NCBI GenBank assembly: GCA_001783215.1
Contig: MFRA01000005.1
Location: forward strand, 146,824-210,823
DNA: 64,000 nt
Reading direction: 5' to 3'
Origin: Candidatus Magasanikbacteria bacterium RIFOXYD1_FULL_40_23
GTDB taxonomy: Bacteria; Patescibacteriota; Patescibacteriia; Magasanikbacterales; GWA2-37-8
Translations under genes and position numbers: made by a program
In this document: one piece after another, positions 1 through 64,000 of the stretch
Layout: every line of letters begins with the position of its first letter
Position numbering within the stretch: the first letter of the stretch is position 1
Notes under the pieces: generated by a model
Databases searched by the model: none
What the model was told of the DNA's origin: nothing
The model's input: the letters and a program-made list of their open reading frames with translations, nothing else

Positions 1-403
1 CGGTTTTTTTCTGTCATTTCTGTTACTTCTTCCCATTCGCCTTGGTCTATTCGTACAAACACTGCCTGGCCCATACGTTCACCGCGAGCAACTGGTACTT
101 CTTGGTCGGTAAAGTTGTAAACTTGGAGTAGTAGTTCGTCTTTTTCACCACAGTAATCTTGGTCAATTATACCAATCCCATGTGGTACAAGCAAGCCCTT
201 TTTTTTGGGAGTGCTAGAGCGGCTCGCCAGTATAAGCATATATCCTTTTGGTATTTCTACAATAATATTTGTAGGAATAAGCCCCAGAGATTTGGGGGCA
301 ATAGTCATATCTACTCGGCTATATAAATCAAAAGCCACCGCGCCGGATGTTTGATACTCGGGCAAGGGTAGAGAAGTGTCTATGCGTTTGATTTTAACTT
401 TCA
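1..403 (-). CDS. dut: dUTP diphosphatase (dUTPase); the C-terminus runs off the window start
   Basis: Minus-strand ATG at 403. Manual translation gives MKVKIKRIDTSLPLPEYQTSGAVAFDLY...GIIDQDYCGE, which includes the dUTPase GxIDxDYRGE-type motif. The ORF is open to position 1. Confidence 0.75.
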
Positions 404-970
404 TTATGATAGGTTAGAATATTTTTTGAGTATTTCGTCTAAGTTTTTTTCTAAATTATCTGTAGTTCCGTTGTTGTCTATATGCTCGGTTGCGTGGCTA
501 GCAACTTCAGGAATTGAAATTTCTGTAGATCTTTTATGATCTTCCATAAATTGTTCAAACGTTTTAGTTTTATCATCTGATTTTTCTGAACGTTTAGTTA
601 TTCTGTCGTATCTGGTATGTGGGTCGGCAAAAATTTCTATTAAAACAAAATTAGGAAGCTTGGAAAGATATTCTATATCTGCCATTCGTCTTATGCCATC
701 TACAACGATAATATTATTAGTGTCACTCTCTGCGTCTTTGGCCATTACTTTGGCCATAGTGTCTTCGCCAAATGTACTGCGAATAGCCTCGGACATTTTT
801 ATTAGGTTGTCCCTATTGTTTTCTAAATACATTCTTTTAATAAGGTCGGAAAGCATCGTAGAAAAGCGGTAGGTGCTCGCTCCGTATTTTTTTTGAAAGT
901 ATTCTGCCGAAGTACCTTTGCCACTGGCAGGTAAGCCTACAAATCCCAAGATTATTTTGTCTTGTGCCAT
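404..970 (-). CDS. P-loop nucleotide/nucleoside kinase family protein
   Basis: Walker A motif GLPASGKGT near the N-terminus. 188 aa. It sits between dut and the dCMP deaminase gene. The exact substrate is not determinable from sequence. Confidence 0.5.
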   Translation of the reverse strand: MAQDKIILGFVGLPASGKGTSAEYFQKKYGASTYRFSTMLSDLIKRMYLENNRDNLIKMSEAIRSTFGEDTMAKVMAKDAESDTNNIIVVDGIRRMADIEYLSKLPNFVLIEIFADPHTRYDRITKRSEKSDDKTKTFEQFMEDHKRSTEISIPEVASHATEHIDNNGTTDNLEKNLDEILKKYSNLS

Positions 971-983
971 ATTTATTTAATGT

Positions 984-1466
984 TTATTTCGCCAAATCAC
1001 AAATGTATTGGCGGTATTTAATTCCAGCGCCATCTAGCATGCGGCGAGAAGCTTTCCATACATTTGTATCGTGATATTTATCGCTCTCAAAAACTACTTC
1101 TTTTATTCCAGTCTGAATTAAAGTTTTTGTACATTCATTGCAAGGAAAAAGAGTGCAGTAAATTTTGCCATCTTTTACCGAAGTGGTGGAGTTATAGACC
1201 GCGTTTTCTTCGGCGTGACAAACAAAGGCGTATTTGGTATCCAAAAATCCTCCTTCTCTTTCCCAAGGCAATTTATCGTTGTCTATGCCACGAGGAAAAC
1301 CATTGTAACCCATACCAATAACTACATTGTTTTGGGTGGTAATTACAGCCCCGGCTTGGGTGGAAGGGTCTTTGGAGCGTTCGGCAATAACGTGTGCCAT
1401 ACGCATGAAGCATTCGTCCCAAGAAATGTAGTTTTCTCTTGCTGTTTGCATACAAAAAATTAACAA
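984..1466 (-). CDS. dCMP (deoxycytidylate) deaminase, zinc-dependent
   Basis: CHAEENAV and PCNEC motifs (the H/CAE...PCxxC zinc-binding signature of cytidine/dCMP deaminases). 160 aa. Confidence 0.8.
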   Translation of the reverse strand: MLIFCMQTARENYISWDECFMRMAHVIAERSKDPSTQAGAVITTQNNVVIGMGYNGFPRGIDNDKLPWEREGGFLDTKYAFVCHAEENAVYNSTTSVKDGKIYCTLFPCNECTKTLIQTGIKEVVFESDKYHDTNVWKASRRMLDGAGIKYRQYICDLAK

Positions 1467-1509
1467 TAATTACTCTTAGAGTTTAGCAAGAAAGAAGTCC
1501 GTTGGCAAA

Positions 1510-2529
1510 TTAAAGATTATGAGATTTTTTGTACTCTTCGGCTTCCAAAATAATCTTTCTGGCCACCGAAAGAGTGTAGGCCGGGCGAGTGCCCAAGGCT
1601 GTTTCGTTGCAAAGCATGATGCCGTCGGCACCGTCGAGTACAATGTTAGTAAGATCGGAAATATCCGAACGTAATGGAATATAATTATAGATCGTACCTT
1701 CTAAAATCTGAGAAGAAATTATGGCTTGTTTTTTGTATTTTTTAATTATGCTAATACCTTCTTTTTGGAAAATTCCCAATCGTTCAAATGGCATATCCAG
1801 TCCCAGCTTGCCACGGTTTAGGAGCACTAAATTGTAGAAGTCGTCTTGGCAGATGGCTTCTAGATTTTCTTTGGCTATGCGGCTTTCTATACGAGCAATA
1901 ATCTTTGGTTGCCAACTAAAGTCGGATAGTTGTTTTATTTTTTCATTCACCGATGGGCTAATATAGGGTATAGCCACATATTCGGGAGCGATTTCTTCTA
2001 GTTTTGATAATACTTCTCTACAACGGTTTAGATATTCTTCGTTTTCGTTGTTTTGGGCAATGTGAATGCTAAGGGTGGATTGTAACACTCCTTCGTTTAG
2101 AGCGCGTACTTTTACAGTTTCGTTGTTTATAATCTCTGTAATTTGCAAAGCGATTTTGCCGTGGTCTATGGTGGTGATTTGGTTTATATAAACTTGGTTG
2201 CCAAGCTCTGGAATATGCACGTATACATGGTCATCTATCATTGGTTGGTCGTGGGAAGCAGATTTAAAAATAATCTCTTCATTTTCGGATACTTTGCGCG
2301 GTTCGTGTGGGCCGGCAAGACGGGTCTGGTTAGAAGGTAGGTGAACAATAATTTTGGCCGAAGAGTTTAGTTCATCTATTACTTTCATGCCGATTTTGAT
2401 TCTCTCTATGGTGTTTTCAATTGGGCCATAAGAAAAACTATAGCGCAGCGCATCGGCTCCGGCCAGAATAATTTTTCTGATTTTTTCTTCGGAAAAGTTA
2501 TTTATACCAACTGAAGCAATGATGAACAT
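1510..2529 (-). CDS. pyruvate kinase family protein (catalytic barrel only; no C-terminal regulatory domain)
   Basis: The C-terminal segment RGKLGLDMP...ILEGTI...PLRSDISDLTNIVLDGADGIMLCNETALG matches the pyruvate kinase active-site region (MVARGDLG...PTRAE.SDVANAV.DG.D.VMLS.ETA.G). At 339 aa it is shorter than a canonical PK. Confidence 0.5.
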   Translation of the reverse strand: MFIIASVGINNFSEEKIRKIILAGADALRYSFSYGPIENTIERIKIGMKVIDELNSSAKIIVHLPSNQTRLAGPHEPRKVSENEEIIFKSASHDQPMIDDHVYVHIPELGNQVYINQITTIDHGKIALQITEIINNETVKVRALNEGVLQSTLSIHIAQNNENEEYLNRCREVLSKLEEIAPEYVAIPYISPSVNEKIKQLSDFSWQPKIIARIESRIAKENLEAICQDDFYNLVLLNRGKLGLDMPFERLGIFQKEGISIIKKYKKQAIISSQILEGTIYNYIPLRSDISDLTNIVLDGADGIMLCNETALGTRPAYTLSVARKIILEAEEYKKSHNL

Positions 2530-2567
2530 ATATGGCGAAGTAAATAGTAAGTGGTAGAAAACGAAGT

Positions 2568-2598
2568 TTTAAAACCCCGCCTTTATGGGGCGAGGTTT
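2568..2598 (-). terminator. hairpin plus T-run downstream of rplA
   Basis: aaaaccccgcctttatggggcgaggtttt sits between the rplA stop and the upstream gene start. Confidence 0.4.
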
Positions 2599-2603
2599 TA
2601 ATG

Positions 2604-3296
2604 TTAAGCGGCAATTTTTATAGCAGGACCCATAGTAGAGCAGACAGTCACACTCTTTAGGAAGGTTCCTTTGGCAGTAGCCGGTTTGGCTTTGCGCAAG
2701 GTGTCTAGCAACGCATTTATATTTTCTTTTAGTTTTTCTTCGCCAAAGCTTAGTTTGCCTACAGCTTGGTGAACATTGCCGGTGTCGTCATTCTTGAAAG
2801 TTACTTTACCGGTTTTTAGGTCGCCAATCATTTTTTTGAGGTTGGTGCCTACAGTATCACTTTTTGGGTTTGGCATTAAGCCTTTAGGGCCAAGCACTCT
2901 GGCAACAGAGGCTAGTTTAGGCATCATATCTGGAGTAGTGATAGCAACTTCAAATTCAATCTTACCGGTATCTTTGATTTTTTTAATTTCTTCTTCTCCG
3001 TAGATAAAATCTGCGCCTGCTTCTTTGGCTTCTTTTTCTTTTTCTGGAGAAACAAAGGCAGCTACAGTTTTGGTTTTACCAGTTCCGTGCGGCAACACTA
3101 GAGTGGCGCGCACTTGTTGTTCGGTTTTTTTGGTATTAATGCCTAAGTTAGCATGTAATTCCACGGTGGCGTCAAATTTTACGCCGGCTGTTTCTTGTAA
3201 AAGTTTTACGGCTTCGTCTAAAGAGTAGACTTTATTTTTATCTACCTTGGCTCGGTTGGCTGTCATTCTTTTTGACATATTTTTACATAGATACAT
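2604..3296 (-). CDS. rplA: 50S ribosomal protein L1
   Basis: 230 aa showing the L1 fold (MTANRAKVDKNKVYSLDEAVKLL..., KFDATVELHANLGIN). No rplK lies immediately upstream. Confidence 0.9.
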   Translation of the reverse strand: MYLCKNMSKRMTANRAKVDKNKVYSLDEAVKLLQETAGVKFDATVELHANLGINTKKTEQQVRATLVLPHGTGKTKTVAAFVSPEKEKEAKEAGADFIYGEEEIKKIKDTGKIEFEVAITTPDMMPKLASVARVLGPKGLMPNPKSDTVGTNLKKMIGDLKTGKVTFKNDDTGNVHQAVGKLSFGEEKLKENINALLDTLRKAKPATAKGTFLKSVTVCSTMGPAIKIAA

Positions 3297-3504
3297 GATT
3301 CACACATCAAGATGCAATTGAATCGTGATTATTGTGGTGCAAACCCCTGAGTGTTCAAGGTCCCACTTAATGCGGTGATTATATAGGATAAGGCTGGTTT
3401 TGTCAATAATGCCGTTGCTATGTTTGACTATAGGGTCATTTTCCTATATAATAAGCCGTCATTAGTGTTTTGCATGGGCAAAAGAGCGTGAAATTCGTGC
3501 TTTT

Positions 3505-3876
3505 TTGCCCCTAGCAGTACCAGTAAACAGCAAACTTGGGGAATTTGCCAAATATGTGGAGTCTCGGCGCATGAATCGTATCGTGAGTGAAAAAGAATCC
3601 GCAGTAAGTGGCTGTCTGCACAACTTCATTGAAGCAAGTATTCAGCGTGGAGACTGCTCCGTGCAATACGTGATTTGTAGTCGGTGCGGTCGGTGTAAGC
3701 TGTGGATTTGCAATGGCCATAAGAAGTGGCCGGAAGTGGGTGTGAAGACTCTGGATCAAGCGCGGGACGCGCTCATCTCTGCTGGTCAGATTCTCGATAT
3801 TTCAGCCGGGGTTATCCTTGACCTCGACGCCAGGATGGTGGAGTTGTTCCCGGCGCACGTGTCATCCTTGGCCTAG
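3505..3876 (+). CDS. hypothetical protein (GC-rich ORF)
   Basis: 123-aa ORF. GC is clearly higher than in the flanking genes. No recognisable motif. Confidence 0.3.
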   Translation: MPLAVPVNSKLGEFAKYVESRRMNRIVSEKESAVSGCLHNFIEASIQRGDCSVQYVICSRCGRCKLWICNGHKKWPEVGVKTLDQARDALISAGQILDISAGVILDLDARMVELFPAHVSSLA

Positions 3877-4091
3877 CCAACAATGGCAAGCAGGGGTATG
3901 AAATGGCAAAGAAGTTTTTTCGCCGTCTCGTACTCTTTTAGAGACAATAGTTTTGTCTAAAAAAGAGTGGCGGCGAATTTCTTCTCAAAAAATATTTATA
4001 TAAGACACCTTTCGTAAGAAGGGTGTTTTGTTTTTGTTGACTTATGTTTTAAATTAGAATTTAATAGCTATATCAATCTGGGAGGTGCCTC

Positions 4092-4538
4092 GTGAGCGAT
4101 CCTTTGACAAAGAATTGGTATCAATCATTCTTTATTCCCATGACGGTACCTGATTTGGAAAGTGGATTGCAAAGATGGGCGATGTTTACCGTCTTTAGTT
4201 TGAATGAGAAACAACCATACTCGGGGCGGTTGAGGATCTATATTTTGTACTCAGCTGAACAAGTAGGTAAGATGGTTGAGGAGACCAAAAACGATCATTG
4301 CTTGATGGACGGTTTTCTTGAAAAGGCTAGGGAGTCAGCGTTGTCCGGCACATTTCCAGAGCATGATTATGAAGGCTTGCCTGCTGCAGAGATGTCTGAA
4401 AATTTAGTGGCGTTAAAGATGCTTGCAGGGTTTGTCTTTCAATATATGACTGGACAGATTCAAGTAACCCCAAACGCAGAAGGTGGCGCCGAGTCTGAGA
4501 TGATTACTTCTGGTAGCGGAGAAAAAGCCAAAGCATAA
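4092..4538 (+). CDS. hypothetical protein
   Basis: 148-aa ORF with a GTG start. No motif recognised. Confidence 0.35.
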   Translation: MSDPLTKNWYQSFFIPMTVPDLESGLQRWAMFTVFSLNEKQPYSGRLRIYILYSAEQVGKMVEETKNDHCLMDGFLEKARESALSGTFPEHDYEGLPAAEMSENLVALKMLAGFVFQYMTGQIQVTPNAEGGAESEMITSGSGEKAKA

Positions 4539-4613
4539 GGATCTAGTTGTTCATTTTTGAAAGTGGAAAGGGTTGTAAAAAAACAACCACCTACCACTAC
4601 GTTAGTACCTATA

Positions 4614-4700
4614 CTCGAAATGAGTGAGTGAAATATTTAGCTTGCTCAAATATTTTCGAGCGAATGAGAATATATGCGGCGAAGCCCATATTTATTATAG
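4614..4700 (-). promoter_or_regulatory. R2 leader-element copy in reverse orientation (an orphan with no start codon behind it)
   Basis: The reverse complement reads ...tatattctcattcgctcgaaaatatttgagcaagctaaatatttcactcactcatttcgag. This is ~90% identical to the uvrD leader at 25432-25485. Confidence 0.45.
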
Positions 4701-4863
4701 ATATTGACGTGGAGGTTATGGGTGGTTGTTTTTATTATGAGTTATTTTTTAAGAAGGTTTATTTTAAAATTGGTTGGGAGAGCGGCATCGTATTGATACT
4801 CGCTCTCCCCGTCTGATCGAGGTCGCGGCTTTGCCCGCAGAGCAGGCGCGGTCGGCGTAGATC

Positions 4864-5109
4864 TCAATGGGTCTTGTCTCGGAAGTTGCTGGTCGGTTCG
4901 TCGTCGGGCGTCCCGTTGTCGTTCTCCGCATCGTCGCAGTCGGACGTCGGATCCGTTCCGGGCTGGTCGGGCGTCTTGTCGACCGTGGCGTCCTTGTTGG
5001 TGAAAGGCTTCTTGAACTCATGCCTGTCCTTGAGCTCGTCGAAGGACGGATCGGGTTGGTCGGAGAAGGGGAAGCGGGTGTCGTATGCGTGATTCGGCAG
5101 GTGGCTCAT
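4864..5109 (-). CDS. hypothetical small acidic protein (GC-rich)
   Basis: 81-aa ORF with a strong upstream SD (aaggagatacccATG on the minus strand). High GC, D/E/P/T-rich. Confidence 0.45.
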   Translation of the reverse strand: MSHLPNHAYDTRFPFSDQPDPSFDELKDRHEFKKPFTNKDATVDKTPDQPGTDPTSDCDDAENDNGTPDDEPTSNFRDKTH

Positions 5110-5215
5110 GGGTATCTCCTTTTTTCTCTTAACCTAGCAGAATTACGACAAAATGTCACAATTTCACCTAGGTGAAAATGATTATACCTTATTTTGGGTT
5201 TTTTTTCAAGTATCT

Positions 5216-5247
5216 AAAACACCGTCTGGTTAGGCGGTGTTTTTTTC
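5216..5247. terminator. rho-independent terminator hairpin
   Basis: aaaacaccgtctggttaggcggtgttttttt, a perfect stem flanked by A and T runs. Confidence 0.6.
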
Positions 5248-5267
5248 AGGTATAAAAAAATTTTTGC

Positions 5268-5390
5268 TTATCTGCGTTTTTTTGTAGCTCTTTTTTCTAG
5301 CATTGCTCTTTTTGCGGCAAGACGTTTCTTGGTTTTTGGAGAATGTCTTGATTTAGTTCTCTTTTTTAGGCCTGTAGGTCTTTTTGCCAT
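5268..5390 (-). CDS. small highly basic protein (40 aa), possibly ribosomal-like; identity unknown
   Basis: Manual translation gives MAKRPTGLKKRTKSRHSPKTKKRLAAKRAMLEKRATKKRR. It is absent from the ORF track because it is under 60 aa. Confidence 0.35.
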   Translation of the reverse strand: MAKRPTGLKKRTKSRHSPKTKKRLAAKRAMLEKRATKKRR

Positions 5391-5541
5391 ACAAAATTAA
5401 ATTATTTTATTAAGATAAATTAATTATACATTAAATTTCTAAATAACTCAAATGGATTGCATGCTTTATTGTTTTGGTATATTATCTGCCCAAGGCAAGC
5501 TTGGTTGTATATCAGACCAAAACAACAGGAGGGAACCTAAA

Positions 5542-6210
5542 ATGATTCGCACCGCAGACCAGTGGGAAGCGGAATATAAGAACAGGAAAGCTCTTTGGAT
5601 TCACAATGGCAACCCAAGGCAGCCACACCCGATTCTTTCTTCAGGCGACCATTCAAACGGCTTCTTTAATAGTCGTTTGGTAACCAGCGATTCGATGTTG
5701 TTGCACGATGCCACTTCTGATTTGCTTGAATTGTTCGAAGAACATAGAGGGGATTTCTGGCAAGTTGATGGGTGTGTCGGTCCGCAAACCGGCGCCACCA
5801 GATTGGCGCAAGTAGGAAGTGTTTGGGTTAGTGAATATACCCGCCGTCCATGTTTCTTTGCTTCGCCAGCAAAGCACGGAGAAGGCGAAAGTAGGTCTAT
5901 GTTGTTTAGTAAAGAGGAATCAGCCCTTTTGTCTGGTAAAACAGTGCTTCCGTGGGAGGATGTCGTTACCACAGGAGCCAGTGTTGGTTTGATGGTTGAT
6001 GCAGTTGTTAAAAACGGCGGAGTCGTTTTGTCATATATTCTTGCGTTGGTGAACCGATCCAATCTACAAGCAGTAGACGGCAGAAGGATTGTTGCGCTTT
6101 TCAAGCGTCCGAGGTCTATCGAGGCACCCAGCAATTGCAGTCTTTGCAAATTGGGTTCGGAAGCCATTTATCCGAAAGACAATTGGGATCGTTTCAATGA
6201 GTCGTGCTGA
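5542..6210 (+). CDS. phosphoribosyltransferase family protein (orotate-PRTase-like)
   Basis: PRPP-binding motif LPWEDVVTTGASV plus HPILSSGDHSNGFFN. Internal ATG start with an SD (caggagggaacctaaaATG). Moderately GC-rich. Confidence 0.6.
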   Translation: MIRTADQWEAEYKNRKALWIHNGNPRQPHPILSSGDHSNGFFNSRLVTSDSMLLHDATSDLLELFEEHRGDFWQVDGCVGPQTGATRLAQVGSVWVSEYTRRPCFFASPAKHGEGESRSMLFSKEESALLSGKTVLPWEDVVTTGASVGLMVDAVVKNGGVVLSYILALVNRSNLQAVDGRRIVALFKRPRSIEAPSNCSLCKLGSEAIYPKDNWDRFNESC

Positions 6211-6315
6211 GATAAAATGAAGGGGGTTTATACTAAAAGCTCTGTGTACATACTTGTGCATGGAGCTAATTTTTTATTAGGTGATTGTTATGGGGGTAAT
6301 CAATGTAAAGTGTAC

Positions 6316-6344
6316 TTGACATTATATTTTTCCTATTTTATAAT
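6316..6344 (+). promoter_or_regulatory. sigma70-like promoter
   Basis: TTGACA, a 17-nt spacer, then TATAAT, located upstream of the thioredoxin lipoprotein gene. Confidence 0.5.
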
Positions 6345-6433
6345 TAATATCATAATTCAAGTTTAATTTTTTGTTCTAGACAAAGAATTAATATAAATCT
6401 TCCCGATCTGTGTTGGGAGATAATTTTAATAAT

Positions 6434-6997
6434 ATGAAATATAAGTTAGTAGTTGGTATTACTATGTTACTGGGAGCTGTGGCAATTGCCGGAGCTGGTT
6501 GTGTGCCAACTAATCAACCAAGTTCTCCTTCTACCAGTTCTTCCGTAGATTCTACAGAAAAAGAAGTGATGGAAGAAAAGCAAAAGATGGAAGAAGAGAA
6601 GGCCGCAATGTTGGAAAAAGAAAGAATGATGGCTTTGGAAAAAACAGCAACGACAGAAAAAGAGGCAATGATGGATAAAACTGTGGCGGGAATGTATAAA
6701 GATTACTCGCCAGCCGCTCTAGCCGAAGCAACCAAAAATGGTGGTAAAGTTGTATTATTTTTCTGGGCTTCTTGGTGTCCAAATTGTAAAACTGCCAATG
6801 TTGATTTTCTTGCCAACACAAATCAAATCCCAAATAATGTAACAGTGCTTAAAACTAATTATGATACCGAAAAAACATTAAGAACAAAGTATGGAGTTAC
6901 TTACCAGCACACCTTTGTTCAGGTTGATGCACAAGGCAATCAAATTACTAAATGGAACGGTGGCGATACAGAAGAGCTTAAAAACAATCTTAAATAA
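6434..6997 (+). CDS. secreted thioredoxin-like lipoprotein
   Basis: Signal peptide plus lipobox (LLGAVAIAGAGC). Met/Glu/Lys-rich repeats. Thioredoxin motif FFWASWCPNCK (CxxC). Confidence 0.75.
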   Translation: MKYKLVVGITMLLGAVAIAGAGCVPTNQPSSPSTSSSVDSTEKEVMEEKQKMEEEKAAMLEKERMMALEKTATTEKEAMMDKTVAGMYKDYSPAALAEATKNGGKVVLFFWASWCPNCKTANVDFLANTNQIPNNVTVLKTNYDTEKTLRTKYGVTYQHTFVQVDAQGNQITKWNGGDTEELKNNLK

Positions 6998-7014
6998 TTA
7001 GTAAAACATATACC

Positions 7015-8676
7015 ATGTTGCAAGTGATTTTTTCTTTTTTAGCGGGCGTGCTCACTATTGGTGCGCCCTGCATTCTGCCGATGCTCCCAATTATTTTGGG
7101 GGCGTCGGTGGGCCATACCAGCAAAACCAGGCCATTGTTTATTACCCTCGGTTTTGTTGCTACATTTTCTGTAGCCGGACTTACACTGTCGATTATCGTA
7201 CAGAGACTAATGATTGCACCTGATTTGTTGCGTAATATAGCGGTAGCTGGGTTAGCTTTTTTTGGTTTGCTCATGCTGTTTCCTAGAATTTTTGAAGTGT
7301 TGGCCCAGCGCTTATCCGGTCTTTCTACCCAAGCGCAGCAGATTAGTCAAAAAGCAGGTAGTAAAAATTTTGGTGGTTTTGTGTTGGGTATGATTCTTGG
7401 CCTAATCTGGACACCTTGTGCCGGACCGATACTGGGCAGCATCCTTACTCTTATTGCAACCCAATCAAACTTTGGTCAAGCAACCGCTTTGCTTTTGGCT
7501 TATTCGGCAGGTGCAGGTGTACCCATGCTTGCAATCGCATATGGTGGGCAGGCCATTACCACCAGAGTGCGCTCTGTAGCTAAGTATACAAATATTATCC
7601 AAAAACTATTTGGCGGGATTATTTTGCTTTTAGCCGTGGCCATGTATTTTCAATATGATTTAAAACTTCAGGCAAAAATTTTGGAATATTATAGCTTTCC
7701 AACATTAGAAGAAAAGCTTATTAAACCTAAGTTGGATCATTCATCTGCGCCTAGCATAAAAATAAATAGTAATATAACCATTTCAGACCTTCCAAGTTAT
7801 GGACAGGCTCCGGATTTCAAAAGCATTGTTTCTTGGATTAATACCGACAAGAATCTAACTATGAGCGATCTGAAAGGCAAAGTAGTACTTGTCGATTTTT
7901 GGACCTATTCGTGTATTAATTGTATTCGCACATTGCCTTATGTTACTTCTTGGTATGAAAAATACAAAGACAGTGGTTTTGTAGTCATAGGGGTGCATAC
8001 ACCGGAATTTGAATTTGAAAAAGTATTAGACAATGTAAAAACTGCAACAAAAAGATACGGTATTAATTATCCGGTAGTGTTAGATAATAATTTTGGTACT
8101 TGGAATAATTACAAGAATCGCTATTGGCCTGCGCATTACCTTATAGATCGTGACGGAAACATTCGTTATTACCATTTTGGTGAAGGTAAATATGAAGAAA
8201 CAGAGAATGCCATTGCTCAACTATTGGGGATGAAGGCTGAAGTCGCGAAGATTATAGAAGAGCCGGATAAGAATATCCGTACTCCGGAAATTTATTTTGG
8301 TACAGACAGATTGGAATACCTAACAAATTCACAGTCTCCCTCTGCATCTGGTAAACAGTTCTCTTTGCCGGCGCAACAGGAAGAGAATCATTTTGCTTTG
8401 GAAGGAATATGGAAATTTGATAAAGAGTATGTAAAATTGGCAGAAGGCAATGGGTTAATTAAAATGAAGTTTTTTGCCGGCAAGATTCATATGGTGGCAA
8501 AAGCAAGCAAGCCGATAACCATACAGATTATTGTAGATGGTAAAAAACAAAAATCAGTTGTTATTTTTGCTTCAGACCTGTACACTCTCTTTGATTCAAA
8601 TGATTATGCGGCTCATGAAATTATTATAGAAATTCCCGAAGCCGGTCTAGAGGCGTATACGTTTACTTTTGGTTAA
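7015..8676 (+). CDS. DipZ-like thiol:disulfide interchange protein (CcdA/DsbD transmembrane domain, TlpA-like thioredoxin domain and a C-terminal domain)
   Basis: The N-terminal polytopic TM domain carries the CcdA-type motif LAGVLTIGAPCILPMLP. The periplasmic thioredoxin motif is FWTYSCINCIRTLPY. There is an extra ~150-aa C-terminal domain. Confidence 0.75.
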   Translation: MLQVIFSFLAGVLTIGAPCILPMLPIILGASVGHTSKTRPLFITLGFVATFSVAGLTLSIIVQRLMIAPDLLRNIAVAGLAFFGLLMLFPRIFEVLAQRLSGLSTQAQQISQKAGSKNFGGFVLGMILGLIWTPCAGPILGSILTLIATQSNFGQATALLLAYSAGAGVPMLAIAYGGQAITTRVRSVAKYTNIIQKLFGGIILLLAVAMYFQYDLKLQAKILEYYSFPTLEEKLIKPKLDHSSAPSIKINSNITISDLPSYGQAPDFKSIVSWINTDKNLTMSDLKGKVVLVDFWTYSCINCIRTLPYVTSWYEKYKDSGFVVIGVHTPEFEFEKVLDNVKTATKRYGINYPVVLDNNFGTWNNYKNRYWPAHYLIDRDGNIRYYHFGEGKYEETENAIAQLLGMKAEVAKIIEEPDKNIRTPEIYFGTDRLEYLTNSQSPSASGKQFSLPAQQEENHFALEGIWKFDKEYVKLAEGNGLIKMKFFAGKIHMVAKASKPITIQIIVDGKKQKSVVIFASDLYTLFDSNDYAAHEIIIEIPEAGLEAYTFTFG

Positions 8677-8681
8677 ATAGC

Positions 8682-8876
8682 ATGATTAAAAATAAAATTA
8701 AACTTTTGCGAGAAGACAAAGGTGTGACCCAAGAAGATTTTGCGGCTGTCTTGCAGGTTTCTCGCCAAACAGTTATTGCCATGGAAAAAGGAAACTATGA
8801 ACCATCGCTGGGGCTGGCTTTAAAGGTGGCAAAGTTTTTTGGTATGCCGGTAGAAAAAATTTTTACAATTAATTAG
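8682..8876 (+). CDS. XRE-family helix-turn-helix transcriptional regulator
   Basis: 64 aa with a typical Cro/C1 HTH (QEDFAAVLQVSRQTVIAMEKG). Confidence 0.8.
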   Translation: MIKNKIKLLREDKGVTQEDFAAVLQVSRQTVIAMEKGNYEPSLGLALKVAKFFGMPVEKIFTIN

Positions 8877-8893
8877 CTTAATCTGCATATTGT

Positions 8894-9265
8894 ATGCCAC
8901 GTCTCAAAATTTTAATTTACTATATTCTATTGTTTGTCCTGATTGCTTTACTGGCCGCGTATTTGATTTTTGAGCCAATGGACGCCATGTCTATGCCAAC
9001 GCTTATTTCTATTTGTGGTTTTTTAATTTTATATTCTGTGCTTATTTCGCTTGCGGGAGAAGCTAAATGCGAAGATGAACGAGCTGTGTTGCATCGTAAT
9101 CTATCTAACAGAATAGCCACCATTGCGGCCACTGTATTTATTTCCGGAAGCTTAATTTATCAAATTGTGGTGCTGCACCATATAGATTGGTGGCTACTGG
9201 CAGCAATAATCATAATAAACCTTACAAAAATTACTAGTCTTATTTATTTTCATTATAAGAAATAA
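8894..9265 (+). CDS. small integral membrane protein
   Basis: 123 aa with 3-4 predicted TM helices. This is the common XRE-plus-membrane-protein gene pair. Confidence 0.5.
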   Translation: MPRLKILIYYILLFVLIALLAAYLIFEPMDAMSMPTLISICGFLILYSVLISLAGEAKCEDERAVLHRNLSNRIATIAATVFISGSLIYQIVVLHHIDWWLLAAIIIINLTKITSLIYFHYKK

Positions 9266-9290
9266 CTACCGAATATCTTTTAAAATAAAA

Positions 9291-9320
9291 ATGAAGCATT
9301 TTGTATGCTTCATTTTTTGT
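9291..9320 (+). terminator. rho-independent terminator
   Basis: atgaagcattttgtatgcttcatttttt, a perfect 9-bp stem followed by a T-run. Confidence 0.7.
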
Positions 9321-9337
9321 GCTCCCAGGCTTGGACT
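9321..9337. repeat. 17-19 nt direct repeat of the tRNA-Asn 3' end (att-like)
   Basis: gctcccaggcttggact is identical to the 3' acceptor/T-stem of the tRNA-Asn at 9417-9433. The two copies lie ~96 bp apart. Confidence 0.6.
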
Positions 9338-9417
9338 TACCCCTCGGGGCATGAACTTCTCGTCCATTCTATAAAATAAAATAAAAACACCCAGTCGAAC
9401 TGGATGTTTTTATTTTG

Positions 9418-9489
9418 CTCCCAGGCTTGGACTCGAACCAAGGAAATCCACGTTAACAGCGTGGCGTTGTACCACTCAACTACCTGGGA
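9418..9489 (-). tRNA. tRNA-Asn (anticodon GTT)
   Basis: The reverse complement, TCCCAGGTAGTTGAGTGGTACAACGCCACGCTGTTAACGTGGATTTCCTTGGTTCGAGTCCAAGCCTGGGAG, folds as a cloverleaf. The anticodon loop is CTGTTAA and the T-loop is GGTTCGAGTCC. Confidence 0.85.
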
Positions 9490-9727
9490 ATTTAAAAGCC
9501 CGCTTTTGGCGGGCGTAGTTTCTATATAAAACTACACCTGCGTTAGGCGTTATTATTATTCAAATTGTTATTTAGGCTTTTCATAAGAATTATAATAAGT
9601 CTTTTATGGTTTTCTGTCAATGATTGACTTCTCGCTGTGATTATGATATATAAATATGTCTGTTAATTTTGCGGACTTTGACACGTGTGTTGTCGAAGAC
9701 GTGGAAAACAGGCAAAGGAGAGAGCTC

Positions 9728-10294
9728 ATGAGTTTCTGGGGAAAAGCCTGGTATTACATCAAGCGCTTTGGCTATTGGTTTGATGGTCGAGAAGAGCGTC
9801 CGGCCCTCCCGCCAGCAATGCAGACAAACCTTTCTATGTTGGTGGCTTCGGTTTTTGTTCGTGAGCCGAACGGTTCCCGAACTAATATCGAAAACCATCT
9901 GGAGCAGGAGTTGATCCTGCGTCATGCCAAGGTGGTGGTAGCCAATCAAAAAGTAGGTATGGCTATCATTAAAGATGGCACATTTCAGCCTCTGGCTACT
10001 AATGCGAACTGTTCGTTCGTGGGTACTCTGAGAATAGAAAGAGATGTGGTATTTGAGGATCAAACTAGAGGCGGTAAGAAAAAAGAGACCGACGGCGTGA
10101 TGTTTATCCTTAGTTTCCGCCTTTTTGGTATCGATGGGACCGTTCTAATCTCCGGAACGGCTGAAATAGATGGGGAAGCGGGCATGATTTCATACGACGA
10201 AGAGATGCGTTCTTTGGCTGCCGAAGCCATCACTTATCTGGACACCACGGATGTCTGGGCAAATGTGATTGTTTCCACGACATCTACTGACTGA
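9728..10294 (+). CDS. hypothetical protein (moderately GC-rich)
   Basis: Internal ATG with an SD (aaaggagagagctcATG). 188 aa with no recognised motif. Followed by a hairpin plus T-run at ~10300-10335. Confidence 0.4.
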   Translation: MSFWGKAWYYIKRFGYWFDGREERPALPPAMQTNLSMLVASVFVREPNGSRTNIENHLEQELILRHAKVVVANQKVGMAIIKDGTFQPLATNANCSFVGTLRIERDVVFEDQTRGGKKKETDGVMFILSFRLFGIDGTVLISGTAEIDGEAGMISYDEEMRSLAAEAITYLDTTDVWANVIVSTTSTD

Positions 10295-10342
10295 TTGGTT
10301 GGATGGTTCGCAAGAGCCATCCGCTTTTTTATTTAAAAAAGT

Positions 10343-10371
10343 TGCATTGAACAAAAACAAGTGCTAGAATA
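10343..10371 (+). promoter_or_regulatory. sigma70-like promoter upstream of proS
   Basis: TTGCAT, a 17-nt spacer, then TAGAAT. Confidence 0.45.
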
Positions 10372-10395
10372 AGCCGGTATTTAGATAAAAATCCT

Positions 10396-11631
10396 ATGCG
10401 ATATTCCAACCTATTTGGCAAAACTAGCAAAAGTATTCAGGCTGATGCCGACAGCGCCAATGCCAAACTGCTTACCCAGGCTGGCTTTGTGAACAAACAA
10501 ATGGCCGGTGTTTATAATTATCTGCCTTTGGGTTTGCGAGTTCTTACAAAAATTCAAAATATTATTCGTGCAGAAATGAATGCGGTGGGTGGCAACGAAA
10601 TACTTATGCCAACTATGACCCAAGAGTCTAGCTATGTGCAAACTGGCCGAGATAAAATGGATGTTTTGTTTCATCTTAAAGGGAGAGACGATTCGGAGTT
10701 GGTTTTAAATCCTACCCACGAAGAAGTGGTAACGCCTTTGGCGCAAAAGTATACTTTTTCTTATCGTGATTTGCCAGTATCTGTTTATCAGATTCAAAAT
10801 AAGTTTCGCAACGAACCGCGCGCCAAATCCGGATTGCTTCGCGGACGTGAATTTAACATGAAAGATATGTATTCTTTCCATGTTTCGCACGAGGATTTGG
10901 ATAATTATTACGAACAAGTAAAACAAGCTTACTTTAAAATTTACACCAAATTAGGAATTGGCGATATTACAGTTCTAACTTATGCGTCTGGTGGAGTTTT
11001 TAGTAAATATTCGCATGAGTTTCAAACTTTTGCCGAGGTGGGTGAAGATACCATTTATTTTTGTGGTAAGTGCAAAGTGGCGGTAAACAAAGAAATTATA
11101 GATGATCAAAAAGGTGCCTGTCCAGAATGCGGAACTTCGGAATTAGAAGAGCGACAAGCGATAGAGGTAGGAAACATTTTTAAATTGGCAGATAAATTTT
11201 CTAAGCCATTTGATTTTGAATATGCAGACAGCAATGGAAAAAATCAGTTGGTTCAGATGGGATGTTATGGTATTGGCCCATCAAGATTAATGGGTACTTT
11301 GGTAGAAATTTTTCATGATGAAAAAGGAATTATTTGGCCAAAAGAAGTGGCTCCATACGCAGTGCACCTAGTTTCATTGGGCGCAGATGAAAATATAAAA
11401 ACAGAAGCGGAAAAATTATATAATCAGTTGGTAGAAAAAGGTGTAGAAGTTTTGTGGGACGATCGAGATGCTAGCGCCGGAGCCAAACTCGCCGATGCAG
11501 ATTTGATTGGTATTCCAACGAGACTAGTTGTTTCCAAAAAAACTTTAGCCGAAGAGAGTGTAGAATTAAAAGAAAGAAATAAGAGCGAAGCGGAGATGGT
11601 AAAAATGTCCGAACTGTTAAGCAGAATTTAA
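10396..11631 (+). CDS. proS: prolyl-tRNA synthetase, minimal form with no editing (INS) domain
   Basis: The N-terminus MRYSNLFGKTSK...AGFV matches bacterial ProRS. Class II motifs are present (FRNEPRAKSGLLRGREFNMKDMYSFH). Zinc motif CGKC...CPEC. Class IIa anticodon-binding domain at the C-terminus. Only 411 aa. Confidence 0.8.
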   Translation: MRYSNLFGKTSKSIQADADSANAKLLTQAGFVNKQMAGVYNYLPLGLRVLTKIQNIIRAEMNAVGGNEILMPTMTQESSYVQTGRDKMDVLFHLKGRDDSELVLNPTHEEVVTPLAQKYTFSYRDLPVSVYQIQNKFRNEPRAKSGLLRGREFNMKDMYSFHVSHEDLDNYYEQVKQAYFKIYTKLGIGDITVLTYASGGVFSKYSHEFQTFAEVGEDTIYFCGKCKVAVNKEIIDDQKGACPECGTSELEERQAIEVGNIFKLADKFSKPFDFEYADSNGKNQLVQMGCYGIGPSRLMGTLVEIFHDEKGIIWPKEVAPYAVHLVSLGADENIKTEAEKLYNQLVEKGVEVLWDDRDASAGAKLADADLIGIPTRLVVSKKTLAEESVELKERNKSEAEMVKMSELLSRI

Positions 11632-11637
11632 AAACTA

Positions 11638-11668
11638 AACAAAAAAATCCCCGAGTTGGGGATTTTTT
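11638..11668. terminator. bidirectional terminator (extended palindrome)
   Basis: aaactaaacaaaaaaatccccgagttggggatttttttgtttagttt, located between convergent genes. Confidence 0.7.
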
Positions 11669-11681
11669 TGTTTAGTTTTGT

Positions 11682-12092
11682 TTAGAGGTTTTCGTCCTTG
11701 CGGCGAAGAATATTCCAGTGAATAAGGAATAGTGGGATACCAACTACGATCATAGATATGTCGCGTACCACACTATTTTGTTTTTGAGCAATGCGGTTGG
11801 TCTCTTGTTGTTTGGCGCTTATTGCATTTTGTTTCTCACATTCTTCTACAGACATTACTGGTCCTCTGGAAAGATCTTCTTTTATACCAGGTGGTAAAGG
11901 TTGTGGGCCTGTACATACACTTGGCACATAGTACATATCTTTATCGGCAGCAGTAAATACCCAAGTTTTAAGAGCTATATTTATAGCATCGGCGAAAGAG
12001 AAAACGACCATCATTAGAGCTACGAAACAGACTAGGTAGAAGTATATACTTTTTATGATTCTTCCTTTTGACGCTGGGTTTAGATTATCCAT
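11682..12092 (-). CDS. hypothetical membrane protein
   Basis: 136 aa with two hydrophobic helices. No motif recognised. Confidence 0.4.
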   Translation of the reverse strand: MDNLNPASKGRIIKSIYFYLVCFVALMMVVFSFADAINIALKTWVFTAADKDMYYVPSVCTGPQPLPPGIKEDLSRGPVMSVEECEKQNAISAKQQETNRIAQKQNSVVRDISMIVVGIPLFLIHWNILRRKDENL

Positions 12093-12119
12093 ACTGTGAT
12101 ATGATTAGTTAGTTAAAAT

Positions 12120-13094
12120 TTAAATCAATCCCATTTTTGTTTTTACTTCTTCCATTTTTTTCTCTGCCACACCCTTTGCTTTTTTGGCACCATCTTCCAA
12201 AATCTTTTTTACTTTGTCATCGTCTAAGGCATTAAATTTATCTTGAAACTGTGAGATAAATTCTACAACTACCCCGGACAATCCTTTTTTGAAATCTGCA
12301 TAGCCTTTGCCTGTATATTCTTTTTCTATATTTTTTATACCTTGGCCAGAAAGTAGAGAATATATAGTAAGTAGGTTGGCTAGCGCTGGTCTGTCTGCGC
12401 CGGATTCTATGGTAGTACCAGAGTCGGTAACTGCGCGAGATATTTTTTTGGCAACTACTTCTGGGGAATCAAGTAGGGCGATATAGTTGTTGGCGCTAGT
12501 GGCGCTCTTGCTCATTTTTTTGGTTGGGTCGTCTAGTCCCATTATACGAGCGCCCTCTTTATTTATCATTGGCTCAGGCTCAACAAATGTTTTGCCATAT
12601 AGCGAATTAAATCTTGCAGCCAAATCGCGGGTTAATTCTACATGCTGTTTTTGATCTTCGCCAACTGGTACTACTTCTGGGCTATATAATAGGATGTCGG
12701 AAGCCATAAGTACTGGGTAATCGAATAGACCCATATTTATATTTTCTTTGTGATCTTTGGCTTTATCTTTAAACTGCGTCATGCGTTCTAGTTCAGAAAC
12801 TTTGGCAACTGTATTTAAAATCCAAGCCAACTCGGTATGCTGTGGTACGTGTGATTGAACAAAAATTGTAGACTTGTTTGGGTCAACCCCCAAAGCCAAA
12901 TAAGTTTTGGCTACATTTAAAACATTTTGACGAAGTTGTTTAGGGTCTTGTTTTATGGTTATGGCATGCAAATCTACCACGCAATAAAAAGCGTCGTATG
13001 AGTTTTGTAGCTCTACCCAGTTTTTGATTGCGCCCAAGTAATTACCCAAGTGCAGGTTGTTGGTTGGTTGTACGCCGGAGAAAACTCGTTTCAT
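12120..13094 (-). CDS. trpS: tryptophanyl-tRNA synthetase
   Basis: Class I HIGH-type motif (TNNLHLGNYLGA) and KMSKS. 324 aa. Confidence 0.9.
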   Translation of the reverse strand: MKRVFSGVQPTNNLHLGNYLGAIKNWVELQNSYDAFYCVVDLHAITIKQDPKQLRQNVLNVAKTYLALGVDPNKSTIFVQSHVPQHTELAWILNTVAKVSELERMTQFKDKAKDHKENINMGLFDYPVLMASDILLYSPEVVPVGEDQKQHVELTRDLAARFNSLYGKTFVEPEPMINKEGARIMGLDDPTKKMSKSATSANNYIALLDSPEVVAKKISRAVTDSGTTIESGADRPALANLLTIYSLLSGQGIKNIEKEYTGKGYADFKKGLSGVVVEFISQFQDKFNALDDDKVKKILEDGAKKAKGVAEKKMEEVKTKMGLI

Positions 13095-13244
13095 GGTGGT
13101 AAGTTTAAACAGATTAATTGATTACTTGGATAGTTTACCGAATTTGACTGTGATTGTAAACAATCGGCCTAAGGGGTTGATTTTTATCGTTTTATATGGT
13201 ATAGATAAATTTGTATTCTTCCCACACAAACCACAAGAGGATAT

Positions 13245-13598
13245 ATGGAAGTTCCGTGTAGGTACGTCGTAGATCGTGAAGTTAGCCTCTATCTGCTTCT
13301 TTATGTGCTCCTCAAGAGCAAGCTGTCCGAAGAGCAGCAGGAAGTAATTGGCACGATGGACGAGATGGATGCCGAGTTGCACAACTTGGCCAAGCTGGTA
13401 TTGCCTGGCTATGCGAGTCAGTGGCCAAAGATGGCCCGTTTGCAGCTTCCGCATTTGGAGTCAGCTCTGCAGGAGCGGTTTCCGGAGTTGGTTCAGCTCC
13501 CTGTCAAGCACTTGCTTGGAGCAAGTCAGTTCCGAACGTGGTTGACTCATCAGGTCGCTCGCTTCGGTGAGTGGCTAGATATCGATTCGAAGGGGTAG
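13245..13598 (+). CDS. hypothetical protein (GC-rich; start uncertain)
   Basis: 117-aa ORF in a GC-rich patch. Followed by a hairpin plus T-run at ~13625-13660. Confidence 0.25.
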   Translation: MEVPCRYVVDREVSLYLLLYVLLKSKLSEEQQEVIGTMDEMDAELHNLAKLVLPGYASQWPKMARLQLPHLESALQERFPELVQLPVKHLLGASQFRTWLTHQVARFGEWLDIDSKG

Positions 13599-13656
13599 TA
13601 TAGTGGCGGAAGCCAAAATCGGTTGGGGCGCGGACTCTGTGTAGGACCGCCCTTTT

Positions 13657-14130
13657 TTAATAGTGATAATTTCTACTGGAGTTAATCATCATAGCTCGAT
13701 AAATTTGCTCCCACAAAAATACCCGTGCCATTTGGTGAGTAAAAGTCATAGAAGATAAAGAAAGTTTGAGTTTAGCAAGTTTTAAAATAGATTCGTGCAG
13801 GCCAAGTGGTCCGCCGATAATAAATGTGAGGTGATGAAATTGTTCTAGTTCTGTAAAATGCTGAGCAAATTGTTTGGAAGAAAAGTTTTTGCCATGTTCG
13901 TCTAAAACAATTATGTGCGCATCTTTTATTTTTTCTAAAGTACCTATAATTTTTTCTGCTTCTTTTTGTTTTATATTTTCTATATTATCTTTTTCCGAAA
14001 AAGATTCTTCTCGCAGTTCGTGAATGGTAATTTTGGCCCAAGGTTTTAGGCGTTTTAGATATTCACTTTCAGCTTCTTGCCAGAAGGTTTCTTTTAATTT
14101 TCCCAAAATGATTAAATCTATGTGTAACAT
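13657..14130 (-). CDS. rlmH: 23S rRNA (pseudouridine1915-N3)-methyltransferase RlmH
   Basis: SPOUT-family signature: IIVLDEHGK...FIIGGPLGL...LSLSSMTFTHQMARV. 157 aa. Confidence 0.85.
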   Translation of the reverse strand: MLHIDLIILGKLKETFWQEAESEYLKRLKPWAKITIHELREESFSEKDNIENIKQKEAEKIIGTLEKIKDAHIIVLDEHGKNFSSKQFAQHFTELEQFHHLTFIIGGPLGLHESILKLAKLKLSLSSMTFTHQMARVFLWEQIYRAMMINSSRNYHY

Positions 14131-14139
14131 AATGAGTAT

Positions 14140-14500
14140 AAAATTTTTGCCCCGTCCTTTTGTGAAGAACGGGGCTGGTGAGGAAGTGGTATTCCCGAGC
14201 TAGTTTCGGGTTATCGACCACGATTCCTTCTCTTGATGAGGCCGCGAGCCGGCTGTCCAGATTGTTTTCGGTGTCGCCCCCTGGCGCTATTGTTCTTCTG
14301 TTTCCTTCTCGTGTGAAATGGTGGGTAGCGCACCTCTTCGGACGGTCTCCGAAATTCGGTATACTGTAAGCCCAAGACGGAGCAGTAGAGAAAGATGATG
14401 AGTGGCACGGCGCCTCCCTTTGGGTTGTTGGTGTAGCAGTCCGGCGTTGACCGGAAAGATACATTTGCACTCCGGATACTACATGAATAATGTGCAAAAG
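14140..14500 (+). ncRNA. rnpB: candidate RNase P RNA (rnpB); boundaries approximate
   Basis: A ~360-nt GC-rich non-coding stretch whose only ORFs are overlapping junk. GUGUGAAAUGGUGGGUAGCGCACC resembles the bacterial P10-P12 'GUGNAAA...GGUGCGGUAAGAGCGCACC' region. GGUAUACUGUAAGCCCAAGACGGAGCAGUAGAG resembles 'GGUAAACUCCACCCGGAGCAAGGCCAAAUAGG'. A P3-like hairpin (gccccgtccttttgtgaagaacggggc) is followed by GAGGAAGUGG (compare GAGGAAAGUCC). A putative P4 pairing is GUGGUAU / AUACUAC. Confidence 0.5.
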
Positions 14501-14585
14501 TCAATCTTGACAACTATAGATTAATACTTTTACAGGTTAAAATGGATGTGATATATTTTATGTATACTTATTTTATTTTAAACGT

Positions 14586-14837
14586 ATGTCAAATAGACAA
14601 GAGCGTGGAATAGGTGAAGAAAATATAGAAGTTTTTCAAAATCCGGACAAACCGGTTGTGGAAGCTAGTCCGCTGGCTCCGGGGGTGCTAAAAGTAAAAA
14701 GAGGTGATGCGCCACCATCAGTAAATAAGGTAGATAGAGCGACTGCGCAAGCAAGACTCGATTCTTTAAAGGGACCTGGGTCTAAAATTGTAGGTGGTGG
14801 GTCTGCACCTAGTCGAAATGGAAAATTTAGTAGATGA
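14586..14837 (+). CDS. hypothetical small Gly/Pro-rich protein (GC-rich)
   Basis: 83-aa ORF followed by a clean terminator. Confidence 0.4.
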   Translation: MSNRQERGIGEENIEVFQNPDKPVVEASPLAPGVLKVKRGDAPPSVNKVDRATAQARLDSLKGPGSKIVGGGSAPSRNGKFSR

Positions 14838-14842
14838 AATGA

Positions 14843-14876
14843 AAATCCGGTCGCATTGTGCGAGCGGATTTTTTCT
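14843..14876 (+). terminator. rho-independent terminator
   Basis: aaatccggtcgcattgtgcgagcggatttttt. Confidence 0.6.
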
Positions 14877-14923
14877 TTGTGCTACTAGAATAACTACGTT
14901 TCGCTTAAAGCACGAGAGGGTGA

Positions 14924-17725
14924 TTGTTCGTTGACAATACACCGAAACTTGCAACCGATAGGAAGTACCAAATGTCGAAATCTCCAAAGAAAAGGACCCC
15001 AGCAGAGGAGCTGGCTTGGTTATGTGATTTTTCTATTACCGCCTGCGTGGCTCACGTGAGTGAGTTTGCGCCAGGCACTGATTATTTCAAGGCTGCCGAA
15101 GCAGATGCATCGGTGGTCATTGAGAGTCTAAAGCAGACGCCGGATCTCACAGGTGTGATTATCGACGGTATGGCCAGCGTGCGCCGTCCCGGTATTCTTG
15201 ATGACAGCGTGGTGTTCTATAACAGTACCGAAGAAGAGGTGCTCGCACACCTTGAAAAGGTGCCATCGCACGACCACGTTCACTGGATGTTTAACAAACT
15301 TTTAGAGATCCAAGATGTGTGGCTTGGCAAATTCCGTAAGGCGTTGCCGGCAGTCAAGATTGTTTATTCGGCCGACTCGGACGACTTGGCAGCTACGGCC
15401 GAGCGCATGTTGCGGGTGATTGTGCAGTCTGCAACGGTAAAAGCTTCTCAGACTAAGAAGAGTTTGGAAGAGCAGCGTGATGAGCTGCAAGCCAGGCTCG
15501 ATGGTCCGGGCAAGCTGACTAGCTCTGTTCTGCAGGCTAAGTTGCACGAGCTCCAATCTAAGCGCAAAAAGTTGGTTGGAACCTCTGGTAAGAGTGAGCT
15601 CAGGGCAGTTGAGGCTGATTTTGCCGAGGCGAAAGAAGGCCTACATCTTCTCGCTGAGCGTGAGCGGTTGGTAATTAAGCTTCGAGTCAATAAGGCAAAG
15701 AAGAAGCAAAAGTTAATCGAAAAAACCGAAGCCGAGCTGGTTTCGGTTCAAGCCGAGATTAGCGCCAGAGAAGATGGTGTGGTCAAGGCACTGAACAAGG
15801 CTATTGAAGCTAGAGAAAGGTTCAGTGGCGAGGTTGGCAAGAAAGCCGATCGCGATGCCCTTGATTTGGACATTAAAGAGCTTCGAAAGAGCATCGAAGA
15901 TATTAGAGAAAAAATTGCCAAGATCCAAACCAGAATGACCAAGCTGGAAAAGGTCTTTAAGAACTTGCGTGAATCGGAAACTAGCCCGGTATACGGTAAG
16001 CGTATGACCGAGCACGTGCGCAGGTTGTATAAGCGCTTCTATGCTTTGGGTCAAAAGCACAATGTCCAAGTTGTGTTCAAGCCCGAAGTGCTGGTCTTTG
16101 GAAATTTGGTGATTGACTATGCGCACGATCGCGGCCGCACTTGGCAGCCGATGCCTGGGCGTGTGCGTCGATTGGCAGAGTCGTATCATGGAATGATGAC
16201 AAGCTATCGTGAAAACATTGCCGAAGCGCTGGAGGAGCAAAAGGCTGCTACGCGCGAGGTGGATGTTGTTATGGAGAGCGGTCATCACGGTGTCTTCTTT
16301 GCTCGTTGGCAGAAGCAGGAGCTTACGCCGGAAGAAATTCGCATGCAGCACGTGAACACGTACTACACGGGTGCAAGCGATGATGTGAAACACACGGTGT
16401 TTATTGCAGGTATGCCGTTTGAGCCGCAAGATGAGATCGATAAGTACCTCAAGCGACAGAAGCCGGGTCGGACCCGTGCTGGCAAGCCTATTGCCAGTTC
16501 TTCGCACCCCGTGTTTATTCGTAACTCTCAGAAGTCAGTTGCCGGTGTGACGCTTGTGCGTAAACACAACCACGGACTAATTTCCGTGGAAGCGATTATG
16601 TACTTTCTCTACCGGAATAAGCAGGTGTTGGAACAGTTCAAGGGCGTGATGATTCTGCTTGATTCAGATAATCACTTGAACTCGCCCGAAATGGATTGCC
16701 CAGGCACTCTCGGTGAGCTTGCCCTTCTTGATCAGCTGATCAAGAATCCTATGGTGCTCTACAACCAGAAGATCTATGTGGGTGGCAACCTTAACTTGGG
16801 TGATGTATCCGAAGCGAACTCCAAGAAGTGGAAAGAGGCAGTTAAATTCCGTCGCCCGGTGATGGAAATTCTTCAGGAAATCGCTATGCTCGTCGCTGGA
16901 ACTGATACCAGCAACCCCAAGTCTGTGGCCGAGACTGCGCTTCGTTGGGCCAACGACATGATGGGTGGAGCAAACGAGAGTATGAAGTTGAATATGCGGG
17001 TAACGAAGTGGTTCCTCAAGGAGAAATTCATGAGGATCTATAATCAGAGCCCGACTCGTTTGCGCGACATTATGGCCGTGTTGGAGGGCAATCACTTTGC
17101 CGATGCGGTGCGTGATGTTGGTATTCAGGAGTTTACTTTGTTTGAGGAGTGGTTAATTGCTATGCGGGATGCGCACATTGATTTTCCGGAGAAGGGGCGC
17201 AAGCCTTTCCCTGTGAGAATCGAGGCCGGTGGCGAACCGCAATACTTCCAGCCGGATAATGGCAAGGCCGAAGTAGTGGTGCACTTAGGAGGTTATAGCA
17301 GTGCTCGACAAGGAATTATTGAGAAGTTTGGTGTGGGCCATGATGGCAAGTTGCTAGTGCAAGCTCCTTGTAGGGTTGGGCTCACTCACGAGCCGAACGC
17401 CATCTTGAATAAGGCTCGTAACCAGAACGCTGACGTGACCTATGCGGGGCATACGCATGAGTTTTACGTCATGGCAGATAAGAGTGGCACTAACAAGGTG
17501 CGTTTCATCCATCAGCTGGGTGCAACGCAGCGAGTGTCTGCTACAGAGCTAATGTATGGTGGATTGCCTCGTACGTCTGGAGTAGCGCTGGCTGTTATTC
17601 CGCGTCCAGGGCGATATTGGACTATGATGATCCCTATGAACCACATGCGTCGCATTGGTGAGGCGCAGCGAATGGTTGATGCAGAAGCAGAGGTGGCCAA
17701 GAAGAATGGTAAAAAGAAAGAGTAA
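14924..17725 (+). CDS. large hypothetical protein (933 aa). It has an N-terminal domain, a long coiled-coil region and a C-terminal region with weak metallophosphatase-like motifs. An alternative start at 14972 is possible.
   Basis: Long GC-rich ORF (~52% GC). Heptad-like charged segment around aa 180-360. DYAHDRG and GHTHEFYV resemble calcineurin-like phosphoesterase motifs II and VI; this is tentative. The alternative start MSKSPKK has an SD (ggaagtaccaaATG). Confidence 0.55.
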   Translation: MFVDNTPKLATDRKYQMSKSPKKRTPAEELAWLCDFSITACVAHVSEFAPGTDYFKAAEADASVVIESLKQTPDLTGVIIDGMASVRRPGILDDSVVFYNSTEEEVLAHLEKVPSHDHVHWMFNKLLEIQDVWLGKFRKALPAVKIVYSADSDDLAATAERMLRVIVQSATVKASQTKKSLEEQRDELQARLDGPGKLTSSVLQAKLHELQSKRKKLVGTSGKSELRAVEADFAEAKEGLHLLAERERLVIKLRVNKAKKKQKLIEKTEAELVSVQAEISAREDGVVKALNKAIEARERFSGEVGKKADRDALDLDIKELRKSIEDIREKIAKIQTRMTKLEKVFKNLRESETSPVYGKRMTEHVRRLYKRFYALGQKHNVQVVFKPEVLVFGNLVIDYAHDRGRTWQPMPGRVRRLAESYHGMMTSYRENIAEALEEQKAATREVDVVMESGHHGVFFARWQKQELTPEEIRMQHVNTYYTGASDDVKHTVFIAGMPFEPQDEIDKYLKRQKPGRTRAGKPIASSSHPVFIRNSQKSVAGVTLVRKHNHGLISVEAIMYFLYRNKQVLEQFKGVMILLDSDNHLNSPEMDCPGTLGELALLDQLIKNPMVLYNQKIYVGGNLNLGDVSEANSKKWKEAVKFRRPVMEILQEIAMLVAGTDTSNPKSVAETALRWANDMMGGANESMKLNMRVTKWFLKEKFMRIYNQSPTRLRDIMAVLEGNHFADAVRDVGIQEFTLFEEWLIAMRDAHIDFPEKGRKPFPVRIEAGGEPQYFQPDNGKAEVVVHLGGYSSARQGIIEKFGVGHDGKLLVQAPCRVGLTHEPNAILNKARNQNADVTYAGHTHEFYVMADKSGTNKVRFIHQLGATQRVSATELMYGGLPRTSGVALAVIPRPGRYWTMMIPMNHMRRIGEAQRMVDAEAEVAKKNGKKKE

Positions 17726-17746
17726 GAATTTTTTTAAACTAGGTTG

Positions 17747-17783
17747 TTGGGGTGTTCGGAATGTCCGAGCACCCCTTTTTTTG
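17747..17783 (+). terminator. rho-independent terminator
   Basis: ggggtgttcggaatgtccgagcaccccttttttt. Confidence 0.7.
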
Positions 17784-17898
17784 TTGTCAGCGACGAGATG
17801 AGCTTGCGAATCCGTCTGGCTGACAATCCGCCGCGTTTGCGGGTGCCACAGAGCCGAATGGGTGTGCGGTGGAGGGAGAGGCGGATACAATGAAGTAA

Positions 17899-19236
17899 TT
17901 AAATCCACTTTTTAAGTAACTCACCAAACTTATTTTGTTCAATTGCAGTTCGTGCTTGGTTCATTAGATCAAGCATAAAATATAAATTGTGAATGCTGGC
18001 CAAACGCATGCCGGAAAGTTCGCCAGCATTAAAAAGATGGTGCACGTACGCACGAGAATAATTTATGCAAGTATGGCATTTGCAATCTGGATCTATGGCG
18101 CCAGTATCTTTTGCATATTTTTTATTTGTAATATTGATTCGTAACTTTTCGTCTATATTTCTGTTTACAAATACCATGCCATGTCTGGCCAGTCTGGTAG
18201 GAGCCACACAATCAAACATATCTACGCCGTGCTCTATTGCAATAAGTAAATCTGTAGGGGACAAGCCGATACCCATAGCATAGTGCGGTTTGTTTTCTGG
18301 AATAAGAGGAAATACCCAGTCTAAAATATCGGCCGTTGCTTTCATATTATATCCCACAGATTCGCCGCCAATGGCGATACCGTCAAAATCTAAAGATGAA
18401 ATATATTTGGCAGATTCTTCGCGTAGATTTTTGTAAACAGATCCTTGGATAATACCAAAAAGAAATTGTTTATAATCACGAGTATTTTTTGTAGATAATT
18501 CTTTGTGCGCATCTAGGGATCGTTTGGCCCAGCGGTGGGTGCGTTCCATTGCTTCGCGCGCATATTTTTCTTCTACATTGTCCGGAGTGCATTCATCAAA
18601 TGCCATTATAATATCGGCGCCAATTTTGTGTTGGATCTCTACGGCTATTTCTGGAGTAAAGCGATGTGAGCTCCCATCTATATGTGAGCGAAAAGTAACA
18701 CCTTCTTCATCTATAGAAACAAGTTGGCCTTGTTCTCGTTTGTCATTCTGAGGCGTAGACGAAGAATCCCTTTTGTCCGAACGAGAGGGATCCTTCACTC
18801 CGTTCAGAGCCTGTCCTGAGTTTGTCGAAGGGATGACAGACTGCTGTCGGTCATCTTTTTGTTTGCCCAAACTAAATACTTGAAAACCACCACTATCGGT
18901 AAGGATTGGCTTGTTCCAGTTCATGAATTTGTGAAGTCCGCCAAAATCGTTTATTAAATCTTCGCCCGGGCGTAAATGCAAATGGTAAGTATTACCCAAG
19001 ATAATCTGAGCTGGTAAATTTTGCAGGTCAGTTTGGTCTAGAGTTTTGACTGTGGCTTGTGTGCCGACAGGCATAAAAATAGGTGTTTGAATATCACCAT
19101 GATCTGTATGGATTATGCCAGTTCTGGCACGGGAATTTGTGTCTTTGTGTTGTAGTTCAAAAAATGACATATTTTGGGGAAAGCTTAGCATGATTTTTGC
19201 TTTGTAGCAATGATATATAAATAAGCCCCAGGACAT
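17899..19236 (-). CDS. tgt: queuine tRNA-ribosyltransferase carrying an in-frame ~40-aa low-complexity insertion
   Basis: Tgt hallmarks are present (TPIFMPVGTQATVK, FSLG...EEGVTFRSHIDGS, DECTP). An extra hydrophilic segment, KQKDDRQQSVIPSTNSGQALNGVKDPSRSDKRDSSSTPQNDKREQ, is encoded by the R3 repeat at 18741-18840. Confidence 0.85.
   Translation of the reverse strand: MSWGLFIYHCYKAKIMLSFPQNMSFFELQHKDTNSRARTGIIHTDHGDIQTPIFMPVGTQATVKTLDQTDLQNLPAQIILGNTYHLHLRPGEDLINDFGGLHKFMNWNKPILTDSGGFQVFSLGKQKDDRQQSVIPSTNSGQALNGVKDPSRSDKRDSSSTPQNDKREQGQLVSIDEEGVTFRSHIDGSSHRFTPEIAVEIQHKIGADIIMAFDECTPDNVEEKYAREAMERTHRWAKRSLDAHKELSTKNTRDYKQFLFGIIQGSVYKNLREESAKYISSLDFDGIAIGGESVGYNMKATADILDWVFPLIPENKPHYAMGIGLSPTDLLIAIEHGVDMFDCVAPTRLARHGMVFVNRNIDEKLRINITNKKYAKDTGAIDPDCKCHTCINYSRAYVHHLFNAGELSGMRLASIHNLYFMLDLMNQARTAIEQNKFGELLKKWI
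18741..18840. repeat. R3 palindromic (MITE/RPE-like) element, copy A, inserted in-frame within tgt
   Basis: tgtcattctgaggcgtagacgaagaatcccttttgtccgaacgagagggatccttcactccgttcagagcctgtcctgagtttgtcgaagggatgacag shares the X/Y/Z modules with the copies at 21709-21738 and 22035-22168. Confidence 0.65.
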
Positions 19237-19257
19237 CTAGTCCTAGGGCGGTCATCC

Positions 19258-19878
19258 TTACTGCGCAAGCAGTGCAGCCTGTCCATCTGCAACTCGCCTG
19301 ATCTCGTCTCGCAACCACGTAGTGCGTGGTTGGTATTGTGGCGGAGTGAGCTGGACCATTCGGTCAAAAAGATGGTAGTAGTGGTCGCGAGTTTCTGCTA
19401 CCTGCTTTTTACGGAACGCTTCATCGGTCTGTGCAAGGTCTCGAAGATTGAAAAGTCTATCGCAACCTTTGATGGCAAGCATTTCCCAATCAATGGATAG
19501 CATTAGACGTTCCAAGTATCCCTCTTCCGGGATCTTGCTTAGACCCTTTACCTTGGTAACCACATTGCTTCCAAATGCATGCTCAATCATTTCAGGTGTT
19601 AGGTCTTCCGTGTCTTCCAGACTATCGTGCAGCAGAGCAGTGATAATCATCTCGGCATCAACGATTTTCACTTCGTCGATCAAGATTAGTGCCGCTCCGC
19701 GCAGGTGTTCGAAATACCGGATTGGTTTCCCTTCATCATCCACGCTCTTGCGAACTTGGGCGCGATGCCCAAACTTTGCCATCATGTAAGCGAATCGAAT
19801 GTCGCACAGTATGCTGGGAGCGAAGAACGGGTTGATACGGCTAAAGAACAGCTCTTTGTTTTCGACGGGCTTCGTCAC
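19258..19878 (-). CDS. HD-domain protein; RelA/SpoT-type (p)ppGpp hydrolase domain (small alarmone hydrolase-like)
   Basis: HRAQVRKSVDDEGKPIRYFEHLRGAALIL...ALLHDSLEDTEDLTPEMIEHAFGSNVVTKVKGLSKI matches the SpoT HD hydrolase motif pattern (HxGQxRK...LLHDxxEDT...FG..V..lV.gvtK). Confidence 0.7.
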   Translation of the reverse strand: MTKPVENKELFFSRINPFFAPSILCDIRFAYMMAKFGHRAQVRKSVDDEGKPIRYFEHLRGAALILIDEVKIVDAEMIITALLHDSLEDTEDLTPEMIEHAFGSNVVTKVKGLSKIPEEGYLERLMLSIDWEMLAIKGCDRLFNLRDLAQTDEAFRKKQVAETRDHYYHLFDRMVQLTPPQYQPRTTWLRDEIRRVADGQAALLAQ

Positions 19879-20101
19879 TAGTTTCCTCCTACTTGGATTG
19901 TGAAAGAATGGGTGATTATATGTAAATTTTTTATAACTGTCAATAGTAGTATTATAAATATGAATTTATTAAAAATAATCCCCAAGTAGGTAGTGTTTGT
20001 TGCTCTGGTGTCGATGGTAAAGATGTGGTAGTATTTACTTGGTTAAATTTTAAGTGTATTGTATGCCAGGAGAAAAACCAGGCGGTAATCCAGGAGAAAA
20101 A

Positions 20102-20626
20102 ATGAGAGATGAATTCGATTTGAATACTGAGCCTACTCCAGAAGAAGAAGCGAGACAAAAAGAATTGGCTCAAGCAAGAATGGATCGGCTGGCTCAAAGA
20201 AGTGAAGAAAGGAAATCTGTAAAAGCAAAGCCTGCAGTAGTGGGGGAAGTGGATTCTCCTTTTGAAAATCCTGTTAAAGCTCCTAAATTAGGAAAGATAA
20301 AAGACAATGTATCAAAATTAAGTTTGGGAACAAGCAGTACTAGGAGGGCACAAGAAGCCAAACAGTCTGGATTTATGAGTGGTAGATCCGAAGAAGGCCA
20401 AGAAACAGACCGTAATAGAGACATAAAAGATATATTAAAGAAATTTGTTTTTGCTGGTAGTTTTAAATTACGCACATCACAAGAAAAAGGAAAATTTGTT
20501 TTGAGAGTTCTCTCTGGAATAGAAGGGCATAAAGATACCAGGGTGATATTGAAAGTTGAAGGTACAATGGAAGATATTAAAGCCAAGTTAGAAAAACATT
20601 TGAATCATAACTTTACAAGAAAATAA
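20102..20626 (+). CDS. hypothetical Lys/Glu-rich protein
   Basis: Internal ATG with an SD (aatccaggagaaaaaATG). No motif recognised. Confidence 0.4.
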   Translation: MRDEFDLNTEPTPEEEARQKELAQARMDRLAQRSEERKSVKAKPAVVGEVDSPFENPVKAPKLGKIKDNVSKLSLGTSSTRRAQEAKQSGFMSGRSEEGQETDRNRDIKDILKKFVFAGSFKLRTSQEKGKFVLRVLSGIEGHKDTRVILKVEGTMEDIKAKLEKHLNHNFTRK

Positions 20627-20648
20627 TATATTAAAACCATAACGGTCT

Positions 20649-21707
20649 ATGCCTGGTGCAAAGTTGGTGCTAAAAGATGGTTCGGAATTTGAGGGGTTTT
20701 CTTTTGGTTCAGAGACTAGCATGGCAGGAGAAGTGGTATTTAACACAGGTATGGTCGGCTATCCCGAAACCATGACCGATCCTTCGTACAGAGGGCAAAT
20801 TTTGGTACTTACTTATCCGTTGGTAGGAAATTATGGTGTGCCGGGCGACGCAAACCCAGAAGAACTTTTTAAAAATTTTGAATCAGACAAAATCCAAATT
20901 CAAGGATTAATTGTAAGTGAGCAGTGTGAAGGATTTTCTCATTGGAGCGCCAAGCAATCTTTGTCTGATTGGATGAAAAAAAATAATATTCCAGGAATAT
21001 TTGGTGTAGACACGCGCGAGCTTACCAAAAAATTACGCTCTAGTGGTACTATGCTGGGTAAGATTGTAGTAGAAAATACTACGATAGATTTTGAAGATCC
21101 TAATTTACGTAATTTGGCAGCTGAAGTAAGTGTGAAAGAGCCTGTGCGATATGGCGCAGGAGAAAAAACAGTAATAGTGGTAGATTGTGGTGTAAAAAAT
21201 AATATCATTCGTTCGTTTGTAAATAGAGGCATTTCGGTTTTACGAGTGCCTTGGAATTATAATTTCTTAGAAGAAAAAGCTGACGGCATACTTATTTCTA
21301 ATGGTCCGGGTGATCCAAAAATGTGTACAGACACAATTGCCAATGTAAGATCTGCTTTGGCAGGCAATAGGTCAATACTTGGTATATGTTTGGGTTCGCA
21401 AATTTTGTCGCTCGCTGCCGGAGCCAACACTTATAAATTAAAATATGGGCATAGGGGCCAGAATCAGCCATGCGTAGAAATGGGAACAAAAAAATGTTTT
21501 ATCACTTCACAAAATCATGGTTTTGCAGTGGACACAAAAACCCTGCCACAAGATTGGCGCGAGTGGTTTACCAATGATAACGACGGCACAAACGAAGGTA
21601 TTATTCATATTTCTAAACCATTTTTTGGCGCACAGTTTCACCCGGAAGGCGCGCCCGGCCCAGACGACAGCGAGTTTATTTTTGATATGTTTATACGAAC
21701 ATTGTAG
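20649..21707 (+). CDS. carA: carbamoyl-phosphate synthase small (glutaminase) subunit
   Basis: The CarA N-domain (GEVVFNTGMVGYPETMTDPSYRGQILVLTYPLVGNYGVP) plus a class I GATase domain (ICLGSQ...HGF). Confidence 0.9.
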   Translation: MPGAKLVLKDGSEFEGFSFGSETSMAGEVVFNTGMVGYPETMTDPSYRGQILVLTYPLVGNYGVPGDANPEELFKNFESDKIQIQGLIVSEQCEGFSHWSAKQSLSDWMKKNNIPGIFGVDTRELTKKLRSSGTMLGKIVVENTTIDFEDPNLRNLAAEVSVKEPVRYGAGEKTVIVVDCGVKNNIIRSFVNRGISVLRVPWNYNFLEEKADGILISNGPGDPKMCTDTIANVRSALAGNRSILGICLGSQILSLAAGANTYKLKYGHRGQNQPCVEMGTKKCFITSQNHGFAVDTKTLPQDWREWFTNDNDGTNEGIIHISKPFFGAQFHPEGAPGPDDSEFIFDMFIRTL

Positions 21708-21708
21708 C

Positions 21709-21738
21709 TGTCATTCTGAGCAAAGCGAAGAATCCCTT
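21709..21738. repeat. R3 element copy B (X module only), immediately after the carA stop codon
   Basis: gtcattctgagcaaagcgaagaatccctt. Confidence 0.6.
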
Positions 21739-21773
21739 AACCTACGAATAATAAAGATTACTATGTCTACATT

Positions 21774-22034
21774 ATGGCCAGTGAAAGTGGAACATTGTAT
21801 GTCGGCGTAACAAACGATTTAACCCGCAGAATTTCAGAGCACAAACAAAATTTAATTGAAGGTTTTACTAAAAAATATAAATGTCATAAATTAGTATATT
21901 ACGAAAACTATTCAGATATAAAACAGGCTATTGCGAGAGAAAAGGAGATAAAAGGATGGTTAAGAAAAAAGAAAGAACAGTTAATTAAAAATATAAATCC
22001 TGGTTGGAAGGATTTAAGTGTAGAGTGGGTGTAA
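21774..22034 (+). CDS. GIY-YIG nuclease family protein (small UPF0213/YhbQ-like); possibly N-terminally disrupted
   Basis: GTLYVGVTNDLTRRISEHKQ...KLVYYE...AIAREKEIKGW. The in-frame upstream codons encode the conserved YYVYI strand, but there is no start codon between it and an upstream TAA. The R3 repeat abuts the gene. Confidence 0.6.
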   Translation: MASESGTLYVGVTNDLTRRISEHKQNLIEGFTKKYKCHKLVYYENYSDIKQAIAREKEIKGWLRKKKEQLIKNINPGWKDLSVEWV

Positions 22035-22168
22035 AGGGATCCTTCATTTCATTCAGAGCCTGCACTGAGCCGTAGCGAATGTGATGACAACGCCTGTCAT
22101 TCTGAGCAAAGCGAAGAATCCCTCTTGTCCGAACGAAAGGGATCCTTCACTCCGTTCAGGATGACAAA
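22035..22168. repeat. R3 element copy C (compound Y'-Z-X-Y-end modules), immediately after the GIY-YIG stop codon
   Basis: agggatccttcatttcattcagagcctgcactgagccgtagcgaatgtgatgacaacgcctgtcattctgagcaaagcgaagaatccctcttgtccgaacgaaagggatccttcactccgttcaggatgacaa. The imperfect terminal inverted repeats are TGTCATTCTGAGC and GTTCAGGATGACA. Confidence 0.65.
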
Positions 22169-22207
22169 ACGGATCGATTAGCTATAAATCCGCGTAATCC
22201 GTGTTTT

Positions 22208-25200
22208 ATGATCAGAAATATCAAACCAAAGAAAATTTTAATCCTAGGCTCCGGCGCTCTGCAGATTGGGCAGGCTGGCGAGTTTGATTATTCTGGAAGT
22301 CAGGCAATCAAAGCCTTAAAAGAAGATGGAATTTTTACAGTATTGGTCAATCCAAATATCGCTACTATCCAAACTTCAGATCATTTAGCAGATAAAGTAT
22401 ATTTTTTGCCGCTTAATATTTTTTTCGTAGAACAAGTAATTGCCAAAGAAAAACCGGATGGTATTTTGCTTGGCTTTGGTGGTCAGACTGCACTAAATGT
22501 TGGCGTGCAACTCTACGAAAAAGGTATTTTAGAAAAGTACAATGTAAAAGTTTTGGGTACACAGGTAGAAGTAATAAAAGACACAGAAGATAGGCAATTA
22601 TTTTCTAACAGAGTGGCAGAGGTTGGGTTAAAAGTCGCTAGAAGTGTAACTGCCGGCACTGTTCAAGAAGCACTGGACGCTGCAGACAAAATTGGCTATC
22701 CGGTAATGTGTCGCGTGGCTTATGCTTTGGGCGGATTAGGGTCGGGAATTGTGCAAAACAAAGCCGAGTTGGAAGAAAAAACAAACAGAGCTTTTGCTTT
22801 TACAAATCAAGTTTTAATTGAAGAATGTTTGTATGGTTGGAAAGAAGTAGAATACGAAATTGTACGCGATGTCCACGATAATTGTATTACGATTTGTTCC
22901 ATGGAAAATTTTGATCCAATGGGTATCCATACTGGAGATAGTATCGTGGTAGCACCTGTGCAAACTCTTACTGCCAAAGAAAATTTTAATTTGCGTGCTA
23001 TTGGTATAAAGCTAATTAGGCATCTAGGAATTATTGGTGAGTGCAATATTCAATATGCGCTGGATCCAAACTCTGGTGATTATCGTATTATAGAAGTAAA
23101 TGCTCGTCTTAGCCGCAGTTCGGCTCTAGCTTCCAAAGCTACCGGCTATCCGCTGGCGTTTGTGGCTACCAAATTGGCTTTGGGTTATGCGCTTAACGAA
23201 GTAGAAAATATTATAACCAAAGAAACCTCGGCCTGTTTTGAGCCAGCACTTGATTATATTACGCTTAAATTTCCTCGTTGGGATTTGCAGAAATTTGAAC
23301 ATGTAAACAAAGTGCTTGGTACAGAAATGAAATCTGTGGGGGAAGTAATGGCAATTGGCCGTAGTTTTGAAGAAGTTCTGCAAAAAGCGATTCGCATGTT
23401 GGACGTTGGTATGAATGGTTTGGTAGGTAATGACATTGATTTTGCAGAATTAGATAAAGAAATTACTCAGCCAACAGACAAAAGGATTTTTGCGATTGTC
23501 CAGGCTATAAAATCCGGATATTCTATAGAAAAAGTTCACGAACTTTCCAAAGTTGATAATTGGTTTTTGCATAAACTAAAAAATATAATTGATTTGGAAA
23601 GTAAATTAAAAAATTATAATTTAGAAACTCTGCCTATAGAAGTTTTGCGACCAGCCAAACAAGCCGGATTTTCGGACAAACAAATAGCTGGGGTAATAGG
23701 TTCTGTGGCCGAAGCGGTACGCGCCAAGCGAAAATCATTGGGAGTGTTGCCGGTTGTAAAGCAGATAGATACTCTAGCCGCCGAGTACCCCGCTAAAACA
23801 AATTATTTATATCTTACATACAATGGCCGCGAAAACGATATTGTTCGCTCTACAGAAAAACAAGTTATAGTGCTTGGCAGTGGTCCGTATCGCATTGGTT
23901 CGTCGGTAGAGTTTGATTGGTGTTGTGTAAATTCTCTCATGAGTCTGCAAAAAGCTGGTTACAAAACTATTATGATAAATTGTAATCCAGAAACTGTTAG
24001 TACTGACTACGATGTTTCCGACCAATTATATTTTGAAGAATTAAGCCTAGAAAAGATTTTGGATATTTATGAATTTCAACAGCCGTTGGGCGTGGTAGTT
24101 TCTATGGGTGGCCAAACACCAAATAATTTGGCTCTAAAGTTGCACAATGCGGGTGTAAAAATTTTGGGTACAACGCCGGAACAAATAGATAATGCCGAAA
24201 GCAGGCATAAATTTTCTCAGATTTTGGATAGTCTAGAAATAGACCAGCCGGAATGGAAAGAACTTACCGATATAGATTCGGCCAAAGAGTTTGCGCAGCG
24301 AGTGGGATATCCGGTTTTGGTGCGCCCCAGCTATGTTCTTAGTGGTGCTGCGATGAGCATATCTTATAGTGAAGATGATTTGGAATTATTTTTGAAAAAA
24401 GCAGTTGATTTAAACAAAGAATATCCGGTGGTGATAAGCAAATTTATTACCAAGGCTAGAGAGATAGAGATGGATGCGGTAGCCAACAATGGCGAGTTAT
24501 TTTGCTATGCCATTTCCGAACATTTAGAAAACGCGGGCGTGCATTCTGGAGATGCTACGCTTGTATTTCCTCCACAAAAAACATATTTGGAAACAACTCG
24601 CAGATTAAAAGTAATTGCCAAAGAAGTGGCCAAGGCTTTGCAAATTACTGGTCCGTTTAATATGCAGCTCATTGCCAAAGATAATGATATTAAAGTAATT
24701 GAATGCAATTTGCGCGCATCTCGCAGTTTTCCATTTGTATCCAAAGTTTTAAAAATAAATTTTATAGATATTGCTACCAGATTAATGATGGGGGAGTCTG
24801 TACCGAAATTAAGTCGATCGTCTTTCGATTTGGATTATGTGGGTGTAAAAGCGTCGCAATTTTCTTTTACCAGATTAAAGGGTTCTGATCCAGTGACGCG
24901 CGTAGAGATGAGTTCTACTGGAGAGGTGGCGTGTCTAGGAGATAATTTGAATGAAGCGTTTTTGAAAAGCGTAATTTCTACTGGTTTTAATGTGGAGCCA
25001 AAATCAGTTTTGTTATCTATTGGTTCGCTGGATAAAAAAACCGCCTTTTTGGAAGAAGCTAAAATTTTGCAGACTATGGGAGTAAAAATTTATGCTACCA
25101 CCGGCACAGGCGCATTTTTGAAAGAAAATAATATTGAAGCAGAAGTTTTGGAATGGAATTTGGAAAATGGCCAACCAAATGTGATGTCGCACTTGTCCGA

Positions 25201-25402
25201 TAAAAAAATTGATTTGGTGATTGGTATTCCTAGTAACACCGAGAAGGCCGGGTTAAGTAATGGCTATTTGGCTAGAAGAAAAGCCATAGATCAGAACATT
25301 TCTCTTATTACTAATTTGGAATTTGCCAGACGTTATGTAAAAGCTATTAGTAAATTTAAAATGAGTGATCTGAAAATAAAAAGCTGGGATGAGTATTTAT
25401 AA
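22208..25402 (+). CDS. carB: carbamoyl-phosphate synthase large subunit
   Basis: 1064 aa. Two ATP-grasp halves (KILILGSGALQIGQAGEFDYSGSQA... and VIVLGSGPYRIGSSVEFDWC...) plus an MGS-like C-terminus. Confidence 0.92.
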   Translation: MIRNIKPKKILILGSGALQIGQAGEFDYSGSQAIKALKEDGIFTVLVNPNIATIQTSDHLADKVYFLPLNIFFVEQVIAKEKPDGILLGFGGQTALNVGVQLYEKGILEKYNVKVLGTQVEVIKDTEDRQLFSNRVAEVGLKVARSVTAGTVQEALDAADKIGYPVMCRVAYALGGLGSGIVQNKAELEEKTNRAFAFTNQVLIEECLYGWKEVEYEIVRDVHDNCITICSMENFDPMGIHTGDSIVVAPVQTLTAKENFNLRAIGIKLIRHLGIIGECNIQYALDPNSGDYRIIEVNARLSRSSALASKATGYPLAFVATKLALGYALNEVENIITKETSACFEPALDYITLKFPRWDLQKFEHVNKVLGTEMKSVGEVMAIGRSFEEVLQKAIRMLDVGMNGLVGNDIDFAELDKEITQPTDKRIFAIVQAIKSGYSIEKVHELSKVDNWFLHKLKNIIDLESKLKNYNLETLPIEVLRPAKQAGFSDKQIAGVIGSVAEAVRAKRKSLGVLPVVKQIDTLAAEYPAKTNYLYLTYNGRENDIVRSTEKQVIVLGSGPYRIGSSVEFDWCCVNSLMSLQKAGYKTIMINCNPETVSTDYDVSDQLYFEELSLEKILDIYEFQQPLGVVVSMGGQTPNNLALKLHNAGVKILGTTPEQIDNAESRHKFSQILDSLEIDQPEWKELTDIDSAKEFAQRVGYPVLVRPSYVLSGAAMSISYSEDDLELFLKKAVDLNKEYPVVISKFITKAREIEMDAVANNGELFCYAISEHLENAGVHSGDATLVFPPQKTYLETTRRLKVIAKEVAKALQITGPFNMQLIAKDNDIKVIECNLRASRSFPFVSKVLKINFIDIATRLMMGESVPKLSRSSFDLDYVGVKASQFSFTRLKGSDPVTRVEMSSTGEVACLGDNLNEAFLKSVISTGFNVEPKSVLLSIGSLDKKTAFLEEAKILQTMGVKIYATTGTGAFLKENNIEAEVLEWNLENGQPNVMSHLSDKKIDLVIGIPSNTEKAGLSNGYLARRKAIDQNISLITNLEFARRYVKAISKFKMSDLKIKSWDEYL

Positions 25403-25408
25403 AATTAT

Positions 25409-25485
25409 AGGGGCTAAAGCCCATATAATCTCATTCGTTCGAAAATATTTAAGCAAGCTAAATATCTTACTCACTCATTTCGATT
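25409..25485 (+). promoter_or_regulatory. R2 leader element (hairpin, TATAAT, CTCATTCG(C/T)TCG(G/A)AAA, AT-rich hairpin, CTCACTCATTTCGA) abutting the uvrD start codon
   Basis: aggggctaaagcccatataatctcattcgttcgaaaatatttaagcaagctaaatatcttactcactcatttcgattATG. Confidence 0.5.
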
Positions 25486-27522
25486 ATGATTGATTTTGTA
25501 AAAGAGCTGAATCAAGAACAGCTAGAAGTAGTTTTACACGGCGATGGGCCGTGTTTAGTTTTGGCTGGCGCCGGGAGCGGCAAAACCAGAGTAATTACTT
25601 ATCGGGTAGCATATCTGTTGGAGCAAGGCGTAGATCCAGAAAATATATTGCTCGTCACCTTTACCAATAAAGCGGCCGACGAAATGATTCGTCGTGTACA
25701 GAGCTTAACCAATTCTCCAAAACGCTTGCCTTGGGCCGGCACGTTCCATCATATTGCCTATAGGATTCTCAAAATTTATGCAGCTATTTTGGGTTACAAA
25801 AGTAATTTTTCGGTATTAGACAGCGATGATAGCGAAACAATTTTAAAGTTATGTGCCAAACCATTTAAATCCGATACGGGTCGAACTAAATTTCCTTCGG
25901 CACGCGTGCTTCAATCTATAATTAGTTTTGCTCGTAATTCCGAAACTACAGTAGAAGATGTATTGGATTTAAAATATCCGCAATGGATGGTTTTTGCCGA
26001 TCAGATAAAAAGCGTGGCACATGAATATGAAGTGAAAAAGAAAGAAGCCAATGCTATGGACTTTGATGATTTGTTGGTAAATTTTTGTAATTTATTAAAT
26101 CACGAACAGGCATTAAAAAAGTATTCGCAGCAGTTTAAATATATTTTGGTAGACGAATACCAAGATACAAATAAAATTCAATCTTCTATAATCAAAAAAT
26201 TGGCTAGTGCGCACGGCAATATGCTTGTGGTGGGCGATGACGCACAAAGTATTTATTCTTTTCGCGCCGCTGACATTGCCAATATTTTGCAATTCGAAAA
26301 AGAATTTCCAAATGCCAAAGTATTTAAATTAGAAACCAATTATCGTTCCACGGCCGAAATTTTAGATGTGGCCAACGACGTTATAGTTAATAATACAAAG
26401 CAATACAAAAAACAATTAAAAACTGTATTAGAAAATGGAGAAAAACCTACGCTTCACCCGCAGATGGACCAATCCAATGAAGCTGAATTTGTAACCGGTA
26501 AAATTTTGGAGCTACTAGACAAAGGCACGCCGGCCAACGAAATTGCAGTTTTGTTTCGCGCGGCGCACCATTCACAGCTTTTGGAAATGGAGTTAGTAAA
26601 AGCCGGGATTATTTATGATTACCGCGGAGGGCTTAGATTTTTTGAACGCGCTCACGTAAAAGATGTTTTGGCATATTTACGAATACTAAATAATTTGACC
26701 GATACAGCCGCGTGGATGCGTGTGCTTATGCACGAAGAGGGAATTGGCGCGGTGGCAGCTAGTAAAATTACTGAAGCATTAAAAAAAGCAACCAACGTGG
26801 AAGATGTGAAAATAATCGGTCAAGAAATTTTGGGAGAGAAAGCCAAAAATGGTTGGAATAATTTTGTGCGCATCTGGGAAAGTATGTTGGGCAAAAGCCG
26901 CACCGATACTTCTGGGCTTATACAATCTGTAATTAATTCTCCGTACAAAGACTATTTAGAAGGAGAATATATAGATAGTAGAGATAGATTAGAAGACATT
27001 GCCCAGTTGCAAGTTTTTGCCGAAAAATATAATGAATTAGAGCAATTTTTGGCCGAAGCTACGCTGCAAGAGGGTTTTGGTGGTGGCAAAGGTGGAAATC
27101 AAAACAGAGAAAGTTCTGGTCCAAAAGTGGTATTGTCTACAATTCATCAAGCCAAAGGGTTAGAATGGGCGGCTGTGTTTATTATCAATTTGGCCTCAGG
27201 TGCTTTCCCAAACGATAGAGCGCTGCACGAAAATAATGGATTAGAAGAAGAACGCCGGTTGCTGTATGTGGCCATAACTCGTGCCAAAAAACATTTGCAC
27301 CTTACGTATCCTATGTCGGGGGGTGGGTTTGGAGATTCACTTGCCGGTCCAAGTATGTTTTTAGGAGAGATTAGTTCGGATTTATTAGAGGATCATTCGC
27401 TTCTTTCTTATGGTAATGGTTTAGTGCTCAACGACGAAGCAGCTGGTGTGACATATATAAATGAAGACAAACCATTGCGTATAAAACCGGGCAGTTTTTT
27501 GCGTGGTTTGGACGATCTTTAG
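25486..27522 (+). CDS. pcrA: ATP-dependent DNA helicase, UvrD/PcrA/Rep family
   Basis: Helicase motif I AGAGSGKTRVITYRVAYLL. The TFTNKAADEM, LVDEYQDTN and NYRST motifs are also present. 678 aa. Confidence 0.85.
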   Translation: MIDFVKELNQEQLEVVLHGDGPCLVLAGAGSGKTRVITYRVAYLLEQGVDPENILLVTFTNKAADEMIRRVQSLTNSPKRLPWAGTFHHIAYRILKIYAAILGYKSNFSVLDSDDSETILKLCAKPFKSDTGRTKFPSARVLQSIISFARNSETTVEDVLDLKYPQWMVFADQIKSVAHEYEVKKKEANAMDFDDLLVNFCNLLNHEQALKKYSQQFKYILVDEYQDTNKIQSSIIKKLASAHGNMLVVGDDAQSIYSFRAADIANILQFEKEFPNAKVFKLETNYRSTAEILDVANDVIVNNTKQYKKQLKTVLENGEKPTLHPQMDQSNEAEFVTGKILELLDKGTPANEIAVLFRAAHHSQLLEMELVKAGIIYDYRGGLRFFERAHVKDVLAYLRILNNLTDTAAWMRVLMHEEGIGAVAASKITEALKKATNVEDVKIIGQEILGEKAKNGWNNFVRIWESMLGKSRTDTSGLIQSVINSPYKDYLEGEYIDSRDRLEDIAQLQVFAEKYNELEQFLAEATLQEGFGGGKGGNQNRESSGPKVVLSTIHQAKGLEWAAVFIINLASGAFPNDRALHENNGLEEERRLLYVAITRAKKHLHLTYPMSGGGFGDSLAGPSMFLGEISSDLLEDHSLLSYGNGLVLNDEAAGVTYINEDKPLRIKPGSFLRGLDDL

Positions 27523-27603
27523 AGCTTTTTTAGCAAAAAATCAGATTGACTTTTTGTCGATTTTTTGATATAATACTTACATTATACAATGTAATTTATA
27601 TTT

Positions 27604-28101
27604 ATGGACCAACTATCTAGGGTGCCTGATTCTGTAAAGTCAAAAGAACCAATTCCGATGTTACGAATTCCAATAGAATCGGATGTGCATGCAGAAGTTG
27701 GTGGAGAAATAGATCAATCAAAAGCAGAGGATGTAGAAGGTAAAAGAGAATCTACTTTGGACAACAAAGTAGAAAGCACGGTTAATTCATTTTCTGCGTA
27801 TATTGCCAGAATGGCCAAAGAGCGCGGCGGGCAAATGCCCGTAGCCGAGGCTTCCTCTATTTACTCCAATGATTTATTACCAGGTCTTCGTGGAAAAAGT
27901 TTTTCTGAAGGAGAGGAACACGACTTAGAACAAAAAATGGGTGGAACTGGATTTTATGACACAGGAAAAACTATTACAATTCCAACTAATGAAGGTGAAG
28001 CAACCTTTAATTTAGTGGCAGTTTCCAAGGCAGGAAAATCAAAACTTACGTTAGAGCCAGGTGCGTATAGTGACATTGCGCAAAGAATAGCCGGCAATTA
28101 A
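27604..28101 (+). CDS. hypothetical protein
   Basis: 165-aa ORF with no motif. Tightly followed by the next ORF. Confidence 0.4.
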   Translation: MDQLSRVPDSVKSKEPIPMLRIPIESDVHAEVGGEIDQSKAEDVEGKRESTLDNKVESTVNSFSAYIARMAKERGGQMPVAEASSIYSNDLLPGLRGKSFSEGEEHDLEQKMGGTGFYDTGKTITIPTNEGEATFNLVAVSKAGKSKLTLEPGAYSDIAQRIAGN

Positions 28102-28115
28102 TTTTTTATATTTAT

Positions 28116-28709
28116 ATGGGCGTAGATCATAGAGGTGGAGGGCCAGAACGAAGAAATCAACAAAATTATTTTGATAGCGCAAATACATTTAATGAAATTA
28201 TTAATTTAATTTCAAAAGCACCAGAAGGATCTTTGAAAGATAGTAAAGGCAATGAAATAGACGCCACAATAATAGTTGGCGTTAAAAGAGTTTTTGAAAA
28301 TAAAGATTTGGTAGGAAGTGATTTGATAAACTATATTACTAGAAATAATGGGCTTCGAGAAGCGGTGGTGCGAGCGATGGCGCCAAATTTTGATATGGAA
28401 AATAATTTAAATAATGTGTGGGTAGGGCTAAAAGCTGCCGAGCACCAAAACAATGAACTAAAAGGAGTAAATGGTTCAGGCGGGAAGCAGCTGTGCCTAA
28501 TGACAGACAGTAGTGGTAACCCTGTAGATATAGGGATCTACATTCAAGTTTTGGAGCAAATAATGGATTTCTTGAAAAAGAACCCTACAGATAAGATTCC
28601 AAATGAAAATCAATACTTTGCCCATTTTACAAGCAAATATGGCTTGCGCGGGGCGATACAAAGAGGTGTGGCTACCCTAACTGGTGATACTGGCCGTTTT
28701 ACGTACTAG
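28116..28709 (+). CDS. hypothetical protein
   Basis: 197-aa ORF with no motif. Confidence 0.4.
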   Translation: MGVDHRGGGPERRNQQNYFDSANTFNEIINLISKAPEGSLKDSKGNEIDATIIVGVKRVFENKDLVGSDLINYITRNNGLREAVVRAMAPNFDMENNLNNVWVGLKAAEHQNNELKGVNGSGGKQLCLMTDSSGNPVDIGIYIQVLEQIMDFLKKNPTDKIPNENQYFAHFTSKYGLRGAIQRGVATLTGDTGRFTY

Positions 28710-28745
28710 AAGACTTAAGTTAAGGATTTTAATTGTTCGTTAGGG

Positions 28746-28774
28746 TTGACAAAACCCTTATTTTGTGGTATATA
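28746..28774 (+). promoter_or_regulatory. consensus sigma70 promoter
   Basis: TTGACA, spacer aaacccttattttgtgg (17 nt), then TATATA. Confidence 0.55.
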
Positions 28775-28816
28775 GTTGTACGCACAAGCTGTTCAACCAG
28801 GGAGCAAAGAACTGAC

Positions 28817-28990
28817 ATGTGTCCTCCTCCAGATCGTAAAGAGCCTAGAGAGCTAAGCACCGGGGAAGTTATCCAAGAGATCGGTAAGATGTTCTTGGGG
28901 ATCGGCGAATTTGCGATGTGGGCAGCCAAGAAAAAGGCGGCCAAAGTCTTGCGCAAGAGGGCTGTGAAGCCCATTTCCTTCTACTTCTGA
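28817..28990 (+). CDS. hypothetical small basic protein (57 aa), GC-rich
   Basis: First ATG downstream of the promoter. SD gggagcaaagaactgacATG. Followed by a terminator. Confidence 0.3.
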   Translation: MCPPPDRKEPRELSTGEVIQEIGKMFLGIGEFAMWAAKKKAAKVLRKRAVKPISFYF

Positions 28991-29036
28991 TTCTGATTTC
29001 GACAGAACAGAGGTGAAGCCAATATCCTCGTTCTAA

Positions 29037-29080
29037 CCCGCAATCATAGCGGGGCTGGGGCGGGGTCTTTTTGTTCCCTT
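29037..29080 (+). terminator. hairpin(s) plus T-run
   Basis: cccgcaatcatagcggggctggggcggggtcttttt. Confidence 0.5.
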
Positions 29081-29088
29081 GACATTTT

Positions 29089-29200
29089 CTCTCTGTTTGT
29101 ATATACTCATACCCAGAACGTCCCCCATGTGGGGGTTCTCCAAAAAGCTGGAGAAAAAGACTCGTGGCTGAGCACATTTTCGTTCAGTTTTTTTGTTTAA
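29089..29200 (+). ncRNA. promoter-to-terminator unit; candidate ~80-nt sRNA
   Basis: TTGACA, a 17-nt spacer, TATACT, then the hairpin cccccatgtggggg, then ctgagcacattttcgttcag followed by a T7 run. No ORF. Confidence 0.35.
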
Positions 29201-29347
29201 TTTAAAAAATAAAATTGGTAATTTGTCCATCCGGACAGAGATCCCTGCTCCACCGCTAAAGCTATGGCGGCACGCGGTCGTCGGCCCAAAGGGGCCTCGC
29301 TCGGGATGACAAACCAATCCAGAACTCAAATAATTAATAAATAAATT

Positions 29348-29776
29348 ATGCCAACAATTAACCAACTTATCCGCAAAGGCAGAACTAGTAAAGTAAAGAA
29401 AAGCAAAGTTCCTGCTTTGCAGTTTACCGTAGACAATTTACACAGACGCAAAACTATTTTTGCAAAGGGATCCTCTTTTAAGAGAGGTGTTTGTACCAAG
29501 GTATATACAACCACTCCAAAAAAACCAAACTCCGCTTTGCGCAAAGTAGCCAAAGTACGTTTGAGTAATGGTATGGAAGTAATTGCTTATATCCCAGGTG
29601 AAGGACACAATTTGCAAGAACACTCAATCGTGTTGCTTCGCGGTGGTCGTGTAAAAGACTTGCCAGGTGTACGTTACCACATTGTACGCGGTGTTTATGA
29701 TGCTCAAGGCGTAGAAGGAAGACGCAAAGGCCGCAGTTTGTATGGAGCAAAAAGACCAAAGGCAGCGAAAAAATAG
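29348..29776 (+). CDS. rpsL: 30S ribosomal protein S12
   Basis: [12 protein letters not shown]...; 142 aa. Confidence 0.95.
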
Positions 29777-29813
29777 ACCCCCCCTTTAATCAAAAATTTT
29801 AAACTAACTTAAT

Positions 29814-30290
29814 ATGCGCGGTGGAAAAAAAGATTATCAACGAGTTATTGCTCCAGATCCAAAATACGGCAGTGTGTCACTAGCCAAATTTATCAACCAT
29901 ATAATGATGGGTGGTAAAAAAACAACTGCACAAACAATTGTTTACGATGCTTTTGATAAAATTGCTGAAGCTAAAAAAGACCCGATGAAAACTTTTGAAG
30001 AGGCTTTAAAAACTGTTCAACCTCAAGTAGAAGTAAGATCTCGTAGAGTAGGTGGTGCCAATTACCAGGTACCTATGCCAGTAAGTGCAAGCAGACAAAA
30101 TGCTCTTACTTTCCGCTGGATTGTAGAGGCTGCTCGCAACAAAAAAGGTTCAGCTATGGCCGACAGATTGGCCACAGTTCTTCTTGATAGTGCTCAAGGC
30201 GTTGGTGATGCGATCAAAAAACGCGATGACGTACACAGAATGGCAGAAGCCAACAAGGCCTTTGCTCACTTTGCTAGATTTGCGAAATAG
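29814..30290 (+). CDS. rpsG: 30S ribosomal protein S7
   Basis: 158 aa with the S7 family sequence ([12 protein letters not shown]...). Confidence 0.95.
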
Positions 30291-30362
30291 AGGCTCCGCC
30301 TATATTTACTCATTCGCTCGGAAAAACAAAACAATTTGTTTTTCTCTCACTTATTTCGTAAA
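30291..30362 (+). promoter_or_regulatory. R2 leader element upstream of fusA
   Basis: aggctccgcctatatttactcattcgctcggaaaaacaaaacaatttgtttttctctcacttatttcg. Confidence 0.5.
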
Positions 30363-30400
30363 TAGTTTTTTTCAATCAACATATTAAATAAAATAATTTT

Positions 30401-32476
30401 ATGCCTCGAGAATTCCCCATAGAAAAAACTCGTAATATCGGTATCATGGCTCACATTGATGCTGGTAAAACTACAACTTCCGAACGCGTACTTTTTTATA
30501 CCGGTAAAAAACATAAAATCGGTGAAGTGCACGAAGGTGAAGCAACTATGGACTGGATGGAACAAGAAAAAGAACGCGGTATTACTATTACTTCCGCTGC
30601 TACCACTTGTTTTTGGAAAGGACATCGTATAAACCTTATCGACACTCCTGGTCACGTAGACTTTACTGTAGAAGTAGAGCGTTCTTTGCGTGTTCTAGAC
30701 GGAGCCGTAGCTGTGTTTGACGCTTCTCAGGGTGTAGAACCTCAATCCGAAACTGTATGGCACCAAGCTGACAAATATAACGTACCTCGCGTTGCTTTTG
30801 TAAATAAAATGGACAAACTCGGAGCAGATTTCTATATGAGTCTTGCTTCTGTTCAAGAAAGATTATCTGTAAATGCAGTAGCTGTTCAATTGCCAATCGG
30901 ACAAGACAGCTCTTTTTCTGGTTTAGTAGATATTATTCAAGAAAAAGCTTTCAAATTTGAAGGTGCAAAAGGAGAAAATATTATTGAGATGCCAGTTCCA
31001 GAAGATATGAAAGAATTGGTAGCTACTCATCGTGCAAAATTAATGGAAAAAGTTGCCGAAGCCAATGACACTTTAATGGAAAAATATTTGGCCGGACAAT
31101 CTTTTAGTATTGATGAATTAAAAACTGGTATTCGCAGCATGGTAATCAAGGGTCAAATTTACCCAGTATTGTGCGGTTCCGCTTTGGCTAACATTGGTGT
31201 TCAGCTTATGCTTGATGCTGTTGTTGACTACTTACCATCCCCAAGTGATTTGCCTCCAATCGCTGGTTTAAATCCAGATACCAATGCCGAAGAAACACGT
31301 CTTGCTTTGGACAAAGAACCTTTCTGTGCTTTGGCCTTCAAGATTGCTACCGATCCATTTGTAGGTAAGCTTATCTTTTTCCGCGTTTACTCTGGTACAG
31401 TTTCTGCAGGTACTTATGTTTATAACTCTAGTAATGGTGAAAAAGAACGCCTTGGTCGTATCGTGCGTTTGCATGCTAACCAACGCGAAGATGTATCCGA
31501 AGTTTATGCTGGAGAAATTGCAGCTGCTATAGGTCTTAAAGATGTAAAAACAGGTGATACTCTTTGTGATGAAGATAAGCCGATGGTTATGTATCGCCCA
31601 ACTTTTGCTGAGCCTGTAATCTCTATGGCGATTGAGCCAAAGACCAAAGCTGACCAAGAAAAAATTGGTATGGCTTTGCAGAAATTGGCTGAAGAAGATC
31701 CAACTTTCCGCGTTCATACCGATGAAGAAACTTTGCAAACAATTATTGCCGGTATGGGTGAGTTGCATTTGGATATTCTGGTAGATCGCATGCGCCGTGA
31801 ATTTAAAGTAGAAGCCAATGTTGGTAAACCTCAGGTAGCTTACAAAGAAACTATCAAAATTTCTGCCGAAGCTGAAGGTAAATATATCAAACAGTCTGGT
31901 GGTAAGGGTCAGTACGGCCATTGTTGGATAAAAGTAGAGCCAAGAGAGCAAGGCGCAGGTTATGAATTTGAAGATGACACCAAAGGTGGCTCTATTCCAA
32001 AAGAATTTATTCCAGCTGTAGAAAAAGGTGTAAAAGCCTCTCTTACTCGTGGTATCCAGGCTGGTTACCCAGTGGTAGACGTAAAGGTTACTGTTTACGA
32101 TGGTTCTTACCACGAAGTAGACTCTTCCGAAATGTCTTTCAAAATGGCCGGATCTATGGCCTTCCAAGCTGCTTGTAAAAAAGCCAATCCAATAATCATG
32201 GAACCTATCATGAAGGTAGAAGTGACTACTCCGGAAGCTTATATGGGTGATGTGATCGGTGATTTGAATTCAAAGCGCGGACAAATTCAAGAAATGTTTG
32301 ATCGCGGTCAAGTAAAAGTTATCAAAGCAATCGTGCCTCTAGCTAGCATGTTTGGCTACGCTACTACTCTACGCAGTGTTAGTCAGGGACGTGCCAACTA
32401 CTCTATGGAATTTGGCCACTATGCCGAGGTGCCTCGCAATGTAGCCGAAACTATTATTGCTGGAACACAGAAGTAG
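30401..32476 (+). CDS. fusA: elongation factor G
   Basis: G-domain motifs AHIDAGKTT and DTPGHVDF. 691 aa. Confidence 0.95.
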
Positions 32477-32488
32477 TTTTACACTATT

Positions 32489-32534
32489 AAAACAAATACA
32501 CCATCTTCATATGAAGGTGGTGTATTTGTTTTAA
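32489..32534 (+). terminator. strong rho-independent terminator after fusA
   Basis: aaacaaatacaccatcttcatatgaaggtggtgtatttgtttt; the stem is about 14 bp. Confidence 0.8.
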
Positions 32535-32563
32535 TTATCCACATAGGCTCAATAGTGAATTTA

Positions 32564-32572
32564 TGGTATAAT
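32564..32572 (+). promoter_or_regulatory. extended -10 promoter (TGgTATAAT)
   Basis: ttatggtataat, ~30 nt upstream of the MKREKFF start of the giant ORF. Confidence 0.35.
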
Positions 32573-32602
32573 TCTTTCGTAAAGAAACCCTCTTTTATTC
32601 TT

Positions 32603-35600
32603 ATGAAAAGGGAAAAATTTTTTAGTTTGTATCCTGCTCTTATCAAAAAAAGATTAAAGAATTTGTTTTTGTTACTTAATTTCAAACATCGCTCCCTCCA
32701 CTTATTTAAAAAAAGACAATTTCACGCTACGGTGGCCGGTCTTTTGCTTGTAGTTATTTTGGTAAATGTATTTCAGCCTTGGTCAGACGAAATTGCTCAA
32801 GGTGCAACTTATACTTTTGTACAAAGCAGTTGGAGTGGGGGAGTTAGCGCTTCGGTTCCTCTACATCCTACCAACCAAACTAGCTGGACAAATTTTTCTA
32901 CTAGCACAAACACCTTCACTACAGGTACTACCACAGTTACCATAGCCAGTACCACCTATAGCTCTACTGATGACGGTACCTTTACCTCTACCGGTAGTGC
33001 AACCGGGGGTGGTTTTAGCAATGGTGTTACCTCTACTGTGGCTGTCTCTGGTAGTGGCGCATCCGCTGTAATTAAATTATCAGGTGGTGTAACTACGATA
33101 AATCGGGTTACTGCCACTTCTTCAAATACTGGTACGAGCGCTAACTTTCACGGTGCTTCTCAGATGATTGGTGCTTCAGGGTCAGACTACTTATATTTTG
33201 TAGAAGCTGCCAATGAGGGGAGAGCGTTACGCCGCTATTCCATTTCCGGAAATTCGTGGACAGATTTAGCGGCTTATACATACGCTTATTTTGGTGCTCA
33301 ATTACTTTGGAATGGTACCGACGATTATATGTATCTAGCAGAAGGTCAAAGTAATGCCTTTACTCGTTACTCTATCTCCGGAAATTCGTGGTCATCTATG
33401 GCGAATATACCAGCTGCCTTGCCTACAAGCATTACTCAAACTGCGGCCCTGCGCTATGGAACAGAAGATTATATATATCTTTGGAGAGGTGCCGGACAGA
33501 CAGCATTTTATCGTTATTCAATTAGTGGCGATAGTTGGAGTACCCTCGATGCATTACCAGCTGCGGCTGGCGTTGGTATTCAAGCTATCAGAGATGCAGA
33601 TAGCAATTTTATTTATGTTGCTAGCGGGGTCAGTACAAATTTTTATCGTTACAATATATCTGCAAATACAACTTCTGCGATGACAGCTATTCCAGCATCC
33701 CTTACCGGTATACAGTCTTACGCTCTCCATGATGAAGGTAGTGATTATATTTATCTTTTAGCAAATGATGGTTTTTATAGATATTCTATTTCCGGTAATT
33801 CATGGTCGACTATGGCTAGCGCCGCGTCGGTTAATCCAGATTTTGGTTCAACATTAATCCATAGCGCAGGAGAAGATGTTATATATGTAGCAGGTGATTG
33901 GGACTGTTGTTCAATTGTAAAATTATGGGGATATTCTATCGCAGGTGATTCTTGGACATCATATCATACAATTACAGCTCATTCGGGTGGTTATGGTTCT
34001 CCAAATAAAACAGCTTACCGAAGAGCGGGTGATGACTATTTTTACTTTTTCACTGCCAACCAAGATAATGAGTTGTTTAAATTTACAATAAGCCAAACCG
34101 TTTATAACTCTTCTGGTAATTTTACCTCTGCTGCTATGGATTTGGGTGTTGCCAAAATGAATTCTTTTTCATGGAGCAGTACCACGCCTTCGGGGGTAGG
34201 TAGCAATTCCATCCAATTCCAGCTTGCGGCCAATAATGATAATAGTACATGGAGTTTTGTGGGGCCGGACGGTACTAGCGGAACATATTTTACAACCAAT
34301 GGCACGACGGTTTTTCCATCTTCATTGCAACAAAATCTTCGCTATTGGAAATACAAAGCGTATTTGAGTACAGCCGACACTAGTGTAACCCCAGTGTTAA
34401 ACAGTGTTACTTTTGGTTACTCTTCTTATGCTGCCACAAGCTCGCTTATTTCTTCTATATATGATACAGCCGATCCAACCAATGTAGTGGCCAGTATTGC
34501 TTGGACTGAATATGAGCCAACTAGCACCACAGTCAAATTTCAATTACGAACAGGCGCTAGTTCGTCTAGTGTGGCTTCTGCTACCTGGATGGGTCCGGAC
34601 GGTACAAATTCTTCATACTTTACCACTTTTGGTGGCGAGACAACTACTTCCACCATGCGTGATGGCTCAAGCGATCAGTATTTCCAGTACAAAGTATTTT
34701 TAGAAACAACAAACTCTTCATACACTCCAACACTTTCGAGTGTTACAGTTACCTATGTAGTTAATGCTGCTCCAGAGATTCAAAATGTTTTGGCTAGCCA
34801 GAGCGCTACTGGCACAGTCTCTATTAGCTATCAGGCACGAGACTCAGACACAGATACAGGTACAGTAAACCCTGGCTATGTTAGTTCCACCTTTGAATAT
34901 TTAGATGCAAACGGTGCTTATCAAACTATCCCTGCAGGCCAACTTTCGGCTGGAGCAAATAGTGGTATAGCGGTAGATGATGTAAATTGGACTACAAATA
35001 CTGTTACTTGGACACCGGCATCAGGTTTAAGTGTGGCTGCTAGTAGAATTAGAGTAACAATAAATGATAACGAAGCAGCTAATAACACCACTTCTACTAT
35101 TTCAGATACTTTCCAAATAGATAGCGTTTCACCAGCTTCGGGTGCGATAGTTGTAGATGGATCTCAAGTGCCGGCTGTTGTTACCCTTACAGCCACCGAT
35201 AGTTCTTCTTTGTACATGAAAGTTTCGGAGAATAGCACTTTGTCGGATGTTTCTAGTTGGTCCGCTCTTACTGCTACCACCTCTATTACACTTACTGCCA
35301 ACCCAGCAACAGTTTATGTACAATTTAAAGACGCTTTTAACAATACGTCTAGTATTTTTAGTGCTACTACTCCTAACACGCCAAGCAGTACGATAGTTCA
35401 AGATATTTCTAACGTTTTAAACGGGGCTACTGACTACCGTTTGTTTGTGGCTTGGAGAGTAATTACTACTCCAGTGCCAGGTTTTGCAAATTATAGAATT
35501 TATAGATCTTTAGATCAATCTGATTGGACTCCGATTGCTACCAACACTTCTATAAACGACAATTATACTGCCGACAGCTCTATATCTTCTAACACACTTT

Positions 35601-38600
35601 ATTACTATAAAGTAAAATCCACTGACTCTTCCGGTAATGTTTCTGTATTTTCTTCTATCGTAAATGCTCGCGCTAACGGGGATCAAGATGCGGGTGAAGG
35701 TGGTGGTGGTACGGGAATAGAAAGCGCGCCCGTTATTACATCTGTGGCAACATCATCTGTTTCGCCAACTTCAATTACCATCACTTGGAATACGGATGTT
35801 TTATCAAATTCCGTAGTTGGTTTTTCAACTATTCTTGGTAATTTTACCGACAATGTATTATCCGTAGGTGGTATGTTTGATAACCCTAGTTCTGTAGGCG
35901 CGCATACTGTAGTTTTAGGTGGTCTCACTCCAAATACTACTTATTATTTTAATGTAAAATCCACTGCTGCTGGTGGCGCGTCTGCCTCTTCTTCGGATGG
36001 TGGTAATGGTTTTATTGTTAGAACCTTAAATGGTCCTGTTATTTCCGGTGTTTCGGCTCCAGAAGTTTATAATACTTTTGCCAGAGTAGTTTGGACCACT
36101 TCGGAAAACGCAAATAGTTATGTAATTTATTCTACTTCCACCGATTTATCTAACCCTATAGTTACTAGTACTATTGTAACGTTTGGGACTTCGCACGACC
36201 TAACCCTAACCGGTTTAACGGCTGGTACAAATTATTATTATTATGTTCAGTCGGCGAATGTTGGGATGATTACGACAACCGATAAAAACATAGTAAATGG
36301 TATTCCAGAATACTTTAGTTTGGCGACTACTTTAGATGTTACCGCTCCTACAATTTCTTCTATTGCCACCACTAGCGTCGGTAATAATTCTGCCAACGTT
36401 ACTTGGGTTACAAACGAAAATGCAGATTCGCAGATAGCTTATGGTACTACGACTAATTATGGCACCACCACTACTTTAGATTCTACTTTTACGGCCCAAC
36501 ACTTGGTTACGCTTTCTGGTTTAGCTTCTTCCACTGTCTATCATTTTAAAATTTTATCACGAGATAGAAATGATAATTTAGCAGAATCCTCCGATCAAAT
36601 TTTCGAAACAGCTGCAGCTGCCGATACAATCGCTCCGACAATATCTTCGGTTGCCACTTCAAGTGTTACTCTTACTAGCTTTACAGTTACTTGGTCTACC
36701 AACGAAGTCGGTTCTTCTATCGTGGAGTATGGCACAAACACGTCTTCTTACAATAGTTTAGCTGGTTCAAATACAGATTCAGTTACGTCTCATTCGGTGA
36801 CTGTAAGCAGTCTAAGTGGTAATGCTACTTATTATTTTCGAGTTAGATCAGCAGATTCGGCTGGTAATTCTGCCACAGATAGCAACGGCGGTGCTGGCTG
36901 GGAAGTTAGAACAGTTGCCGACACTACCGCTCCAACCATTTCCAATATTAGTACGCTGGTAAACAATACAACTACCCAAATCACTTGGACCACCAACGAA
37001 GCGGCTAATTCCGAAATTAATTATGGTTCAACTTCAAGCTCTCTTAACACAACTGCTTCCAGCTCAACTTTGCAGACTAACCACGCCATTACCATTACCG
37101 GTTTAACAGCCGACACTACTTATTATTTCCGAGTTAGATCTACAGACGCTTCAAGCAATGTTGCGACCGACGATAATGGCGGCGCTGCTTATAGCTTTAC
37201 CACATTGCTTACTCCGGGTGGTACAACTATTATTATTACCGGTGGTTCTAGCGCTCAGCGTGGAGATAGAGAGCCCCCTATAATTAGCAATATTGAAATA
37301 GTAAATGTTACAGCCAATTCGGCTAGCGTGACTTGGAGAACCAGCGAAGACGGAAATTCTTTGGTTAGATTTGGTGTCAGCGAAACTTATGGTACTTTAG
37401 TGGGTAATGATTTGGAATTATTAACTTCAAATCACACTGTTAAGATGTCTAATTTAAGAGCTGCTCAAACCTATCATTTGAGAGCTATTACCTATGATGA
37501 AGCAGGTAATAGAACCGAATCAAATGATCAAGCGTTTACCACTTTAAATATTGATGGAACAGAAGCTCCGCCTAGTACTAGTACAGCAGAGGAGATTATA
37601 GAGGAAGAAAAAGAAATACAATCTCCACAAACAGAACAATTTATATCGGATGCTTTAAAAAAAGCTTCTAGTGAGTCCTTAGAAAAATTCTTGAGGGATA
37701 TAGCTGCCAATCCATTGCTCAAAGATATTCCTGAAGATAAATTTATCCAGGCACTGCTTGAAATGACAAGTCGTGTAATTGAACCTCCAACTATTGTGGG
37801 TATTAAACCAACAGTAGATGTTCAAGGAACTACTGCAATTATCAAATGGTCTACAGACAAGAAATCTTCTTCAGAAATAAATTATGCTAAAGAAAGTGAA
37901 TACAAACCTAACGACTCTACCCCATACACCAACGCAGCTGTTAGCCCGGATGAATTTAGTGTAAATCACAGCGTAAAATTAACTGGTCTTGATCCGGGTG
38001 TTCTTTATCACTTCAAAGTTATATCCAAAGGCCTTATTGGTGCACCAGCTATGAGTGGTGATTATACATTCCAAACCACCGGTGATTTACCAGTTATTTC
38101 CGACATAAGAGTTACCAGACCAAAAGATTTACAATCATCTATCGTTGTAAATTGGAAGACAAATGTTTCTACTGCTGGTAGCGTAGAATATAGAAACGCT
38201 AAATCTGGTCAATCTCTAACTCAAGGTGATTCAGCGCTGCTCATAAATCACGAAGTCACGTTGAAGGGTCTTGAGGGCGGTGTAAATTATACTTTGGTAC
38301 TTAAAGGTAAAGATGAGTTTAGTAATGAAGTATCCAGTCTTCCTATAACTTTCTCTACTACTTTAGATAAGGCCGAACCAACCATATCCAAACTTTCATC
38401 AGAATCCACATTGTATCCAGGCAAGGATTCCAAAGTTCAAACTATTATTTCTTGGGAAACAGACGAACCAGCAACCTCTCAGGTTTTCTACCAAGAAGGT
38501 GCGGCTACAGACAAAGTTACAGCCCTTCCATTAGACAGTTCCTTAAACACTCGTCATATTGTGGTAGTAACCAAGTTTAAACCAGGCACAGTTTATAAGT

Positions 38601-38749
38601 ATTGGGTAGAATCCAAAGATTTGGCCGGTAATGCTGGCAAATCGGAAGTGTTCTCCATCCTGACGCCTCAAGAAAAAGAAACCATTGTTGATATAATTAT
38701 TAACAATTTCCAATCAGTATTTGGTTGGACCAAGAATATAGGCATCTAG
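32603..38749 (+). CDS. giant membrane-anchored cell-surface protein (~2050 aa). It has an N-terminal TM anchor, six YRYSISGNSW beta-propeller-like repeats and many fibronectin-III / purple-acid-phosphatase-N-like repeats.
   Basis: TM segment ATVAGLLLVVILVNVF. Repeats include YRYSISGNSWTDL, TRYSISGNSWSSM, YRYSISGDSWSTL, YRYSISGNSWSTM and WGYSIAGDSWTSY. At least 12 repeats of the type 'TAPTISS.ATTSV...AN.TW.TNE.A.S...YGTT..Y' are present. The protein is Thr/Ser-rich. Confidence 0.7.
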   Translation: MKREKFFSLYPALIKKRLKNLFLLLNFKHRSLHLFKKRQFHATVAGLLLVVILVNVFQPWSDEIAQGATYTFVQSSWSGGVSASVPLHPTNQTSWTNFSTSTNTFTTGTTTVTIASTTYSSTDDGTFTSTGSATGGGFSNGVTSTVAVSGSGASAVIKLSGGVTTINRVTATSSNTGTSANFHGASQMIGASGSDYLYFVEAANEGRALRRYSISGNSWTDLAAYTYAYFGAQLLWNGTDDYMYLAEGQSNAFTRYSISGNSWSSMANIPAALPTSITQTAALRYGTEDYIYLWRGAGQTAFYRYSISGDSWSTLDALPAAAGVGIQAIRDADSNFIYVASGVSTNFYRYNISANTTSAMTAIPASLTGIQSYALHDEGSDYIYLLANDGFYRYSISGNSWSTMASAASVNPDFGSTLIHSAGEDVIYVAGDWDCCSIVKLWGYSIAGDSWTSYHTITAHSGGYGSPNKTAYRRAGDDYFYFFTANQDNELFKFTISQTVYNSSGNFTSAAMDLGVAKMNSFSWSSTTPSGVGSNSIQFQLAANNDNSTWSFVGPDGTSGTYFTTNGTTVFPSSLQQNLRYWKYKAYLSTADTSVTPVLNSVTFGYSSYAATSSLISSIYDTADPTNVVASIAWTEYEPTSTTVKFQLRTGASSSSVASATWMGPDGTNSSYFTTFGGETTTSTMRDGSSDQYFQYKVFLETTNSSYTPTLSSVTVTYVVNAAPEIQNVLASQSATGTVSISYQARDSDTDTGTVNPGYVSSTFEYLDANGAYQTIPAGQLSAGANSGIAVDDVNWTTNTVTWTPASGLSVAASRIRVTINDNEAANNTTSTISDTFQIDSVSPASGAIVVDGSQVPAVVTLTATDSSSLYMKVSENSTLSDVSSWSALTATTSITLTANPATVYVQFKDAFNNTSSIFSATTPNTPSSTIVQDISNVLNGATDYRLFVAWRVITTPVPGFANYRIYRSLDQSDWTPIATNTSINDNYTADSSISSNTLYYYKVKSTDSSGNVSVFSSIVNARANGDQDAGEGGGGTGIESAPVITSVATSSVSPTSITITWNTDVLSNSVVGFSTILGNFTDNVLSVGGMFDNPSSVGAHTVVLGGLTPNTTYYFNVKSTAAGGASASSSDGGNGFIVRTLNGPVISGVSAPEVYNTFARVVWTTSENANSYVIYSTSTDLSNPIVTSTIVTFGTSHDLTLTGLTAGTNYYYYVQSANVGMITTTDKNIVNGIPEYFSLATTLDVTAPTISSIATTSVGNNSANVTWVTNENADSQIAYGTTTNYGTTTTLDSTFTAQHLVTLSGLASSTVYHFKILSRDRNDNLAESSDQIFETAAAADTIAPTISSVATSSVTLTSFTVTWSTNEVGSSIVEYGTNTSSYNSLAGSNTDSVTSHSVTVSSLSGNATYYFRVRSADSAGNSATDSNGGAGWEVRTVADTTAPTISNISTLVNNTTTQITWTTNEAANSEINYGSTSSSLNTTASSSTLQTNHAITITGLTADTTYYFRVRSTDASSNVATDDNGGAAYSFTTLLTPGGTTIIITGGSSAQRGDREPPIISNIEIVNVTANSASVTWRTSEDGNSLVRFGVSETYGTLVGNDLELLTSNHTVKMSNLRAAQTYHLRAITYDEAGNRTESNDQAFTTLNIDGTEAPPSTSTAEEIIEEEKEIQSPQTEQFISDALKKASSESLEKFLRDIAANPLLKDIPEDKFIQALLEMTSRVIEPPTIVGIKPTVDVQGTTAIIKWSTDKKSSSEINYAKESEYKPNDSTPYTNAAVSPDEFSVNHSVKLTGLDPGVLYHFKVISKGLIGAPAMSGDYTFQTTGDLPVISDIRVTRPKDLQSSIVVNWKTNVSTAGSVEYRNAKSGQSLTQGDSALLINHEVTLKGLEGGVNYTLVLKGKDEFSNEVSSLPITFSTTLDKAEPTISKLSSESTLYPGKDSKVQTIISWETDEPATSQVFYQEGAATDKVTALPLDSSLNTRHIVVVTKFKPGTVYKYWVESKDLAGNAGKSEVFSILTPQEKETIVDIIINNFQSVFGWTKNIGI

Positions 38750-38790
38750 GATATATATATGGCTTACCTATATATAAGCACTGTCCCAGT

Positions 38791-38860
38791 GCTTGAAATT
38801 CCGTCGCTCGCCCCAGATGAACACAAGCTTTCGCCTGGGGGCTCGCTAGGAATTATAAAA
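38791..38860 (+). promoter_or_regulatory. R1 leader element (variant) upstream of the ABC ATPase
   Basis: gcttgaaattccgtcgctcgccccagatgaacacaagctttcgcctgggggctcgctaggaattataaaa. Confidence 0.5.
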
Positions 38861-38868
38861 TCTTTACC

Positions 38869-40218
38869 ATGGAGCCAATTATTAAGACAGAAAATATCAA
38901 AGTTATATATAATAAGGGGCAAGATAATGAATATATCGCTCTTAATGATATTAGTATAGAGGTGTTTCCGGAAGAGTATTCGATTTTTTTCGGTCCTTCC
39001 GGATGCGGAAAATCAACTCTCCTCTATACGATTCTAGGACTTCAAAAAATAAGTGAAGGGAAATTATATATAAAAGGCCGAGAAAGTTCTTCTTTTTCGG
39101 AAGCAGACAAGAGCAACCTTGATTCCCAGTTCTTTGGTATCGTGTTCCAGAACTTCAATCTCATTTACTCTCTCAACGTTATAGACAACATCGCCCTACC
39201 ACAGGTGTTTTTGGAATCAAAAAAAGAAGTACGTTTGGCAAAATCCAAAACATTATTAGCACGTTTTGGTATAGAAACCAGAGCTCACAATTTGCCGGCA
39301 TCTCTCTCTGGTGGGCAGCAGCAAAGAGTAGCTATTTGTCGTGCGCTTGTAAACGATCCGCTTGTGTTGCTCGCCGATGAGCCGGTAGGTAACTTGGATA
39401 GTGAATCAGCCAGAGTGGTAATGGAATCAATTTATGATATCAACAAGAAAGATAAAAAAACTGTAATTTTGGTTACGCACGATCATACGTTTCTTCCCTA
39501 TGCCGATCGTATTTACTACTTCAAGGATGCTAAGTTAGAAAAAGTTGTGCAAAATACTCATCCTAAAAAGATGATTGCCGGCGCAAAAAATTTACAACAA
39601 GAAGAAGCCAGTGAAACCACCGGGTCCGGCACAGGTGACTTTACGCCTTTTGGAGAATTGGAAAAAATGGCGCGCGCGCATCATTTTATGACAGTGCCGC
39701 AGCTTAAAGCTTGGAGCATTACCAACTATCTAACAGATGAGTTTACTGTTAATCAGATAGAAAGACTGGAAAAGTTCATGGAAGAAATGTTGGCGGGCAA
39801 ACTTAGCGAACACGCATTTTTTGAGAAGTTAAATGCGCCGTTTAGTGAAGGTGGTGTGGGTTTGTATCAGGGCACAGCTATTAGGTTCACCCAAAAAATT
39901 TCTTCTATCCTGCGAGAAGTTGGTGCTTTTTTGCAAAATTTAAAAAATATTAAAGACCCACAAGAAAGTCTAAAAATGGTAGATATCTTAAGAAAATTTT
40001 TGTTGGAAGAATACCATGGTAGTTTAAGCCAAGAACAAATTCAGCGTTTGGAAAAGGGGATAGGTGAACGTTTGGCCGGAAGCATGAATGATCTTCAGTT
40101 TAGTGAACTATTAGACAAATCTGTTTCGGAAGGAGGCATAGGTTTAAATACATTAACAGCCGAGCATTTGTCCGAAAGGCTAGAAATAATTCTCGCTCAA
40201 GCCTATGAAAGCAACTGA
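38869..40218 (+). CDS. ABC transporter ATP-binding protein (MacB/FtsE-like) with a C-terminal tandem ~62-aa repeat domain
   Basis: Walker [10 protein letters not shown], signature [15 protein letters not shown] and Walker B LLADEP. The C-terminal repeats are ...[38 protein letters not shown]... and ...[39 protein letters not shown]... Confidence 0.8.
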
Positions 40219-41401
40219 TCTATTTTCATTATCAACCAGAATGTTTCGCACCAATCCATCCCGTACGTGGCTTACTATTTTGGGTATTAGCGTGGGGGTA
40301 GGGGCAGTGCTATTTTTGGTTTCTCTTGGGTATGGTTTACAAAATGTTATTTTGCAAAAAATAGTTTTTAATCAAGCACTTCTTAGTCTGCTTATTACTC
40401 CAAGTACAGACCTGATTGTGTTAGACGACAAGACCATAGCGGAAATTTCTCAGATTCAAAATGTTACCGACGTGACTGCTATGGCTAGATTTACGGGTCA
40501 GCTATCTATGGGTGGGGTAAATGGTACTGTAGATATTAGAACCGCTAACCCTTCATATTTTGCATATTCTGGTACAGAGGCCAAATACGGCAAGTTGTAC
40601 GAAGATGCAGATCAAAACCAGATATTGGTATCTGAAGCAGTGTTAAAGCTGTTTGGGCTTGAAGACCCAAATGAAATTCTGGGTAAACAGATTAACGTGA
40701 AAATTTTTACGCATAACGGCGCTGCCGACTCCGAGCTAGAAATTACAGAGATCCCAGTAGCCTATACAGTAAAGGGTATAATAGATGACAGCCAAGAGAG
40801 CTACGCTTTTCTTTCTCTCAAAGAAGCTCTAAATTATGTAAAAATCAATCAGTATGAGCAGGCGCGGGTAAAAGTAAATGATAGTAAAGATTTGGATTTA
40901 GTAAAAGAAGAAGTTATAGCCAGGGGATTTCAGACCCAATCACTATCGGAAACAATCGAACAGGCCAATAAGATCTTTAATGTTATCCAGATAGTTTTGG
41001 GTGCATTCGGTGCAGTCGCGCTTGCAGTTTCGGCCATCGGCATGTTTAACACCATGACGGTTACCCTGCTGGAACGTACAAATGAAATTGGTATTATGCG
41101 TGCTTTGGGCGCAGACAAGAGTAATTTACGCAATTTATTTTTAACGGAATCTGTAATAATCGGATTTTTCGGTGGGTTGGTAGGTACGGCTATTGGTATT
41201 GTGGGTGGTCAAATTTTTAATCTGGTTATAAATCAGTTGGCTGCCAAGTTTGGTGGTGCAAAGACAAGCTTGTTTGTATATCCAGCTTCATTTTTATTTA
41301 CAATTATTGGGCTTTCTGTATTTATTGGTTTTTTATCTGGCATATTTCCGGCCCGTCGCGCTGCGGCCATGGATCCGCTTGAAGCGTTGAGATACAAATA
41401 G
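40205..41401 (+). CDS. ABC transporter permease, FtsX/MacB family
   Basis: An N-terminal TM helix, a large extracytoplasmic domain and three C-terminal TM helices (FtsX-like). It overlaps the upstream ATPase gene. Confidence 0.75.
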   Translation: MKATDLFSLSTRMFRTNPSRTWLTILGISVGVGAVLFLVSLGYGLQNVILQKIVFNQALLSLLITPSTDLIVLDDKTIAEISQIQNVTDVTAMARFTGQLSMGGVNGTVDIRTANPSYFAYSGTEAKYGKLYEDADQNQILVSEAVLKLFGLEDPNEILGKQINVKIFTHNGAADSELEITEIPVAYTVKGIIDDSQESYAFLSLKEALNYVKINQYEQARVKVNDSKDLDLVKEEVIARGFQTQSLSETIEQANKIFNVIQIVLGAFGAVALAVSAIGMFNTMTVTLLERTNEIGIMRALGADKSNLRNLFLTESVIIGFFGGLVGTAIGIVGGQIFNLVINQLAAKFGGAKTSLFVYPASFLFTIIGLSVFIGFLSGIFPARRAAAMDPLEALRYK

Positions 41402-41404
41402 CCC

Positions 41405-41512
41405 TTGACAAATAATATAGTTGTGATATAATGTATTCAGCTTAGGAAGTGGTGAGCAATCATTCGCTTTCAGCAATACAGGGCTCTCAATGCGAGAGCC
41501 TTTTTGCTTTTT
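41405..41512 (+). ncRNA. promoter-to-terminator unit; candidate ~75-nt sRNA
   Basis: TTGACA, a 16-nt spacer and TATAAT at 41405-41432. Terminator gggctctcaatgcgagagcctttttgcttttt at 41481-41512. No ORF. The transcript contains CATTCGCT, as the R2 family does. Confidence 0.4.
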
Positions 41513-41518
41513 ACAGGG

Positions 41519-41546
41519 TTGACTTAAATTTTTTTAATGGTAAAAT
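41519..41546 (+). promoter_or_regulatory. sigma70-like promoter for the 41578 ORF
   Basis: TTGACT, a 16-nt spacer, then TAAAAT. Confidence 0.45.
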
Positions 41547-41577
41547 ACGTTCAACCTTTTTCATTTTATGATTTTAT

Positions 41578-42033
41578 ATGCAAAATTCTCAGATAAACAG
41601 AGTGGTTAGATTGGTAAGGAGAACTGGAGACAAAGCAATTATAATGGATAACGAATCGGACGCTATCATGATGCTCATGGATTTGGGAGCATACGAAAAA
41701 ATATTAGACCGTTCCCAAGGAGTAGAAAATTTAACAGAAGAAGAGTTGATGGAAAAGATAAATCGAGATGTGGCTGTATGGCGTGCCTATAACGACAAAG
41801 AACGCATAGAGACCTTTGATAAGGTATTAGAAAAACCGGTAGCTAATCAACCCGTTGAGTCAGCTAGAGCTACGGAGCAAAGTAGAGTAGAGCCAGAAAT
41901 GGCTAAAACTACAGTAAAAGAAGCAGTTCAGCCGACCCCAGAATATAGTAGATATGCCGGCACCGAAGAATCCGCAAGCGATATAATTGCCGAAGAAGGA
42001 GAAGAAAAGTTCTATTTAGAGCCGGTTGAGTAG
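41578..42033 (+). CDS. hypothetical acidic protein
   Basis: 151 aa with an E/D-rich C-terminus. No motif recognised. Confidence 0.45.
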   Translation: MQNSQINRVVRLVRRTGDKAIIMDNESDAIMMLMDLGAYEKILDRSQGVENLTEEELMEKINRDVAVWRAYNDKERIETFDKVLEKPVANQPVESARATEQSRVEPEMAKTTVKEAVQPTPEYSRYAGTEESASDIIAEEGEEKFYLEPVE

Positions 42034-42107
42034 GGTACGAATTAGTATAAAAAAGTGAAAAAAGAGGGGTGTTTTTTGTTCTAAATAGCTGTCCACAATT
42101 TACCCCC

Positions 42108-42136
42108 TTGCATTTTTTTTAATTGTCTGCTACAAT
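42108..42136 (+). promoter_or_regulatory. sigma70-like promoter of the tuf leader
   Basis: TTGCAT, a 17-nt spacer, then TACAAT. Confidence 0.5.
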
Positions 42137-42201
42137 GCTCACGCTATCTAGATTTAGTGTTTAGTTAGCGAAAATTTGTCAAAATTAGTAATTTTTAAAA
42201 T

Positions 42202-42248
42202 AAGCCCGACCATGTGTTGGTAACACATGGCATCTGGGCGGGCTTTTT
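42202..42248 (+). terminator. R4 element copy 1: a terminator- or attenuator-like compound hairpin in the tuf leader
   Basis: aagcccgaccatgtgttggtaacacatggcatctgggcgggcttttt. Three more hairpins follow before the tuf ATG. Confidence 0.45.
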
Positions 42249-42376
42249 AGACAAGGTATCGGCTCCGCCGATAACATAATAAATTATCCCGCTTTGCGGG
42301 TTTCTAATAAACATAAACGGCTGGAGAAAAATCTATCACCGACCACTCGGTGTAGTGCCGTCTAAGTATTAAGCTT

Positions 42377-43564
42377 ATGGCTGAGTTTGTACGAAACAAG
42401 CCACACGTAAACATTGGTACTATTGGTCACGTTGACCATGGTAAAACGACTTTAACAGCCGCTATTTTGTCGGTTTTAAGAAGTCGTGGTGGAGCTGCCT
42501 CCAATAAAGGCGTAGATGATTTGGATAAATCCCCAGAGTCCAAAGCTCGTGGTATTACCATCTCTACTGCTCACGTAGAATACGAAACAGACAACAGACA
42601 CTACGCTCACGTAGACTGTCCTGGCCACGCTGACTATGTTAAAAACATGATCACTGGTGCCGCTCAAATGGATGGTGCTATTTTAGTTGTTTCTGCTGCC
42701 GATGGTCCGATGCCTCAAACTAGAGAACACATCTTGCTTGCTCGTCAGGTAGGTGTGCCTTATATCGTAGTTTTCTTAAACAAAGTAGACCAAGTTACTG
42801 ATCCAGAATTGATCGACTTGGTAGAAGCTGAAGTTCGTGATTTATTGAAGAAATATGGTTTCCCTGGTGACACTACTACAATAATCCGAGGTTCTGCTTT
42901 GCAAGCTTTGCAAAACCCTACCGATGAAGCTGCAGCAAAACCAATTATGGATTTGATGGCTGCCTGTGACGCAATTCCTCAACCTGCACGTGATGTTGAT
43001 AAGCCTTTCTTAATGCCTATCGAAGATGTATTCTCTATTGAAGGACGCGGTACAGTAGTTACCGGTCGTTTGGAGAGAGGTGTTATTCACTTGAATGACG
43101 AAGCTTCTATCGTAGGTATGAGTGATGCTACTGGCAAGACAATTATTACTGGTATTGAAATGTTTAATAAGCAGTTAAAAGAAGGTCAAGCTGGTGACAA
43201 CGTAGGTTTGTTGCTTCGCGGTACCAAAAAAGAAGAAGTAGAACGCGGTATGGTTATTGCCAAACCGGGCAGTATTACTCCTCACACCGAATTTGAAGCT
43301 CAGGTATATATCTTGACCAAAGAAGAAGGTGGCAGACACAAGCCATTCTTCAAAGGCTATAAGCCACAATTCTATATCCGCACTACTGATGTAACTGGAG
43401 AAGTAGAATTACCAGCAGCCACTGAAATGGTTATGCCTGGAGACACTATTGGATTTAATGTTAAATTGATTTCTCCTGTAGCCATGGAAGAAAAGATGAA
43501 TTTTGCTATCCGCGAGGGTGGTAAAACCGTAGGTTCTGGTGTAGTAACTAAAATTATAAAATAA
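42377..43564 (+). CDS. tuf: elongation factor Tu
   Basis: [13 protein letters not shown] and DCPGHADY motifs. 395 aa. Confidence 0.95.
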
Positions 43565-43574
43565 CCTTGATTAA

Positions 43575-43605
43575 ACCCCCCTCCGATGTCATGTCGGAGG
43601 GGGGT
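43575..43605 (+). terminator. GC-rich hairpin after tuf (weak T-tract)
   Basis: cccccctccgatgtcatgtcggagggggg. Confidence 0.35.
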
Positions 43606-43619
43606 TATCCTTGCTCCTT

Positions 43620-43976
43620 ATGAAAGATACTAAAGACCACAAAAAAACAGCAGCCACAACCGTAGAAGAAACCATTAGCCGAATTAGAATTAAGATTCGT
43701 GCTTATGATAACAAGATTATAGATCAGGCTACAAAGAATATTATAGAGACAGCCGAACGAAGTGGGGCTACAATTGTTGGTCCAATACCACTACCTACAG
43801 AAAAGACTAAGTTTACAGTAAATCGCTCTACTTTTGTGCACAAAGACGCTCGTGAACAATACGAAATGCGCGTTCACAAACGTTTGATTGATATCGTAAA
43901 CCCAACTGCCAAAACTGTAGATGCTTTGATGAGTTTGCAAGTTCCAGCCGGTGTAGATATTGAAATAAAGATGTAA
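43620..43976 (+). CDS. rpsJ: 30S ribosomal protein S10, with a ~15-aa N-terminal extension
   Basis: [17 protein letters not shown]...[25 protein letters not shown]. Confidence 0.9.
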
Positions 43977-43988
43977 GGCAAAAAACCC

Positions 43989-44017
43989 TTGACATATATT
44001 AAAAATTGTAGTAGAAT
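43989..44017 (+). promoter_or_regulatory. consensus sigma70 promoter between rpsJ and rplC
   Basis: TTGACA, spacer tatattaaaaattgtag (17 nt), then TAGAAT. Confidence 0.5.
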
Positions 44018-44149
44018 CGTAGTAATAAAAAAGTTGATTCAGACTAAGTAAATAAGATGCATTGCAAAACATTTACAAAGTCGGAATAAACTAGGAGAAT
44101 AAATTATTTTAAAATTTTAAATTAAGCCAATCTAAGTTACTCAACCAGT

Positions 44150-44262
44150 GTCCAACTAGGGCTTTGGTGGGGCGAAGAAGGCTAGAAACGAGAACATGTT
44201 TTTATGGCCACCTAAAAGTGGTCGCTAAAAGCGGGTTGTTGTTTCTAGTTTTTATTTAGGAG
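44150..44262 (+). promoter_or_regulatory. structured 5' leader of rplC (candidate ribosomal-protein autoregulatory or attenuator element)
   Basis: A long-range stem, ggctagaaac...gtttctag, encloses the hairpins ggccacctaaaagtggtc and cgctaaaagcg. The SD GGAG lies just downstream. Confidence 0.35.
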
Positions 44263-44276
44263 AAAAGCGGGATATT

Positions 44277-44999
44277 ATGAAATTCATTTTAGGTAAAAAA
44301 ATAGGAATGACTCAGGTGTTCTTGCCAAATGGAACGGTAGTGCCTGTTACAAAAGTGCAAGCTGGCCCATGCCAAATTGCCGAAGTCAGAGCCGACAATA
44401 AGAATGGGGTAAAAGCCGTTCAGATTGGTTTTGGTGAAACAAAAGAAACAAGATTGGCTCAACCACAAGTAGGCCACTTAAAAGATCTAGACAAAGTACG
44501 CAACCTAAGAGATTTTAAAGTTGATAGTAATGCCGAAGTAAAAAGAGGCGATACTATAACTGTAGAAACATTTATTGTTGGAGATAAAGTACTTGTAGTA
44601 GGAGAATCCAAAGGTAAAGGTTTTGCCGGTGTAGTAAAACGCCATCACTTCCGCGGTGGACCTGCTTCTCATGGTCATAAAGACAACTTGCGCATGCCTG
44701 GTTCCATTGGTGCCGGTGGTGTACAAAGAGTTTTCAAGGGTATGAGAATGGGTGGTCGCATGGGTGGAGACAGAGTAACAATCAAAAATCTAGAAATTGT
44801 TGAAGTTCACCCAGAAACTAATGAATTATATATCAAAGGTGCCGTACCGGGCGGACGCAACGCTTTGTTGCTTATTAGCGCTGACGGTGAATTGAAGCTA
44901 AAGGCTGTTCAAGCTGCTCCTGTTGTAGAAGAGGTAATTCCAGAAGTAGTAGCTGAACCAGTAGTAGAACAAGTAGCTAGCAAAAATCAATCCGCATAA
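44277..44999 (+). CDS. rplC: 50S ribosomal protein L3
   Basis: MKFILGKKIGMTQVF...; 240 aa. The C-terminal ~35 aa are extended. Confidence 0.92.
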   Translation: MKFILGKKIGMTQVFLPNGTVVPVTKVQAGPCQIAEVRADNKNGVKAVQIGFGETKETRLAQPQVGHLKDLDKVRNLRDFKVDSNAEVKRGDTITVETFIVGDKVLVVGESKGKGFAGVVKRHHFRGGPASHGHKDNLRMPGSIGAGGVQRVFKGMRMGGRMGGDRVTIKNLEIVEVHPETNELYIKGAVPGGRNALLLISADGELKLKAVQAAPVVEEVIPEVVAEPVVEQVASKNQSA

Positions 45000-45007
45000 A
45001 AAATATT

Positions 45008-45640
45008 ATGAAAGTAAAAGTTTACAATCTAGAAGGTAAAGAAACTGGTGAGATGAATCTGCTCGACAGCGTGTTTGGAGTAAAAATCAAACCAGAAGTT
45101 GTACACGAAGTTTTTGTAGCTTTACAAAACAATCAAAGAGAACCTTGGGCTGACACCAAAAGTAAAGGTGAAGTACGAGGTGGTGGCAAGAAACCTTGGC
45201 AACAAAAAGGTACTGGCCGCGCTCGCCATGGTTCTATCCGTTCTCCAATTTGGAAAGGCGGCGGTGTAACCTTTGGTCCTTTATCAATCCGCAATTACAA
45301 GACCAAAATTAACAAAAAAACCAAACAGTTAGCCCTAAAGATGTGCTTGAGCGATCGCGCTAGTAGCAACGCTTTGTGGGTATTTGAAGATTTTAATTTT
45401 TCCGAACCAAAAACAAAATTGTTTGTAAAATTTCTTACAGCTTTGCCAGCAAAAGCAAAATCATTTTTATTGCTTACACCAGGCAAAAATGATAATGTAA
45501 TCCGCATGACAAGAAATTTAAAATCAGTAAAAACTGCTAGAGTTGAAGATATAAATGTAATGGATGTATTATCAAAATCAGTTGTACTTACCAACAAAGC
45601 AGGTGCAGAAAAGTTAGAAGCAGCTTTAAGTAAAGTTTAA
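45008..45640 (+). CDS. rplD: 50S ribosomal protein L4
   Basis: L4 family sequence (KPWQQKGTGRARHGSIRSPIWKGGGVTFGP). Confidence 0.92.
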   Translation: MKVKVYNLEGKETGEMNLLDSVFGVKIKPEVVHEVFVALQNNQREPWADTKSKGEVRGGGKKPWQQKGTGRARHGSIRSPIWKGGGVTFGPLSIRNYKTKINKKTKQLALKMCLSDRASSNALWVFEDFNFSEPKTKLFVKFLTALPAKAKSFLLLTPGKNDNVIRMTRNLKSVKTARVEDINVMDVLSKSVVLTNKAGAEKLEAALSKV

Positions 45641-45647
45641 TAATCAA

Positions 45648-45723
45648 TATATGCGAAGCATATATTCTAATTCGCTCGGAAATAATTAAATAAATTTAAT
45701 AATTCCACTCACTTAATTACGAA
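45648..45723 (+). promoter_or_regulatory. R2 leader element upstream of rplW
   Basis: atatatgcgaagcatatattctaattcgctcggaaataattaaataaatttaataattccactcacttaattacgaatATG. Confidence 0.5.
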
Positions 45724-45724
45724 T

Positions 45725-46222
45725 ATGGGTTTGATAAATAATTGGTTAAACAAGAAAGATAAAGAACAGTTGAGCAAGACTGGCGAGAAAAAATCTCCAG
45801 CTACTGCTGCTGTGGCCAAAACTAAAACCAAATCCACCGCTCGTGTTTCCGAAAAAGAAAAAACAGAGAAGAAAGAACACGATCACAAAGAGCACGAACC
45901 AAAACAAGTTAAATCCACTGTAAAGGTTTCTACACACAGTACATCCTTTAGAGTTTTAATAAAACCACTTGTTACCGAAAAGAGTGCGATTGCAGAAAGC
46001 AAGAATAAATACAGTTTCTTGGTAGCTAAAGCTGCAAATAAGAATCAAGTAAAAACAGCTGTTGCTGAAATTTACGGAGTACAACCTACACAAGTAAACA
46101 TTGCTAATGTAGAAGGACGCGCAGTGCGTTTCGGAAGATCTGCCGGTCGTCGCGGAGATTATAAAAAAGCAATTGTTACTTTGCCAGCAGGTAAAACAAT
46201 AGATATTCACACTGGAGTTTAA
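45725..46222 (+). CDS. rplW: 50S ribosomal protein L23 with a ~70-aa Lys-rich N-terminal extension
   Basis: The L23 core is FRVLIKPLVTEKS...AVAEIYGVQPTQVNIANV. No alternative in-frame start codon lies between the annotated ATG and the core. Confidence 0.85.
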   Translation: MGLINNWLNKKDKEQLSKTGEKKSPATAAVAKTKTKSTARVSEKEKTEKKEHDHKEHEPKQVKSTVKVSTHSTSFRVLIKPLVTEKSAIAESKNKYSFLVAKAANKNQVKTAVAEIYGVQPTQVNIANVEGRAVRFGRSAGRRGDYKKAIVTLPAGKTIDIHTGV

Positions 46223-46230
46223 TATTATAT

Positions 46231-47076
46231 ATGCCGATTAAGATTTATAAACCAACAAGCGATGGACGACGCCACTCAAGTGTGCAGTCTTTTTCTGATA
46301 TTACAAAAAAGAAACCGGAGAAGTCTCTAGTTGTATTTTTACCTCCAAGTTCTGGCCGCAACAACCAAGGTGTTCTTACTGTTAGACATCAAGGTGGCGG
46401 CGTTAAACAATTTTATCGCTTAGTTGATTTTAAATTGACCAAATTTGATATGGAAGCCACTGTATTGGCTATTGAATACGATCCAAATCGTGGACCTCGT
46501 ATTGCTTTAGTTCAATACACAGATGGTGTAAAAGCTTACGTTTTGGCACCGGAAGGCTTAAAAGTAGGAGACAAGATTATGTCTTCTCAAAAAGCCATCG
46601 AAGCCAATGTTGGTAGCCGTATGCCTTTGGAATTTATTCCAGTTGGTATGTTTATCCATAATTTAGAGCTTACTCCTGGCAAAGGCGGACAATTGGTTCG
46701 TGGTGCAGGAAATGCTGCTCAATTACTAGATAAAGAAGAAACTCATGTTTTGGTAAAATTACCATCTGGAGAAGTAAGAAAGATTTTGAAAGAATGCGCT
46801 GCAACTGTAGGTTCAATGGGAAATGCTGATTACGCTTTGATTCGTTGGGGTAAAGCTGGAAGAAACCGCATGCGCGGTATTCGTCCTCGTGTAAACGGTA
46901 AGAACATGAACCCTGTAGACCATCCACACGGTGGTGGTGAGGGTCACAACCCAATCGGTCAAAAGAGAGGTCCACAAACCATTTATGGTAAGCCAGCTAG
47001 AGGTGTTAAGACCCGCAAGCCAGGCAAGTGGAGTGATAAATTCGTAGTTAAGTCTAGAAAAGTTAAATCCCAATAA
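46231..47076 (+). CDS. rplB: 50S ribosomal protein L2
   Basis: ...[16 protein letters not shown]...HPHGGGEG. Confidence 0.95.
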
Positions 47077-47081
47077 TCTAT

Positions 47082-47426
47082 ATGTCTAGAAGTTTAAAAA
47101 AAGGCCCTTACGTTGATCCGAGAGTTCTGAACAAAGTAGAAAAGATGAAGGCCGCTGGAAAAAGACAACCAATAAAGACTTGGTCAAGAGCATGTGTAAT
47201 TTCTCCGGAAATGGTAGCTCAAACTTTTTTGGTTCACAATGGTAAAGATTTCTTAACTGTTTTGGTTGATGAAAATATGGTAGGCCACCGCTTGGGTGAG
47301 TTTGCTCCTACCAAGAAATTTGTTCGCCATGGTGGTAAGATGGCTAAAGATCAAGAAGGGGCAGCTGCCGCAGCTGCAGCCGCTGATTCCAAACCAGCCG
47401 CTAAAGCAGGAGAAAAAAAGAAATAA
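47082..47426 (+). CDS. rpsS: 30S ribosomal protein S19 with an Ala/Lys-rich C-terminal tail
   Basis: [12 protein letters not shown]...VHNGKDF; tail [22 protein letters not shown]. Confidence 0.92.
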
Positions 47427-47431
47427 GCAAA

Positions 47432-47500
47432 GCTTGAAATTACGTCGGGGTTCGTAAATAAGAAAGCATTCTTATTTAGCTCACCCCTAGCAATTATAAT
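47432..47500 (+). promoter_or_regulatory. R1 leader element upstream of rplV
   Basis: gcttgaaattacgtcggggttcgtaaataagaaagcattcttatttagctcacccctagcaattataat. Confidence 0.55.
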
Positions 47501-47507
47501 TAATTTT

Positions 47508-47894
47508 ATGACAACACAAGTAACAGCAAAATTAAGATTCTTAAGAATGGGGCCACGCAAGGTTCGTCTTGTGGTAGATATGATTCGTGGTAAAAAAGTT
47601 TTAAGAGCCCTAGATATTTTGTCTGTGTTGCCAAAAAGAGCAGCTCATCCAGTTTTGAAACTGCTAAATTCAGCTGTTGCAAACGCTAAGCATAATCATT
47701 CATTAGCTGTAGAAGACCTAAAGATCTCCGAAGTTTATGTAGATGGCGGTCCGGTACTAAAAAGATCAATGCCAAAAGCGCATGGTAGAGCTACTCCAAT
47801 CCGAGAGCGCACCAGTCATATCAATTTGGTTTTATCAACATTTGATAAGCGCGTTAAATCAGAAAAAGATAAAGAGTTAAAATCTAAATCCTAA
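47508..47894 (+). CDS. rplV: 50S ribosomal protein L22
   Basis: AKLRFLRMGPRKVRLVVDMIRGKKV. Confidence 0.92.
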   Translation: MTTQVTAKLRFLRMGPRKVRLVVDMIRGKKVLRALDILSVLPKRAAHPVLKLLNSAVANAKHNHSLAVEDLKISEVYVDGGPVLKRSMPKAHGRATPIRERTSHINLVLSTFDKRVKSEKDKELKSKS

Positions 47895-47896
47895 AT

Positions 47897-48598
47897 ATGG
47901 GACATAAAGTTCACCCTAAAATTCACAGAATTCCGACTATATATTCTTGGGATTCAAAATGGTTTGCCAAAAATGCTCAAATGCCTTTGTTTTTGAAGCA
48001 GGAAGTTCAAATCAGAGACTTTTTAACAAAGAAACTAAAAGAATCTTTAATTGACAGTATTAGCATTGAAAGAAATCCAAAAGAGCTAACTGTTTATATT
48101 TTAGCAGGCAAGCCGGGTACTATCATTGGCCGTGGTGGTCAGGGTATGGCAGATTTGTCCAAACACATTGAAAGAAAAATTTTACAACAAAAATTAAAAG
48201 CTAAGATTAATGTTTTAGAAGTTCGTCAGCCAGCACTATCTGCACAGATTGTGGCAACAAATGCTGCTACCGATATCGAAAAACGTTTTCCTTTCCGCAG
48301 AGTAATGAAGCAAATGATAGAAAGAGTAATGAGTGCTGGCGGACAAGGAGTTAAAGTAAGAATGAGTGGACGTTTAAACGGTGTAGAAATTGCCAGAACC
48401 GAAAAATTGGCAGCCGGAAAAATGTCGCTTATTACTTTGCGCAGCGATGTAGATTACGCTCAAGCTGAAGCCCAAACATTGTATGGAAAAATTGGTATCC
48501 AGGTTTGGATATACAAGGGTGAAGCTTTTAGCCGCAGAGATAAATTTGCCAAAAAAGAAGAAGATTCAAAAGAAGAAAAACCTAAAGCAAAGAAATAA
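47897..48598 (+). CDS. rpsC: 30S ribosomal protein S3
   Basis: [12 protein letters not shown]...; KH and S3-C domains. Confidence 0.95.
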
Positions 48599-48606
48599 GA
48601 AGTAGT

Positions 48607-49020
48607 ATGTTGTTACCAAAAAAAGTATTACATAGAAAATGGCACAAAGGCCGCCGCAGACACTTGGGAGTTGCTACTCGCAATAATTTTGTAGCCTTTG
48701 GAGAATACGGAATCAAAAGCCAAGAACATGGATGGGTAAATAGCCGTCAGATTGAAGCAATCCGCCGTGTGCTTACTCGCTATGTAAAAAAGGGTGGAAA
48801 GATTTGGATCCGCATATTCCCAGATAAGCCAATTACCAAAAAAGGAAATGAAACCCCTATGGGTGGTGGTAAAGGTGCTCCAGACCACTATGTGGCTGTA
48901 GTAAAACCAGGGACTGTAATGTTTGAAATGGGTGGTTTGCCAGAAGCAACTGCAAGAGAGGCTATTAAAAACGCAGCCTTTAAGATCAGTGTAAAAACAA
49001 AGTTTGTTACTAAACACTAA
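48607..49020 (+). CDS. rplP: 50S ribosomal protein L16
   Basis: [18 protein letters not shown]... Confidence 0.95.
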
Positions 49021-49050
49021 GAATAAAGATTATACAAATAATTTAAACGT

Positions 49051-49248
49051 ATGCAATGGGAAGATTTAAAAAATAAAGGCAAAAAAGAGCTAGAAGAATT
49101 GCTTTCTGAGAACAGAAATGAGCTTAGAAGTTTGCTTTTCCAAACCCATGGCCGACAATTAAAGCAAGTTCACAAAATCGACTTGATCAAAAAAACAATT
49201 GCTAGAATCACTATGGCTTTAAAAGATTTGTCTAGAAAAGTTATATAA
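49051..49248 (+). CDS. rpmC: 50S ribosomal protein L29
   Basis: 65 aa, KELEELLSENRNELRSLLFQ. Confidence 0.85.
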   Translation: MQWEDLKNKGKKELEELLSENRNELRSLLFQTHGRQLKQVHKIDLIKKTIARITMALKDLSRKVI

Positions 49249-49252
49249 ATAT

Positions 49253-49537
49253 ATGTCAACTGAAAATACACAATCCACTCACAATAGAAACTTTGAAGGA
49301 ACTGTTGTTTCTGCAGCTATGAACAAGACTGTTGTTGTTAGAGTTGACGCTATGGCGATGCACGCCAAGTATAACAAGAGCTACAAAGTTAGCAACAAAT
49401 ACCATGTTCATGACGAAAAGAGTGAAGCCAAAGTGGGTGACAAGGTAAAATTTGTAGAATGCCGACCATTATCCAAAACAAAAAAATGGAGATTAGTAGA
49501 GGTTTTGGGAGTTAAATCTAAAAAAGCCAAAGCTTAA
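49253..49537 (+). CDS. rpsQ: 30S ribosomal protein S17
   Basis: FEGTVVSAAMNKTVVVRVD...KYHVHDE. Confidence 0.92.
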   Translation: MSTENTQSTHNRNFEGTVVSAAMNKTVVVRVDAMAMHAKYNKSYKVSNKYHVHDEKSEAKVGDKVKFVECRPLSKTKKWRLVEVLGVKSKKAKA

Positions 49538-49549
49538 AGAATCAAGTAT

Positions 49550-49921
49550 ATGATACAACATCGCTCAATGTTAAAAGTAGCCGATAATACTGGTGCAAAG
49601 AAGTTACAATGCATCCGTGTTTTGGGTGGTTACAAAAAAAGATACGCTATCATTGGCGATATTGTTACCTGTTCCGTAAAAGAAGCCGCTCCGCACGGTT
49701 TGGTTAAAAAAGGTGAAGTTGTACATGTAGTTATTGCTAGACTTCGCAAACATACTCGCAGAGCAGATGGTACCTATATTCGTTTTGATGAAAACGCTGC
49801 TATAATTATTGATAGAAAATCCAAAGAGCCAAAAGGTACACGTATTTTGGGTCCGGTTGCCAGAGAATTGCGCTCCAAAGGTTTTCAAAAAATTATTTCT
49901 TTAGCTCCGGAAGTATTGTAA
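49550..49921 (+). CDS. rplN: 50S ribosomal protein L14
   Basis: [27 protein letters not shown]. Confidence 0.95.
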
Positions 49922-49928
49922 TTTCTAT

Positions 49929-50237
49929 ATGAAAATAAAAACAAACGACAATGTAAAAGTATTAAGTGGAAAAGATGCTGGTAAAACCGGCAAAGTTATT
50001 CAGGTTTTTCCTAGAGAAGAGAAAGTAGTGGTAGAAGGTGTAAATATCATGAAGAAAAACATGAAAGCAAACAAAAAAGGTGAGAAGGGCCAAAAGATAG
50101 AGCTCGCTGGTCCAATGCATATGAGTAAAGTAGCGCTTGTTTGTCCTAAATGTAATCTGGATACCAGAGTTGGATATAAAGTAGAAGGAACTGACAAAAA
50201 ACGCATTTGTAGAAAATGTAAAGAACTAATAGACTAG
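49929..50237 (+). CDS. rplX: 50S ribosomal protein L24 with a C-terminal C4 zinc-ribbon extension
   Basis: KOW core KTNDNVKVLSGKDAGKTGKV. Tail CPKC...CRKC. Confidence 0.9.
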   Translation: MKIKTNDNVKVLSGKDAGKTGKVIQVFPREEKVVVEGVNIMKKNMKANKKGEKGQKIELAGPMHMSKVALVCPKCNLDTRVGYKVEGTDKKRICRKCKELID

Positions 50238-50241
50238 TATT

Positions 50242-50784
50242 ATGAAAGTGAATTTATACGAAAAATATAAAAAAGAAATCGTACCTGCTTTGCAGAAAGA
50301 GTTTGGTTTCAAGAACGTAATGCAAGTTCCTAAATTAAAAAAGGTAGTTCTTAATGCTGGTATCGGACGTTTTGTAAAAGAGCCTCGCTTTATAGATAAC
50401 GTAGAAGCTAACTTGACCAAGATCAGTGGTCAAAAGCCTATGCGCACCAAAGCCAAGAAATCCATTTCTAACTTCAAAACTCGTGAAGGTATGGAAATCG
50501 GTGTGGCAGTTACTTTGCGCGGAGCAAAAATGTATCAATTTTTAGAAAAATTAGTTTCAATCACTTTGCCACGCGTAAGAGACTTTAGAGGTTTATCTGA
50601 CAAGAGTTTTGATAAGAACGGAAATTACGCAATTGGTTTCAAAGAGAACTTGGCTTTCCCAGAAATTAAGACTGAAGAATTGGAAAAAATGCATGGTTTA
50701 CAAATTATTATAAATATTAGCGCAAAAAATAAAGCGGAAGGCAAAGCTTTGTTAACTCACTTGGGCTTTCCCTTTGTAAAATAA
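50242..50784 (+). CDS. rplE: 50S ribosomal protein L5
   Basis: L5 family sequence (NVMQVPKLKKVVLNAGIG). Confidence 0.95.
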   Translation: MKVNLYEKYKKEIVPALQKEFGFKNVMQVPKLKKVVLNAGIGRFVKEPRFIDNVEANLTKISGQKPMRTKAKKSISNFKTREGMEIGVAVTLRGAKMYQFLEKLVSITLPRVRDFRGLSDKSFDKNGNYAIGFKENLAFPEIKTEELEKMHGLQIIINISAKNKAEGKALLTHLGFPFVK

Positions 50785-50789
50785 GCGGA

Positions 50790-50857
50790 GCTTGAAATTC
50801 CGTCGGGCCTCGCAAATAAAACACATTTTATTTGACTCAGCCCTAGAAATTATAAAA
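50790..50857 (+). promoter_or_regulatory. R1 leader element upstream of rpsN
   Basis: gcttgaaattccgtcgggcctcgcaaataaaacacattttatttgactcagccctagaaattataaaa. Confidence 0.55.
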
Positions 50858-50859
50858 AT

Positions 50860-51045
50860 ATGGCTACCCAATCACAAATTGCAAAATCAAATAGAAAACC
50901 TAAATTTACCACTAGAATCGTAAGACGCTGTTGGAAATGCGGCCGTGTCCACGGTTATATGGGAGAATTTGGGTTGTGCCGTATTTGTTTTAGAGAATTA
51001 GCCAACCAGGGTAAGATTCCTGGTGTGCGTAAATCAAGCTGGTAA
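50860..51045 (+). CDS. rpsN: 30S ribosomal protein S14, zinc-binding type Z
   Basis: 61 aa, CWKCGRVHGYMGEFGLCRIC. Confidence 0.92.
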   Translation: MATQSQIAKSNRKPKFTTRIVRRCWKCGRVHGYMGEFGLCRICFRELANQGKIPGVRKSSW

Positions 51046-51060
51046 ATTAATTTAAATACT

Positions 51061-51450
51061 ATGATGACGGATCCTATCGCTGACATGTTAACCCGCATAC
51101 GTAATGCCTCTCTAGTGAATAAGAAAGAGGTTATGTTGCCATATTCCAAAATCAAATTTGGCATTGCTAATATTCTGGTTAAAGAAGGATATTTAAAAAA
51201 AGTAGAAGAGAAAAAGGATGTTCACCCTTATCTTTTAGTTACTTTGCAATATCACAGCAATGTTCCAGCTATTACTCACATCAAAAGAATTAGTAAACCA
51301 GGCCACAGGCGCTATATAAAGAGAGATGATATTGAGAAAGTTTTGAGTGGTTTTGGCGTGGCTATCCTATCAACACCAAAAGGCTTGCTTACAAATACAG
51401 AGGCCAGAAAAGAGCAAGTAGGTGGCGAATTAATTTGTGAAGTCTATTAA
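51061..51450 (+). CDS. rpsH: 30S ribosomal protein S8
   Basis: MTDPIADMLTRIRNA. Confidence 0.95.
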   Translation: MMTDPIADMLTRIRNASLVNKKEVMLPYSKIKFGIANILVKEGYLKKVEEKKDVHPYLLVTLQYHSNVPAITHIKRISKPGHRRYIKRDDIEKVLSGFGVAILSTPKGLLTNTEARKEQVGGELICEVY

Positions 51451-51465
51451 AGTAATTGATATAGT

Positions 51466-52017
51466 ATGTCTAGAATAGGCAAAAAAGTTATCACTATCCC
51501 TGCAGGCGTTACTGTTAGTATTGAAAAAGATCAAGTTGCAGTAAAAGGGCCAAAAGGTGAATTAAAGCTAAAGTTGCACCCAAGAGTGGTGGTAGTTTGT
51601 GATAAAAACGAAGTAACTACTCAAGTTGTAAACGAAAACAACAAGCAAGACAGAGCTTTGTGGGGAACTTTTTCTAGCCTAGTAATCAACATGGTAAAAG
51701 GTGTAACCGAAGGATTTAAGAAAGAATTGGAAATAAATGGTGTAGGTTACAAAGCTGCTATGAAGGGAACAAATCTAATGCTAGAAGTTGGTTTTTCTCA
51801 TCCTGTAGAAATCAAACCAGCCGCAGGTGTAAAGTTCGCTGTAGATAAAAATCTTATCACTATAGAAGGTGTAGATAAGCAAATGATTGGTGAAATGGCT
51901 GCTCAGATTAGAAGTATTAGAAAACCAGAACCATATAAAGGAAAAGGCATTAAGTATGTTACTGAAGTTATCCGACGCAAGGCTGGTAAGACAGCCGCCA
52001 AAGGAGCTGCAGCCTAA
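51466..52017 (+). CDS. rplF: 50S ribosomal protein L6
   Basis: MSRIGKKVITIPAGV. Confidence 0.95.
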   Translation: MSRIGKKVITIPAGVTVSIEKDQVAVKGPKGELKLKLHPRVVVVCDKNEVTTQVVNENNKQDRALWGTFSSLVINMVKGVTEGFKKELEINGVGYKAAMKGTNLMLEVGFSHPVEIKPAAGVKFAVDKNLITIEGVDKQMIGEMAAQIRSIRKPEPYKGKGIKYVTEVIRRKAGKTAAKGAAA

Positions 52018-52043
52018 AAATTGGTTTATTATAAAAATGTAGT

Positions 52044-52418
52044 ATGAAGCGATTATTTGTTAAAAACAAAAGCAAACTAAGAGAAGTTAGACACGCTAGA
52101 ATCCGCAAAGCTTTGGGCGGAACTGCAGACGTGCCTCGCTTGTCTGTTTTTCGTAGCTTAAAAGGAATGACTGTGCAGATTATAGATGACGTATCGCGCA
52201 AAACTTTATGCTATGCTAGTATTAAAGAAGTAAAAGAAAAGAAAGCAGAAAACAGAAACGGAAAAGTAGCAACTAGCTATTTGCTAGGCAAGGTTTTGGC
52301 AGAAAAAGCAAAAGCAAAAGGTGTTACTAAGGTAAAATTTGATCGCGGTGGTTATAAATACCATGGACGCGTACAAGCTTTGGCCGAAGGCGCTAGAGAA
52401 GGCGGTTTAGTTTTTTAA
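52044..52418 (+). CDS. rplR: 50S ribosomal protein L18
   Basis: RLSVFRSLKGMTVQIIDD. Confidence 0.92.
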   Translation: MKRLFVKNKSKLREVRHARIRKALGGTADVPRLSVFRSLKGMTVQIIDDVSRKTLCYASIKEVKEKKAENRNGKVATSYLLGKVLAEKAKAKGVTKVKFDRGGYKYHGRVQALAEGAREGGLVF

Positions 52419-52440
52419 AGTATAATAAGAAATTTATAGT

Positions 52441-52965
52441 ATGAGTAAACCAATGGGACGCAGAGGAGACAAACCAAGAGAAAAGCCTGAATTTGATCAG
52501 TATGTTTTGGATTTGGCTCGTGTTACTCGCGTAACAAAAGGTGGAAAACATATGAGTTTCCGCGCCGCTGTTATTTTGGGTGATCGCCATGGCCGTGTAG
52601 GTTTTGGACTTGCCAAAGGTAAGGACGTTCAATTGGGGGTAGAAAAAGCTGTTCACCAAGCCAAGAAAAACATGATTACAGTACCTATTATAAACGAAAC
52701 TGTTCCTCATGCTGTAGTTTGCAAGTTCAAGGCGGCCACTATTTTCCTTAAGCCAGCTCCAAAAGGTTCCGGTATTATTGCTGGGGGAGCCACTCGCGCA
52801 ATGTTAGAATTGGCTGGTATTCCAAATATCTCTTCCAAAATTTTAGGTAAAACAAAAAACAAAGTAACTATTGTAAAAGCTACATTCAACGCTTTGCAAT
52901 TATTTAAAAAATCACACAAGAAATCGGAAGAAGCAAAAGAAGTTGTGGCAGTTAAGGCAGAGTAA
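52441..52965 (+). CDS. rpsE: 30S ribosomal protein S5
   Basis: VTKGGKHMSFRAAVILGD...; immediately followed by rplO with no rpmD (L30). Confidence 0.95.
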   Translation: MSKPMGRRGDKPREKPEFDQYVLDLARVTRVTKGGKHMSFRAAVILGDRHGRVGFGLAKGKDVQLGVEKAVHQAKKNMITVPIINETVPHAVVCKFKAATIFLKPAPKGSGIIAGGATRAMLELAGIPNISSKILGKTKNKVTIVKATFNALQLFKKSHKKSEEAKEVVAVKAE

Positions 52966-52984
52966 TTTAGGTTAATTTTCAAAT

Positions 52985-53425
52985 ATGTCTTTACATATAC
53001 ATACAATCGGCCCAGCCAAAGGATCTAAGTTCGCTAAAAAAGTAGTGGGCAGAGGTAGTGCGTCTGGTCTTGGTACTACTGCCGGTCGTGGTGGTAAGGG
53101 TCAAACAGCTAGATCAGGTGGAAGCAGTGGAAATGTCCGCCGTGGTTTTAAGTTTCAATTGCAATCTACTCCAAAACTTCGTGGTTTTACTGGTATAAAC
53201 AAGAAACCATCCGAAGTTTATTTGTCTGATTTAGAAAATAAATTTAAAGACGGAGAAGTTGTAAACCTTGCTTCCTTAAAAGAAAAAGACCTCATTAATT
53301 CTTCTGCTAAATCCGCTAAAGTTTTATCTACTGGCGAGATTACCAAGAAATTATCTGTAGAAGGAGTAGCTTGCACTGCAGGCGCAGCCACCAAGATCAA
53401 AGCAGTAGGCGGAGAAGTCAAATAA
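52985..53425 (+). CDS. rplO: 50S ribosomal protein L15
   Basis: Gly/Arg-rich N-terminus GRGSASGLGTTAGRGGKGQ. Confidence 0.92.
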   Translation: MSLHIHTIGPAKGSKFAKKVVGRGSASGLGTTAGRGGKGQTARSGGSSGNVRRGFKFQLQSTPKLRGFTGINKKPSEVYLSDLENKFKDGEVVNLASLKEKDLINSSAKSAKVLSTGEITKKLSVEGVACTAGAATKIKAVGGEVK

Positions 53426-53499
53426 TGATAAAATGGTAAAGCTGATTGTGTTGGTCAAGTGGAATGGTTTACCAGTTTAATCACCTTCATCAATTATTT

Positions 53500-54774
53500 A
53501 TGTGGGAAAAAATACAACAAGTTTGGAAAATTAAAGATATTAGAAATAAAATTTTATTTGTTGTAGGCGCGCTCGTAATCTTCAGACTAGTGGCCCACAT
53601 TCCAATTCCAGGTGTAAATTTAGCAAACTTACGCCAATTTTTGGCAGGTAATCAAATCTTTGGCTTGTTAGATGTATTCTCCGGCGGTACAATGAGTAAT
53701 TTCTCTATCGTAATGTTGGGTGTTGGTCCATATATCACTTCTTCCATTATCTTCCAGCTACTTGCTATGATTGTGCCGAAATTAGAGGAGCTGTCCAAAG
53801 AAGGTGAATCAGGCCAGCAAAGAATAAATAGTTATACTAGATTATTGGCTGTGCCGCTTGCTTTTGTACAATCCTACGCCATGATCAAGATTTTAAATAG
53901 ACCAGGGCTTCCAATAATTACCGATTTAACCTTCTTCCGTTTGGTTACCATCATGATGACCATTACCGCCGGTACTATGTTTTTGATGTGGATTGGTGAA
54001 TTAATCTCTGAAAAGAAAGTTGGCAACGGCATATCACTGCTTATTTTTGCCGGTATCGTATCTAGTTTCCCTGGCGCTATTCGTAATTTTTTCCTCAACT
54101 ATAATTCTGCTGATTTTTATATCTTTGTATTATTTGCAGTTTTGGCAGTGCTTACAGTGGTAGGTGTTGTATTTATAAACGAAGGACAAAGAAACATTCC
54201 TGTAAATTATGCTAAGCAAATGCGCGGCACTCATATGTATGGTGGTAACTCTACCCACTTGCCATTACGCGTAAACATGTCTGGTGTTATCCCAATCATC
54301 TTTGCTATTTCACTTATGGTTTTTCCATCGCTTATTGCCCAATTCTTTATTCAAGCACAAACCGCTTGGATAGCTAGTGCGGCAGCAGGCACTATCGCTT
54401 TGTTCCAAAACCAATTATTCTACGGCGTAGTTTATTTCTTGTTAGTATTTGGATTTACCTATTTCTACACATCTGTAATTTTCCACCCTCAAAAAATGGC
54501 GGAAAACTTGCAGAAACAAGGTGGTTTTATTCCTGGTATTCGCCCAGGGCTAGAAACCGAAAAGTATCTTGGTCAAACTATGAACCGTATAAATCTGACC
54601 GGCGCCTTATTCTTGGGTGTAATCGCTATCCTGCCACTGCTTGTACAATATTTTATGGGCACAACCAACTTGGCTATTGGTGGTACTAGTTTGCTTATCG
54701 TAGTTTCTGTAGCAATTGAAATATCTAAACAAATTAGTTCTCAACTAACCATGCACGCTTACGACAATGTTTAG
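53500..54774 (+). CDS. secY: preprotein translocase subunit SecY
   Basis: 10 TM helices; NIPVNYAKQ and PLRVNMSGVIP motifs. The start is taken as MWEKIQQ. Confidence 0.9.
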   Translation: MWEKIQQVWKIKDIRNKILFVVGALVIFRLVAHIPIPGVNLANLRQFLAGNQIFGLLDVFSGGTMSNFSIVMLGVGPYITSSIIFQLLAMIVPKLEELSKEGESGQQRINSYTRLLAVPLAFVQSYAMIKILNRPGLPIITDLTFFRLVTIMMTITAGTMFLMWIGELISEKKVGNGISLLIFAGIVSSFPGAIRNFFLNYNSADFYIFVLFAVLAVLTVVGVVFINEGQRNIPVNYAKQMRGTHMYGGNSTHLPLRVNMSGVIPIIFAISLMVFPSLIAQFFIQAQTAWIASAAAGTIALFQNQLFYGVVYFLLVFGFTYFYTSVIFHPQKMAENLQKQGGFIPGIRPGLETEKYLGQTMNRINLTGALFLGVIAILPLLVQYFMGTTNLAIGGTSLLIVVSVAIEISKQISSQLTMHAYDNV

Positions 54775-54819
54775 TCTGAGGCCAAGATTGAAGAAACCTT
54801 TTTGAAATGATAAACTAAG

Positions 54820-54842
54820 AGGGCTGGAAAGCCCTTTTTAGT
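54820..54842 (+). terminator. rho-independent terminator after secY
   Basis: agggctggaaagcccttttt. Confidence 0.6.
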
Positions 54843-54873
54843 TTAAATTAACTTAAAATAGTAAATAGTAGGA

Positions 54874-54984
54874 TAGGGGCTAAAGCCACATATATACTCA
54901 TTCACTCGGAAATATCCAGATTAAATATTTATAACTCGCAAGCGATTATAAATATTTCATTGTCTATTTCCCTCATTCATCTCG
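54874..54984 (+). promoter_or_regulatory. R2 leader element upstream of adk
   Basis: ggataggggctaaagccacatatatactcattcactcggaaatatccagattaaatattt...ccctcattcatctcgtatATG. Confidence 0.5.
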
Positions 54985-54987
54985 TAT

Positions 54988-55644
54988 ATGAAAAAAATCA
55001 TTATAATGATGGGGCCGCCTGGATCTGGTAAAGGTACTCAGGCCAAAAAAATCGCTACCAAATATAATTATGCTCATATTTCTAGCGGTGATTTGTTGCG
55101 AGCATTATCTTTGCAGTCCGAATTAAATGCGGTAGAAAAAGAAGCTTTGGAACAGATGAAAGCCGGTAATTTGGTTTCAGATGATCTTATTTACAAATTA
55201 GTTTTTGATAAAATAGAGAGTGAGCTTGCTTCTGGTAAAGGAGTAGTGCTAGATGGTGCTATTCGCAATTTGGACCAAGTAAAAGGTTTTGAAAGTTTTT
55301 TTGAGAAAAAAAACTTGGTGGAAGAAGTTTTGGTAATAGAAGTTGTTTTGAGTGATGAAGAATCTTTTAATAGACTTGCTTCTCGCAGAGTTTGTGACAA
55401 TTGCGGAGAGATTATTCCAGCCAAAGACAGTGCTTTAACAGAGTGTCCAAAATGTTCTGGTAAGCTGGTGGTGCGAGCAGATGACAATTCAGAAATAGTA
55501 AGGCAACGTATAGAAAAACAGGGGAACAAGGCAATGGCACCAATAATAGATTTTTATAAAAACTTGGGCGTGCTTGTAGCTGTAGATGGTAGTGCCTCAA
55601 TAGAAAATGTAGAAAAAAATATCGATAATATTTTAACAGCCTAG
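54988..55644 (+). CDS. adk: adenylate kinase (zinc-finger lid type)
   Basis: GPPGSGKGTQA, plus lid motif CDNCG...CPKCSG. Confidence 0.92.
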   Translation: MKKIIIMMGPPGSGKGTQAKKIATKYNYAHISSGDLLRALSLQSELNAVEKEALEQMKAGNLVSDDLIYKLVFDKIESELASGKGVVLDGAIRNLDQVKGFESFFEKKNLVEEVLVIEVVLSDEESFNRLASRRVCDNCGEIIPAKDSALTECPKCSGKLVVRADDNSEIVRQRIEKQGNKAMAPIIDFYKNLGVLVAVDGSASIENVEKNIDNILTA

Positions 55645-55647
55645 TGT

Positions 55648-56454
55648 ATGTTAATCAAAACTCCCGAAGAAATAAAATTAATTAAACAAGGTGGCAAGCT
55701 GATGGGTGAAATTTTAGAGCACTTGGCCAAAATGTGCAAACCAGGCACTGCTGTTTTGGATATAGATAAAATGGCGGAAGAAATGATTTTAGAAGCAGGT
55801 GGAATACCGGCCTTCAAGGGTTATAAAACACGGCTTACCGACACACCGTTTCCAGCCACTATTTGCGCATCTATAAACGAAGAGCTGGTGCACGGTATAC
55901 CCAAAAAAGGTGTAGTCTTAAAAGATGGAGATATCTTTACTATAGACATAGGTATGGAGTGGCCATACAAAGGCAAAGGCGCCGGCCAAGGATATTTTAC
56001 CGATACTGCCGTCACTATTCCAATTGGTAAAATTTCTCCAAAAAACAGAGAGTTGCTGCGTGTTACCCAAGAATCTTTGGAAGAGGGTATAAGAGCAGTT
56101 AAGCCTGGCAATACGGTAGCCGATATTGGCAAAGCTATAGAAGATTATATTAAGTCCCAGGGTAAATATGGAATTATTCGTGATTTGGTTGGCCACGGTG
56201 TGGGGCATGAAGTGCACGAAGATCCAAGAATACCAAATTATTACGATCGTAATTTAGACTATATTATCCTAAAAGAAGGTATGGTAATTGCCGTTGAGCC
56301 TATGGTTTCTTTGGGTGGCTGGAGAGTAAAAACTGCCAATGATGGATGGACAATACTTACATCTGACGGATCGTTAAGCGCTCACTTTGAACATACAATG
56401 GTTATTACAAAAAGTGGATGTACAGTGGTAACCAGAAGACCTGGTGAGAAATAA
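55648..56454 (+). CDS. map: type I methionine aminopeptidase
   Basis: Metal-ligand pattern D..D..H..E..E (FTIDIGME..., GHGVGHEVHE). Confidence 0.9.
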   Translation: MLIKTPEEIKLIKQGGKLMGEILEHLAKMCKPGTAVLDIDKMAEEMILEAGGIPAFKGYKTRLTDTPFPATICASINEELVHGIPKKGVVLKDGDIFTIDIGMEWPYKGKGAGQGYFTDTAVTIPIGKISPKNRELLRVTQESLEEGIRAVKPGNTVADIGKAIEDYIKSQGKYGIIRDLVGHGVGHEVHEDPRIPNYYDRNLDYIILKEGMVIAVEPMVSLGGWRVKTANDGWTILTSDGSLSAHFEHTMVITKSGCTVVTRRPGEK

Positions 56455-56464
56455 GCGCCAAGGC

Positions 56465-56533
56465 GCTTGAAATTACGTCGGGCTTCAAAAAAGAAAATTC
56501 ATTTTCTTTTTATTCAGCCCTAGTAATTATAGA
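56465..56533 (+). promoter_or_regulatory. R1 leader element upstream of ruvX
   Basis: gcttgaaattacgtcgggcttcaaaaaagaaaattcattttctttttattcagccctagtaattataga. Confidence 0.55.
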
Positions 56534-56540
56534 CTTCTTT

Positions 56541-56939
56541 ATGATTTTACTTGCAATAGATTTTGGCACAAAGAATATTGGTTTAGCCAAAGCCTCTACA
56601 GAGGTAGATGTGGTCTTGCCTTTTGGTGTTATAAGCAATGTTGATAAAAACCAGGCAGAGCAAGAGTTGGTAAAACTTATCAAAGATCAGCGTGTAGATA
56701 AAATTATAGTTGGTTTGCCGTTTGGTTTAGATGGAAAAGAAAACAATAATACAATTAGAATAAGAGAATTTGTTGAAAGACTAAAAAAAGAAGTTGATGT
56801 TTCTTTTGAATTTATAACCGAAGTGTTTTCTTCTCAGGCCGGTGATCGAATGGGTGTAGGTGTAAGCCGGGATGAAAAATCTGCCATGGTAATTTTACAA
56901 AGCTATTTGGAGAAAACCGCCTTGGGCGGGAAACAATAA
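56541..56939 (+). CDS. ruvX: Holliday-junction resolvase-like protein YqgF/RuvX
   Basis: ILLAIDFGTKNIGLA ... VGLPFGLDG ... SAMVILQSYL. Confidence 0.8.
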   Translation: MILLAIDFGTKNIGLAKASTEVDVVLPFGVISNVDKNQAEQELVKLIKDQRVDKIIVGLPFGLDGKENNNTIRIREFVERLKKEVDVSFEFITEVFSSQAGDRMGVGVSRDEKSAMVILQSYLEKTALGGKQ

Positions 56940-56948
56940 ATTCAAACT

Positions 56949-57554
56949 ATGTTTGCAATAGTATTGTCCAGGAACAATACACGTGAGTTTGATCAGATGG
57001 TATCTTTGTATACGCGTGAGCAGGGCAAAGTAGAAGTGCTGGCCAAAGGGATTAAGAAAATTGTCAGCAAGAATTCTGCCAACTTAAAAGTTTTTTCTTT
57101 GGTGGATGTAGAAGTTGCTAAAGGAAAAGGCGTAGACCATTTGACCAAGGTGCAATCAATAAATATCTTTAGAAATATTTATAATGATTTTGATAAAATT
57201 TTTGTAGCTGGTTATATTATAAAAATAGCGGACAATAGTATTTTGGTAGGGGAGAAAGATGAAAGAATTTTTGATTTGTTACTTAGTTTTTTGGAGTTTT
57301 TAAACTCTGCCGTATCGGTTAATTCTTTTGTTCTGGTAACAGGCTTTGTCTTCAAACTATGGCACTGTCTGGGTTTTGGCGATTCGGAAAATAAATACAG
57401 TGTGTGGCTAGAGAGTAGTTGGGCAGATATAAATAATTTAAAATTAACAAAACAGGAAGCGTTAAACGCCTACGAAGCTGCCAGAAATTTTGCTCAACAT
57501 CATGCCGGTGTAAAACTTGCGGAATTCATAGAAAGTGATAGGATTATGGTATAA
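56949..57554 (+). CDS. recO: DNA repair protein RecO (short form)
   Basis: N-terminal OB-fold pattern AIVLSRNNTREFDQMVSLYTREQGKVEVLAKGIKK. 201 aa. Confidence 0.6.
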   Translation: MFAIVLSRNNTREFDQMVSLYTREQGKVEVLAKGIKKIVSKNSANLKVFSLVDVEVAKGKGVDHLTKVQSINIFRNIYNDFDKIFVAGYIIKIADNSILVGEKDERIFDLLLSFLEFLNSAVSVNSFVLVTGFVFKLWHCLGFGDSENKYSVWLESSWADINNLKLTKQEALNAYEAARNFAQHHAGVKLAEFIESDRIMV

Positions 57555-57566
57555 ATTGATTATTAT

Positions 57567-58859
57567 ATGCAAACTTTTATCAAAAATTTAGCATCTCTGG
57601 TAGATCAGGAAGTAGAGATTAAAGCTTGGTTATATAACAAACGTTCCTCTGGGCCGATTGCCTTTTTGGAATTGCGAGACGGTACCGGTTGGGTGCAAGC
57701 TGTGGCAGCAAAGTCCGATTTGAGCGCTACTGTGTGGGAAGACGTAGAAAAAGCTACTCAAGAATCATCTGTGGTAATTTTGGGTAAAGTAGCTAAACAC
57801 CCAAAAAAAGAAAATGTTTTTGAGTTGCAAGTTAAAGATTTTAAAATTATTCAATTGGCTCAAGAGTACCCAATTGCTCACAAAGAACATGGCCCAGATT
57901 TTCTAATGGAGAATCGGCACTTGTGGTTGCGTAGTAAAAAGCAATGGGCGATATTGCGTGTACGTGATTCTATTATTACTGCTATCGGTGAATATCTACA
58001 CAAAGAACTTTTTATAAAAGTAGATTCACCAGTATTTACGCCAAATGCCTGTGAAGGTACAACCACGCTTTTCCCAGTGCCATATTTTGATTTGGGCACA
58101 GCGTACTTATCTCAATCTGGTCAGCTGTATATAGAAGCAGCCATCGCTTCCGTTGGTCGTTGTTATGATTTTGGGCCAGTGTTTCGTGCCGAAAAAAGTA
58201 AAACAAAAAGACATCTAACAGAGTTTTGGATGATGGATGCCGAAGCTGCTTTTGTAGAGCATGAAGAAAATTTAAAAATCCAAGAAGGATTGGTGCGATA
58301 TATAATTCGCTACTGTTTAAATAACTGCCAAGAAGAATTGAGAATTTTGGAACGCAATACGGAGCCATTAGAAAAAGCCGACAATCCATTTACTCGTTAT
58401 ACTTATGATGAAGCAATAAAGAAATTAAACGAGCTTGGGTCAGACATAAAATATGGTGAAGATTTAGGAAATGATGATGAGGGAATACTAACCAAAGATT
58501 CTGAAGTGCCAGTATTTATAGAAAAATGGCCAAAAAGCATAAAGCCGTTTTATATGAAACGAGATTCTGTTAATCCGGATTTGGTTTTAAATGATGATTT
58601 AATTGCGATAGAAGGTGCGGGAGAGATAATCGGTGGGAGTCAGCGTGAAGATGATTATGATTTGCTACTATCTAGAATAAAAGCGGAAGGTTTAAATATA
58701 GAAGATTACCAATGGTATTTAGATTTGCGAAAATATGGAAGTGTGCCCCATGCTGGATTTGGTATTGGTTTAGAACGTATGGTTCGTTGGGTTACTGGTG
58801 TAGAGCATATTCGTGAATGTATTCCATTTCCTAGGACGATTGGAAGATTAAAGCCATAA
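57567..58859 (+). CDS. asnS: asparaginyl-tRNA synthetase (class IIb)
   Basis: FRAEKSKTKRHLTEFWMMDAE (AsnRS-type EFWM motif), GGSQRE, and the class II motif 3 GFGIGLERMV. Confidence 0.75.
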   Translation: MQTFIKNLASLVDQEVEIKAWLYNKRSSGPIAFLELRDGTGWVQAVAAKSDLSATVWEDVEKATQESSVVILGKVAKHPKKENVFELQVKDFKIIQLAQEYPIAHKEHGPDFLMENRHLWLRSKKQWAILRVRDSIITAIGEYLHKELFIKVDSPVFTPNACEGTTTLFPVPYFDLGTAYLSQSGQLYIEAAIASVGRCYDFGPVFRAEKSKTKRHLTEFWMMDAEAAFVEHEENLKIQEGLVRYIIRYCLNNCQEELRILERNTEPLEKADNPFTRYTYDEAIKKLNELGSDIKYGEDLGNDDEGILTKDSEVPVFIEKWPKSIKPFYMKRDSVNPDLVLNDDLIAIEGAGEIIGGSQREDDYDLLLSRIKAEGLNIEDYQWYLDLRKYGSVPHAGFGIGLERMVRWVTGVEHIRECIPFPRTIGRLKP

Positions 58860-58877
58860 ACAAAATAAACACAGGTT

Positions 58878-58903
58878 AAAAACCGCCAACTGGCGGTTTT
58901 TTG
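58878..58903 (+). terminator. rho-independent terminator
   Basis: aaaaccgccaactggcggttttttg. Confidence 0.75.
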
Positions 58904-59056
58904 TTTATTCTTAGCCAAATTTTGACTTGTAAACATTGACAAAATGGCAAAAATATGATAATAATATGCGCAGATAACCCTCCGCTTTGGAGGGCTCTTT
59001 GACAATGTGTGGCGGTTAGATTCGCTACACATAAGACACAGTCGGGGGAAACGTCA

Positions 59057-60331
59057 ATGGCTTTCGAACAGAAACAGGCAACAGGAAGTGGTGCTTTGGA
59101 TAATAGCGCGGAAGGTGCCAGCTATCGGGCTGGTGCTGGTGGGCAGAAAGGCAATGGTGCTGCTGCCGGGAAGGTTCCGGCGACCTCCAAGCTTAGGGTC
59201 AAGCCTAAGCAGGCTGCTGAACCCGAAGAGATCGTTATGACCGGCCACCCCTTGCTCGACAAGGGGCTTGCCTGTGATGATCGAGAGGGCAAGGCGCCTG
59301 AATGTCCGCTTGATGAGCGGGACGCCAAACGTCTTGAAGATATGGTTGAGCGTGCGGGCACGGCCTATTGTATGGCCATGATCATGGCGCTCGGCAATCT
59401 CTATCTCGAGTTCAAGACCAAGCATCACAAGACTTGGGGTCCGTGGCATGAGATTTTCTTTCTCGTTGTAACCACAGCGGCCTTCGGTCCGCTTGGTGCG
59501 CTTGGTGCCTCGGTAGGAGCTCGTGCAGCTGTGGGGCTCGCGATGCGTGGTGCCACAAGGGCAGCATGGACAGCAGCCAGCATTGATGCATCGAAGCTCA
59601 TTGGCGTTTTCACTACGATGTCGAAGGGTGTGCGTAGCTCCCTTGCCCATCGTAGCGTTGATATGCCGACCGACGAGATTGAGTTCATCAAGTACATGCA
59701 GGACCAGGTGCCGGGCTTCGTCGAGAATCTCATGCAAGGCATTGCTGAGCATGAACTTGATCAGCTCGAGATGCTCGAAGTGGTCGCCCGGCTACAAGAT
59801 CCGGACATTTCCGGACGGGCTGCTATTGAGCACCGTGGCCGTACGTTGTTGGCACAGTTCGGCGAGAACCGCATCGGTTCGATTGGGAATGTTATGGACC
59901 TTGGTGGAGGTTACGAAGTAGCTACTCCAGTACGCGTTCGTCTTCGCAAGAAGGAATTAATGGTTCTATGTGAAAGCCTTGGTGTTCACCATTCGGCCCT
60001 TGCGCTTAATGGTGCCAACCTGGACCTGGAACCAGGTGTTTCTAAGATGACGATGGAGAGCCTAGTCTACGTCAAGATGATTGAACCGGCTTTTCATGAG
60101 CTGGTTACCGCTGAGTACAGTGGTAAGCGGAAAGAGGAAGTTCCGTTCATCAACTTCGATGATTGCGCCGAGCGAAAGAAACATCGTTGGTTCAAAGATA
60201 TGTACCACGATATGAAGCGGCGCGAACGGCTTGAAAAATATATCGACGATATGCACAACATTGGCGGGCTGCCTGCCAATGACATGGACGACGAAAACAA
60301 TGGTGACATGGTCGCCGAAGCGGGAGAGTGA
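59057..60331 (+). CDS. hypothetical protein (GC-rich, ~55% GC; internal Gly/Ala-rich hydrophobic segment)
   Basis: 425-aa ORF. SD gggggaaacgtcaATG. Preceded by a TTGACA...TAATAAT promoter (~58938-58966) and the hairpin ccctccgctttggaggg. Confidence 0.5.
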   Translation: MAFEQKQATGSGALDNSAEGASYRAGAGGQKGNGAAAGKVPATSKLRVKPKQAAEPEEIVMTGHPLLDKGLACDDREGKAPECPLDERDAKRLEDMVERAGTAYCMAMIMALGNLYLEFKTKHHKTWGPWHEIFFLVVTTAAFGPLGALGASVGARAAVGLAMRGATRAAWTAASIDASKLIGVFTTMSKGVRSSLAHRSVDMPTDEIEFIKYMQDQVPGFVENLMQGIAEHELDQLEMLEVVARLQDPDISGRAAIEHRGRTLLAQFGENRIGSIGNVMDLGGGYEVATPVRVRLRKKELMVLCESLGVHHSALALNGANLDLEPGVSKMTMESLVYVKMIEPAFHELVTAEYSGKRKEEVPFINFDDCAERKKHRWFKDMYHDMKRRERLEKYIDDMHNIGGLPANDMDDENNGDMVAEAGE

Positions 60332-60756
60332 ATACAGTGAGGAATGCAATTTTCGTCATCATCTTTACTGGTCTGATCGGCTTTCTGGGGCTCACTTCCA
60401 AGAGGCAGTACGATAAGATTAACACACTTACTTCACAGGTCTCCAAACACAAGGAGGTTCGCGAGAAGATGTGCAATCGCATCCTGTCTATTTCTGAAGA
60501 AATGGCTCAGGTGACCCTTCAGACGCCGCTCAACATCGAGGATAGTCAACGGCTGCGCACAGACTTGCTAGCAGTTGGGGCCTATGCCGAAGGATGTGTT
60601 GATCTGCCTAGTATCACCAAGAAAGCAATGGAGGGTTGTCAGAACGGAAGTGTTGACGACAGTCTTCTCAAAGAAGGTGTTTGGGCGCTCGACGAAGAGT
60701 TGAGCGTTGCCAAGAAGAATGGGTGGAAACTATATGAGCAGAAGCCCAAGTTGTAG
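60328..60756 (+). CDS. hypothetical membrane-anchored protein (GC-rich), translationally coupled to the upstream ORF
   Basis: The GTG start overlaps the upstream TGA (GTGA). N-terminal TM helix AIFVIIFTGLIGFLGL. 142 aa. Confidence 0.45.
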   Translation: MNTVRNAIFVIIFTGLIGFLGLTSKRQYDKINTLTSQVSKHKEVREKMCNRILSISEEMAQVTLQTPLNIEDSQRLRTDLLAVGAYAEGCVDLPSITKKAMEGCQNGSVDDSLLKEGVWALDEELSVAKKNGWKLYEQKPKL

Positions 60757-60814
60757 CTGAAAGTAGTAAGAGTCATCTAAACGGAGAAGTCCGTGCAGAT
60801 GCTATAAGCAGTTC

Positions 60815-60848
60815 ACCAGGCACACCGTGCCTGGTTATTTGTTTTTAT
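60815..60848 (+). terminator. rho-independent terminator
   Basis: ccaggcacaccgtgcctggttatttgttttt. Confidence 0.7.
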
Positions 60849-60917
60849 AGGTAAGATTGACCTTGCTAGATAATTTGCTATAAACAAAATTGCCACAAAG
60901 AGTAGCATTTAACAGGG

Positions 60918-60946
60918 TTGACAAAGTGTCTTATCTAAAATATACT
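60918..60946 (+). promoter_or_regulatory. consensus sigma70 promoter of the tRNA-Leu gene
   Basis: TTGACA, a 17-nt spacer, then TATACT. The tRNA 5' end lies ~14 nt downstream. Confidence 0.6.
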
Positions 60947-60959
60947 GTTTTACAGATAG

Positions 60960-61041
60960 GCCGAAGTGGCGGAATTGGTAGACGCACACGACTCAAAATC
61001 GTGCGGAGAAATCCATGAGAGTTCGATTCTCTCCTTCGGCA
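60960..61041 (+). tRNA. tRNA-Leu (anticodon CAA), type II with a long variable arm
   Basis: GCCGAAGTGGCGGAATTGGTAGACGCACACGACTCAAAATCGTGCGGAGAAATCCATGAGAGTTCGATTCTCTCCTTCGGCA. Anticodon loop ACTCAAAAT. Confidence 0.85.
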
Positions 61042-61050
61042 CAATATTAT

Positions 61051-61105
61051 TATTTCATGGCAATATTAACAAGAGAATGCCTTTCTTTTTAATATTGCCA
61101 TGAAA
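61051..61105. repeat. perfect 17-bp inverted repeat (large hairpin) between the tRNA-Leu gene and the next ORF
   Basis: atttcatggcaatattaa...(19 nt)...ttaatattgccatgaaat. Confidence 0.6.
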
Positions 61106-61127
61106 TTGAAAACAGGAGGCAAGTCAA

Positions 61128-61385
61128 ATGATGAGAATCAGGGTTAGAGGAGAAGTCTATAATGGGAGAACGGCTGTAGAGCTGGTTTCCCATATGCGTT
61201 CCGACTTTAATGCGTTTGCGAGAAAGCCAGCAAGCTCCAATGCGGCTTATATGGATCGTAGGATTCAGTGGTTTAAGGCTCATTCTAACGTAGAAGTGGT
61301 GCGTGACGGAACGACAGAAGAAGATCAGTGTCTTTCGTTTATTCGTTCTATGGTCAACGGCGGGTTGGCAGAGGAGATCACGTGA
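61128..61385 (+). CDS. hypothetical protein
   Basis: 85-aa ORF with a strong SD (acaggaggcaagtcaaATG). Confidence 0.45.
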   Translation: MMRIRVRGEVYNGRTAVELVSHMRSDFNAFARKPASSNAAYMDRRIQWFKAHSNVEVVRDGTTEEDQCLSFIRSMVNGGLAEEIT

Positions 61386-61445
61386 CTAAGATTGGCGGCG
61401 AGATAACATCAAGCCGTTTTTTTATTAGTGTCCGTAATGAAATAG

Positions 61446-61495
61446 AGGCCCGCCCAGGCACCTTTTGTTATAAACAGAAGGTCGGGCTTATTTTT
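61446..61495 (-). terminator. R4 element copy 2, in reverse orientation relative to copy 1
   Basis: The reverse complement, aagcccgaccttctgtttataacaaaaggtgcctgggcgggcct, shares its flanks (aagcccgacc ... ctgggcgggc) with 42202-42248. Confidence 0.4.
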
Positions 61496-61513
61496 AATTT
61501 ATGTGTTATAATA

Positions 61514-61550
61514 TTCTAAGATTTAGAATTTCTAAATATTTAGAAGCAAA
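61514..61550. promoter_or_regulatory. two adjacent inverted repeats upstream of parA (candidate operator)
   Basis: attctaaGATttagaat and tttctaaaTAtttagaa. Confidence 0.35.
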
Positions 61551-61621
61551 GCTTTGCAATTCCGTCAGGTCTCACAAATAAGAAAAATACATTTTTCTTA
61601 TTTGATTTAACCTTAGCAATT
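61551..61621 (+). promoter_or_regulatory. R1 leader element (divergent copy) upstream of parA
   Basis: gctttgcaattccgtcaggtctcacaaataagaaaaatacatttttcttatttgatttaaccttagcaattGTG. The paired boxes covary (AGGT/ACCT). Confidence 0.5.
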
Positions 61622-62395
61622 GTGGCCGAAATAATCGCAGTAGTGAACCAAAAAGGCGGGGTAGGCAAAACCACCACCGCTGTAAATTTAGCCGCTGCAT
61701 TGGCAGAGAGCGGTAAGTTTGTGTTGCTGGTAGATCTGGACCCTCAGGGTAATGCTACTTCTGGGTTGGGTATAAAATACCAAGAATTAGAAAGTGGCTT
61801 ATATCACAGTCTTTCCGGTCAAGCACGTTTGCACGATGTAGTTCACAATACTGCCCATGCTGGTTTGCGTGTAGCGCCAGCCACTCCAGATTTGGCAGGT
61901 GCAAATGTAGAGTTAGTAAATGTAGAGGGGAGAGAAACAAAATTAGCCGAGGTTTTATCCGAAGTATCTCATGCCTATGATTATATTATCATTGATTGCC
62001 CGCCTTCACTTGGGATACTTACAATAAATGGTCTAATTGCCGCCGATCATATTTTGATTCCGGTTCAAGCAGAATATTATGCTTTAGAAGGGTTGGGGCA
62101 ATTGCTAAAAACTATAGAACTTATACGTAGTAATCTAAAACCGGAATTAAAAGTTTTGGGCGCCGTGCTTACTATGTACGATTCGCGCAACAGTCTATCC
62201 GAAGAAGTGATGAATGATCTTTATAAATTTTTTCCAGACAATATTTTTCGTTCTGTTATTCCTCGCACTGTGCGATTGGCCGAAGCTCCTAGTTTTGGAC
62301 AGAGTATTTTTCATTACGACCCAAGTGGTAAAGCTGCCAAGGCTTATGAAAGATTGGGCAGAGAGTTTTTGGAGAGATTTGAAGAAAAATCATAA
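61622..62395 (+). CDS. parA: chromosome partitioning ATPase ParA/Soj (GTG start)
   Basis: Deviant Walker A NQKGGVGKTTTAVNLAAALA. Confidence 0.9.
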   Translation: MAEIIAVVNQKGGVGKTTTAVNLAAALAESGKFVLLVDLDPQGNATSGLGIKYQELESGLYHSLSGQARLHDVVHNTAHAGLRVAPATPDLAGANVELVNVEGRETKLAEVLSEVSHAYDYIIIDCPPSLGILTINGLIAADHILIPVQAEYYALEGLGQLLKTIELIRSNLKPELKVLGAVLTMYDSRNSLSEEVMNDLYKFFPDNIFRSVIPRTVRLAEAPSFGQSIFHYDPSGKAAKAYERLGREFLERFEEKS

Positions 62396-62459
62396 TTCAC
62401 AATACACGCAACATGATTCATAAGTGGATTGTGCTGTGTGCATCATGTATCATGTTAGT

Positions 62460-63305
62460 ATGGCTTTAGGTAAAGGATTAAGCGCTCTAATATCCGGCGC
62501 GCCAAAACAAAAAATAGATTCTGTCCCTGGTGTAGATAATCAGGATAGAGTTTGGCATATTCCTGTGACTGCTATTACTCCGGGTGCAAATCAACCTCGT
62601 AAAAATTTTAACCAAGCCGAATTAGATGATTTGGCTTCTTCTATAAAAGAGCATGGTGTTTTGCAGCCAATAATTGTGACCGAACGGGTAGATGGTGGTT
62701 ACGAACTAATTGCTGGAGAAAGGCGTTGGCGCGCTGCACAACAGGTTGGTTTGGCTACTGTGCCAGCCTTAATTAAAAAATTAGTTGACCGACAAAAATT
62801 AGAAGTAGCGGTGATTGAAAACATTCAAAGAGAAAATTTAACACCAATAGAAGAGGCTTTTGCTTACCAAAGGTTAATGGAAGATTTTTCTCTTACTCAG
62901 CAAGAAGTAGCCGATAAAGTTGGAAAAAGCAGGCCGGCAGTAGCCAATTTTATTCGCCTCCTTGGTTTGCCAGAAGAAGTAAAAGCAGCTCTAAATGACA
63001 AGAGAATAAATATGAGTCAGGCGCGAGCGTTGCTATCTTTGGAAGATAAAGCCAAACAGCTAGACATGCTTTCGTCTATGCTTGGGCAGCGTATTACGGT
63101 GCGAGAACTAGAAAGAAATGTGGGGAAGCAGACAAATAAAAAAAGTCATCGCGATCCAAATTTAGCTTATTTGGAAGATAAGCTTCGTACGGCTTTGGGC
63201 ACCAAAGTAACTATGACAAAGAAAGGAGAGAGAGGTACTGTAGTAATAGATTTCTATTCTCAAGAAGAATTAACTCGTATAATCAAAAAAATAGTTCCTA
63301 ATTAG
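62460..63305 (+). CDS. parB: chromosome partitioning protein ParB/Spo0J
   Basis: MALGKGLSALI... and the ParB box GERRWRAAQQVGLATVPALI. Confidence 0.88.
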   Translation: MALGKGLSALISGAPKQKIDSVPGVDNQDRVWHIPVTAITPGANQPRKNFNQAELDDLASSIKEHGVLQPIIVTERVDGGYELIAGERRWRAAQQVGLATVPALIKKLVDRQKLEVAVIENIQRENLTPIEEAFAYQRLMEDFSLTQQEVADKVGKSRPAVANFIRLLGLPEEVKAALNDKRINMSQARALLSLEDKAKQLDMLSSMLGQRITVRELERNVGKQTNKKSHRDPNLAYLEDKLRTALGTKVTMTKKGERGTVVIDFYSQEELTRIIKKIVPN

Positions 63306-63380
63306 GAACTATTTTTTTGATTCAGCGGAATATGTGATTTACCGAAATCATGCAGGGTAACGTCCATTGAAACGCGGCGC

Positions 63381-64000
63381 TTATTTTTTTGGAAGAATAA
63401 TTTTTAGCCACTTACTTTTTTCGGTTTTAAGTTTTTCTTTTATTTTTGATTTGGCTTGATGAGTTTTTACGTGCTTTAGCCAATCTACACTAGGGCCTTT
63501 GCGGTTTTTGTCGGTAAATACTTCTATCACATCTCCGCTTTTTAAAGGAGTGTCCAAGCTTACCAGTTGGTCATTTATTTTGGCGCCGTTGCATTGGTTG
63601 CCGATGTCGGTGTGAATGCTGTATGCAAAATCAATTGGGGTGGCGTCTTCCGGCAGGTCTATCACGTCTCCTTTGGGAGTAAAGACAAAAATTCGGTTTT
63701 TGAAAAAGTCCACCTTTAGTTCGTCTATATCGGATAATTTTTCCAAAATATTTTTTTGGATGTCGGCTAGTTCTTTGGCCCAGAAAATATCTTTGGATGG
63801 TAGGCGAGAGCCTTTTTCGTCGTAGTGCCAATGAGCGGCGATGCCGTATTCGGCTTCATCGTGCATAGAACGATCGCGGATTTGGAATTCTACAATTTGT
63901 CCATCAATACAAAAAACTGTGGTATGCAATGATTGGTAACCGTTTGGTTTTGGTTGGGAAATATAGTCTTTGATTCTTCCTTTGAGCGGGCGCCAAAGTT
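63381..64000 (-). CDS. RelA/SpoT-family (p)ppGpp synthetase (partial: synthetase C-end plus TGS domain). The ORF continues past the window end.
   Basis: The reading frame stays open to position 64000 and encodes ...KDYISQPKPNGYQSLHTTVF (RelA synthetase motif). The TGS domain is VFTPKGDVIDLPEDATPIDFAYSIHTDIGNQCNGAKINDQLVSL. Confidence 0.75.
   Translation of the reverse strand, partial: LWRPLKGRIKDYISQPKPNGYQSLHTTVFCIDGQIVEFQIRDRSMHDEAEYGIAAHWHYDEKGSRLPSKDIFWAKELADIQKNILEKLSDIDELKVDFFKNRIFVFTPKGDVIDLPEDATPIDFAYSIHTDIGNQCNGAKINDQLVSLDTPLKSGDVIEVFTDKNRKGPSVDWLKHVKTHQAKSKIKEKLKTEKSKWLKIILPKK

Follow-up and report, generated by a model that had tools for sequence, protein, structure and literature searches.

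Organization of the carA/carB region

In the DNA stretch analyzed here (64 kb in full, hereafter the window), the genes for the two subunits of carbamoyl-phosphate synthase are separated by a small gene and several copies of a repeat. The carA gene (small subunit; 20649-21707, plus strand), an ORF with Pfam matches to CPSase_sm_chain and GATase, ends with a TAG codon at 21705-21707, and carB (large subunit, also identified by its ORF and by Pfam) lies at 22208-25402 on the plus strand. An 86-amino-acid GIY-YIG ORF had been reported in this interval in an earlier note; it is present on the plus strand at 21774-22034, from an ATG at 21774 to a TAA at 22032-22034, and its product is identical to database protein P0002. 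Comparison with Pfam (GIY-YIG, E-value 4e-17), with database protein P0003, and with gonococcal SsnA yielded a longer reconstructed frame of 96 codons plus TAA at 21744-22034 (plus strand), here designated ssn, which encodes a single-domain GIY-YIG protein. On translation, an in-frame TAA at 21738-21740 (plus strand) marks the upstream end of this frame.

The repeat that the earlier note named R3 does follow carA: a forward arm, TGTCATTCTGAGCAAAGCGAAGAATCCCT (21709-21737, plus strand; T-GTC-ATTCT-GA-GC-AAA-GC-GA-AGAAT-CCCT), starts one base past the carA stop. A "compound R3" had likewise been placed right after the nuclease stop. Repeats do occupy that position, in the form of arms; neither the oriented hairpin within a single arm nor the inverted pairing of arms had been noticed. 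A reverse arm directly 3′ of the ssn stop (22035-22089, minus strand), which carries a 26-nt internal insert after GTCATC and is of the same subtype as the arm at 18785-18838, is followed by a gene-less pair at 22095-22166; the latter consists of a forward arm with the same sequence as that at 21709-21737 (22095-22123, plus strand) and a reverse arm, TGTCATCCTGAACGGAGTGAAGGATCCCT, located by repeat search (22138-22166, minus strand). What had been called a compound R3 is an inverted pair of arms, and the order at this junction is forward arm, ssn, reverse arm, and gene-less arm pair. A 30-mer, CTGTCATTCTGAGCAAAGCGAAGAATCCCT, is present at 21708-21737 and again at 22094-22123, with none expected from 100 shuffles.

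The window contains seven such arms at four sites. An arm pair at 18741-18838 (forward arm 18741-18771, reverse arm 18785-18838) lies in frame within the tgt gene (17899-19236, minus strand), where it splits the Pfam TGT match in two, and a lone reverse arm with a long structured insert (29236-29311, minus strand) is found about 35 nt upstream of rpsL. Searches for described RNA elements in these regions gave no candidates: Rfam at the gathering threshold detected two tRNAs in the whole window and nothing else, a permissive Rfam scan of 21650-22260 returned sub-threshold microRNA-hairpin look-alikes, with no described RNA family fitting, and a promoter and terminator scan of 21500-22400 revealed nothing exceeding the values of shuffled sequences.

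Sequence relationships of the small gene

The pairing of an Ssn nuclease, specific for single-stranded DNA, with hairpin repeats termed SRMs (Ssn-related motifs) was reported by Chenal et al. [quoted passage not shown] The Pfam GIY-YIG match of the window gene runs from the YYVYI segment onward (profile positions 2-77 of 78) and spans residues 7-79 of the conceptual frame, which has 97 residues, with no second domain detected. The 86-amino-acid product has an exact database match in Candidatus Magasanikbacteria RIFOXYD2_FULL_39_9, and its relatives number thousands, most of them of 96 amino acids; the reconstructed frame is 82% identical to P0003. It is also 51% identical over 85 amino acids to the SsnA orthologue of N. 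gonorrhoeae (pairwise E-value 2e-29), this orthologue being a different sequence from the assayed N. meningitidis SsnA, and a tblastn search of the window with the gonococcal protein gave an E-value of 9e-25. With this gonococcal reference, the window frame satisfies the limit of E < 1e-10 that PMC11893778 applies to similarity with SsnA. The gonococcal orthologue, a 94-amino-acid ORF (L180, 1519-1803), comes from an N. gonorrhoeae chromosome mislabelled within a plasmid collection; it was recognized by its length, by having Y6, Y17, and E64 where they were published for SsnA, and by its canonical NTS flanks.

Equivalents of Y6, Y17, and E64 are all encoded in the 96-codon frame. The tyrosine corresponding to Y6 (TAC, 21768-21770) is part of the YYVYI codons of the first beta strand (21759-21773, plus strand), upstream of the sole canonical start, and it is absent from the annotated 86-amino-acid product. 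The spacing between the two tyrosines is 10 in the window frame vs 11 in Neisseria SsnA, and the Tyr-Glu spacing is 47 in both.

The gene had been assigned to UPF0213/YhbQ in the earlier note. This membership was rejected because SsnA is far closer (E 2e-29) than the solved UPF0213 proteins, which a profile of the ssn family matched with E-values of 8e-9 (BH0048) and 1.5e-7 (EF2693). Judged by its sequence, the small gene between carA and carB is that of an Ssn-family nuclease. Phage and defense-system readings were dropped, the matches to PHROGs and PADLOC being marginal (E about 0.005-0.007). We also considered whether the gene might encode a free-standing GIY-YIG homing endonuclease lying next to unrelated repeats by chance. 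The GIY-YIG fold is common to homing endonucleases, and a weak match was obtained to the NCBIfam model of a group I intron endonuclease (TIGR01453), but its score of 18.5 bits falls short of the cut-off (56), the 96 amino acids make up a bare catalytic domain with no DNA-binding module, and oriented arms surround dozens of homologues of the protein in unrelated genomes; such an origin is highly improbable.

Design of the repeat arms

The R3 arms conform to the consensus T-GTC-AT-YYY-GA-GC-GNA-GC-GA-RRR-AT-CCC. The R3 arm is an oriented hairpin of the NTS design, in which GTC is followed by a stem starting with AT, a loop, a matching stem ending with AT, and C. About 170 loci, together with the window, were searched for every occurrence of the bare frame GTCAT-N3-(5-40 nt)-N3-ATCY. 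Perfectly complementary triplets were present in 427 of the 800 frame matches, with 1.6% expected by chance, and at least six pair types were common among them. For covariation analysis we used a set of 132 distinct arms with an 11-nt center, chosen regardless of pairing. In this set, 93.3% of the pairing cells were paired, vs 80.2% for the shuffles and no more than 49% with slid partners; double changes amounted to 140 vs 38 expected, and none of 500 shuffles reached the observed values. Compensatory changes occurred in all five variable pairs, and the base preceding GTC was T or C in 132 of the 132 arms. This covariation indicates that each arm is an oriented hairpin.

Nearest-neighbour folding of a single arm gave -1.9 kcal/mol (z about 0) and thus predicted no stable hairpin. 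This model deals poorly with the GA/GA mismatches in the center and with the GCGAAGC mini-hairpin, and for this reason the case for the hairpin is made by covariation. Folded as DNA, the arm pair at 22095-22166 gave -13.9 kcal/mol (z -2.95).

The published SRM pattern, HGTCWYN(0-2)YYVSBRHN(0-5)WNVSBRGN(0-2)RNCYNB, had no matches in the window and fitted 9 of the 427 arms in the loci; it is matched by the arm TGTCATTCCCGTGAAAGCGGGAATCCAG found in a close relative (L099). In terms of sequence, R3 is a GA-bulged SRM variant that this pattern misses, and we call it an SRM because of its NTS-like design and the homologous gene that accompanies it, not by the published definition. The suggestion that nuclease and repeats belong together is borne out by the homology to SsnA and NTS.

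Arm orientation around related genes

Loci carrying ssn relatives were collected from metagenomes (80 loci) and genomes (at least 80 loci). The order of forward arm, ssn, reverse arm, and gene-less pair recurs around relatives across about 180 loci, mostly from bacteria of the candidate phyla radiation (CPR). A significant inverted repeat spanning the gene flanks was detected in 38 of the 65 non-redundant metagenome loci. Within 60 nt upstream of ssn genes, 50 arms lay on the same strand as the gene and 10 on the opposite strand; within 60 nt downstream, the opposite strand held 50 and the same strand 14. In the cleanest loci the TAA stop forms part of the right arm (CCCTTA / TAAGGG). Among the matches listed, the hosts of the relatives were mainly CPR bacteria, together with Bacteroidales, Anaerolineae, Acidobacteria, Zixibacteria, and others.

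Regarding arm type and protein subtype, 58 of the 60 genes with recognizable arms had GA-type arms, in a sample made up mostly of proteins with a Tyr-Tyr spacing of 10 and few with a spacing of 11. Protein lineage and arm type may vary together in Ssn systems, GA-bulged arms going with a spacing of 10 and continuous NTS-type arms with a spacing of 11.

Occupancy of the carA/carB junction in relatives

The spacing of carA and carB was compared in relatives whose carA orthologues are 78-95% identical to that of the window. Where the junction is empty, the two genes share a 4-nt ATGA overlap (L183, carA 86% identical) or are separated by 11 nt (L096, 88%) or 38 nt (L181, 87%). Other junctions are occupied: one holds an unrelated palindromic repeat (L184, 78%), another a gene-less arm pair inside a 119-nt spacer (L098, 84%), and a third (L099, 95%) carries a different ssn gene with a canonical ATG and the NTS-type arm mentioned above. 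In total, this junction shows five occupancy states in one genus-level clade, three of them with SRM arms, which are of two arm types. Because the junctions of close relatives overlap, are short, or hold other occupants, the cassette in the window is regarded as an insertion. The ssn genes of the window and of L099 are 71% identical, vs 95% for carA between the same two genomes, which implies that the junction was hit repeatedly or that its occupant was replaced. The arm pair within tgt (18741-18838) is also missing from the tgt orthologues of L096 and L098.

Two features of insertion sequences and MITEs are thus present: inverted arms bracket the gene at carA/carB, and presence/absence polymorphism is seen both there and at tgt. 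Inspection of the arm boundaries by eye showed no target-site duplication, although at the 12-16% divergence of filled and empty sites one might have been obscured. The rlmH/trpS junction, where L001 carries an ssn gene, was considered as a second empty site and discarded, since this spacer carries an unrelated 117-amino-acid ORF in the window with no Pfam match and is no clean empty site. As for the mobile nuclease-plus-repeat unit proposed in the earlier note, these comparisons support a unit that was inserted, and the mobilizing part ascribed to the nuclease was not established.

Loss of the start codon

The frame upstream of the ATG at 21774 reads TAA CCT ACG AAT AAT AAA GAT TAC TAT GTC TAC ATT ATG, that is, *PTNNKDYYVYIM. 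As had been claimed, no start codon precedes the KDYYVYI strand: ATG, GTG, and TTG are all missing from the nuclease frame between the TAA at 21738-21740 and the ATG at 21774, which corresponds to ancestral residue 11. Since the Pfam alignment begins at YYVYI, starting at the annotated methionine removes the first strand, and the view that the annotated start trims the catalytic core was right. The N-terminus of the nearest homologues is M-N-x-K/R-D-Y-Y-V-Y-I-M-A-S. In the DNA of L001 the sequence CCCTTAACCT is followed by ATG AAT AGT AAA GAT TAC TAT, and in the window CCCTTAACCT is followed by ACG AAT AAT AAA GAT TAC TAT. From this alignment, the ancestral ATG at 21744-21746 (plus strand) is deduced to have become ACG by one T-to-C transition. 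The ACG allele is identical in 10 independent assemblies of the population, obtained from different samples, and is therefore no sequencing error. The start codons of 109 distinct ssn genes were ATG in 88 cases, GTG in 16, and TTG in two; the remaining three genes, including the window copy, have no canonical start.

Apart from the start codon, the ssn frame is intact, and its dN/dS against three relatives is about 0.1, a value obtained with saturated synonymous sites. Both observations imply that the loss of the start is recent relative to the history of the gene, which had remained under selection up to a recent time and might even now be expressed. Shine-Dalgarno motifs precede 3 of 21 long ORFs, and for this reason arguments based on them are uninformative; as such motifs are rarely used in this genome, initiation at the ATG at 21774 or at the ACG would be compatible with the sequence.

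The gene could still encode a working Ssn nuclease if translation from the near-cognate ACG at 21744 produced the full-length protein at a low level. Apart from the intact 96-codon frame and its dN/dS of about 0.1, such a protein would be consistent with the presence of every catalytic residue in the frame, with the fixation of the allele in ten assemblies, and with a rare use of Shine-Dalgarno motifs under which start selection may be relaxed. Against it, ATG, GTG, or TTG is used by 106 of the 109 ssn genes, close relatives carry ATG at this very codon, and in bacteria for which initiation at ACG has been measured it is very inefficient. Translation of a functional nuclease from this codon is thus unlikely.

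The core of the GIY-YIG fold is a three-stranded sheet, and YYVYI makes up its first strand. Folding of the 86-amino-acid form is doubtful because this strand is missing from it, which weighs against a second alternative, namely that the product of the ATG at 21774 has been kept as a nuclease-dead binder of R3 hairpins, for instance as a protector or regulator. The Y6A, Y17A, and E64A variants of SsnA lose cutting and keep the binding of single-stranded DNA (PMC11893778), the truncation takes away the Y6 equivalent and its strand and nothing else, and the allele is fixed in the population, all of which would suit such a role. Start-less copies are, however, rare and scattered (3 of 109) and constitute no conserved class, and a retained binding protein appears improbable.

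Initiation at the sole canonical start would cost the protein its counterpart of Y6 along with the first core strand, and the Y6A change abolishes cutting by SsnA. This copy of ssn is therefore read as a young pseudogene, a status that we consider probable from its sequence. The suggestion of a pseudogene made in the earlier note was reasonable, the ancestral ATG now being ACG. At best, the gene would give an N-terminally truncated protein that, by analogy with the Y6A variant of SsnA, is predicted to be unable to cut.

A model for the cassette and its significance

Altogether, the sequence data make it rather likely that the segment 21709-22166 corresponds to an Ssn/SRM cassette inserted at the normally tight carA/carB junction, with a start-less nuclease copy that is probably a young pseudogene. 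Regarding biochemistry, SsnA binds the NTS, CGTCATTCCCGCGMAVGCGGGAATCYRG, as single-stranded DNA only, the cut being made a few nucleotides upstream of the repeat, and recognition of the own hairpin in single-stranded DNA with a nick just 5′ has been shown for four Ssn homologues (PMC11893778). By extension from the Neisseria and Wolbachia experiments, the ancestral 96-amino-acid protein would have bound and cut R3 single strands, the R3 repeats being, by homology to SsnA and NTS, the putative binding and cleavage sites of the nuclease. With a forward and a reverse arm, either strand would have a single cut site immediately outside the cassette. GIY-YIG enzymes, none of which is known to be a transposase, cleave DNA by hydrolysis without a covalent intermediate, so that any joining of the cut DNA would fall to repair or recombination by the host.

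Hydrolytic cutting of single-stranded DNA beside a hairpin is the sole demonstrated activity of Ssn, and the restriction of NTS-bearing transforming DNA in Neisseria is its sole demonstrated role, its role outside this genus having been left open by the authors (PMC11893778). In that work, NTS-ssnA-NTS was likened to an insertion sequence and compared with REP/RAYT, an IS-like origin being put forward as a hypothesis. The comparisons presented here suggest, as a possibility that we hold tentatively, that Ssn/SRM cassettes and gene-less arm pairs are actively mobile in CPR bacteria. If cassettes do move, the carA/carB junction might have been entered more than once, and essential genes, tgt among them, might also receive in-frame insertions, a consequence that we regard with similar reserve. 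Mobility of this kind, if true, would constitute the first comparative evidence for the IS-like behavior proposed in PMC11893778, and would also widen the definition of the repeat to a class that the published pattern misses.

The hairpin repeats of CPR bacteria, which are extremely common, and the small genes annotated as "GIY-YIG nuclease family" fall into the Ssn/SRM framework, whose biochemistry has been worked out. For annotation, the 86-amino-acid call represents only part of a gene that has no start codon, and R3 peptides within Tgt and similar cases stem from inserted repeats. With its five occupancy states in closely related genomes, the carA/carB junction also provides a natural test bed for cassette movement. 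The large GA-bulged arm class, the abundance of cassettes in CPR genomes, and the occupancy polymorphism at one junction go beyond the 2025 paper. A literature search revealed no later work on Ssn/SRM, and searches on GIY-YIG in connection with MITE, inverted repeats, REPIN, CPR, and YhbQ gave nothing relevant besides the Ssn paper.

Comparison with known systems

Several known systems share one or more traits with the window locus. I-TevI-type homing endonucleases share its catalytic fold and are likewise associated with mobile DNA. Homing endonucleases possess DNA-binding modules and cut double-stranded target alleles, whereas the window protein has no such modules and no significant match to their models. 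The UPF0213 proteins (BH0048, PDB 1zg2; EF2693, PDB 1ywl; E. coli YhbQ) are bare GIY-YIG domains of about 100 amino acids and represent the closest solved structures by sequence, but they are much more distant from the window protein than SsnA is. They belong to a CDD family other than that of SsnA, and we know of no hairpin repeats associated with them.

Rickettsia palindromic elements are short palindromes found in frame in coding genes, where they are tolerated as extra surface loops. The in-frame repeat in the window tgt gene is similar to them by description, a likeness that we regard as a lead only; Rickettsia is among the genomes with more than 300 SRMs (PMC11893778).

The REPIN-RAYT system resembles the window locus in its small nuclease gene between inverted hairpin copies, in its scattered inverted doublets, and in the recognition of hairpins in single-stranded DNA, a parallel also drawn in PMC11893778. 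On the other hand, the window enzyme is a hydrolytic GIY-YIG protein and not an HUH/Y1 transposase with a covalent intermediate, and for this reason strand transfer by it is not expected. Membership in REPIN-RAYT was rejected on account of the associated gene, which is GIY-YIG and not HUH/Y1, the likeness being one of architecture.

The closest parallel in design is with Ssn/NTS. Both have a single-domain GIY-YIG protein of about 95 amino acids with the same catalytic Tyr, Tyr, and Glu encoded in the frame; in both, oriented hairpins of the form (T/C)GTC-AT ... AT-C stand on either side of the gene, and further repeat copies without a gene are found at other genomic sites. Ssn homologues across bacteria are flanked by SRMs, on both sides in 42% (PMC11893778). 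The window case differs in that its host is a CPR bacterium (Magasanikbacteria), whereas PMC11893778 stresses Pseudomonadati; in its GA-bulged arm, AT-YYY-GA-GC-GNA-GC-GA-RRR-AT, which falls outside the published pattern; in the arm pair placed in frame inside a gene, whereas in N. meningitidis only 2% of NTS lie within genes (PMC11893778); and in the missing start codon of its nuclease. With these differences, the system is the already known Ssn/SRM, and the present case reveals no new kind of system.

Hairpin repeats at the carA|carB junction

The carA|carB junction, at which the window carries the small GIY-YIG nuclease gene ssn and its flanking R3/SRM arms (oriented hairpin repeats), appears to attract several families of hairpin repeat. 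The corresponding junction of L184, a relative whose carA is 78% identical to that of the window, was found to contain a different palindromic repeat, CTCACACTCCCCAACCCCTCTCAAGAGGGG...CCTCCTGTGAGGAGGG..., at positions 2300-2418. The arms are points of assembly breakage or of recombination. The match of contig ERZ5996431 NODE_61350 (L093) to the window stops at 22056, inside the right arm that follows the ssn stop codon (22035-22089), with unrelated genes beyond this point, and two other loci, L090 and L091, end at positions equivalent to 22173 and 22144, respectively.

Analysis of carA itself (20649-21707) placed it in a small clade of its own, with matches at 75-95% identity. Beyond this clade, the best matches were from Thermoplasmata archaea (69-72% identity), a sequence relationship that hints at an inter-domain transfer of carAB into the lineage of the window.

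Arms, ssn and other repeats at further sites

An R3/SRM arm pair was also located within the tgt gene (17899-19236, minus strand), as an in-frame insertion at 18741-18838 that adds about 30 residues to a variable loop of the queuine tRNA-ribosyltransferase. The tgt orthologues of two relatives, L096 and L098, do not carry this insert. The L098 orthologue (1132-2403) has a different in-frame insert of 28 aa, LPLTKREREGVAEVSAPTPPTPSRAEGD, at another position than the arm pair, and this segment is absent from the tgt genes of the window and L096.

At 29236-29311, a single SRM-like arm in reverse orientation, interrupted by a long structured insert, precedes rpsL (29348) by about 35 nt. In L001, a related genome, an intact ssn bordered by perfect arms occupies the rlmH-trpS spacer. 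In the window, where the two genes are on the minus strand, this spacer (13095-13656) contains a plus-strand ORF of 117 aa (13245-13598) with higher G+C, for which no Pfam match was found.

Two other intergenic repeat families were detected in the window. Copies of the first, ATAGGGGCTnnGCCCATATATTCTCATTCGCTCGGAAA, are located at 4611-4691 (minus strand), 25407-25487, 30302, 45660 and 54890, with one copy immediately 3′ of carB, before the next gene; this repeat could represent a common promoter or leader. The second, at 38791, 47421, 50779 and 56454, consists, in this order, of AAATAAGC..GCTTGAAATTCCGTCGGGC, a hairpin and GCCCTAGnAATTATAA.

Translation starts and comparison with SsnA

Across the whole window, a Shine-Dalgarno-like motif was present upstream of only 3 of the 21 long ORFs, and the organism therefore seems to make little use of them.

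Comparison of ssn with its Neisseria counterpart, SsnA, was possible because the plasmid collection PLSDB includes, entered as a plasmid, the 2.17-Mb chromosome of Neisseria gonorrhoeae (NZ_CP119140.1).

Follow-up and report, generated by a model that had tools for sequence, protein, structure and literature searches.

Type VII ABC systems, which include MacB, LolCDE/LolDF, FtsEX, YtrEF, YbbAP, BceAB, and HrtBA, share a structural class of nucleotide-binding domain (NBD) and a permease of four transmembrane (TM) segments with a large extracytoplasmic domain (ECD) separating TM1 from TM2 and a C-terminal bundle of the FtsX type; the ABC pair described here has the same features. In FtsEX, the ATPase cycle in the cytoplasm is thought to control an extracellular protein via the outer domain of the permease. 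Several members of the class act on an extracytoplasmic partner, as FtsEX does with its hydrolase activators, and a PDB entry title places YbbAP in complex with TesA. LolCDE, FtsEX, and YtrEF encode the ATPase apart from the permease, with the two genes coupled in translation, and the same holds at our locus. Patescibacteria (CPR) represent a large share of bacterial diversity, those cultured so far are attached to other cells, and to our knowledge, how they build and control surface and host contacts is mostly unknown. In published genome papers, "large Fn3 surface proteins" and "ftsEX-like ABC transporters" are listed apart from each other. Here, we describe a giant Fn3 protein and an ABC pair as one tightly linked, recurrent cassette, starting from a 64-kb window (the whole stretch of DNA that was analyzed).

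The cassette lies in the str operon. The order and orientation of the canonical operon (rpsL-rpsG-fusA-tuf) are kept in the window and are followed by rpsJ and the S10 operon, with 9.9 kb between fusA and tuf:

29348-29776, plus strand: rpsL (Pfam)
29814-30290, plus strand: rpsG (Pfam)
30401-32476, plus strand: fusA (Pfam)
32486..32534, plus strand: intrinsic-terminator-like hairpin closing the rpsL-rpsG-fusA unit (folding)
42377-43564, plus strand: tuf (Pfam)
from 43611, plus strand: rpsJ (Pfam)

Our analysis confirmed the interruption between fusA and tuf that the first-pass annotation had described, and every feature was found where it had been placed. Reading along the plus strand, fusA is followed by the terminator hairpin, the giant gene, the ABC ATPase gene, the permease gene, a small-RNA unit, a gene for an acidic protein of 151 amino acids (aa), and tuf. 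The terminator proposed after fusA is indeed strong, with a perfect 23-bp stem (dG of -30.6 kcal/mol, z = -8.7) and UUUUAAUU directly 3′ of the hairpin. The cassette proper, 8.8 kb in length, consists of the following features:

32564..32572, plus strand: candidate extended -10 promoter element for the giant gene, TGgTATAAT (by eye from the sequence)
32603..38749, plus strand: giant surface protein, 2048 aa (ORF, Pfam, self-built HMM, alignments)
36800..38749, plus strand: conserved C-terminal module of the giant protein (alignments, metagenome scan)
38869-40218, plus strand: ABC ATPase gene (ORF, Pfam)
38869..39558, plus strand: ABC nucleotide-binding domain of the MacB/LolD/FtsE class, residues 1-230 (Pfam, NCBIfam, Foldseek)
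39652..40203, plus strand: tandem all-alpha C-terminal domain of the ATPase, residues 262-445 (internal repeat, AF2)
40205-41401, plus strand: MacB-type permease gene (Pfam, TM scan)

The ATPase and permease had been described as MacB/FtsE-like and FtsX-type, respectively, and Pfam, Foldseek, and the TM scan bear this out. The NBD contains an ABC_tran match (residues 25-173, 1.6e-28), and its best NCBIfam matches are DarD, LolD, MacB, DevA, and FtsE, with the DarD, LolD, MacB, and FtsE scores all under their cut-offs. Foldseek aligned it with MacB, BceA, MJ0796, LolD, YbbA, FtsE, YtrE, and HrtA (TMt of 0.87-0.95, E of ~1e-21 to 1e-17, 30-37% identity), and by these comparisons it belongs to the MacB/LolD/FtsE class. 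The permease, whose gene shares its first 14 nt with the end of the ATPase gene, has MacB_PCD (residues 21-238, 5.7e-19) and FtsX (residues 267-391, 1.3e-19) matches above the Pfam gathering scores. Its four TM segments (residues 20-50, 256-289, 311-342, and 354-383), the ~205-aa MacB_PCD-type ECD that separates TM1 from TM2, and the C-terminal bundle of the FtsX type are those of a type VII ABC permease. The closest solved chains are those of YtrF, MacB, Spr0695, and LolF/C/E, the nearest being Bacillus subtilis YtrF.

The C-terminal part of the ATPase is a new domain that belongs to no curated family and has no relative among solved structures. The first-pass annotation had pointed to a duplicated domain that it did not recognize, and the duplication held up: two C-terminal repeats are 40% identical over 57 aa (E = 8e-12). 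The unit size given there, ~62 aa, falls short of the structural unit, which in the AF2 model spans about 85-95 aa and ends with a GG[VA]G[LF] loop and a long helix. No consistent match to the tail was found in Pfam or NCBIfam, no credible sequence match in the PDB, and none by Foldseek against the PDB; residues 230-449 correspond neither to TOBE/MalK-RD or NIL/MetN-C2 nor to any other curated domain or solved structure. A helix-hairpin-helix is a tentative lead for the GG[VA]G[LF]...TA motif, with a spacing unlike that of the classic GhG-x3-A and with no match to HhH families or structures. AF2 gave a pLDDT of 84 for the isolated domain and of 80-96 for the domain within the full-length model (pTM of 0.57), in which a disordered linker of ~25 aa (residues 235-257, pLDDT of <50) tethers it to the NBD. 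The tail is cytoplasmic and flexibly tethered, and therefore it cannot contact the extracellular part of the giant protein. An exhaustive HMMER search recovered at least 206 cluster representatives of the tail domain at 50% identity, mostly ATPases of 420-450 aa with the domain near residues 245-435, and the best 120 matches to a full-length ATPase profile each cover 97-100% of the query.

The giant protein (pI of 4.7) probably starts at the ATG at 32603; counted from a GTG, its ORF is 32555-38749. A basic tail at the N-terminal end is followed by a single hydrophobic segment (residues 38-62 in the TM scan), and a ATYTFVQSSWSGG..HPTNQTSW motif is conserved. Propeller-like repeats of the YRYSISGNSW type are present as had been noted, although they number seven rather than six: a self-built HMM found seven Kelch-like blades at residues 194-511. 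The earlier count of at least 12 Fn3/PAP-N-like repeats was slightly generous, the HMM finding nine full and two partial copies; Pfam recognizes nine Pur_ac_phosph_N and five fn3 stretches. The C-terminal module is ordered as three Fn3 domains, an acidic linker, a helical mini-domain, three further Fn3 domains, and a conserved amphipathic tail, ILTPQEKETIVDIIINNFQSVFGWTKNIGI. Conservation is confined to the two ends of the protein, the propeller/Fn3 middle being variable, and the proteins encoded upstream of ATPase genes at six distant loci share 34-40% identity with the giant protein across its last ~650 aa. The C-terminal module is the part of the giant protein that is coinherited with the ABC genes.

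The same trio recurs elsewhere. In searches that started from the ATPase, ATPase and permease were adjacent in eight of eight contexts (in one, L004, with a 95-aa ORF between them), and a giant Fn3 protein lay directly upstream in seven of the eight, while the flanking genes differed in each. Searching in the other direction, we found 422 metagenome relatives of the giant C-terminal module. Among the 60 testable loci (metagenome loci with at least 1.5 kb downstream), an ATPase of the family starts within 600 nt downstream on the same strand in 48 and is found within 0.8-2.4 kb in 5 more; in 1, the permease is upstream of the giant gene instead. The L063 locus has the module, with the flanking 7 kb on each side free of ABC genes. 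Checking the synteny of the trio in related genomes had been proposed with the first-pass annotation, and the trio proved strongly co-conserved. Giant protein, ATPase, and permease form a cassette that is conserved across Patescibacteria-labeled records in the searches made, and the linkage of giant and ABC genes is tight and reciprocal across many lineages. We did not take some record titles at face value: six loci titled Gammaproteobacteria/Udaeobacter (L010, L012, L013, and L015-L017) have a tuf 90-93% identical to that of the window, where it is within the locus, and L009, titled Dehalococcoidia, has a gene neighborhood in common with Patescibacteria-like L003. The searchable literature yielded no description of the cassette or of the tail domain, which is not proof of absence.

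This linkage bears on whether the ABC pair is simply a housekeeping type VII transporter, such as an FtsEX/YtrEF-like wall regulator or an antimicrobial-peptide/lipid efflux system, that is only a neighbor of an abundant surface protein. YtrF as the nearest solved permease and the matches to FtsE and FtsX models fit that description, L004 and L016 hold the ABC pair with no adjacent giant gene, and such pairs are routinely annotated as ftsEX in published Patescibacteria genome papers. However, the FtsX models score far below their cut-offs (NCBIfam FtsX_Gpos, 55.5 versus 225; FtsX_Gneg, 46 versus 255), and the ECD is of the large MacB_PCD type. Moreover, the linkage holds in both directions across lineages whose proteins are 35-50% identical and whose other neighbors all change; it is hard to explain in such genomes without functional coupling. 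We consider a housekeeping role unlikely.

The most likely reading, drawn only from synteny and family membership, is that the ABC pair is a MacB/FtsEX-class mechanotransducer dedicated to the giant protein. In this reading, a Sec-targeted giant protein is followed by a translationally coupled ABC pair. A permease homodimer and the ATPase would form the mechanotransducer, in which, as with the solved relatives of the pair, no substrate would pass through the membrane; instead, ATP hydrolysis in the cytoplasm would move the ~205-aa ECD. The target of this movement would be the giant protein, most plausibly one of its conserved ends (the C-terminal module of ~650 aa or the signal/anchor at the N terminus), such that the giant fiber is assembled, anchored, released, or actuated at the cell surface. 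The tandem helical tail may serve a regulatory or scaffolding role by gating the ATPase cycle. Several points speak against this reading. Gene linkage alone cannot separate "acts on the giant protein" from "is coexpressed with it," the ABC pair of L004 and L016 and the giant module of L063 occur without their partner nearby, the cytoplasmic tail is out of reach of the extracellular part of the giant protein, and the C-terminal module would sit far from the membrane permease if the giant protein is an N-anchored extended fiber. Anchoring by a TM segment, as first proposed, is uncertain: small residues at -1/-3 precede a conserved, mature-looking N terminus (ATYTWVQTDWSGG), and the segment could therefore be removed as a signal peptide.

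The N-terminal region also matters for a different function, in which the ABC pair is a LolCDE-like extractor or exporter that recognizes the hydrophobic segment together with the conserved ATYTWVQTDWSGG motif directly following it and pulls the segment from the membrane. The giant protein would then be released to the wall, an S-layer, or a host cell, and secretion would be completed with no mounted fiber being actuated. The permease matches LolC/E in its full topology and can be aligned from end to end with LolC, LolF, and LolE chains, the best NCBIfam matches include lolCE and LolD, the juxtamembrane motif after small residues is common to the giant proteins, and the cassette contains no adaptor or other partner gene. 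Against this, the scores are far under the Lol equivalog cut-offs (lolCE, 86 versus 362; LolD, 178 versus 308), the permease is encoded by one gene only, an acceptor of the LolA type is missing, and the giant protein contains no lipobox cysteine. An extractor would be needless if signal peptidase I cleaves the segment, and extraction leaves unexplained why the C-terminal 650 aa are the best conserved. We judge extraction improbable and continue to favor a dedicated mechanotransducer.

Downstream of the permease, the interval to tuf contains features of a different kind:

41405..41510, plus strand: small-RNA gene with promoter, transcript, and terminator (motif match, folding)
41519..41546, plus strand: own promoter of the acidic gene, TTGACT-N16-TGgTAAAAT (alignment)
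41578..42033, plus strand: gene for the acidic 151-aa protein (ORF, conservation)
42089..42135, plus strand: conserved tuf promoter block consisting of a TGTCCACAA box, TTGCAT, N17, and TACAAT (alignment by eye)
42317..42361, plus strand: conserved 45-nt stem-loop directly 5′ of the tuf Shine-Dalgarno sequence (alignment)

All three elements that the first-pass annotation had placed here, namely, an sRNA-like unit, an acidic protein, and a structured tuf leader, are present. The small RNA has a promoter with a 12/12 sigma-70 match and an extended -10, a transcript of ~72 nt with two hairpins, and an intrinsic terminator (folding z = -3.7). Orthologues in L017 and L018 each have their own promoters, and compensatory changes affect 4 of 25 pairs among the three sequences. 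Neither the small-RNA unit nor the tuf leader matched Rfam at the gathering and E-value thresholds; an SRP-RNA-like identity was dropped, as no Rfam SRP model matched. The small RNA is an independent gene and stands outside the cassette, because in L018 it is found away from any ABC genes. The acidic protein (pI of 4.6) is conserved in 11 loci, including L014 and the distant L019. Its promoter is kept in 7 of 10 other loci (L001, L010, L011, L012, L014, L015, and L017), and the remaining three (L013, L016, and L018) retain only the TGGTAAGAT -10. Weak matches to Phd/YefM (PF02604) occur in 3 of 11 members (best E = 0.007) and not in the window protein, and the interval from the acidic gene to tuf contains no ORF resembling a toxin. 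The tuf leader is 343 nt (folding z = -4.2); the promoter block occurs in all relatives aligned by eye, and the stem-loop is near identical in 10 related loci, with variation too small for strong covariation.

Neither the acidic gene nor the tuf leader is part of the cassette; both are resident, because L014 keeps fusA-acidic-tuf and lacks the cassette, and L018 and L019 show only acidic-tuf. Thus, the first-pass proposal of a dedicated FtsEX/LolCDE-like module is reasonable, from synteny, for the giant protein, ATPase, and permease, and it does not extend to the three elements between the permease gene and tuf (L014, L018). Relative to the canonical str operon, fusA here has its own strong terminator and tuf its own conserved promoter, this lineage always has the small acidic gene between them, and some members additionally carry the 8.8-kb cassette. 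The fusA-cassette-acidic-tuf order is found in at least six related records (L001, L010, L011, L015, L017, and L022; NBD identity of 77-86%), and only in the Magasanikbacteria-like lineage does the cassette lie between fusA and tuf. We suggest that the acidic gene and the tuf promoter/leader were in place before the cassette arrived and that the cassette would have landed between fusA and the next gene in this lineage. The interval is a mosaic of three unrelated things: the cassette, the small-RNA gene, and the resident acidic gene with the tuf promoter/leader. We give this account, taken together with the mechanism proposed for the cassette, an even chance.

The varying context of the cassette between lineages and a slightly negative GC skew across the giant gene might suggest a mobile island, acquired recently and horizontally by this genome only. 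The skew arises because the coding sequence is Thr/Ser rich, however, and the GC content (0.39-0.41) matches that of adjacent DNA. No integrase, transposase, or flanking repeats were seen, and the gene order is kept in the related records listed above. On composition and conservation in related genomes, we reject a recent island as highly improbable. The position in the str operon is lineage specific and incidental, since all more distant genomes have the cassette in unrelated contexts; as a landing site of one lineage, the interrupted operon is itself of minor interest.

The cassette can serve as a marker for comparative and expression studies, and its ATPase tail is a new family to define, with the 50%-identity clusters as a starting set. 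A type VII motor paired with a giant extracellular partner would lengthen the short list of partners known for this transporter class. More speculatively, the cassette could be an undescribed Patescibacteria surface machine, with a propeller/Fn3 fiber mounted on or handed over by a MacB-type motor, a tandem-helix sensor gating the ATPase, and ATP-powered attachment to or release from a host or substrate. We regard this picture as doubtful; if true, it would be an energy-driven adhesion device in Patescibacteria. The term "episymbiont" applied to this organism derives only from taxonomic placement (Patescibacteria; the closest named record is "Candidatus Magasanikbacteria").

Compared with type 1 secretion (LapA/LapBCE and SiiE), the locus likewise has a giant repetitive surface protein with a conserved extreme C terminus beside a dedicated ABC system. 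In contrast, the ABC pair here is of the MacB class rather than a 6-TM exporter, there is no membrane-fusion or outer-membrane component, and the giant protein lacks RTX repeats and bears a hydrophobic segment of the Sec type in its N-terminal part; Pfam gave no match to ABC_membrane, HlyD, or RTX. MacAB-TolC differs as well: the ATPase and permease are separate genes here, the MacB model scores 166 versus a cut-off of 966, and no HlyD/MFP gene was found in the window region or in any of the eight contexts. With FtsEX and its coiled-coil activators (PcsB, CwlO, EnvC, and RipC), the cassette may share a docking element, since the helical mini-domain between Fn3 domains of the giant protein could dock. 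However, the FtsE model scores 159 versus 265, the MacB_PCD-type ECD contrasts with the small ECD of FtsX, no hydrolase domain was matched in the giant protein by Pfam, and the locus has no consistent division-gene neighbors; for this genome, the comparison covers the 64-kb window. Within the type VII class as a whole, the cassette stands apart in having no MacA/TolC, LolA, or second permease; in the ~190-aa tandem helical C terminus of its ATPase, which is found in no solved or curated member (Foldseek matches all end near residue 230); and in its partner, which is a propeller/Fn3 protein of ~2000 aa rather than a hydrolase, lipoprotein, adaptor, or small molecule.

Open reading frames and domain assignments in the window placed the genes in the order fusA, giant protein, ABC ATPase, permease, acidic protein and tuf, exactly as given in the first-pass annotation, and confirmed its observation that the str genes are interrupted at this point. 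Upstream on the same strand lie carA, carB, a UvrD-like helicase gene and two ORFs, followed by the genes listed here.

29348-29776, + strand, rpsL
29814-30290, + strand, rpsG
30401-32476, + strand, fusA
32555-38749, + strand, long ORF encoding the giant protein
38869-40218, + strand, ABC ATPase
40205-41401, + strand, permease
41578-42033, + strand, 151-aa ORF encoding the acidic protein
42377-43564, + strand, tuf, followed by rpsJ and the S10 operon

A perfect 23-bp hairpin (dG, -30.6 kcal/mol; z = -8.7) is found 3' of fusA, and the most likely translation start of the giant protein is the ATG at 32603, closely preceded by a TGgTATAAT element. The 119-nt stretch between the giant and ATPase genes is structured (z = -3.9) and has no clear U-tract, and the ATPase gene shares its last 14 nt with the start of the permease gene. 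Across the giant gene (34001-38000), GC content is steady at 0.40 to 0.41 and the GC skew turns slightly negative, probably owing to Thr/Ser-rich codon usage and not to foreign origin. The two ORFs between the helicase gene and rpsL (27604-28709; 165 and 197 aa) had no Pfam matches. In two relatives (L001 and L014; L numbers denote related loci), rpsL begins ~125 nt after the helicase gene, whereas in the window these two ORFs intervene, which looks like a second lineage-specific insertion adjoining the str genes.

The domain identities of the three large products are firm. The giant protein (2048 aa; pI 4.7) has a single hydrophobic segment (residues 38 to 62) behind a basic tail, and by its sequence this segment could be either a cleaved signal or an anchor. 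With a self-built HMM, we located seven Kelch-like blades (residues 194 to 511) and nine full and two partial Fn3/PAP-N repeats; Pfam models reported nine Pur_ac_phosph_N and five fn3 stretches. When homologues were compared, conservation was seen at the ends only. At the N-terminal end, small residues follow the hydrophobic segment and lead into a ATYTWVQTDWSGG..HPxNQTGW motif. The C-terminal ~650 aa form a conserved module consisting of three Fn3 domains, an acidic linker, a helical mini-domain of ~55 aa, three further Fn3 domains and an amphipathic tail (consensus, ILTPxxxETIxDIIIxNFExxFGWxKxxG[IF]). Between the two ends, lineages differ in having Kelch, FG-GAP or other Fn3 arrays. MacB_PCD and FtsX domains were identified in the permease, which has four transmembrane segments and whose nearest solved relatives are YtrF, MacB, Spr0695 and LolF/C/E, and the nucleotide-binding domain (NBD) of the ATPase is of the MacB/LolD/FtsE class. 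Equivalog models for MacB, LolCDE and FtsEX all scored far under their curated cutoffs on this ABC pair.

The C terminus of the ATPase carries a tandem domain whose repeats are 40% identical to each other across 57 aa (E = 8e-12). The first-pass annotation had not recognized this domain, and neither did our searches: Pfam, NCBIfam and PDB sequences gave no credible or consistent match, and Foldseek against the PDB gave no credible match (best E = 1.9). Structural matches of the full-length model all ended at about residue 230. The tail is thus a domain without any curated or solved relative. For the tail alone, AF2 returned a confident model (pLDDT 84) that is entirely alpha-helical, with nine helices. 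In the full-length model (pTM 0.57), confident NBD and tail portions are joined through a disordered linker (residues 235 to 257), so the tail is a tethered module. Exhaustive HMMER searches, clustered at 50% identity, found 206 cluster representatives of the tail family at E values up to 1e-3 and 97 at E values up to 1e-10; members are mostly ATPases of 420 to 450 aa with the domain at about residues 245 to 435. A profile of the full-length ATPase matched more than 6000 sequences, and among the best 120 of these, query coverage was 97 to 100% and the names, where given, were ABC transporter ATP-binding proteins of Patescibacteria. Some family ATPases have long extensions besides the tandem tail, either N-terminal and lysine-rich (P0108 and P0111) or C-terminal and of low complexity, rich in Pro, Lys, Ser and Thr (P0043 and P0080).

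We examined linkage among the three genes from both sides. In eight ATPase family members on long contigs, the permease gene lay downstream of the ATPase gene in every case (in L004 with a 95-aa ORF between them), and a large Fn3/PAP-N protein of 661 to 2454 aa was encoded immediately upstream on the same strand in seven, L004 being the exception. The remaining neighbors varied among the eight contexts (tRNA synthetases, FtsZ, MreB, SecDF and others). By tblastn, the C-terminal ~650 aa of the giant protein in the window were 34 to 40% identical to the upstream protein at six distant loci and 59% identical at L001. A metagenome scan with this C-terminal module yielded 422 relatives, from which 80 loci were retrieved, 60 of them extending 1.5 kb or more downstream of the giant gene. 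A family NBD began no more than 600 nt downstream of the giant gene on the same strand in 48 of these 60 loci, and the tail domain was also present in 47 of the 48; at 5 further loci the ATPase gene lay 0.8 to 2.4 kb downstream. Of 48 loci testable for the permease gene, 38 had it within 2.5 kb. It lies on the upstream side of the giant gene in L028, one of the 60 loci, and is absent within 4 to 5 kb in L051, L052 and L056. A small ORF or added spacing of about 0.3 to 0.8 kb separates the ATPase and permease genes in several distant loci, namely L004 (11332-11619), L054, L067, L068 and L081. Four of the 60 loci begin within the giant gene, leaving its upstream side out of view. No ABC genes were present within 7 kb on either side of the giant gene in L063 or in the 1.5 kb downstream in L094, where the upstream side is cut off. 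It is possible that the ABC pair is a housekeeping transporter merely co-located with the giant gene, and linkage is indeed broken in L004, in L063 and in L016, where the order is fusA-ATPase-permease-Fic-MFS-acidic-tuf and the giant gene is absent. The counts taken from the ATPase (7/8) and from the giant protein (48/60) show that the trio is co-conserved in both directions, and this reciprocal linkage is among the firm results.

The first-pass annotation had also drawn the acidic gene, a small-RNA unit and the tuf leader into the putative module; these lie outside the cassette, as seen in L014 and L018. Scanning genomes with the acidic protein gave ten loci; among named records the closest is L011, a MAG of Candidatus Magasanikbacteria. 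The window's order from fusA to tuf is kept in six related records (L001, L010, L011, L015, L017 and L022); L012 is partial, and L020 starts inside the giant gene with fusA out of view. In L014 the order is fusA-acidic-tuf with the cassette absent, and the acidic-tuf pair occurs in L013, L018 and the distant patescibacterium L019. The region between fusA and tuf is therefore a mosaic, and the acidic gene is a resident neighbor of tuf. It has its own promoter, which is fully conserved at 7 of the other 10 loci and reduced to the -10 element in L013, L016 and L018. The N-domain of the protein weakly resembles Phd/YefM, its acidic middle is variable, and the EEKFYLEPVE motif at its C terminus is invariant. 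In L016, the stretch between the permease and acidic genes (6081-8415) encodes a Fic-domain-like protein and, on the opposite strand, an MFS transporter. Several MAG loci have titles that conflict with their content: Gammaproteobacteria (L010, L012, L013, L015 and L016), Udaeobacter (L017) and Dehalococcoidia (L009). Their gene order is Patescibacteria-like and their tuf is 90 to 93% identical to that of the window, except in L012 and L009, where tuf lies outside the locus; these bins are probably mislabeled.

The small-RNA unit is present at three loci.

41405-41510 (window), + strand, perfect sigma-70 promoter, intrinsic terminator and ~72-nt RNA
9840-9934 (L017), orthologue with its own promoter, positioned as in the window
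4925-5037 (L018), orthologue with its own promoter, not adjacent to any ABC genes

Across the three sequences, compensatory changes affect 4 of 25 pairs and fall in both hairpins, and there was no Rfam match; this is a real structured small-RNA gene outside the cassette. Two elements upstream of tuf are shared with relatives.

42089-42135, conserved promoter of tuf itself, with a TGTCCACAA box before it
42317-42361, 45-nt stem-loop just 5' of the tuf Shine-Dalgarno sequence, near-identical in ten related loci

The stem-loop might serve as a leader element of a gene expressed at high levels. No relative shares the three GC-rich hairpins in the window's leader (42203-42300), two of which are terminator-like; at this site L010 and L011 have a different palindrome.

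Our literature searches showed that large Fn3 proteins and ftsEX-like genes have been reported as separate items in papers on Patescibacteria, and they returned no description of the cassette or of the ATPase tail domain. The interpretation offered in the first-pass annotation is partly supported. The weight of the finding rests on a cassette conserved across Patescibacteria-labeled records and on a new domain, rather than on the interruption of the str operon. Type VII ABC systems with solved structures (MacB, LolCDE and FtsEX) do work on the outer face of the membrane and do not conduct substrate through it. By analogy, the ABC pair would most likely serve the giant protein as its dedicated motor, with assembly, anchoring, release or actuation of that protein as possible outcomes and the cytoplasmic tail as a gate on the ATPase. 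Such a motor might act either as an FtsEX-like actuator or as a LolCDE-like extractor.

Follow-up and report, generated by a model that had tools for sequence, protein, structure and literature searches.

Among the small repeats described in bacteria, the REP/BIME elements, which RAYT, an HUH Y1 transposase, mobilises in Enterobacteria and Pseudomonas, are short imperfect palindromes in intergenic, mostly transcribed DNA; they have no coding capacity, occur in clusters or arrays, keep their stems through compensatory change, and often lie right after stop codons, acting as mRNA hairpins. The Correia elements of Neisseria (CREE/NEMIS), ERIC/IRU, RUP and BOX are non-autonomous units of ∼100-150 nt with terminal inverted repeats and A/T-rich intergenic targets, polymorphic in presence and absence between strains, and are co-transcribed, folding into long RNase-cleavable hairpins. 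The repeat analysed here, R1, is like both groups in these respects.

Five copies of R1 are present, all on the + strand, in the 64 kb stretch of DNA that was analysed (the window), and belong to a large, apparently undescribed family of ∼80-nt hairpin repeats of Parcubacteria-group (CPR) bacteria. We favour the reading that R1 is a new MITE/REP-like structured repeat, which behaves as small mobile DNA and settles at gene ends. The family is probably non-autonomous and structure-dependent, with units of ∼75-100 nt, and is placed by its behaviour beside REP, ERIC, Correia and MITE elements; its restriction to Parcubacteria-group CPR bacteria also appears probable. A two-box pattern search retrieved at least 117 further structured copies from ∼80 Parcubacteria-group MAGs, against 2 chance matches, and none from viral contigs; as the pattern fixed both boxes, their invariance in this sample is partly built in. 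No Rfam family matches R1. A covariance model trained solely on copies from other genomes was run on the window, and recovered exactly the five copies located by the initial annotation (76.7, 75.7, 65.7, 65.1 and 39.5 bits; E 3.5e-17 to 1.3e-7), the sixth-ranked match reaching only 13.6 bits. GCTTGAAATTMCGTC has four exact occurrences in the window, every one on the + strand, and the fifth copy differs from it by 3 mismatches. For a mobile repeat, copies per genome look few: 5 in the window, and few extras per 8-kb locus.

Architecture and covariation

The R1 unit is ordered as (A/T)TATAA, G-P1 hairpin-CUUG, A, the outer stem strand AAAUUNC, GUC, an irregular hairpin, (C)UA, GN'AAUU and AUAA. 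The irregular hairpin combines a conserved UC/UC-type internal loop with a variable tip, the inner-hairpin loops are nearly invariant, and the flank logos read A(T/A)TA-TAAG (left) and AATT-ATAA (right). The initial annotation had placed the copies correctly but began them too late: the units start ∼10-20 nt further 5', with the overlooked P1 (UAAG-stem-loop-stem-CUUG). The 5' box it described is present, but the GCTT within it belongs to P1, as its 3' strand, and the variable bases of the boxes, also present, are a covarying pair of the outer stem AAATTNC/GN'AATT.

N and N' form a Watson-Crick pair in 111 of 122 copies, and all four pair types are represented (CG 36, GC 32, AT 23, TA 20). P1, 5-14 bp in length, forms in ∼110 of 121 copies, and its 5th pair covaries. 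In class A, 93.9% of the cells are paired and double changes are seen at 15 of 26 pairs (slid controls, 36-62%); the corresponding values for class B are 95.4% and 18 of 30 pairs (slid controls, 34-48%). The stems of R1 are maintained through compensatory change. The pairing of N/N', of P1 and of classes A and B strongly supports the view, put forward in the initial annotation, that the covariation reflects a functional structure, and that the covarying stems mark structure under selection.

Such a structure could also belong to the host. An unlikely though serious alternative is that R1 is a cis-acting RNA element, an intercistronic or 3'-UTR hairpin module for a conserved RNase or RNA-binding protein, whose mobility is incidental; as an RNase III-type processing site or a stabiliser, for example, it would tune the stability or translation of the neighbouring cistrons and would have been duplicated to many junctions. 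The conservation of sequence and loops across several candidate phyla speaks for this alternative, as does the irregular ∼25-bp helix with internal loops, which we take to resemble phage T7 RNase III sites and processed Correia hairpins. However, in the main hairpin G.U pairs do not outnumber A.C pairs on the sense strand, and the mean stability of the antisense fold is equal or higher.

The five copies and their gene context

The five copies were read from the sequence, all on the + strand. Copy c1 (38775..38858; 76.7 bits, E 3.5e-17) consists of the P1 hairpin TAAGCAC-tgtccca-GTGCTTG (38775-38795), the outer stem P0 (38797-38802 with 38849-38854; N pair C-G), a GC-rich inner hairpin (38806-38846) and the ATAA tail (38855-38858). 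It is flanked by a gene for a 2064-aa FN3-repeat protein (stop TAG 38747-38749) and by that of an ABC ATPase (ATG 38869). Its supposedly reorganised clamp is in fact that of a second subfamily, class B, common in other genomes, and c1 aligns with the class B copies in A5. Copy c2 (47424..47499; 65.7 bits) is of class A; the TAA (47424-47426) of its P1, TAAGC-aaa-GCTTG (47424-47436), is the stop codon of rpsS, its P0 (47438-47443 with 47490-47495) carries an A.C mismatch at the N pair, and a GGGG/CCCC clamp with the AT-rich hairpin aaataagaa/ttcttattt is followed by the ATAA tail (47496-47499) and the rplV ATG (47508). The L19 and L22 identities at c2 were taken from the identical locus L120. 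Copy c3 (50782..50855; 65.1 bits), also of class A, similarly supplies the rplE stop codon (TAA 50782-50784) from its P1, TAAGC-gga-GCTTG (50782-50794), and has a C.A mismatch at the N pair of P0 (50796-50801 with 50846-50851), a GGGC/GCCC clamp and the hairpin aaataaaa-caca-ttttattt; the rpsN ATG lies at 50860.

Copy c4 (56452..56532; 75.7 bits) joins a class A hairpin to a longer P1, TAAGCGC-caag-GCGCTTG (56452-56469), whose TAA (56452-56454) serves as the stop codon of map; P0 (56471-56476 with 56523-56528; N pair A-T), a GGGC/GCCC clamp, the hairpin aaaaagaaaa/ttttcttttt and an ATAG tail precede the ruvX ATG (56541), and the fold has an energy of -20.3 kcal/mol (z = -3.5). The AT-rich hairpins had been regarded as copy-specific, but are variants of a family consensus common to other genomes, c4 being 95% identical to L105. 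The diverged copy c5 (61542..61621; 39.5 bits, E 1.3e-7; fold z = -4.0) has P1 AAGC-aaa-GCTT (61544-61554), the 5' box CTTTGCAATTCCGTC, the 3' box TTAGCAATT, an AGGT/ACCT clamp and an AT-rich hairpin of 13 bp, and its 3' box directly abuts the GTG start (61622) of a ParA-type ATPase. Within the window, the outer-stem N/N' pair is formed only by c1 and c4. The clamp changes (GGGGT/ACCCC, GGGC/GCCC, AGGT/ACCT) had been read correctly, and the gene identities (L22, S14, RuvX, ParA-type ATPase, ABC ATPase) were confirmed. With the 3' ATAA box as the end of the unit, short of the ends previously assigned, the start codons follow after 10, 8, 4, 8 and 0 nt, and not after 8-20 nt.

The initial annotation had proposed a 5' UTR structure recruiting ribosomes to start codons without a Shine-Dalgarno (SD) sequence just 3' of it. 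All five window copies indeed end 0-10 nt ahead of a start codon, ATG takes the place of ATA in the 3' box of ∼10 family copies, and the downstream genes do lack an SD. This lack is nevertheless genome-wide: an SD-like 4-mer was found for 10 of 64 window genes, the match at c1 falling in the element's own 3' box, and the ∼85% without one include genes without R1. Across the family, a same-strand ORF starts within 40 nt of only 47 of 120 copies (39%), leaving 73 without a start codon in that range; there are also copies that are antisense, that adjoin a tRNA gene, or that lie in 3' UTRs right before terminator-like hairpins. Relatives without R1 at these junctions translate rpsN and rplV there all the same, again with no SD: in L122 and L129, 85-90% identical to the window, the rplE-rpsN and rpsS-rplV junctions have neither R1 nor SD, and the start codon lies 4-21 nt past the stop. 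The family-wide context largely refutes this initiation role, which we consider highly improbable; R1 may still serve as a processing or binding site.

R1 sits flush with gene ends, its own TAA/TGA (TAA/TAG on the other strand) being the stop codon of the neighbouring gene, and the stop codon of an upstream ORF falls inside the element in 53 of 120 family copies (44%). The family is largely dispersed, as in the MITE without positional bias that the initial annotation had set against its own reading, but a bias does exist, toward gene ends and TAA and not toward start codons. Every intergenic configuration and both orientations are seen. The preference for the sense orientation in co-directional gene runs (∼6:1) would suit a host RNA element, as would the tight fit of R1 between stop and start codons within operons, but this preference fits an RNA-level role and selection against antisense insertions equally well. 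Against a host element, ∼15% of the copies are antisense, with ∼10 antisense copies inside co-directional runs; ∼24 copies are flanked by convergent or divergent genes, and secA is the one gene with which R1 is consistently associated.

No other gene family recurs beside the copies. In one subfamily P1 appears to be copied from the 3' end of secA: in at least 8 species it continues the secA frame and encodes the last residues, K-R-C-C/H-G-A-stop, and the Pfam SEC-C match spans residues 748-765 of 766. Counting also the loci where the P1 frame gives ...SKA-stop instead of the SecA end, in-frame reading is seen at 11 loci or more. This suggests that the family may have arisen at the secA terminus, or passes through it repeatedly.

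Spread, gain and loss of copies

R1 copies multiply inside genomes, with sharp ends within or adjoining the same (A/T)TATAA motif on either side. One MAG carries five ∼96-100% identical copies at unrelated loci on five contigs, their similarity ending sharply at a left-hand TTATAAG and a right-hand AATTATA(A/G). Hairpins from the same genome share 74% identity and those from different genomes 62%, a difference reached in 0 of 1000 permutations. Head-to-tail arrays are found in L094, L066, L062 and L055, neighbouring units sharing a single ATTATAAG junction. The flanking TATAA is identical at all sites, where target-site duplication, target preference and a part of the element look alike.

Copies are also gained and lost between close relatives, as filled, empty and footprint sites are seen in the same ribosomal operon. 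The ribosomal-protein operon of the window has three copies, while those of L122 (85-90% identical) and L121 (78%) have none. The rplE-rpsN site is empty in L122 and L129 and keeps a remnant in L121. The empty site reads gtaaaaTAAaattATG; in the filled site a TAA stands on either side of the insert. At the rpsS-rplV site of c2 just a footprint is left in L122 (TAAGCAAAGATTGAATTATAA; another, ATTATAAGCAAAGCTTGAAATTATAA, was found in L003), and the map-ruvX junction of L121 has no element. Deletion of the big hairpin between two AATT repeats is one route of loss. The c3 ortholog in L097 is 96% identical, whereas the flanking ribosomal-protein genes are 82-89% identical; this conservation, with the near-invariant inner-hairpin loops, exceeds the expectation for inert junk and again speaks for a host RNA element, against which stand the dispensability of R1 at these junctions, its near-identical bursts at unrelated loci and its tandem arrays.

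A further and rather improbable explanation is that R1 is a miniature cassette for site-specific recombination. It would be an att-like site, folded or double-stranded, as in integron attC or a Xer-exploiting element, through whose 5-7-bp core (A/T)TATAA a tyrosine or serine recombinase would integrate it and excise it as a circle, and it would originally have spread with replacement secA 3' ends. The identical 5-7-nt direct repeat at either end, the one junction common to the arrays, and filled and empty rplE-rpsN sites compatible with crossover within ATAA are in its favour. So are the secA sites with an element-borne and a displaced native C-terminus, as in tRNA-gene integrative elements, and other CPR secA ends with a hairpin insert and a duplicated C-terminal coding stretch; the succession of outer stem, unpaired spacer, inner stem and variable tip presumably mirrors attC architecture. 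Yet no integrase lies in the window or recurs beside copies, the R1 boxes mismatch the attC consensus RYYYAAC/GTTRRRY, R1 carries no genes, its copies are dispersed and not arrayed at a single attI, and in class B P1 makes the 'spacer' between the putative arms overlong for a simple recombinase site.

For the favoured MITE/REP-like repeat, a trans-acting enzyme that recognises a (T)ATAA target and the single strand in its folded form would copy or insert R1, which would explain why pairing and not base identity is conserved, and why copies land on TAA stops. Candidates are an HUH/IS200-IS605-like or RAYT-like enzyme, or a recombinase working on folded DNA; the enzyme is hypothetical, since the 35 ORFs of the window include no recognisable transposase, recombinase or RAYT, and none recurs beside R1 in ∼0.8 Mb of loci around copies. 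Insertions would persist chiefly in short spacers and in sense orientation, where co-transcription turns them into stable mRNA hairpins, and would be tolerated, perhaps as mildly useful processing or stability hairpins, downstream translation doing without them.

Comparison with known systems

Compared with REP/BIME, R1 is two to three times longer, has two hairpins and conserved internal loops, and lacks the 5' GTAG; the sequence examined yielded no RAYT gene, the copy number of R1 looks much lower, and one R1 sequence family covers several candidate phyla. It differs from Correia, ERIC, RUP and BOX in that one position of its inverted repeats is free to covary and its tip is hypervariable, which points to recognition of structure and not of a double-stranded terminal repeat; moreover, its flanking repeat is a constant (A/T)TATAA and not TA, and no parent IS is known. 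Rickettsia palindromic elements (RPE) are likewise palindromic repeats inside reading frames, translated in essential proteins, but insert mid-gene and add peptide segments, whereas R1 swaps only the last residues of a gene or supplies its stop codon; there is no sequence similarity. With integron attC, R1 shares a conserved outer stem, an unpaired spacer, an inner stem and a variable terminal structure, the precedence of structure over sequence, a location at gene 3' ends and possible head-to-tail organisation; the core sequences differ, however, no integrase or attI was found, and the neighbours of R1 are housekeeping genes of conserved operons, not cassettes.

IS200/IS605-derived PATEs (palindrome-associated transposable elements) have two similar subterminal hairpins and differing left and right cleavage motifs, unlike R1, with which no TnpA/TnpB was found. 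Like R1, they depend on hairpins, insert beside a fixed short motif with an orientation bias, and make no classical variable target-site duplication. As in PATEs, a motif located 5' to the hairpin foot, CUUG, is able to pair with the flanking UAAG, and by analogy R1 might move by a PATE-like mechanism.

Anatomy, pairing and distribution of the R1 unit

Five copies of R1, a structured repeat of about 80 nt, had been read in the window by the initial annotation, and all five stretches were found to be as described there. They lie on the + strand, at 38775-38858 (c1, before an ABC ATPase gene), 47424-47499 (c2, between rpsS and rplV), 50782-50855 (c3, between rplE and rpsN), 56452-56532 (c4, between map and ruvX) and 61542-61621 (c5, a diverged copy before the gene of a ParA-type ATPase). 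The 15-mer GCTTGAAATTMCGTC occurs exactly four times in the window, on the + strand only, and the fifth copy differs from it at three positions. A covariance model (alignment A3) trained solely on copies from other genomes, run on the window with filters off, recovered exactly these five in 64 kb and no further copy; their scores were 76.7, 75.7, 65.7, 65.1 and 39.5 bits, against 13.6 bits for the next-best match. A stretch at 6338-6362 on the - strand, ACTTGAATTA…TAATTATAA, resembles fused R1 boxes, has none of the 5' hairpin of the unit and scored 12.2 bits (E 1.3), and is probably a chance match. When compared with shuffled sequences, c3-c5 fold clearly better (z -2.6 to -4.0), and c1 and c2 weakly better (z -1.3 and -1.9).

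The names of the flanking genes were confirmed through an identical public contig (L19/L22, L5/S14 and Map/RuvX) and by Pfam (the ABC ATPase and the ParA-type ATPase). Pfam also identifies an FN3-repeat protein of 2064 aa flanking c1; encoded at 32555-38749, directly upstream of that copy, it has repeated fibronectin-III and purple-acid-phosphatase-N-type domains and is presumably a giant surface protein. At the 3' end of rpsS (47340-47426), the S19 protein, 114 aa in total, carries an Ala/Lys-rich low-complexity C-terminal extension which terminates at the TAA belonging to c2; similar tails are found in L122 and L121, two of the public loci from other genomes.

Comparison of about 120 copies revealed a unit of 75-100 nt, larger than the two boxes, clamp and hairpin initially recognised. 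It opens with a 5' hairpin (P1), the base of which is an invariant UAAG/CUUG helix of one U.G and three Watson-Crick pairs; P1 measures 5 to 14 bp with its variable extension, is present as a hairpin in about 110 of 121 copies, and has a fifth pair that covaries (C-G, U-A or A-U). The 5' box reported earlier is present, but its 'GCTT' is the 3' strand of P1, which had been overlooked. One A separates P1 from the outer stem (P0), AAAUUNC/GN'AAUU, where N and N' form a variable pair; inside P0 follow an invariant GUC/UA internal loop, a short clamp, a conserved UC/UC-type loop and a variable terminal stem-loop, and the tail AUAA closes the unit. The two boxes are CTTGAAATTNC and GN'AATTATAA, and the terminal inverted repeats, AAATTNC/GN'AATT, reach as far as CTTGAAATTNC/GN'AATTATAAG if two mismatches are allowed. 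Class A copies (c2-c5) have a GGG/CCC clamp and an A-rich/U-rich tip, and class B copies (c1) have a GC clamp, with a CCCCAGAUGAAAGC…GCUUUCGCCUGUGGG-like tip; the clamp of the copy at 38791, initially described as reorganised, is indeed so, and its membership of class B explains it.

The covariation of the stems that had been proposed from the window copies holds for both subfamilies. With a hand-drawn structure, 95.4% of cells are paired in class B (32 sequences), and 18 of its 30 pairs have changed on both sides; controls in which the pairing was slid gave 34-48%, and none of 500 shuffles attained the observed values. In class A (27 sequences) 93.9% of cells are paired and 15 of 26 pairs show double changes, with slid controls at 36-62%. 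We conclude that selection maintains the R1 structure. Among 122 distinct copies, 111 have a Watson-Crick N/N' pair (CG 36, GC 32, AU 23, UA 20), and such free covariation is not expected of a transposase that binds each end of R1 separately.

The two-box pattern used for the family search, CTTGAAATTNCGTC-N30-60-CTAGNAATT, has at least 119 matching stretches among species-representative genomes, a sample that is skewed to copies with intact boxes and in which the invariance of the boxes is partly imposed by the pattern; that the boxes drift is shown by copies found with the model only (c5, L054:101 and L055:4150). Two of the stretches, L081 and L101, are structureless chance matches in non-CPR MAGs. 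The rest, among the matches listed, lie in MAGs named Magasanik-, Moran-, Falkow-, Kuenen-, Azam-, Portnoy-, Nealson-, Yanofsky-, Yonath- and Tagabacteria, or in 'Parcubacteria/Patescibacteria group' MAGs and third-party MAGs with doubtful labels. Magasanikiibacteriota and Moraniibacteriota, the two phyla checked, are separate candidate phyla within NCBI's Parcubacteria group. The window is nearest to Magasanikbacteria; the S14 protein of L121 is identical to its own, at a DNA identity of 78-80%. Although L097 bears a Gammaproteobacteria label, it shares 74% identity with the ribosomal operon of the window. Many TPA MAGs labelled 'uncultured Gammaproteobacteria', 'Bdellovibrionales' and 'Saccharibacteria' (L001, L017-L020, L025-L029, L097 and others) carry R1 together with CPR-type operons, and their taxonomic labels are probably wrong.

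The two-box pattern had no match among the 2.9 million viral contigs of IMG/VR, and a phage origin was rejected on this ground. A scan of the whole window with Rfam 15 at gathering threshold returned two tRNAs and no family for R1, and a permissive scan of c4 (E up to 10) gave chance matches of 8-19 bits, far under the gathering scores. We found no published description of R1 in the literature on CPR/Parcubacteria repeats and structured RNA motifs; TIGR arrays, the sole CPR repeat system to surface there, have a box C/D-like signature, which R1 lacks, and were set aside.

Placement at gene ends

The position of R1 relative to genes was examined across the family with crude longest-ORF calls. 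In 37 of 120 copies an upstream ORF of 60 or more codons terminates at the TAA of P1, and in 16 more the upstream ORF continues across P1 as far as the TGA of CTTGA; a same-strand ORF start lies within 40 nt in only 47 of the 120 (39%). For genes that run towards R1 from the opposite side, the stop codon is often a TAA or TAG within the complement of the 3' box. As these counts show, the positional rule of R1 is 'gene ends and TAA', not 'start codons'. The initial annotation had placed each copy just before a start codon; this is correct for all five copies in the window, which abut start codons because their spacers are very short, but it does not extend to a family-wide preference. Fifty-six copies lie in sense between co-directional genes, about 10 are antisense, 12 convergent and 12 divergent. 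Downstream of several class B copies comes a separate hairpin with a T run that resembles a terminator, and downstream of one a tRNA gene.

The genes downstream of R1 are unrelated (L22, S14, RuvX, ParA, the ABC ATPase and many others); a gene-specific leader, of the riboswitch or ribosomal-protein type, was rejected on this ground and on the 39% of copies that lie near a start. A sigma-70 promoter was likewise rejected, as TTGAAA and TATAA are about 55 nt apart and not the expected 16-18 nt; in a promoter scan of the copies, promoter-like sites were no commoner than in shuffled sequence, and none was common to the copies. Neither is R1 an intrinsic terminator: the consensus scan calls none at any of the five copies, and the 3' tail, AAUUAUAA, has no U tract.

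Among the functions proposed at first was that of a 5' UTR element permitting initiation without a Shine-Dalgarno (SD) sequence. SD-like 4-mers (GGAG, GAGG, AGGA) are found upstream of only 10 of 64 confident ORFs in the window, and in this genome initiation seems to be mostly SD-independent or coupled. R1 as a substitute for the SD sequence is contradicted by this count and by close relatives, in which rpsN and rplV are initiated at the same SD-less junctions with R1 absent; we regard an initiation element as highly improbable.

Many cistrons of the window are 2-25 nt apart. A second intergenic repeat family, unrelated to R1, was observed at 45641-45724 (rplD-rplW gap), 25403-25485 (upstream of a UvrD-type helicase) and 54880-54987 (secY-adk gap), as well as at L121:240-322 and L122:3005-3101. 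Its layout is a short GC hairpin, ATATA(A/T)TCTCAYTCGYTCGRAAAT, an AT-rich hairpin and CYCACTYAWWTCGAWT, followed directly by ATG; it contains a TATAAT-like box and, like R1, occupies different operon junctions in different relatives. It could be a promoter with a conserved leader, and it would be a better candidate than R1 for a signal of SD-independent initiation.

Duplication, loss and the secA terminus

Duplication of R1 is most directly seen in the MAG CAYRSW01, where five copies on five contigs are about 96-100% identical across some 78 nt and have unrelated flanks, the similarity being bounded by TTATAAG on its left side and AATTATA(A/G) on its right. Hairpin identity is 74% within genomes and 62% between them (0 of 1000 permutations), and the nearest relative of a copy lies in the same genome in 19 of 67 cases. 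Head-to-tail arrays with one common junction, ATTATAAG, are found in L094 (three units), L062, L066 and L055. An (A/T)TATAA motif flanks most copies on both sides, and it is the same at every site, which is compatible with target duplication, with target preference and with its being part of the element.

Syntenic ribosomal operons were obtained by look-up of the S14 protein of the window. Contigs of the same species carry the three ribosomal-operon copies, and none of the three is present in the operons of L122 and L129 (85-90% identical) or L121 (78%). The species is present in samples that include ANAN16-1 (ERZ28563808), SRR2090173 and JGI 3300025152. The empty rplE-rpsN allele reads gtaaaaTAAaattATGgct and the filled allele gtaaaaTAA[gcggag…ctagaaattaTAA]aaatATGgct, so that relative to the empty allele there is a TAA on either side of the c3 insert. 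At the rpsS-rplV junction of L122 a footprint is left, TAAGCAAAGATTGAATTATAA, consisting of P1 and the tail, everything between two AATT repeats having been deleted, and a footprint of the same type is present in L003; both (L122:2594-2614 and L003:2738-2768) follow the form TAAGCAAAG(C/A)TTGAA(A)TTATAA, with P1 and tail kept and the outer-stem hairpin gone. Deletion between the AATT repeats is thus one route by which copies are lost. L097, which is an outgroup to the other three (the window, L122 and L121), carries c3 at the orthologous site, and the unusual hairpin is identical there; L121 retains a remnant of c3, TAAGCTTGAAGATTT; the c3 copy is therefore old, kept in two lineages and lost in others. 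Between the window and L097 this copy is 96% identical, compared with 82-89% for the flanking ribosomal-protein genes. At rplN-rplX, L103 has an R1 copy and the window junction has none.

When 858 ORFs from 117 loci were clustered in the search for a partner gene, SecA was the only family that recurrently adjoined R1 among the matches listed, the other clusters being housekeeping genes. Pfam identified no transposase, recombinase or reverse transcriptase in 35 ORFs of the window, and neither solo R1 ends flanking a gene nor a transposase family was found in about 0.8 Mb of clustered loci (L001-L119) or in the window.

In at least eight species, P1 of a class B copy is in frame as the end of secA, AAG AAA TAT AAG CGC TGC TGT GGC GCT TGA, that is K-K-Y-K-R-C-C-G-A-stop; the TGA falls inside the R1 '5' box', and the Pfam SEC-C motif reaches the penultimate residue. 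The left-flank consensus of class B, AAATATAAG, corresponds to the K-Y-K codons of the same motif, and other P1 types of dispersed copies also resemble a SecA tail followed by its inverted complement (KKCRG… and KRCHGA-stop). Directly after R1 AATTATAAG there is a second stretch like a SecA C-terminus, for example AAG AAG TGC TGC GGA AAA TAA (KKCCGK-stop). Most of the differences in this downstream tail between lineages are synonymous; the L043 tail has a frameshift, and in other loci conserved residues are lost. Splicing or ribosomal bypass at secA was considered, because a second tail lies downstream and varies synonymously, and was set aside; a simpler reading is that the two tails are formerly functional alleles, one of the donor and one of the recipient.

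R1 does not stand at every secA gene, since most SecA C-termini in CPR are ordinary (KKCHGA, KKCHGK or KKCCGK) and four fetched secA loci are without R1. Two of these four have, downstream of secA, a different hairpin insert, after which the C-terminal codons of the zinc-finger tail (GGSGKKYKKCCGA-stop) appear a second time, at L131:794-960 and L133:3365-3540. The unit is present in tandem in L133, where eight synonymous and no non-synonymous changes separate the two tails. At L130:500-560, secA ends in P1-like sequence with the R1 5' box and no hairpin. The 3' end of secA appears to be a hot spot of insertion or DNA exchange, and we infer that it is a recurrent landing or exchange site, where class B R1 would bring the donor's secA end in place of that of the recipient. 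The family would then have arisen at the secA terminus, or would repeatedly pass through it.

Interpretation and likeness to known systems

R1 is a dispensable, duplicating, structured repeat that lodges at gene termini, and its ends are fixed, each falling in or beside the same (A/T)TATAA motif. The reading which we favour, with moderate confidence, is composite: a mobile structured repeat, recognised in its folded form, whose sense copies are transcribed as hairpins. As pairing is kept while the bases are free at N/N' and throughout the tip, R1 is probably recognised as a folded single strand by an enzyme acting in trans, either a HUH/IS200-IS605-like or RAYT-like protein or a recombinase that works on folded DNA. 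Its probable landing site is beside (T)ATAA, and TAA stop codons would then be natural and harmless targets. The CUUG at the foot of the hairpin can pair with the flanking UAAG, which is reminiscent of the pairing between guide and cleavage site in IS608. Sense copies in operon spacers would be transcribed as stable hairpins, and these may be processed, or may protect neighbouring cistrons, by analogy with REP and Correia elements; such a role would account both for the excess of sense copies and for the strong sequence conservation of old ones. A rival reading, which we judge unlikely, is that R1 is primarily an RNA element serving its host. On the folding strand, and on RNA or DNA as the folded molecule, the evidence was mixed: P1 is rich in G.U pairs, A.C mismatches equal or outnumber G.U pairs in the main hairpin, and antisense folding is favoured by about 2 kcal/mol on average.

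A more far-reaching scenario, which we consider quite unlikely, is that of an ancient 'gene-end cassette' system of Parcubacteria, and not of mere junk DNA. A dedicated enzyme acting on folded single-stranded DNA would have sustained the family since before the candidate phyla diverged, and the founding or master copy would be the one fused to secA, its first hairpin doubling as the code for the last zinc-finger residues. R1 would give stop codons to the genes it abuts, and in the mRNA the outer stem would set the upstream stop and the downstream start at opposite ends of one helix, so that translational coupling in SD-poor operons could survive insertion, or even be tuned by R1.

CPR (Patescibacteria) genomes are tiny and densely packed, and to our knowledge little mobile DNA has been described in them. 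The presence of R1 across several candidate phyla, in ribosomal-protein operons and overlapping stop codons, indicates that these streamlined genomes do harbour selfish or duplicative DNA. That pairing is so strictly conserved suggests a candidate enzyme specific for structure, or an RNA-binding factor, in organisms for which few enzymes of nucleic acids are known, and the covariance model and the insertion polymorphisms could provide markers for strain tracking in uncultured lineages. It is unusual for a repeat hairpin to encode also the zinc-finger tail of an essential protein; as related genomes have other hairpin inserts with duplicated SecA C-termini, this link may reveal conserved gene ends as landing pads for DNA exchange. 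For annotators, covariation in intergenic sequence next to start codons can stem from mobile palindromes and not from translational control.

In its behaviour R1 is akin to REP, ERIC, Correia and MITE repeats. With MITEs it shares terminal inverted repeats and dispersed, near-identical copies with sharp boundaries. It differs from REP/BIME sequences in its unit of 75-100 nt, compared with a palindrome of 20-40 nt, and in its UAAG/CUUG and CUAG boxes in place of GTAG, and no Y1 transposase (RAYT) was found in the gene clusters neighbouring R1 among the matches listed. The architecture is similar to that of integron attC sites, but the boxes differ from the RYYYAAC/GTTRRRY core sites; attC arrays adjoin intI, whereas R1 neighbours ribosomal-protein and other housekeeping genes, with no integrase in the window, and we hold the reading of R1 as a site-specific mini-cassette to be very doubtful. 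IS200/IS605-type PATEs have hairpin ends and insert 3' of a fixed tetra- or pentanucleotide, with a TnpA (Y1) acting in trans. R1 has a fixed TATAA at the left flank and right end, and its CUUG pairs with the flanking UAAG; it consists of one large hairpin plus P1, and TnpA was not found in the window or the clustered loci. Like the Rickettsia palindromic elements, R1 can be read as protein. What makes R1 distinctive among these systems is its lineage, its two-hairpin architecture, its conservation across phyla and a hairpin that mimics the SecA tail.
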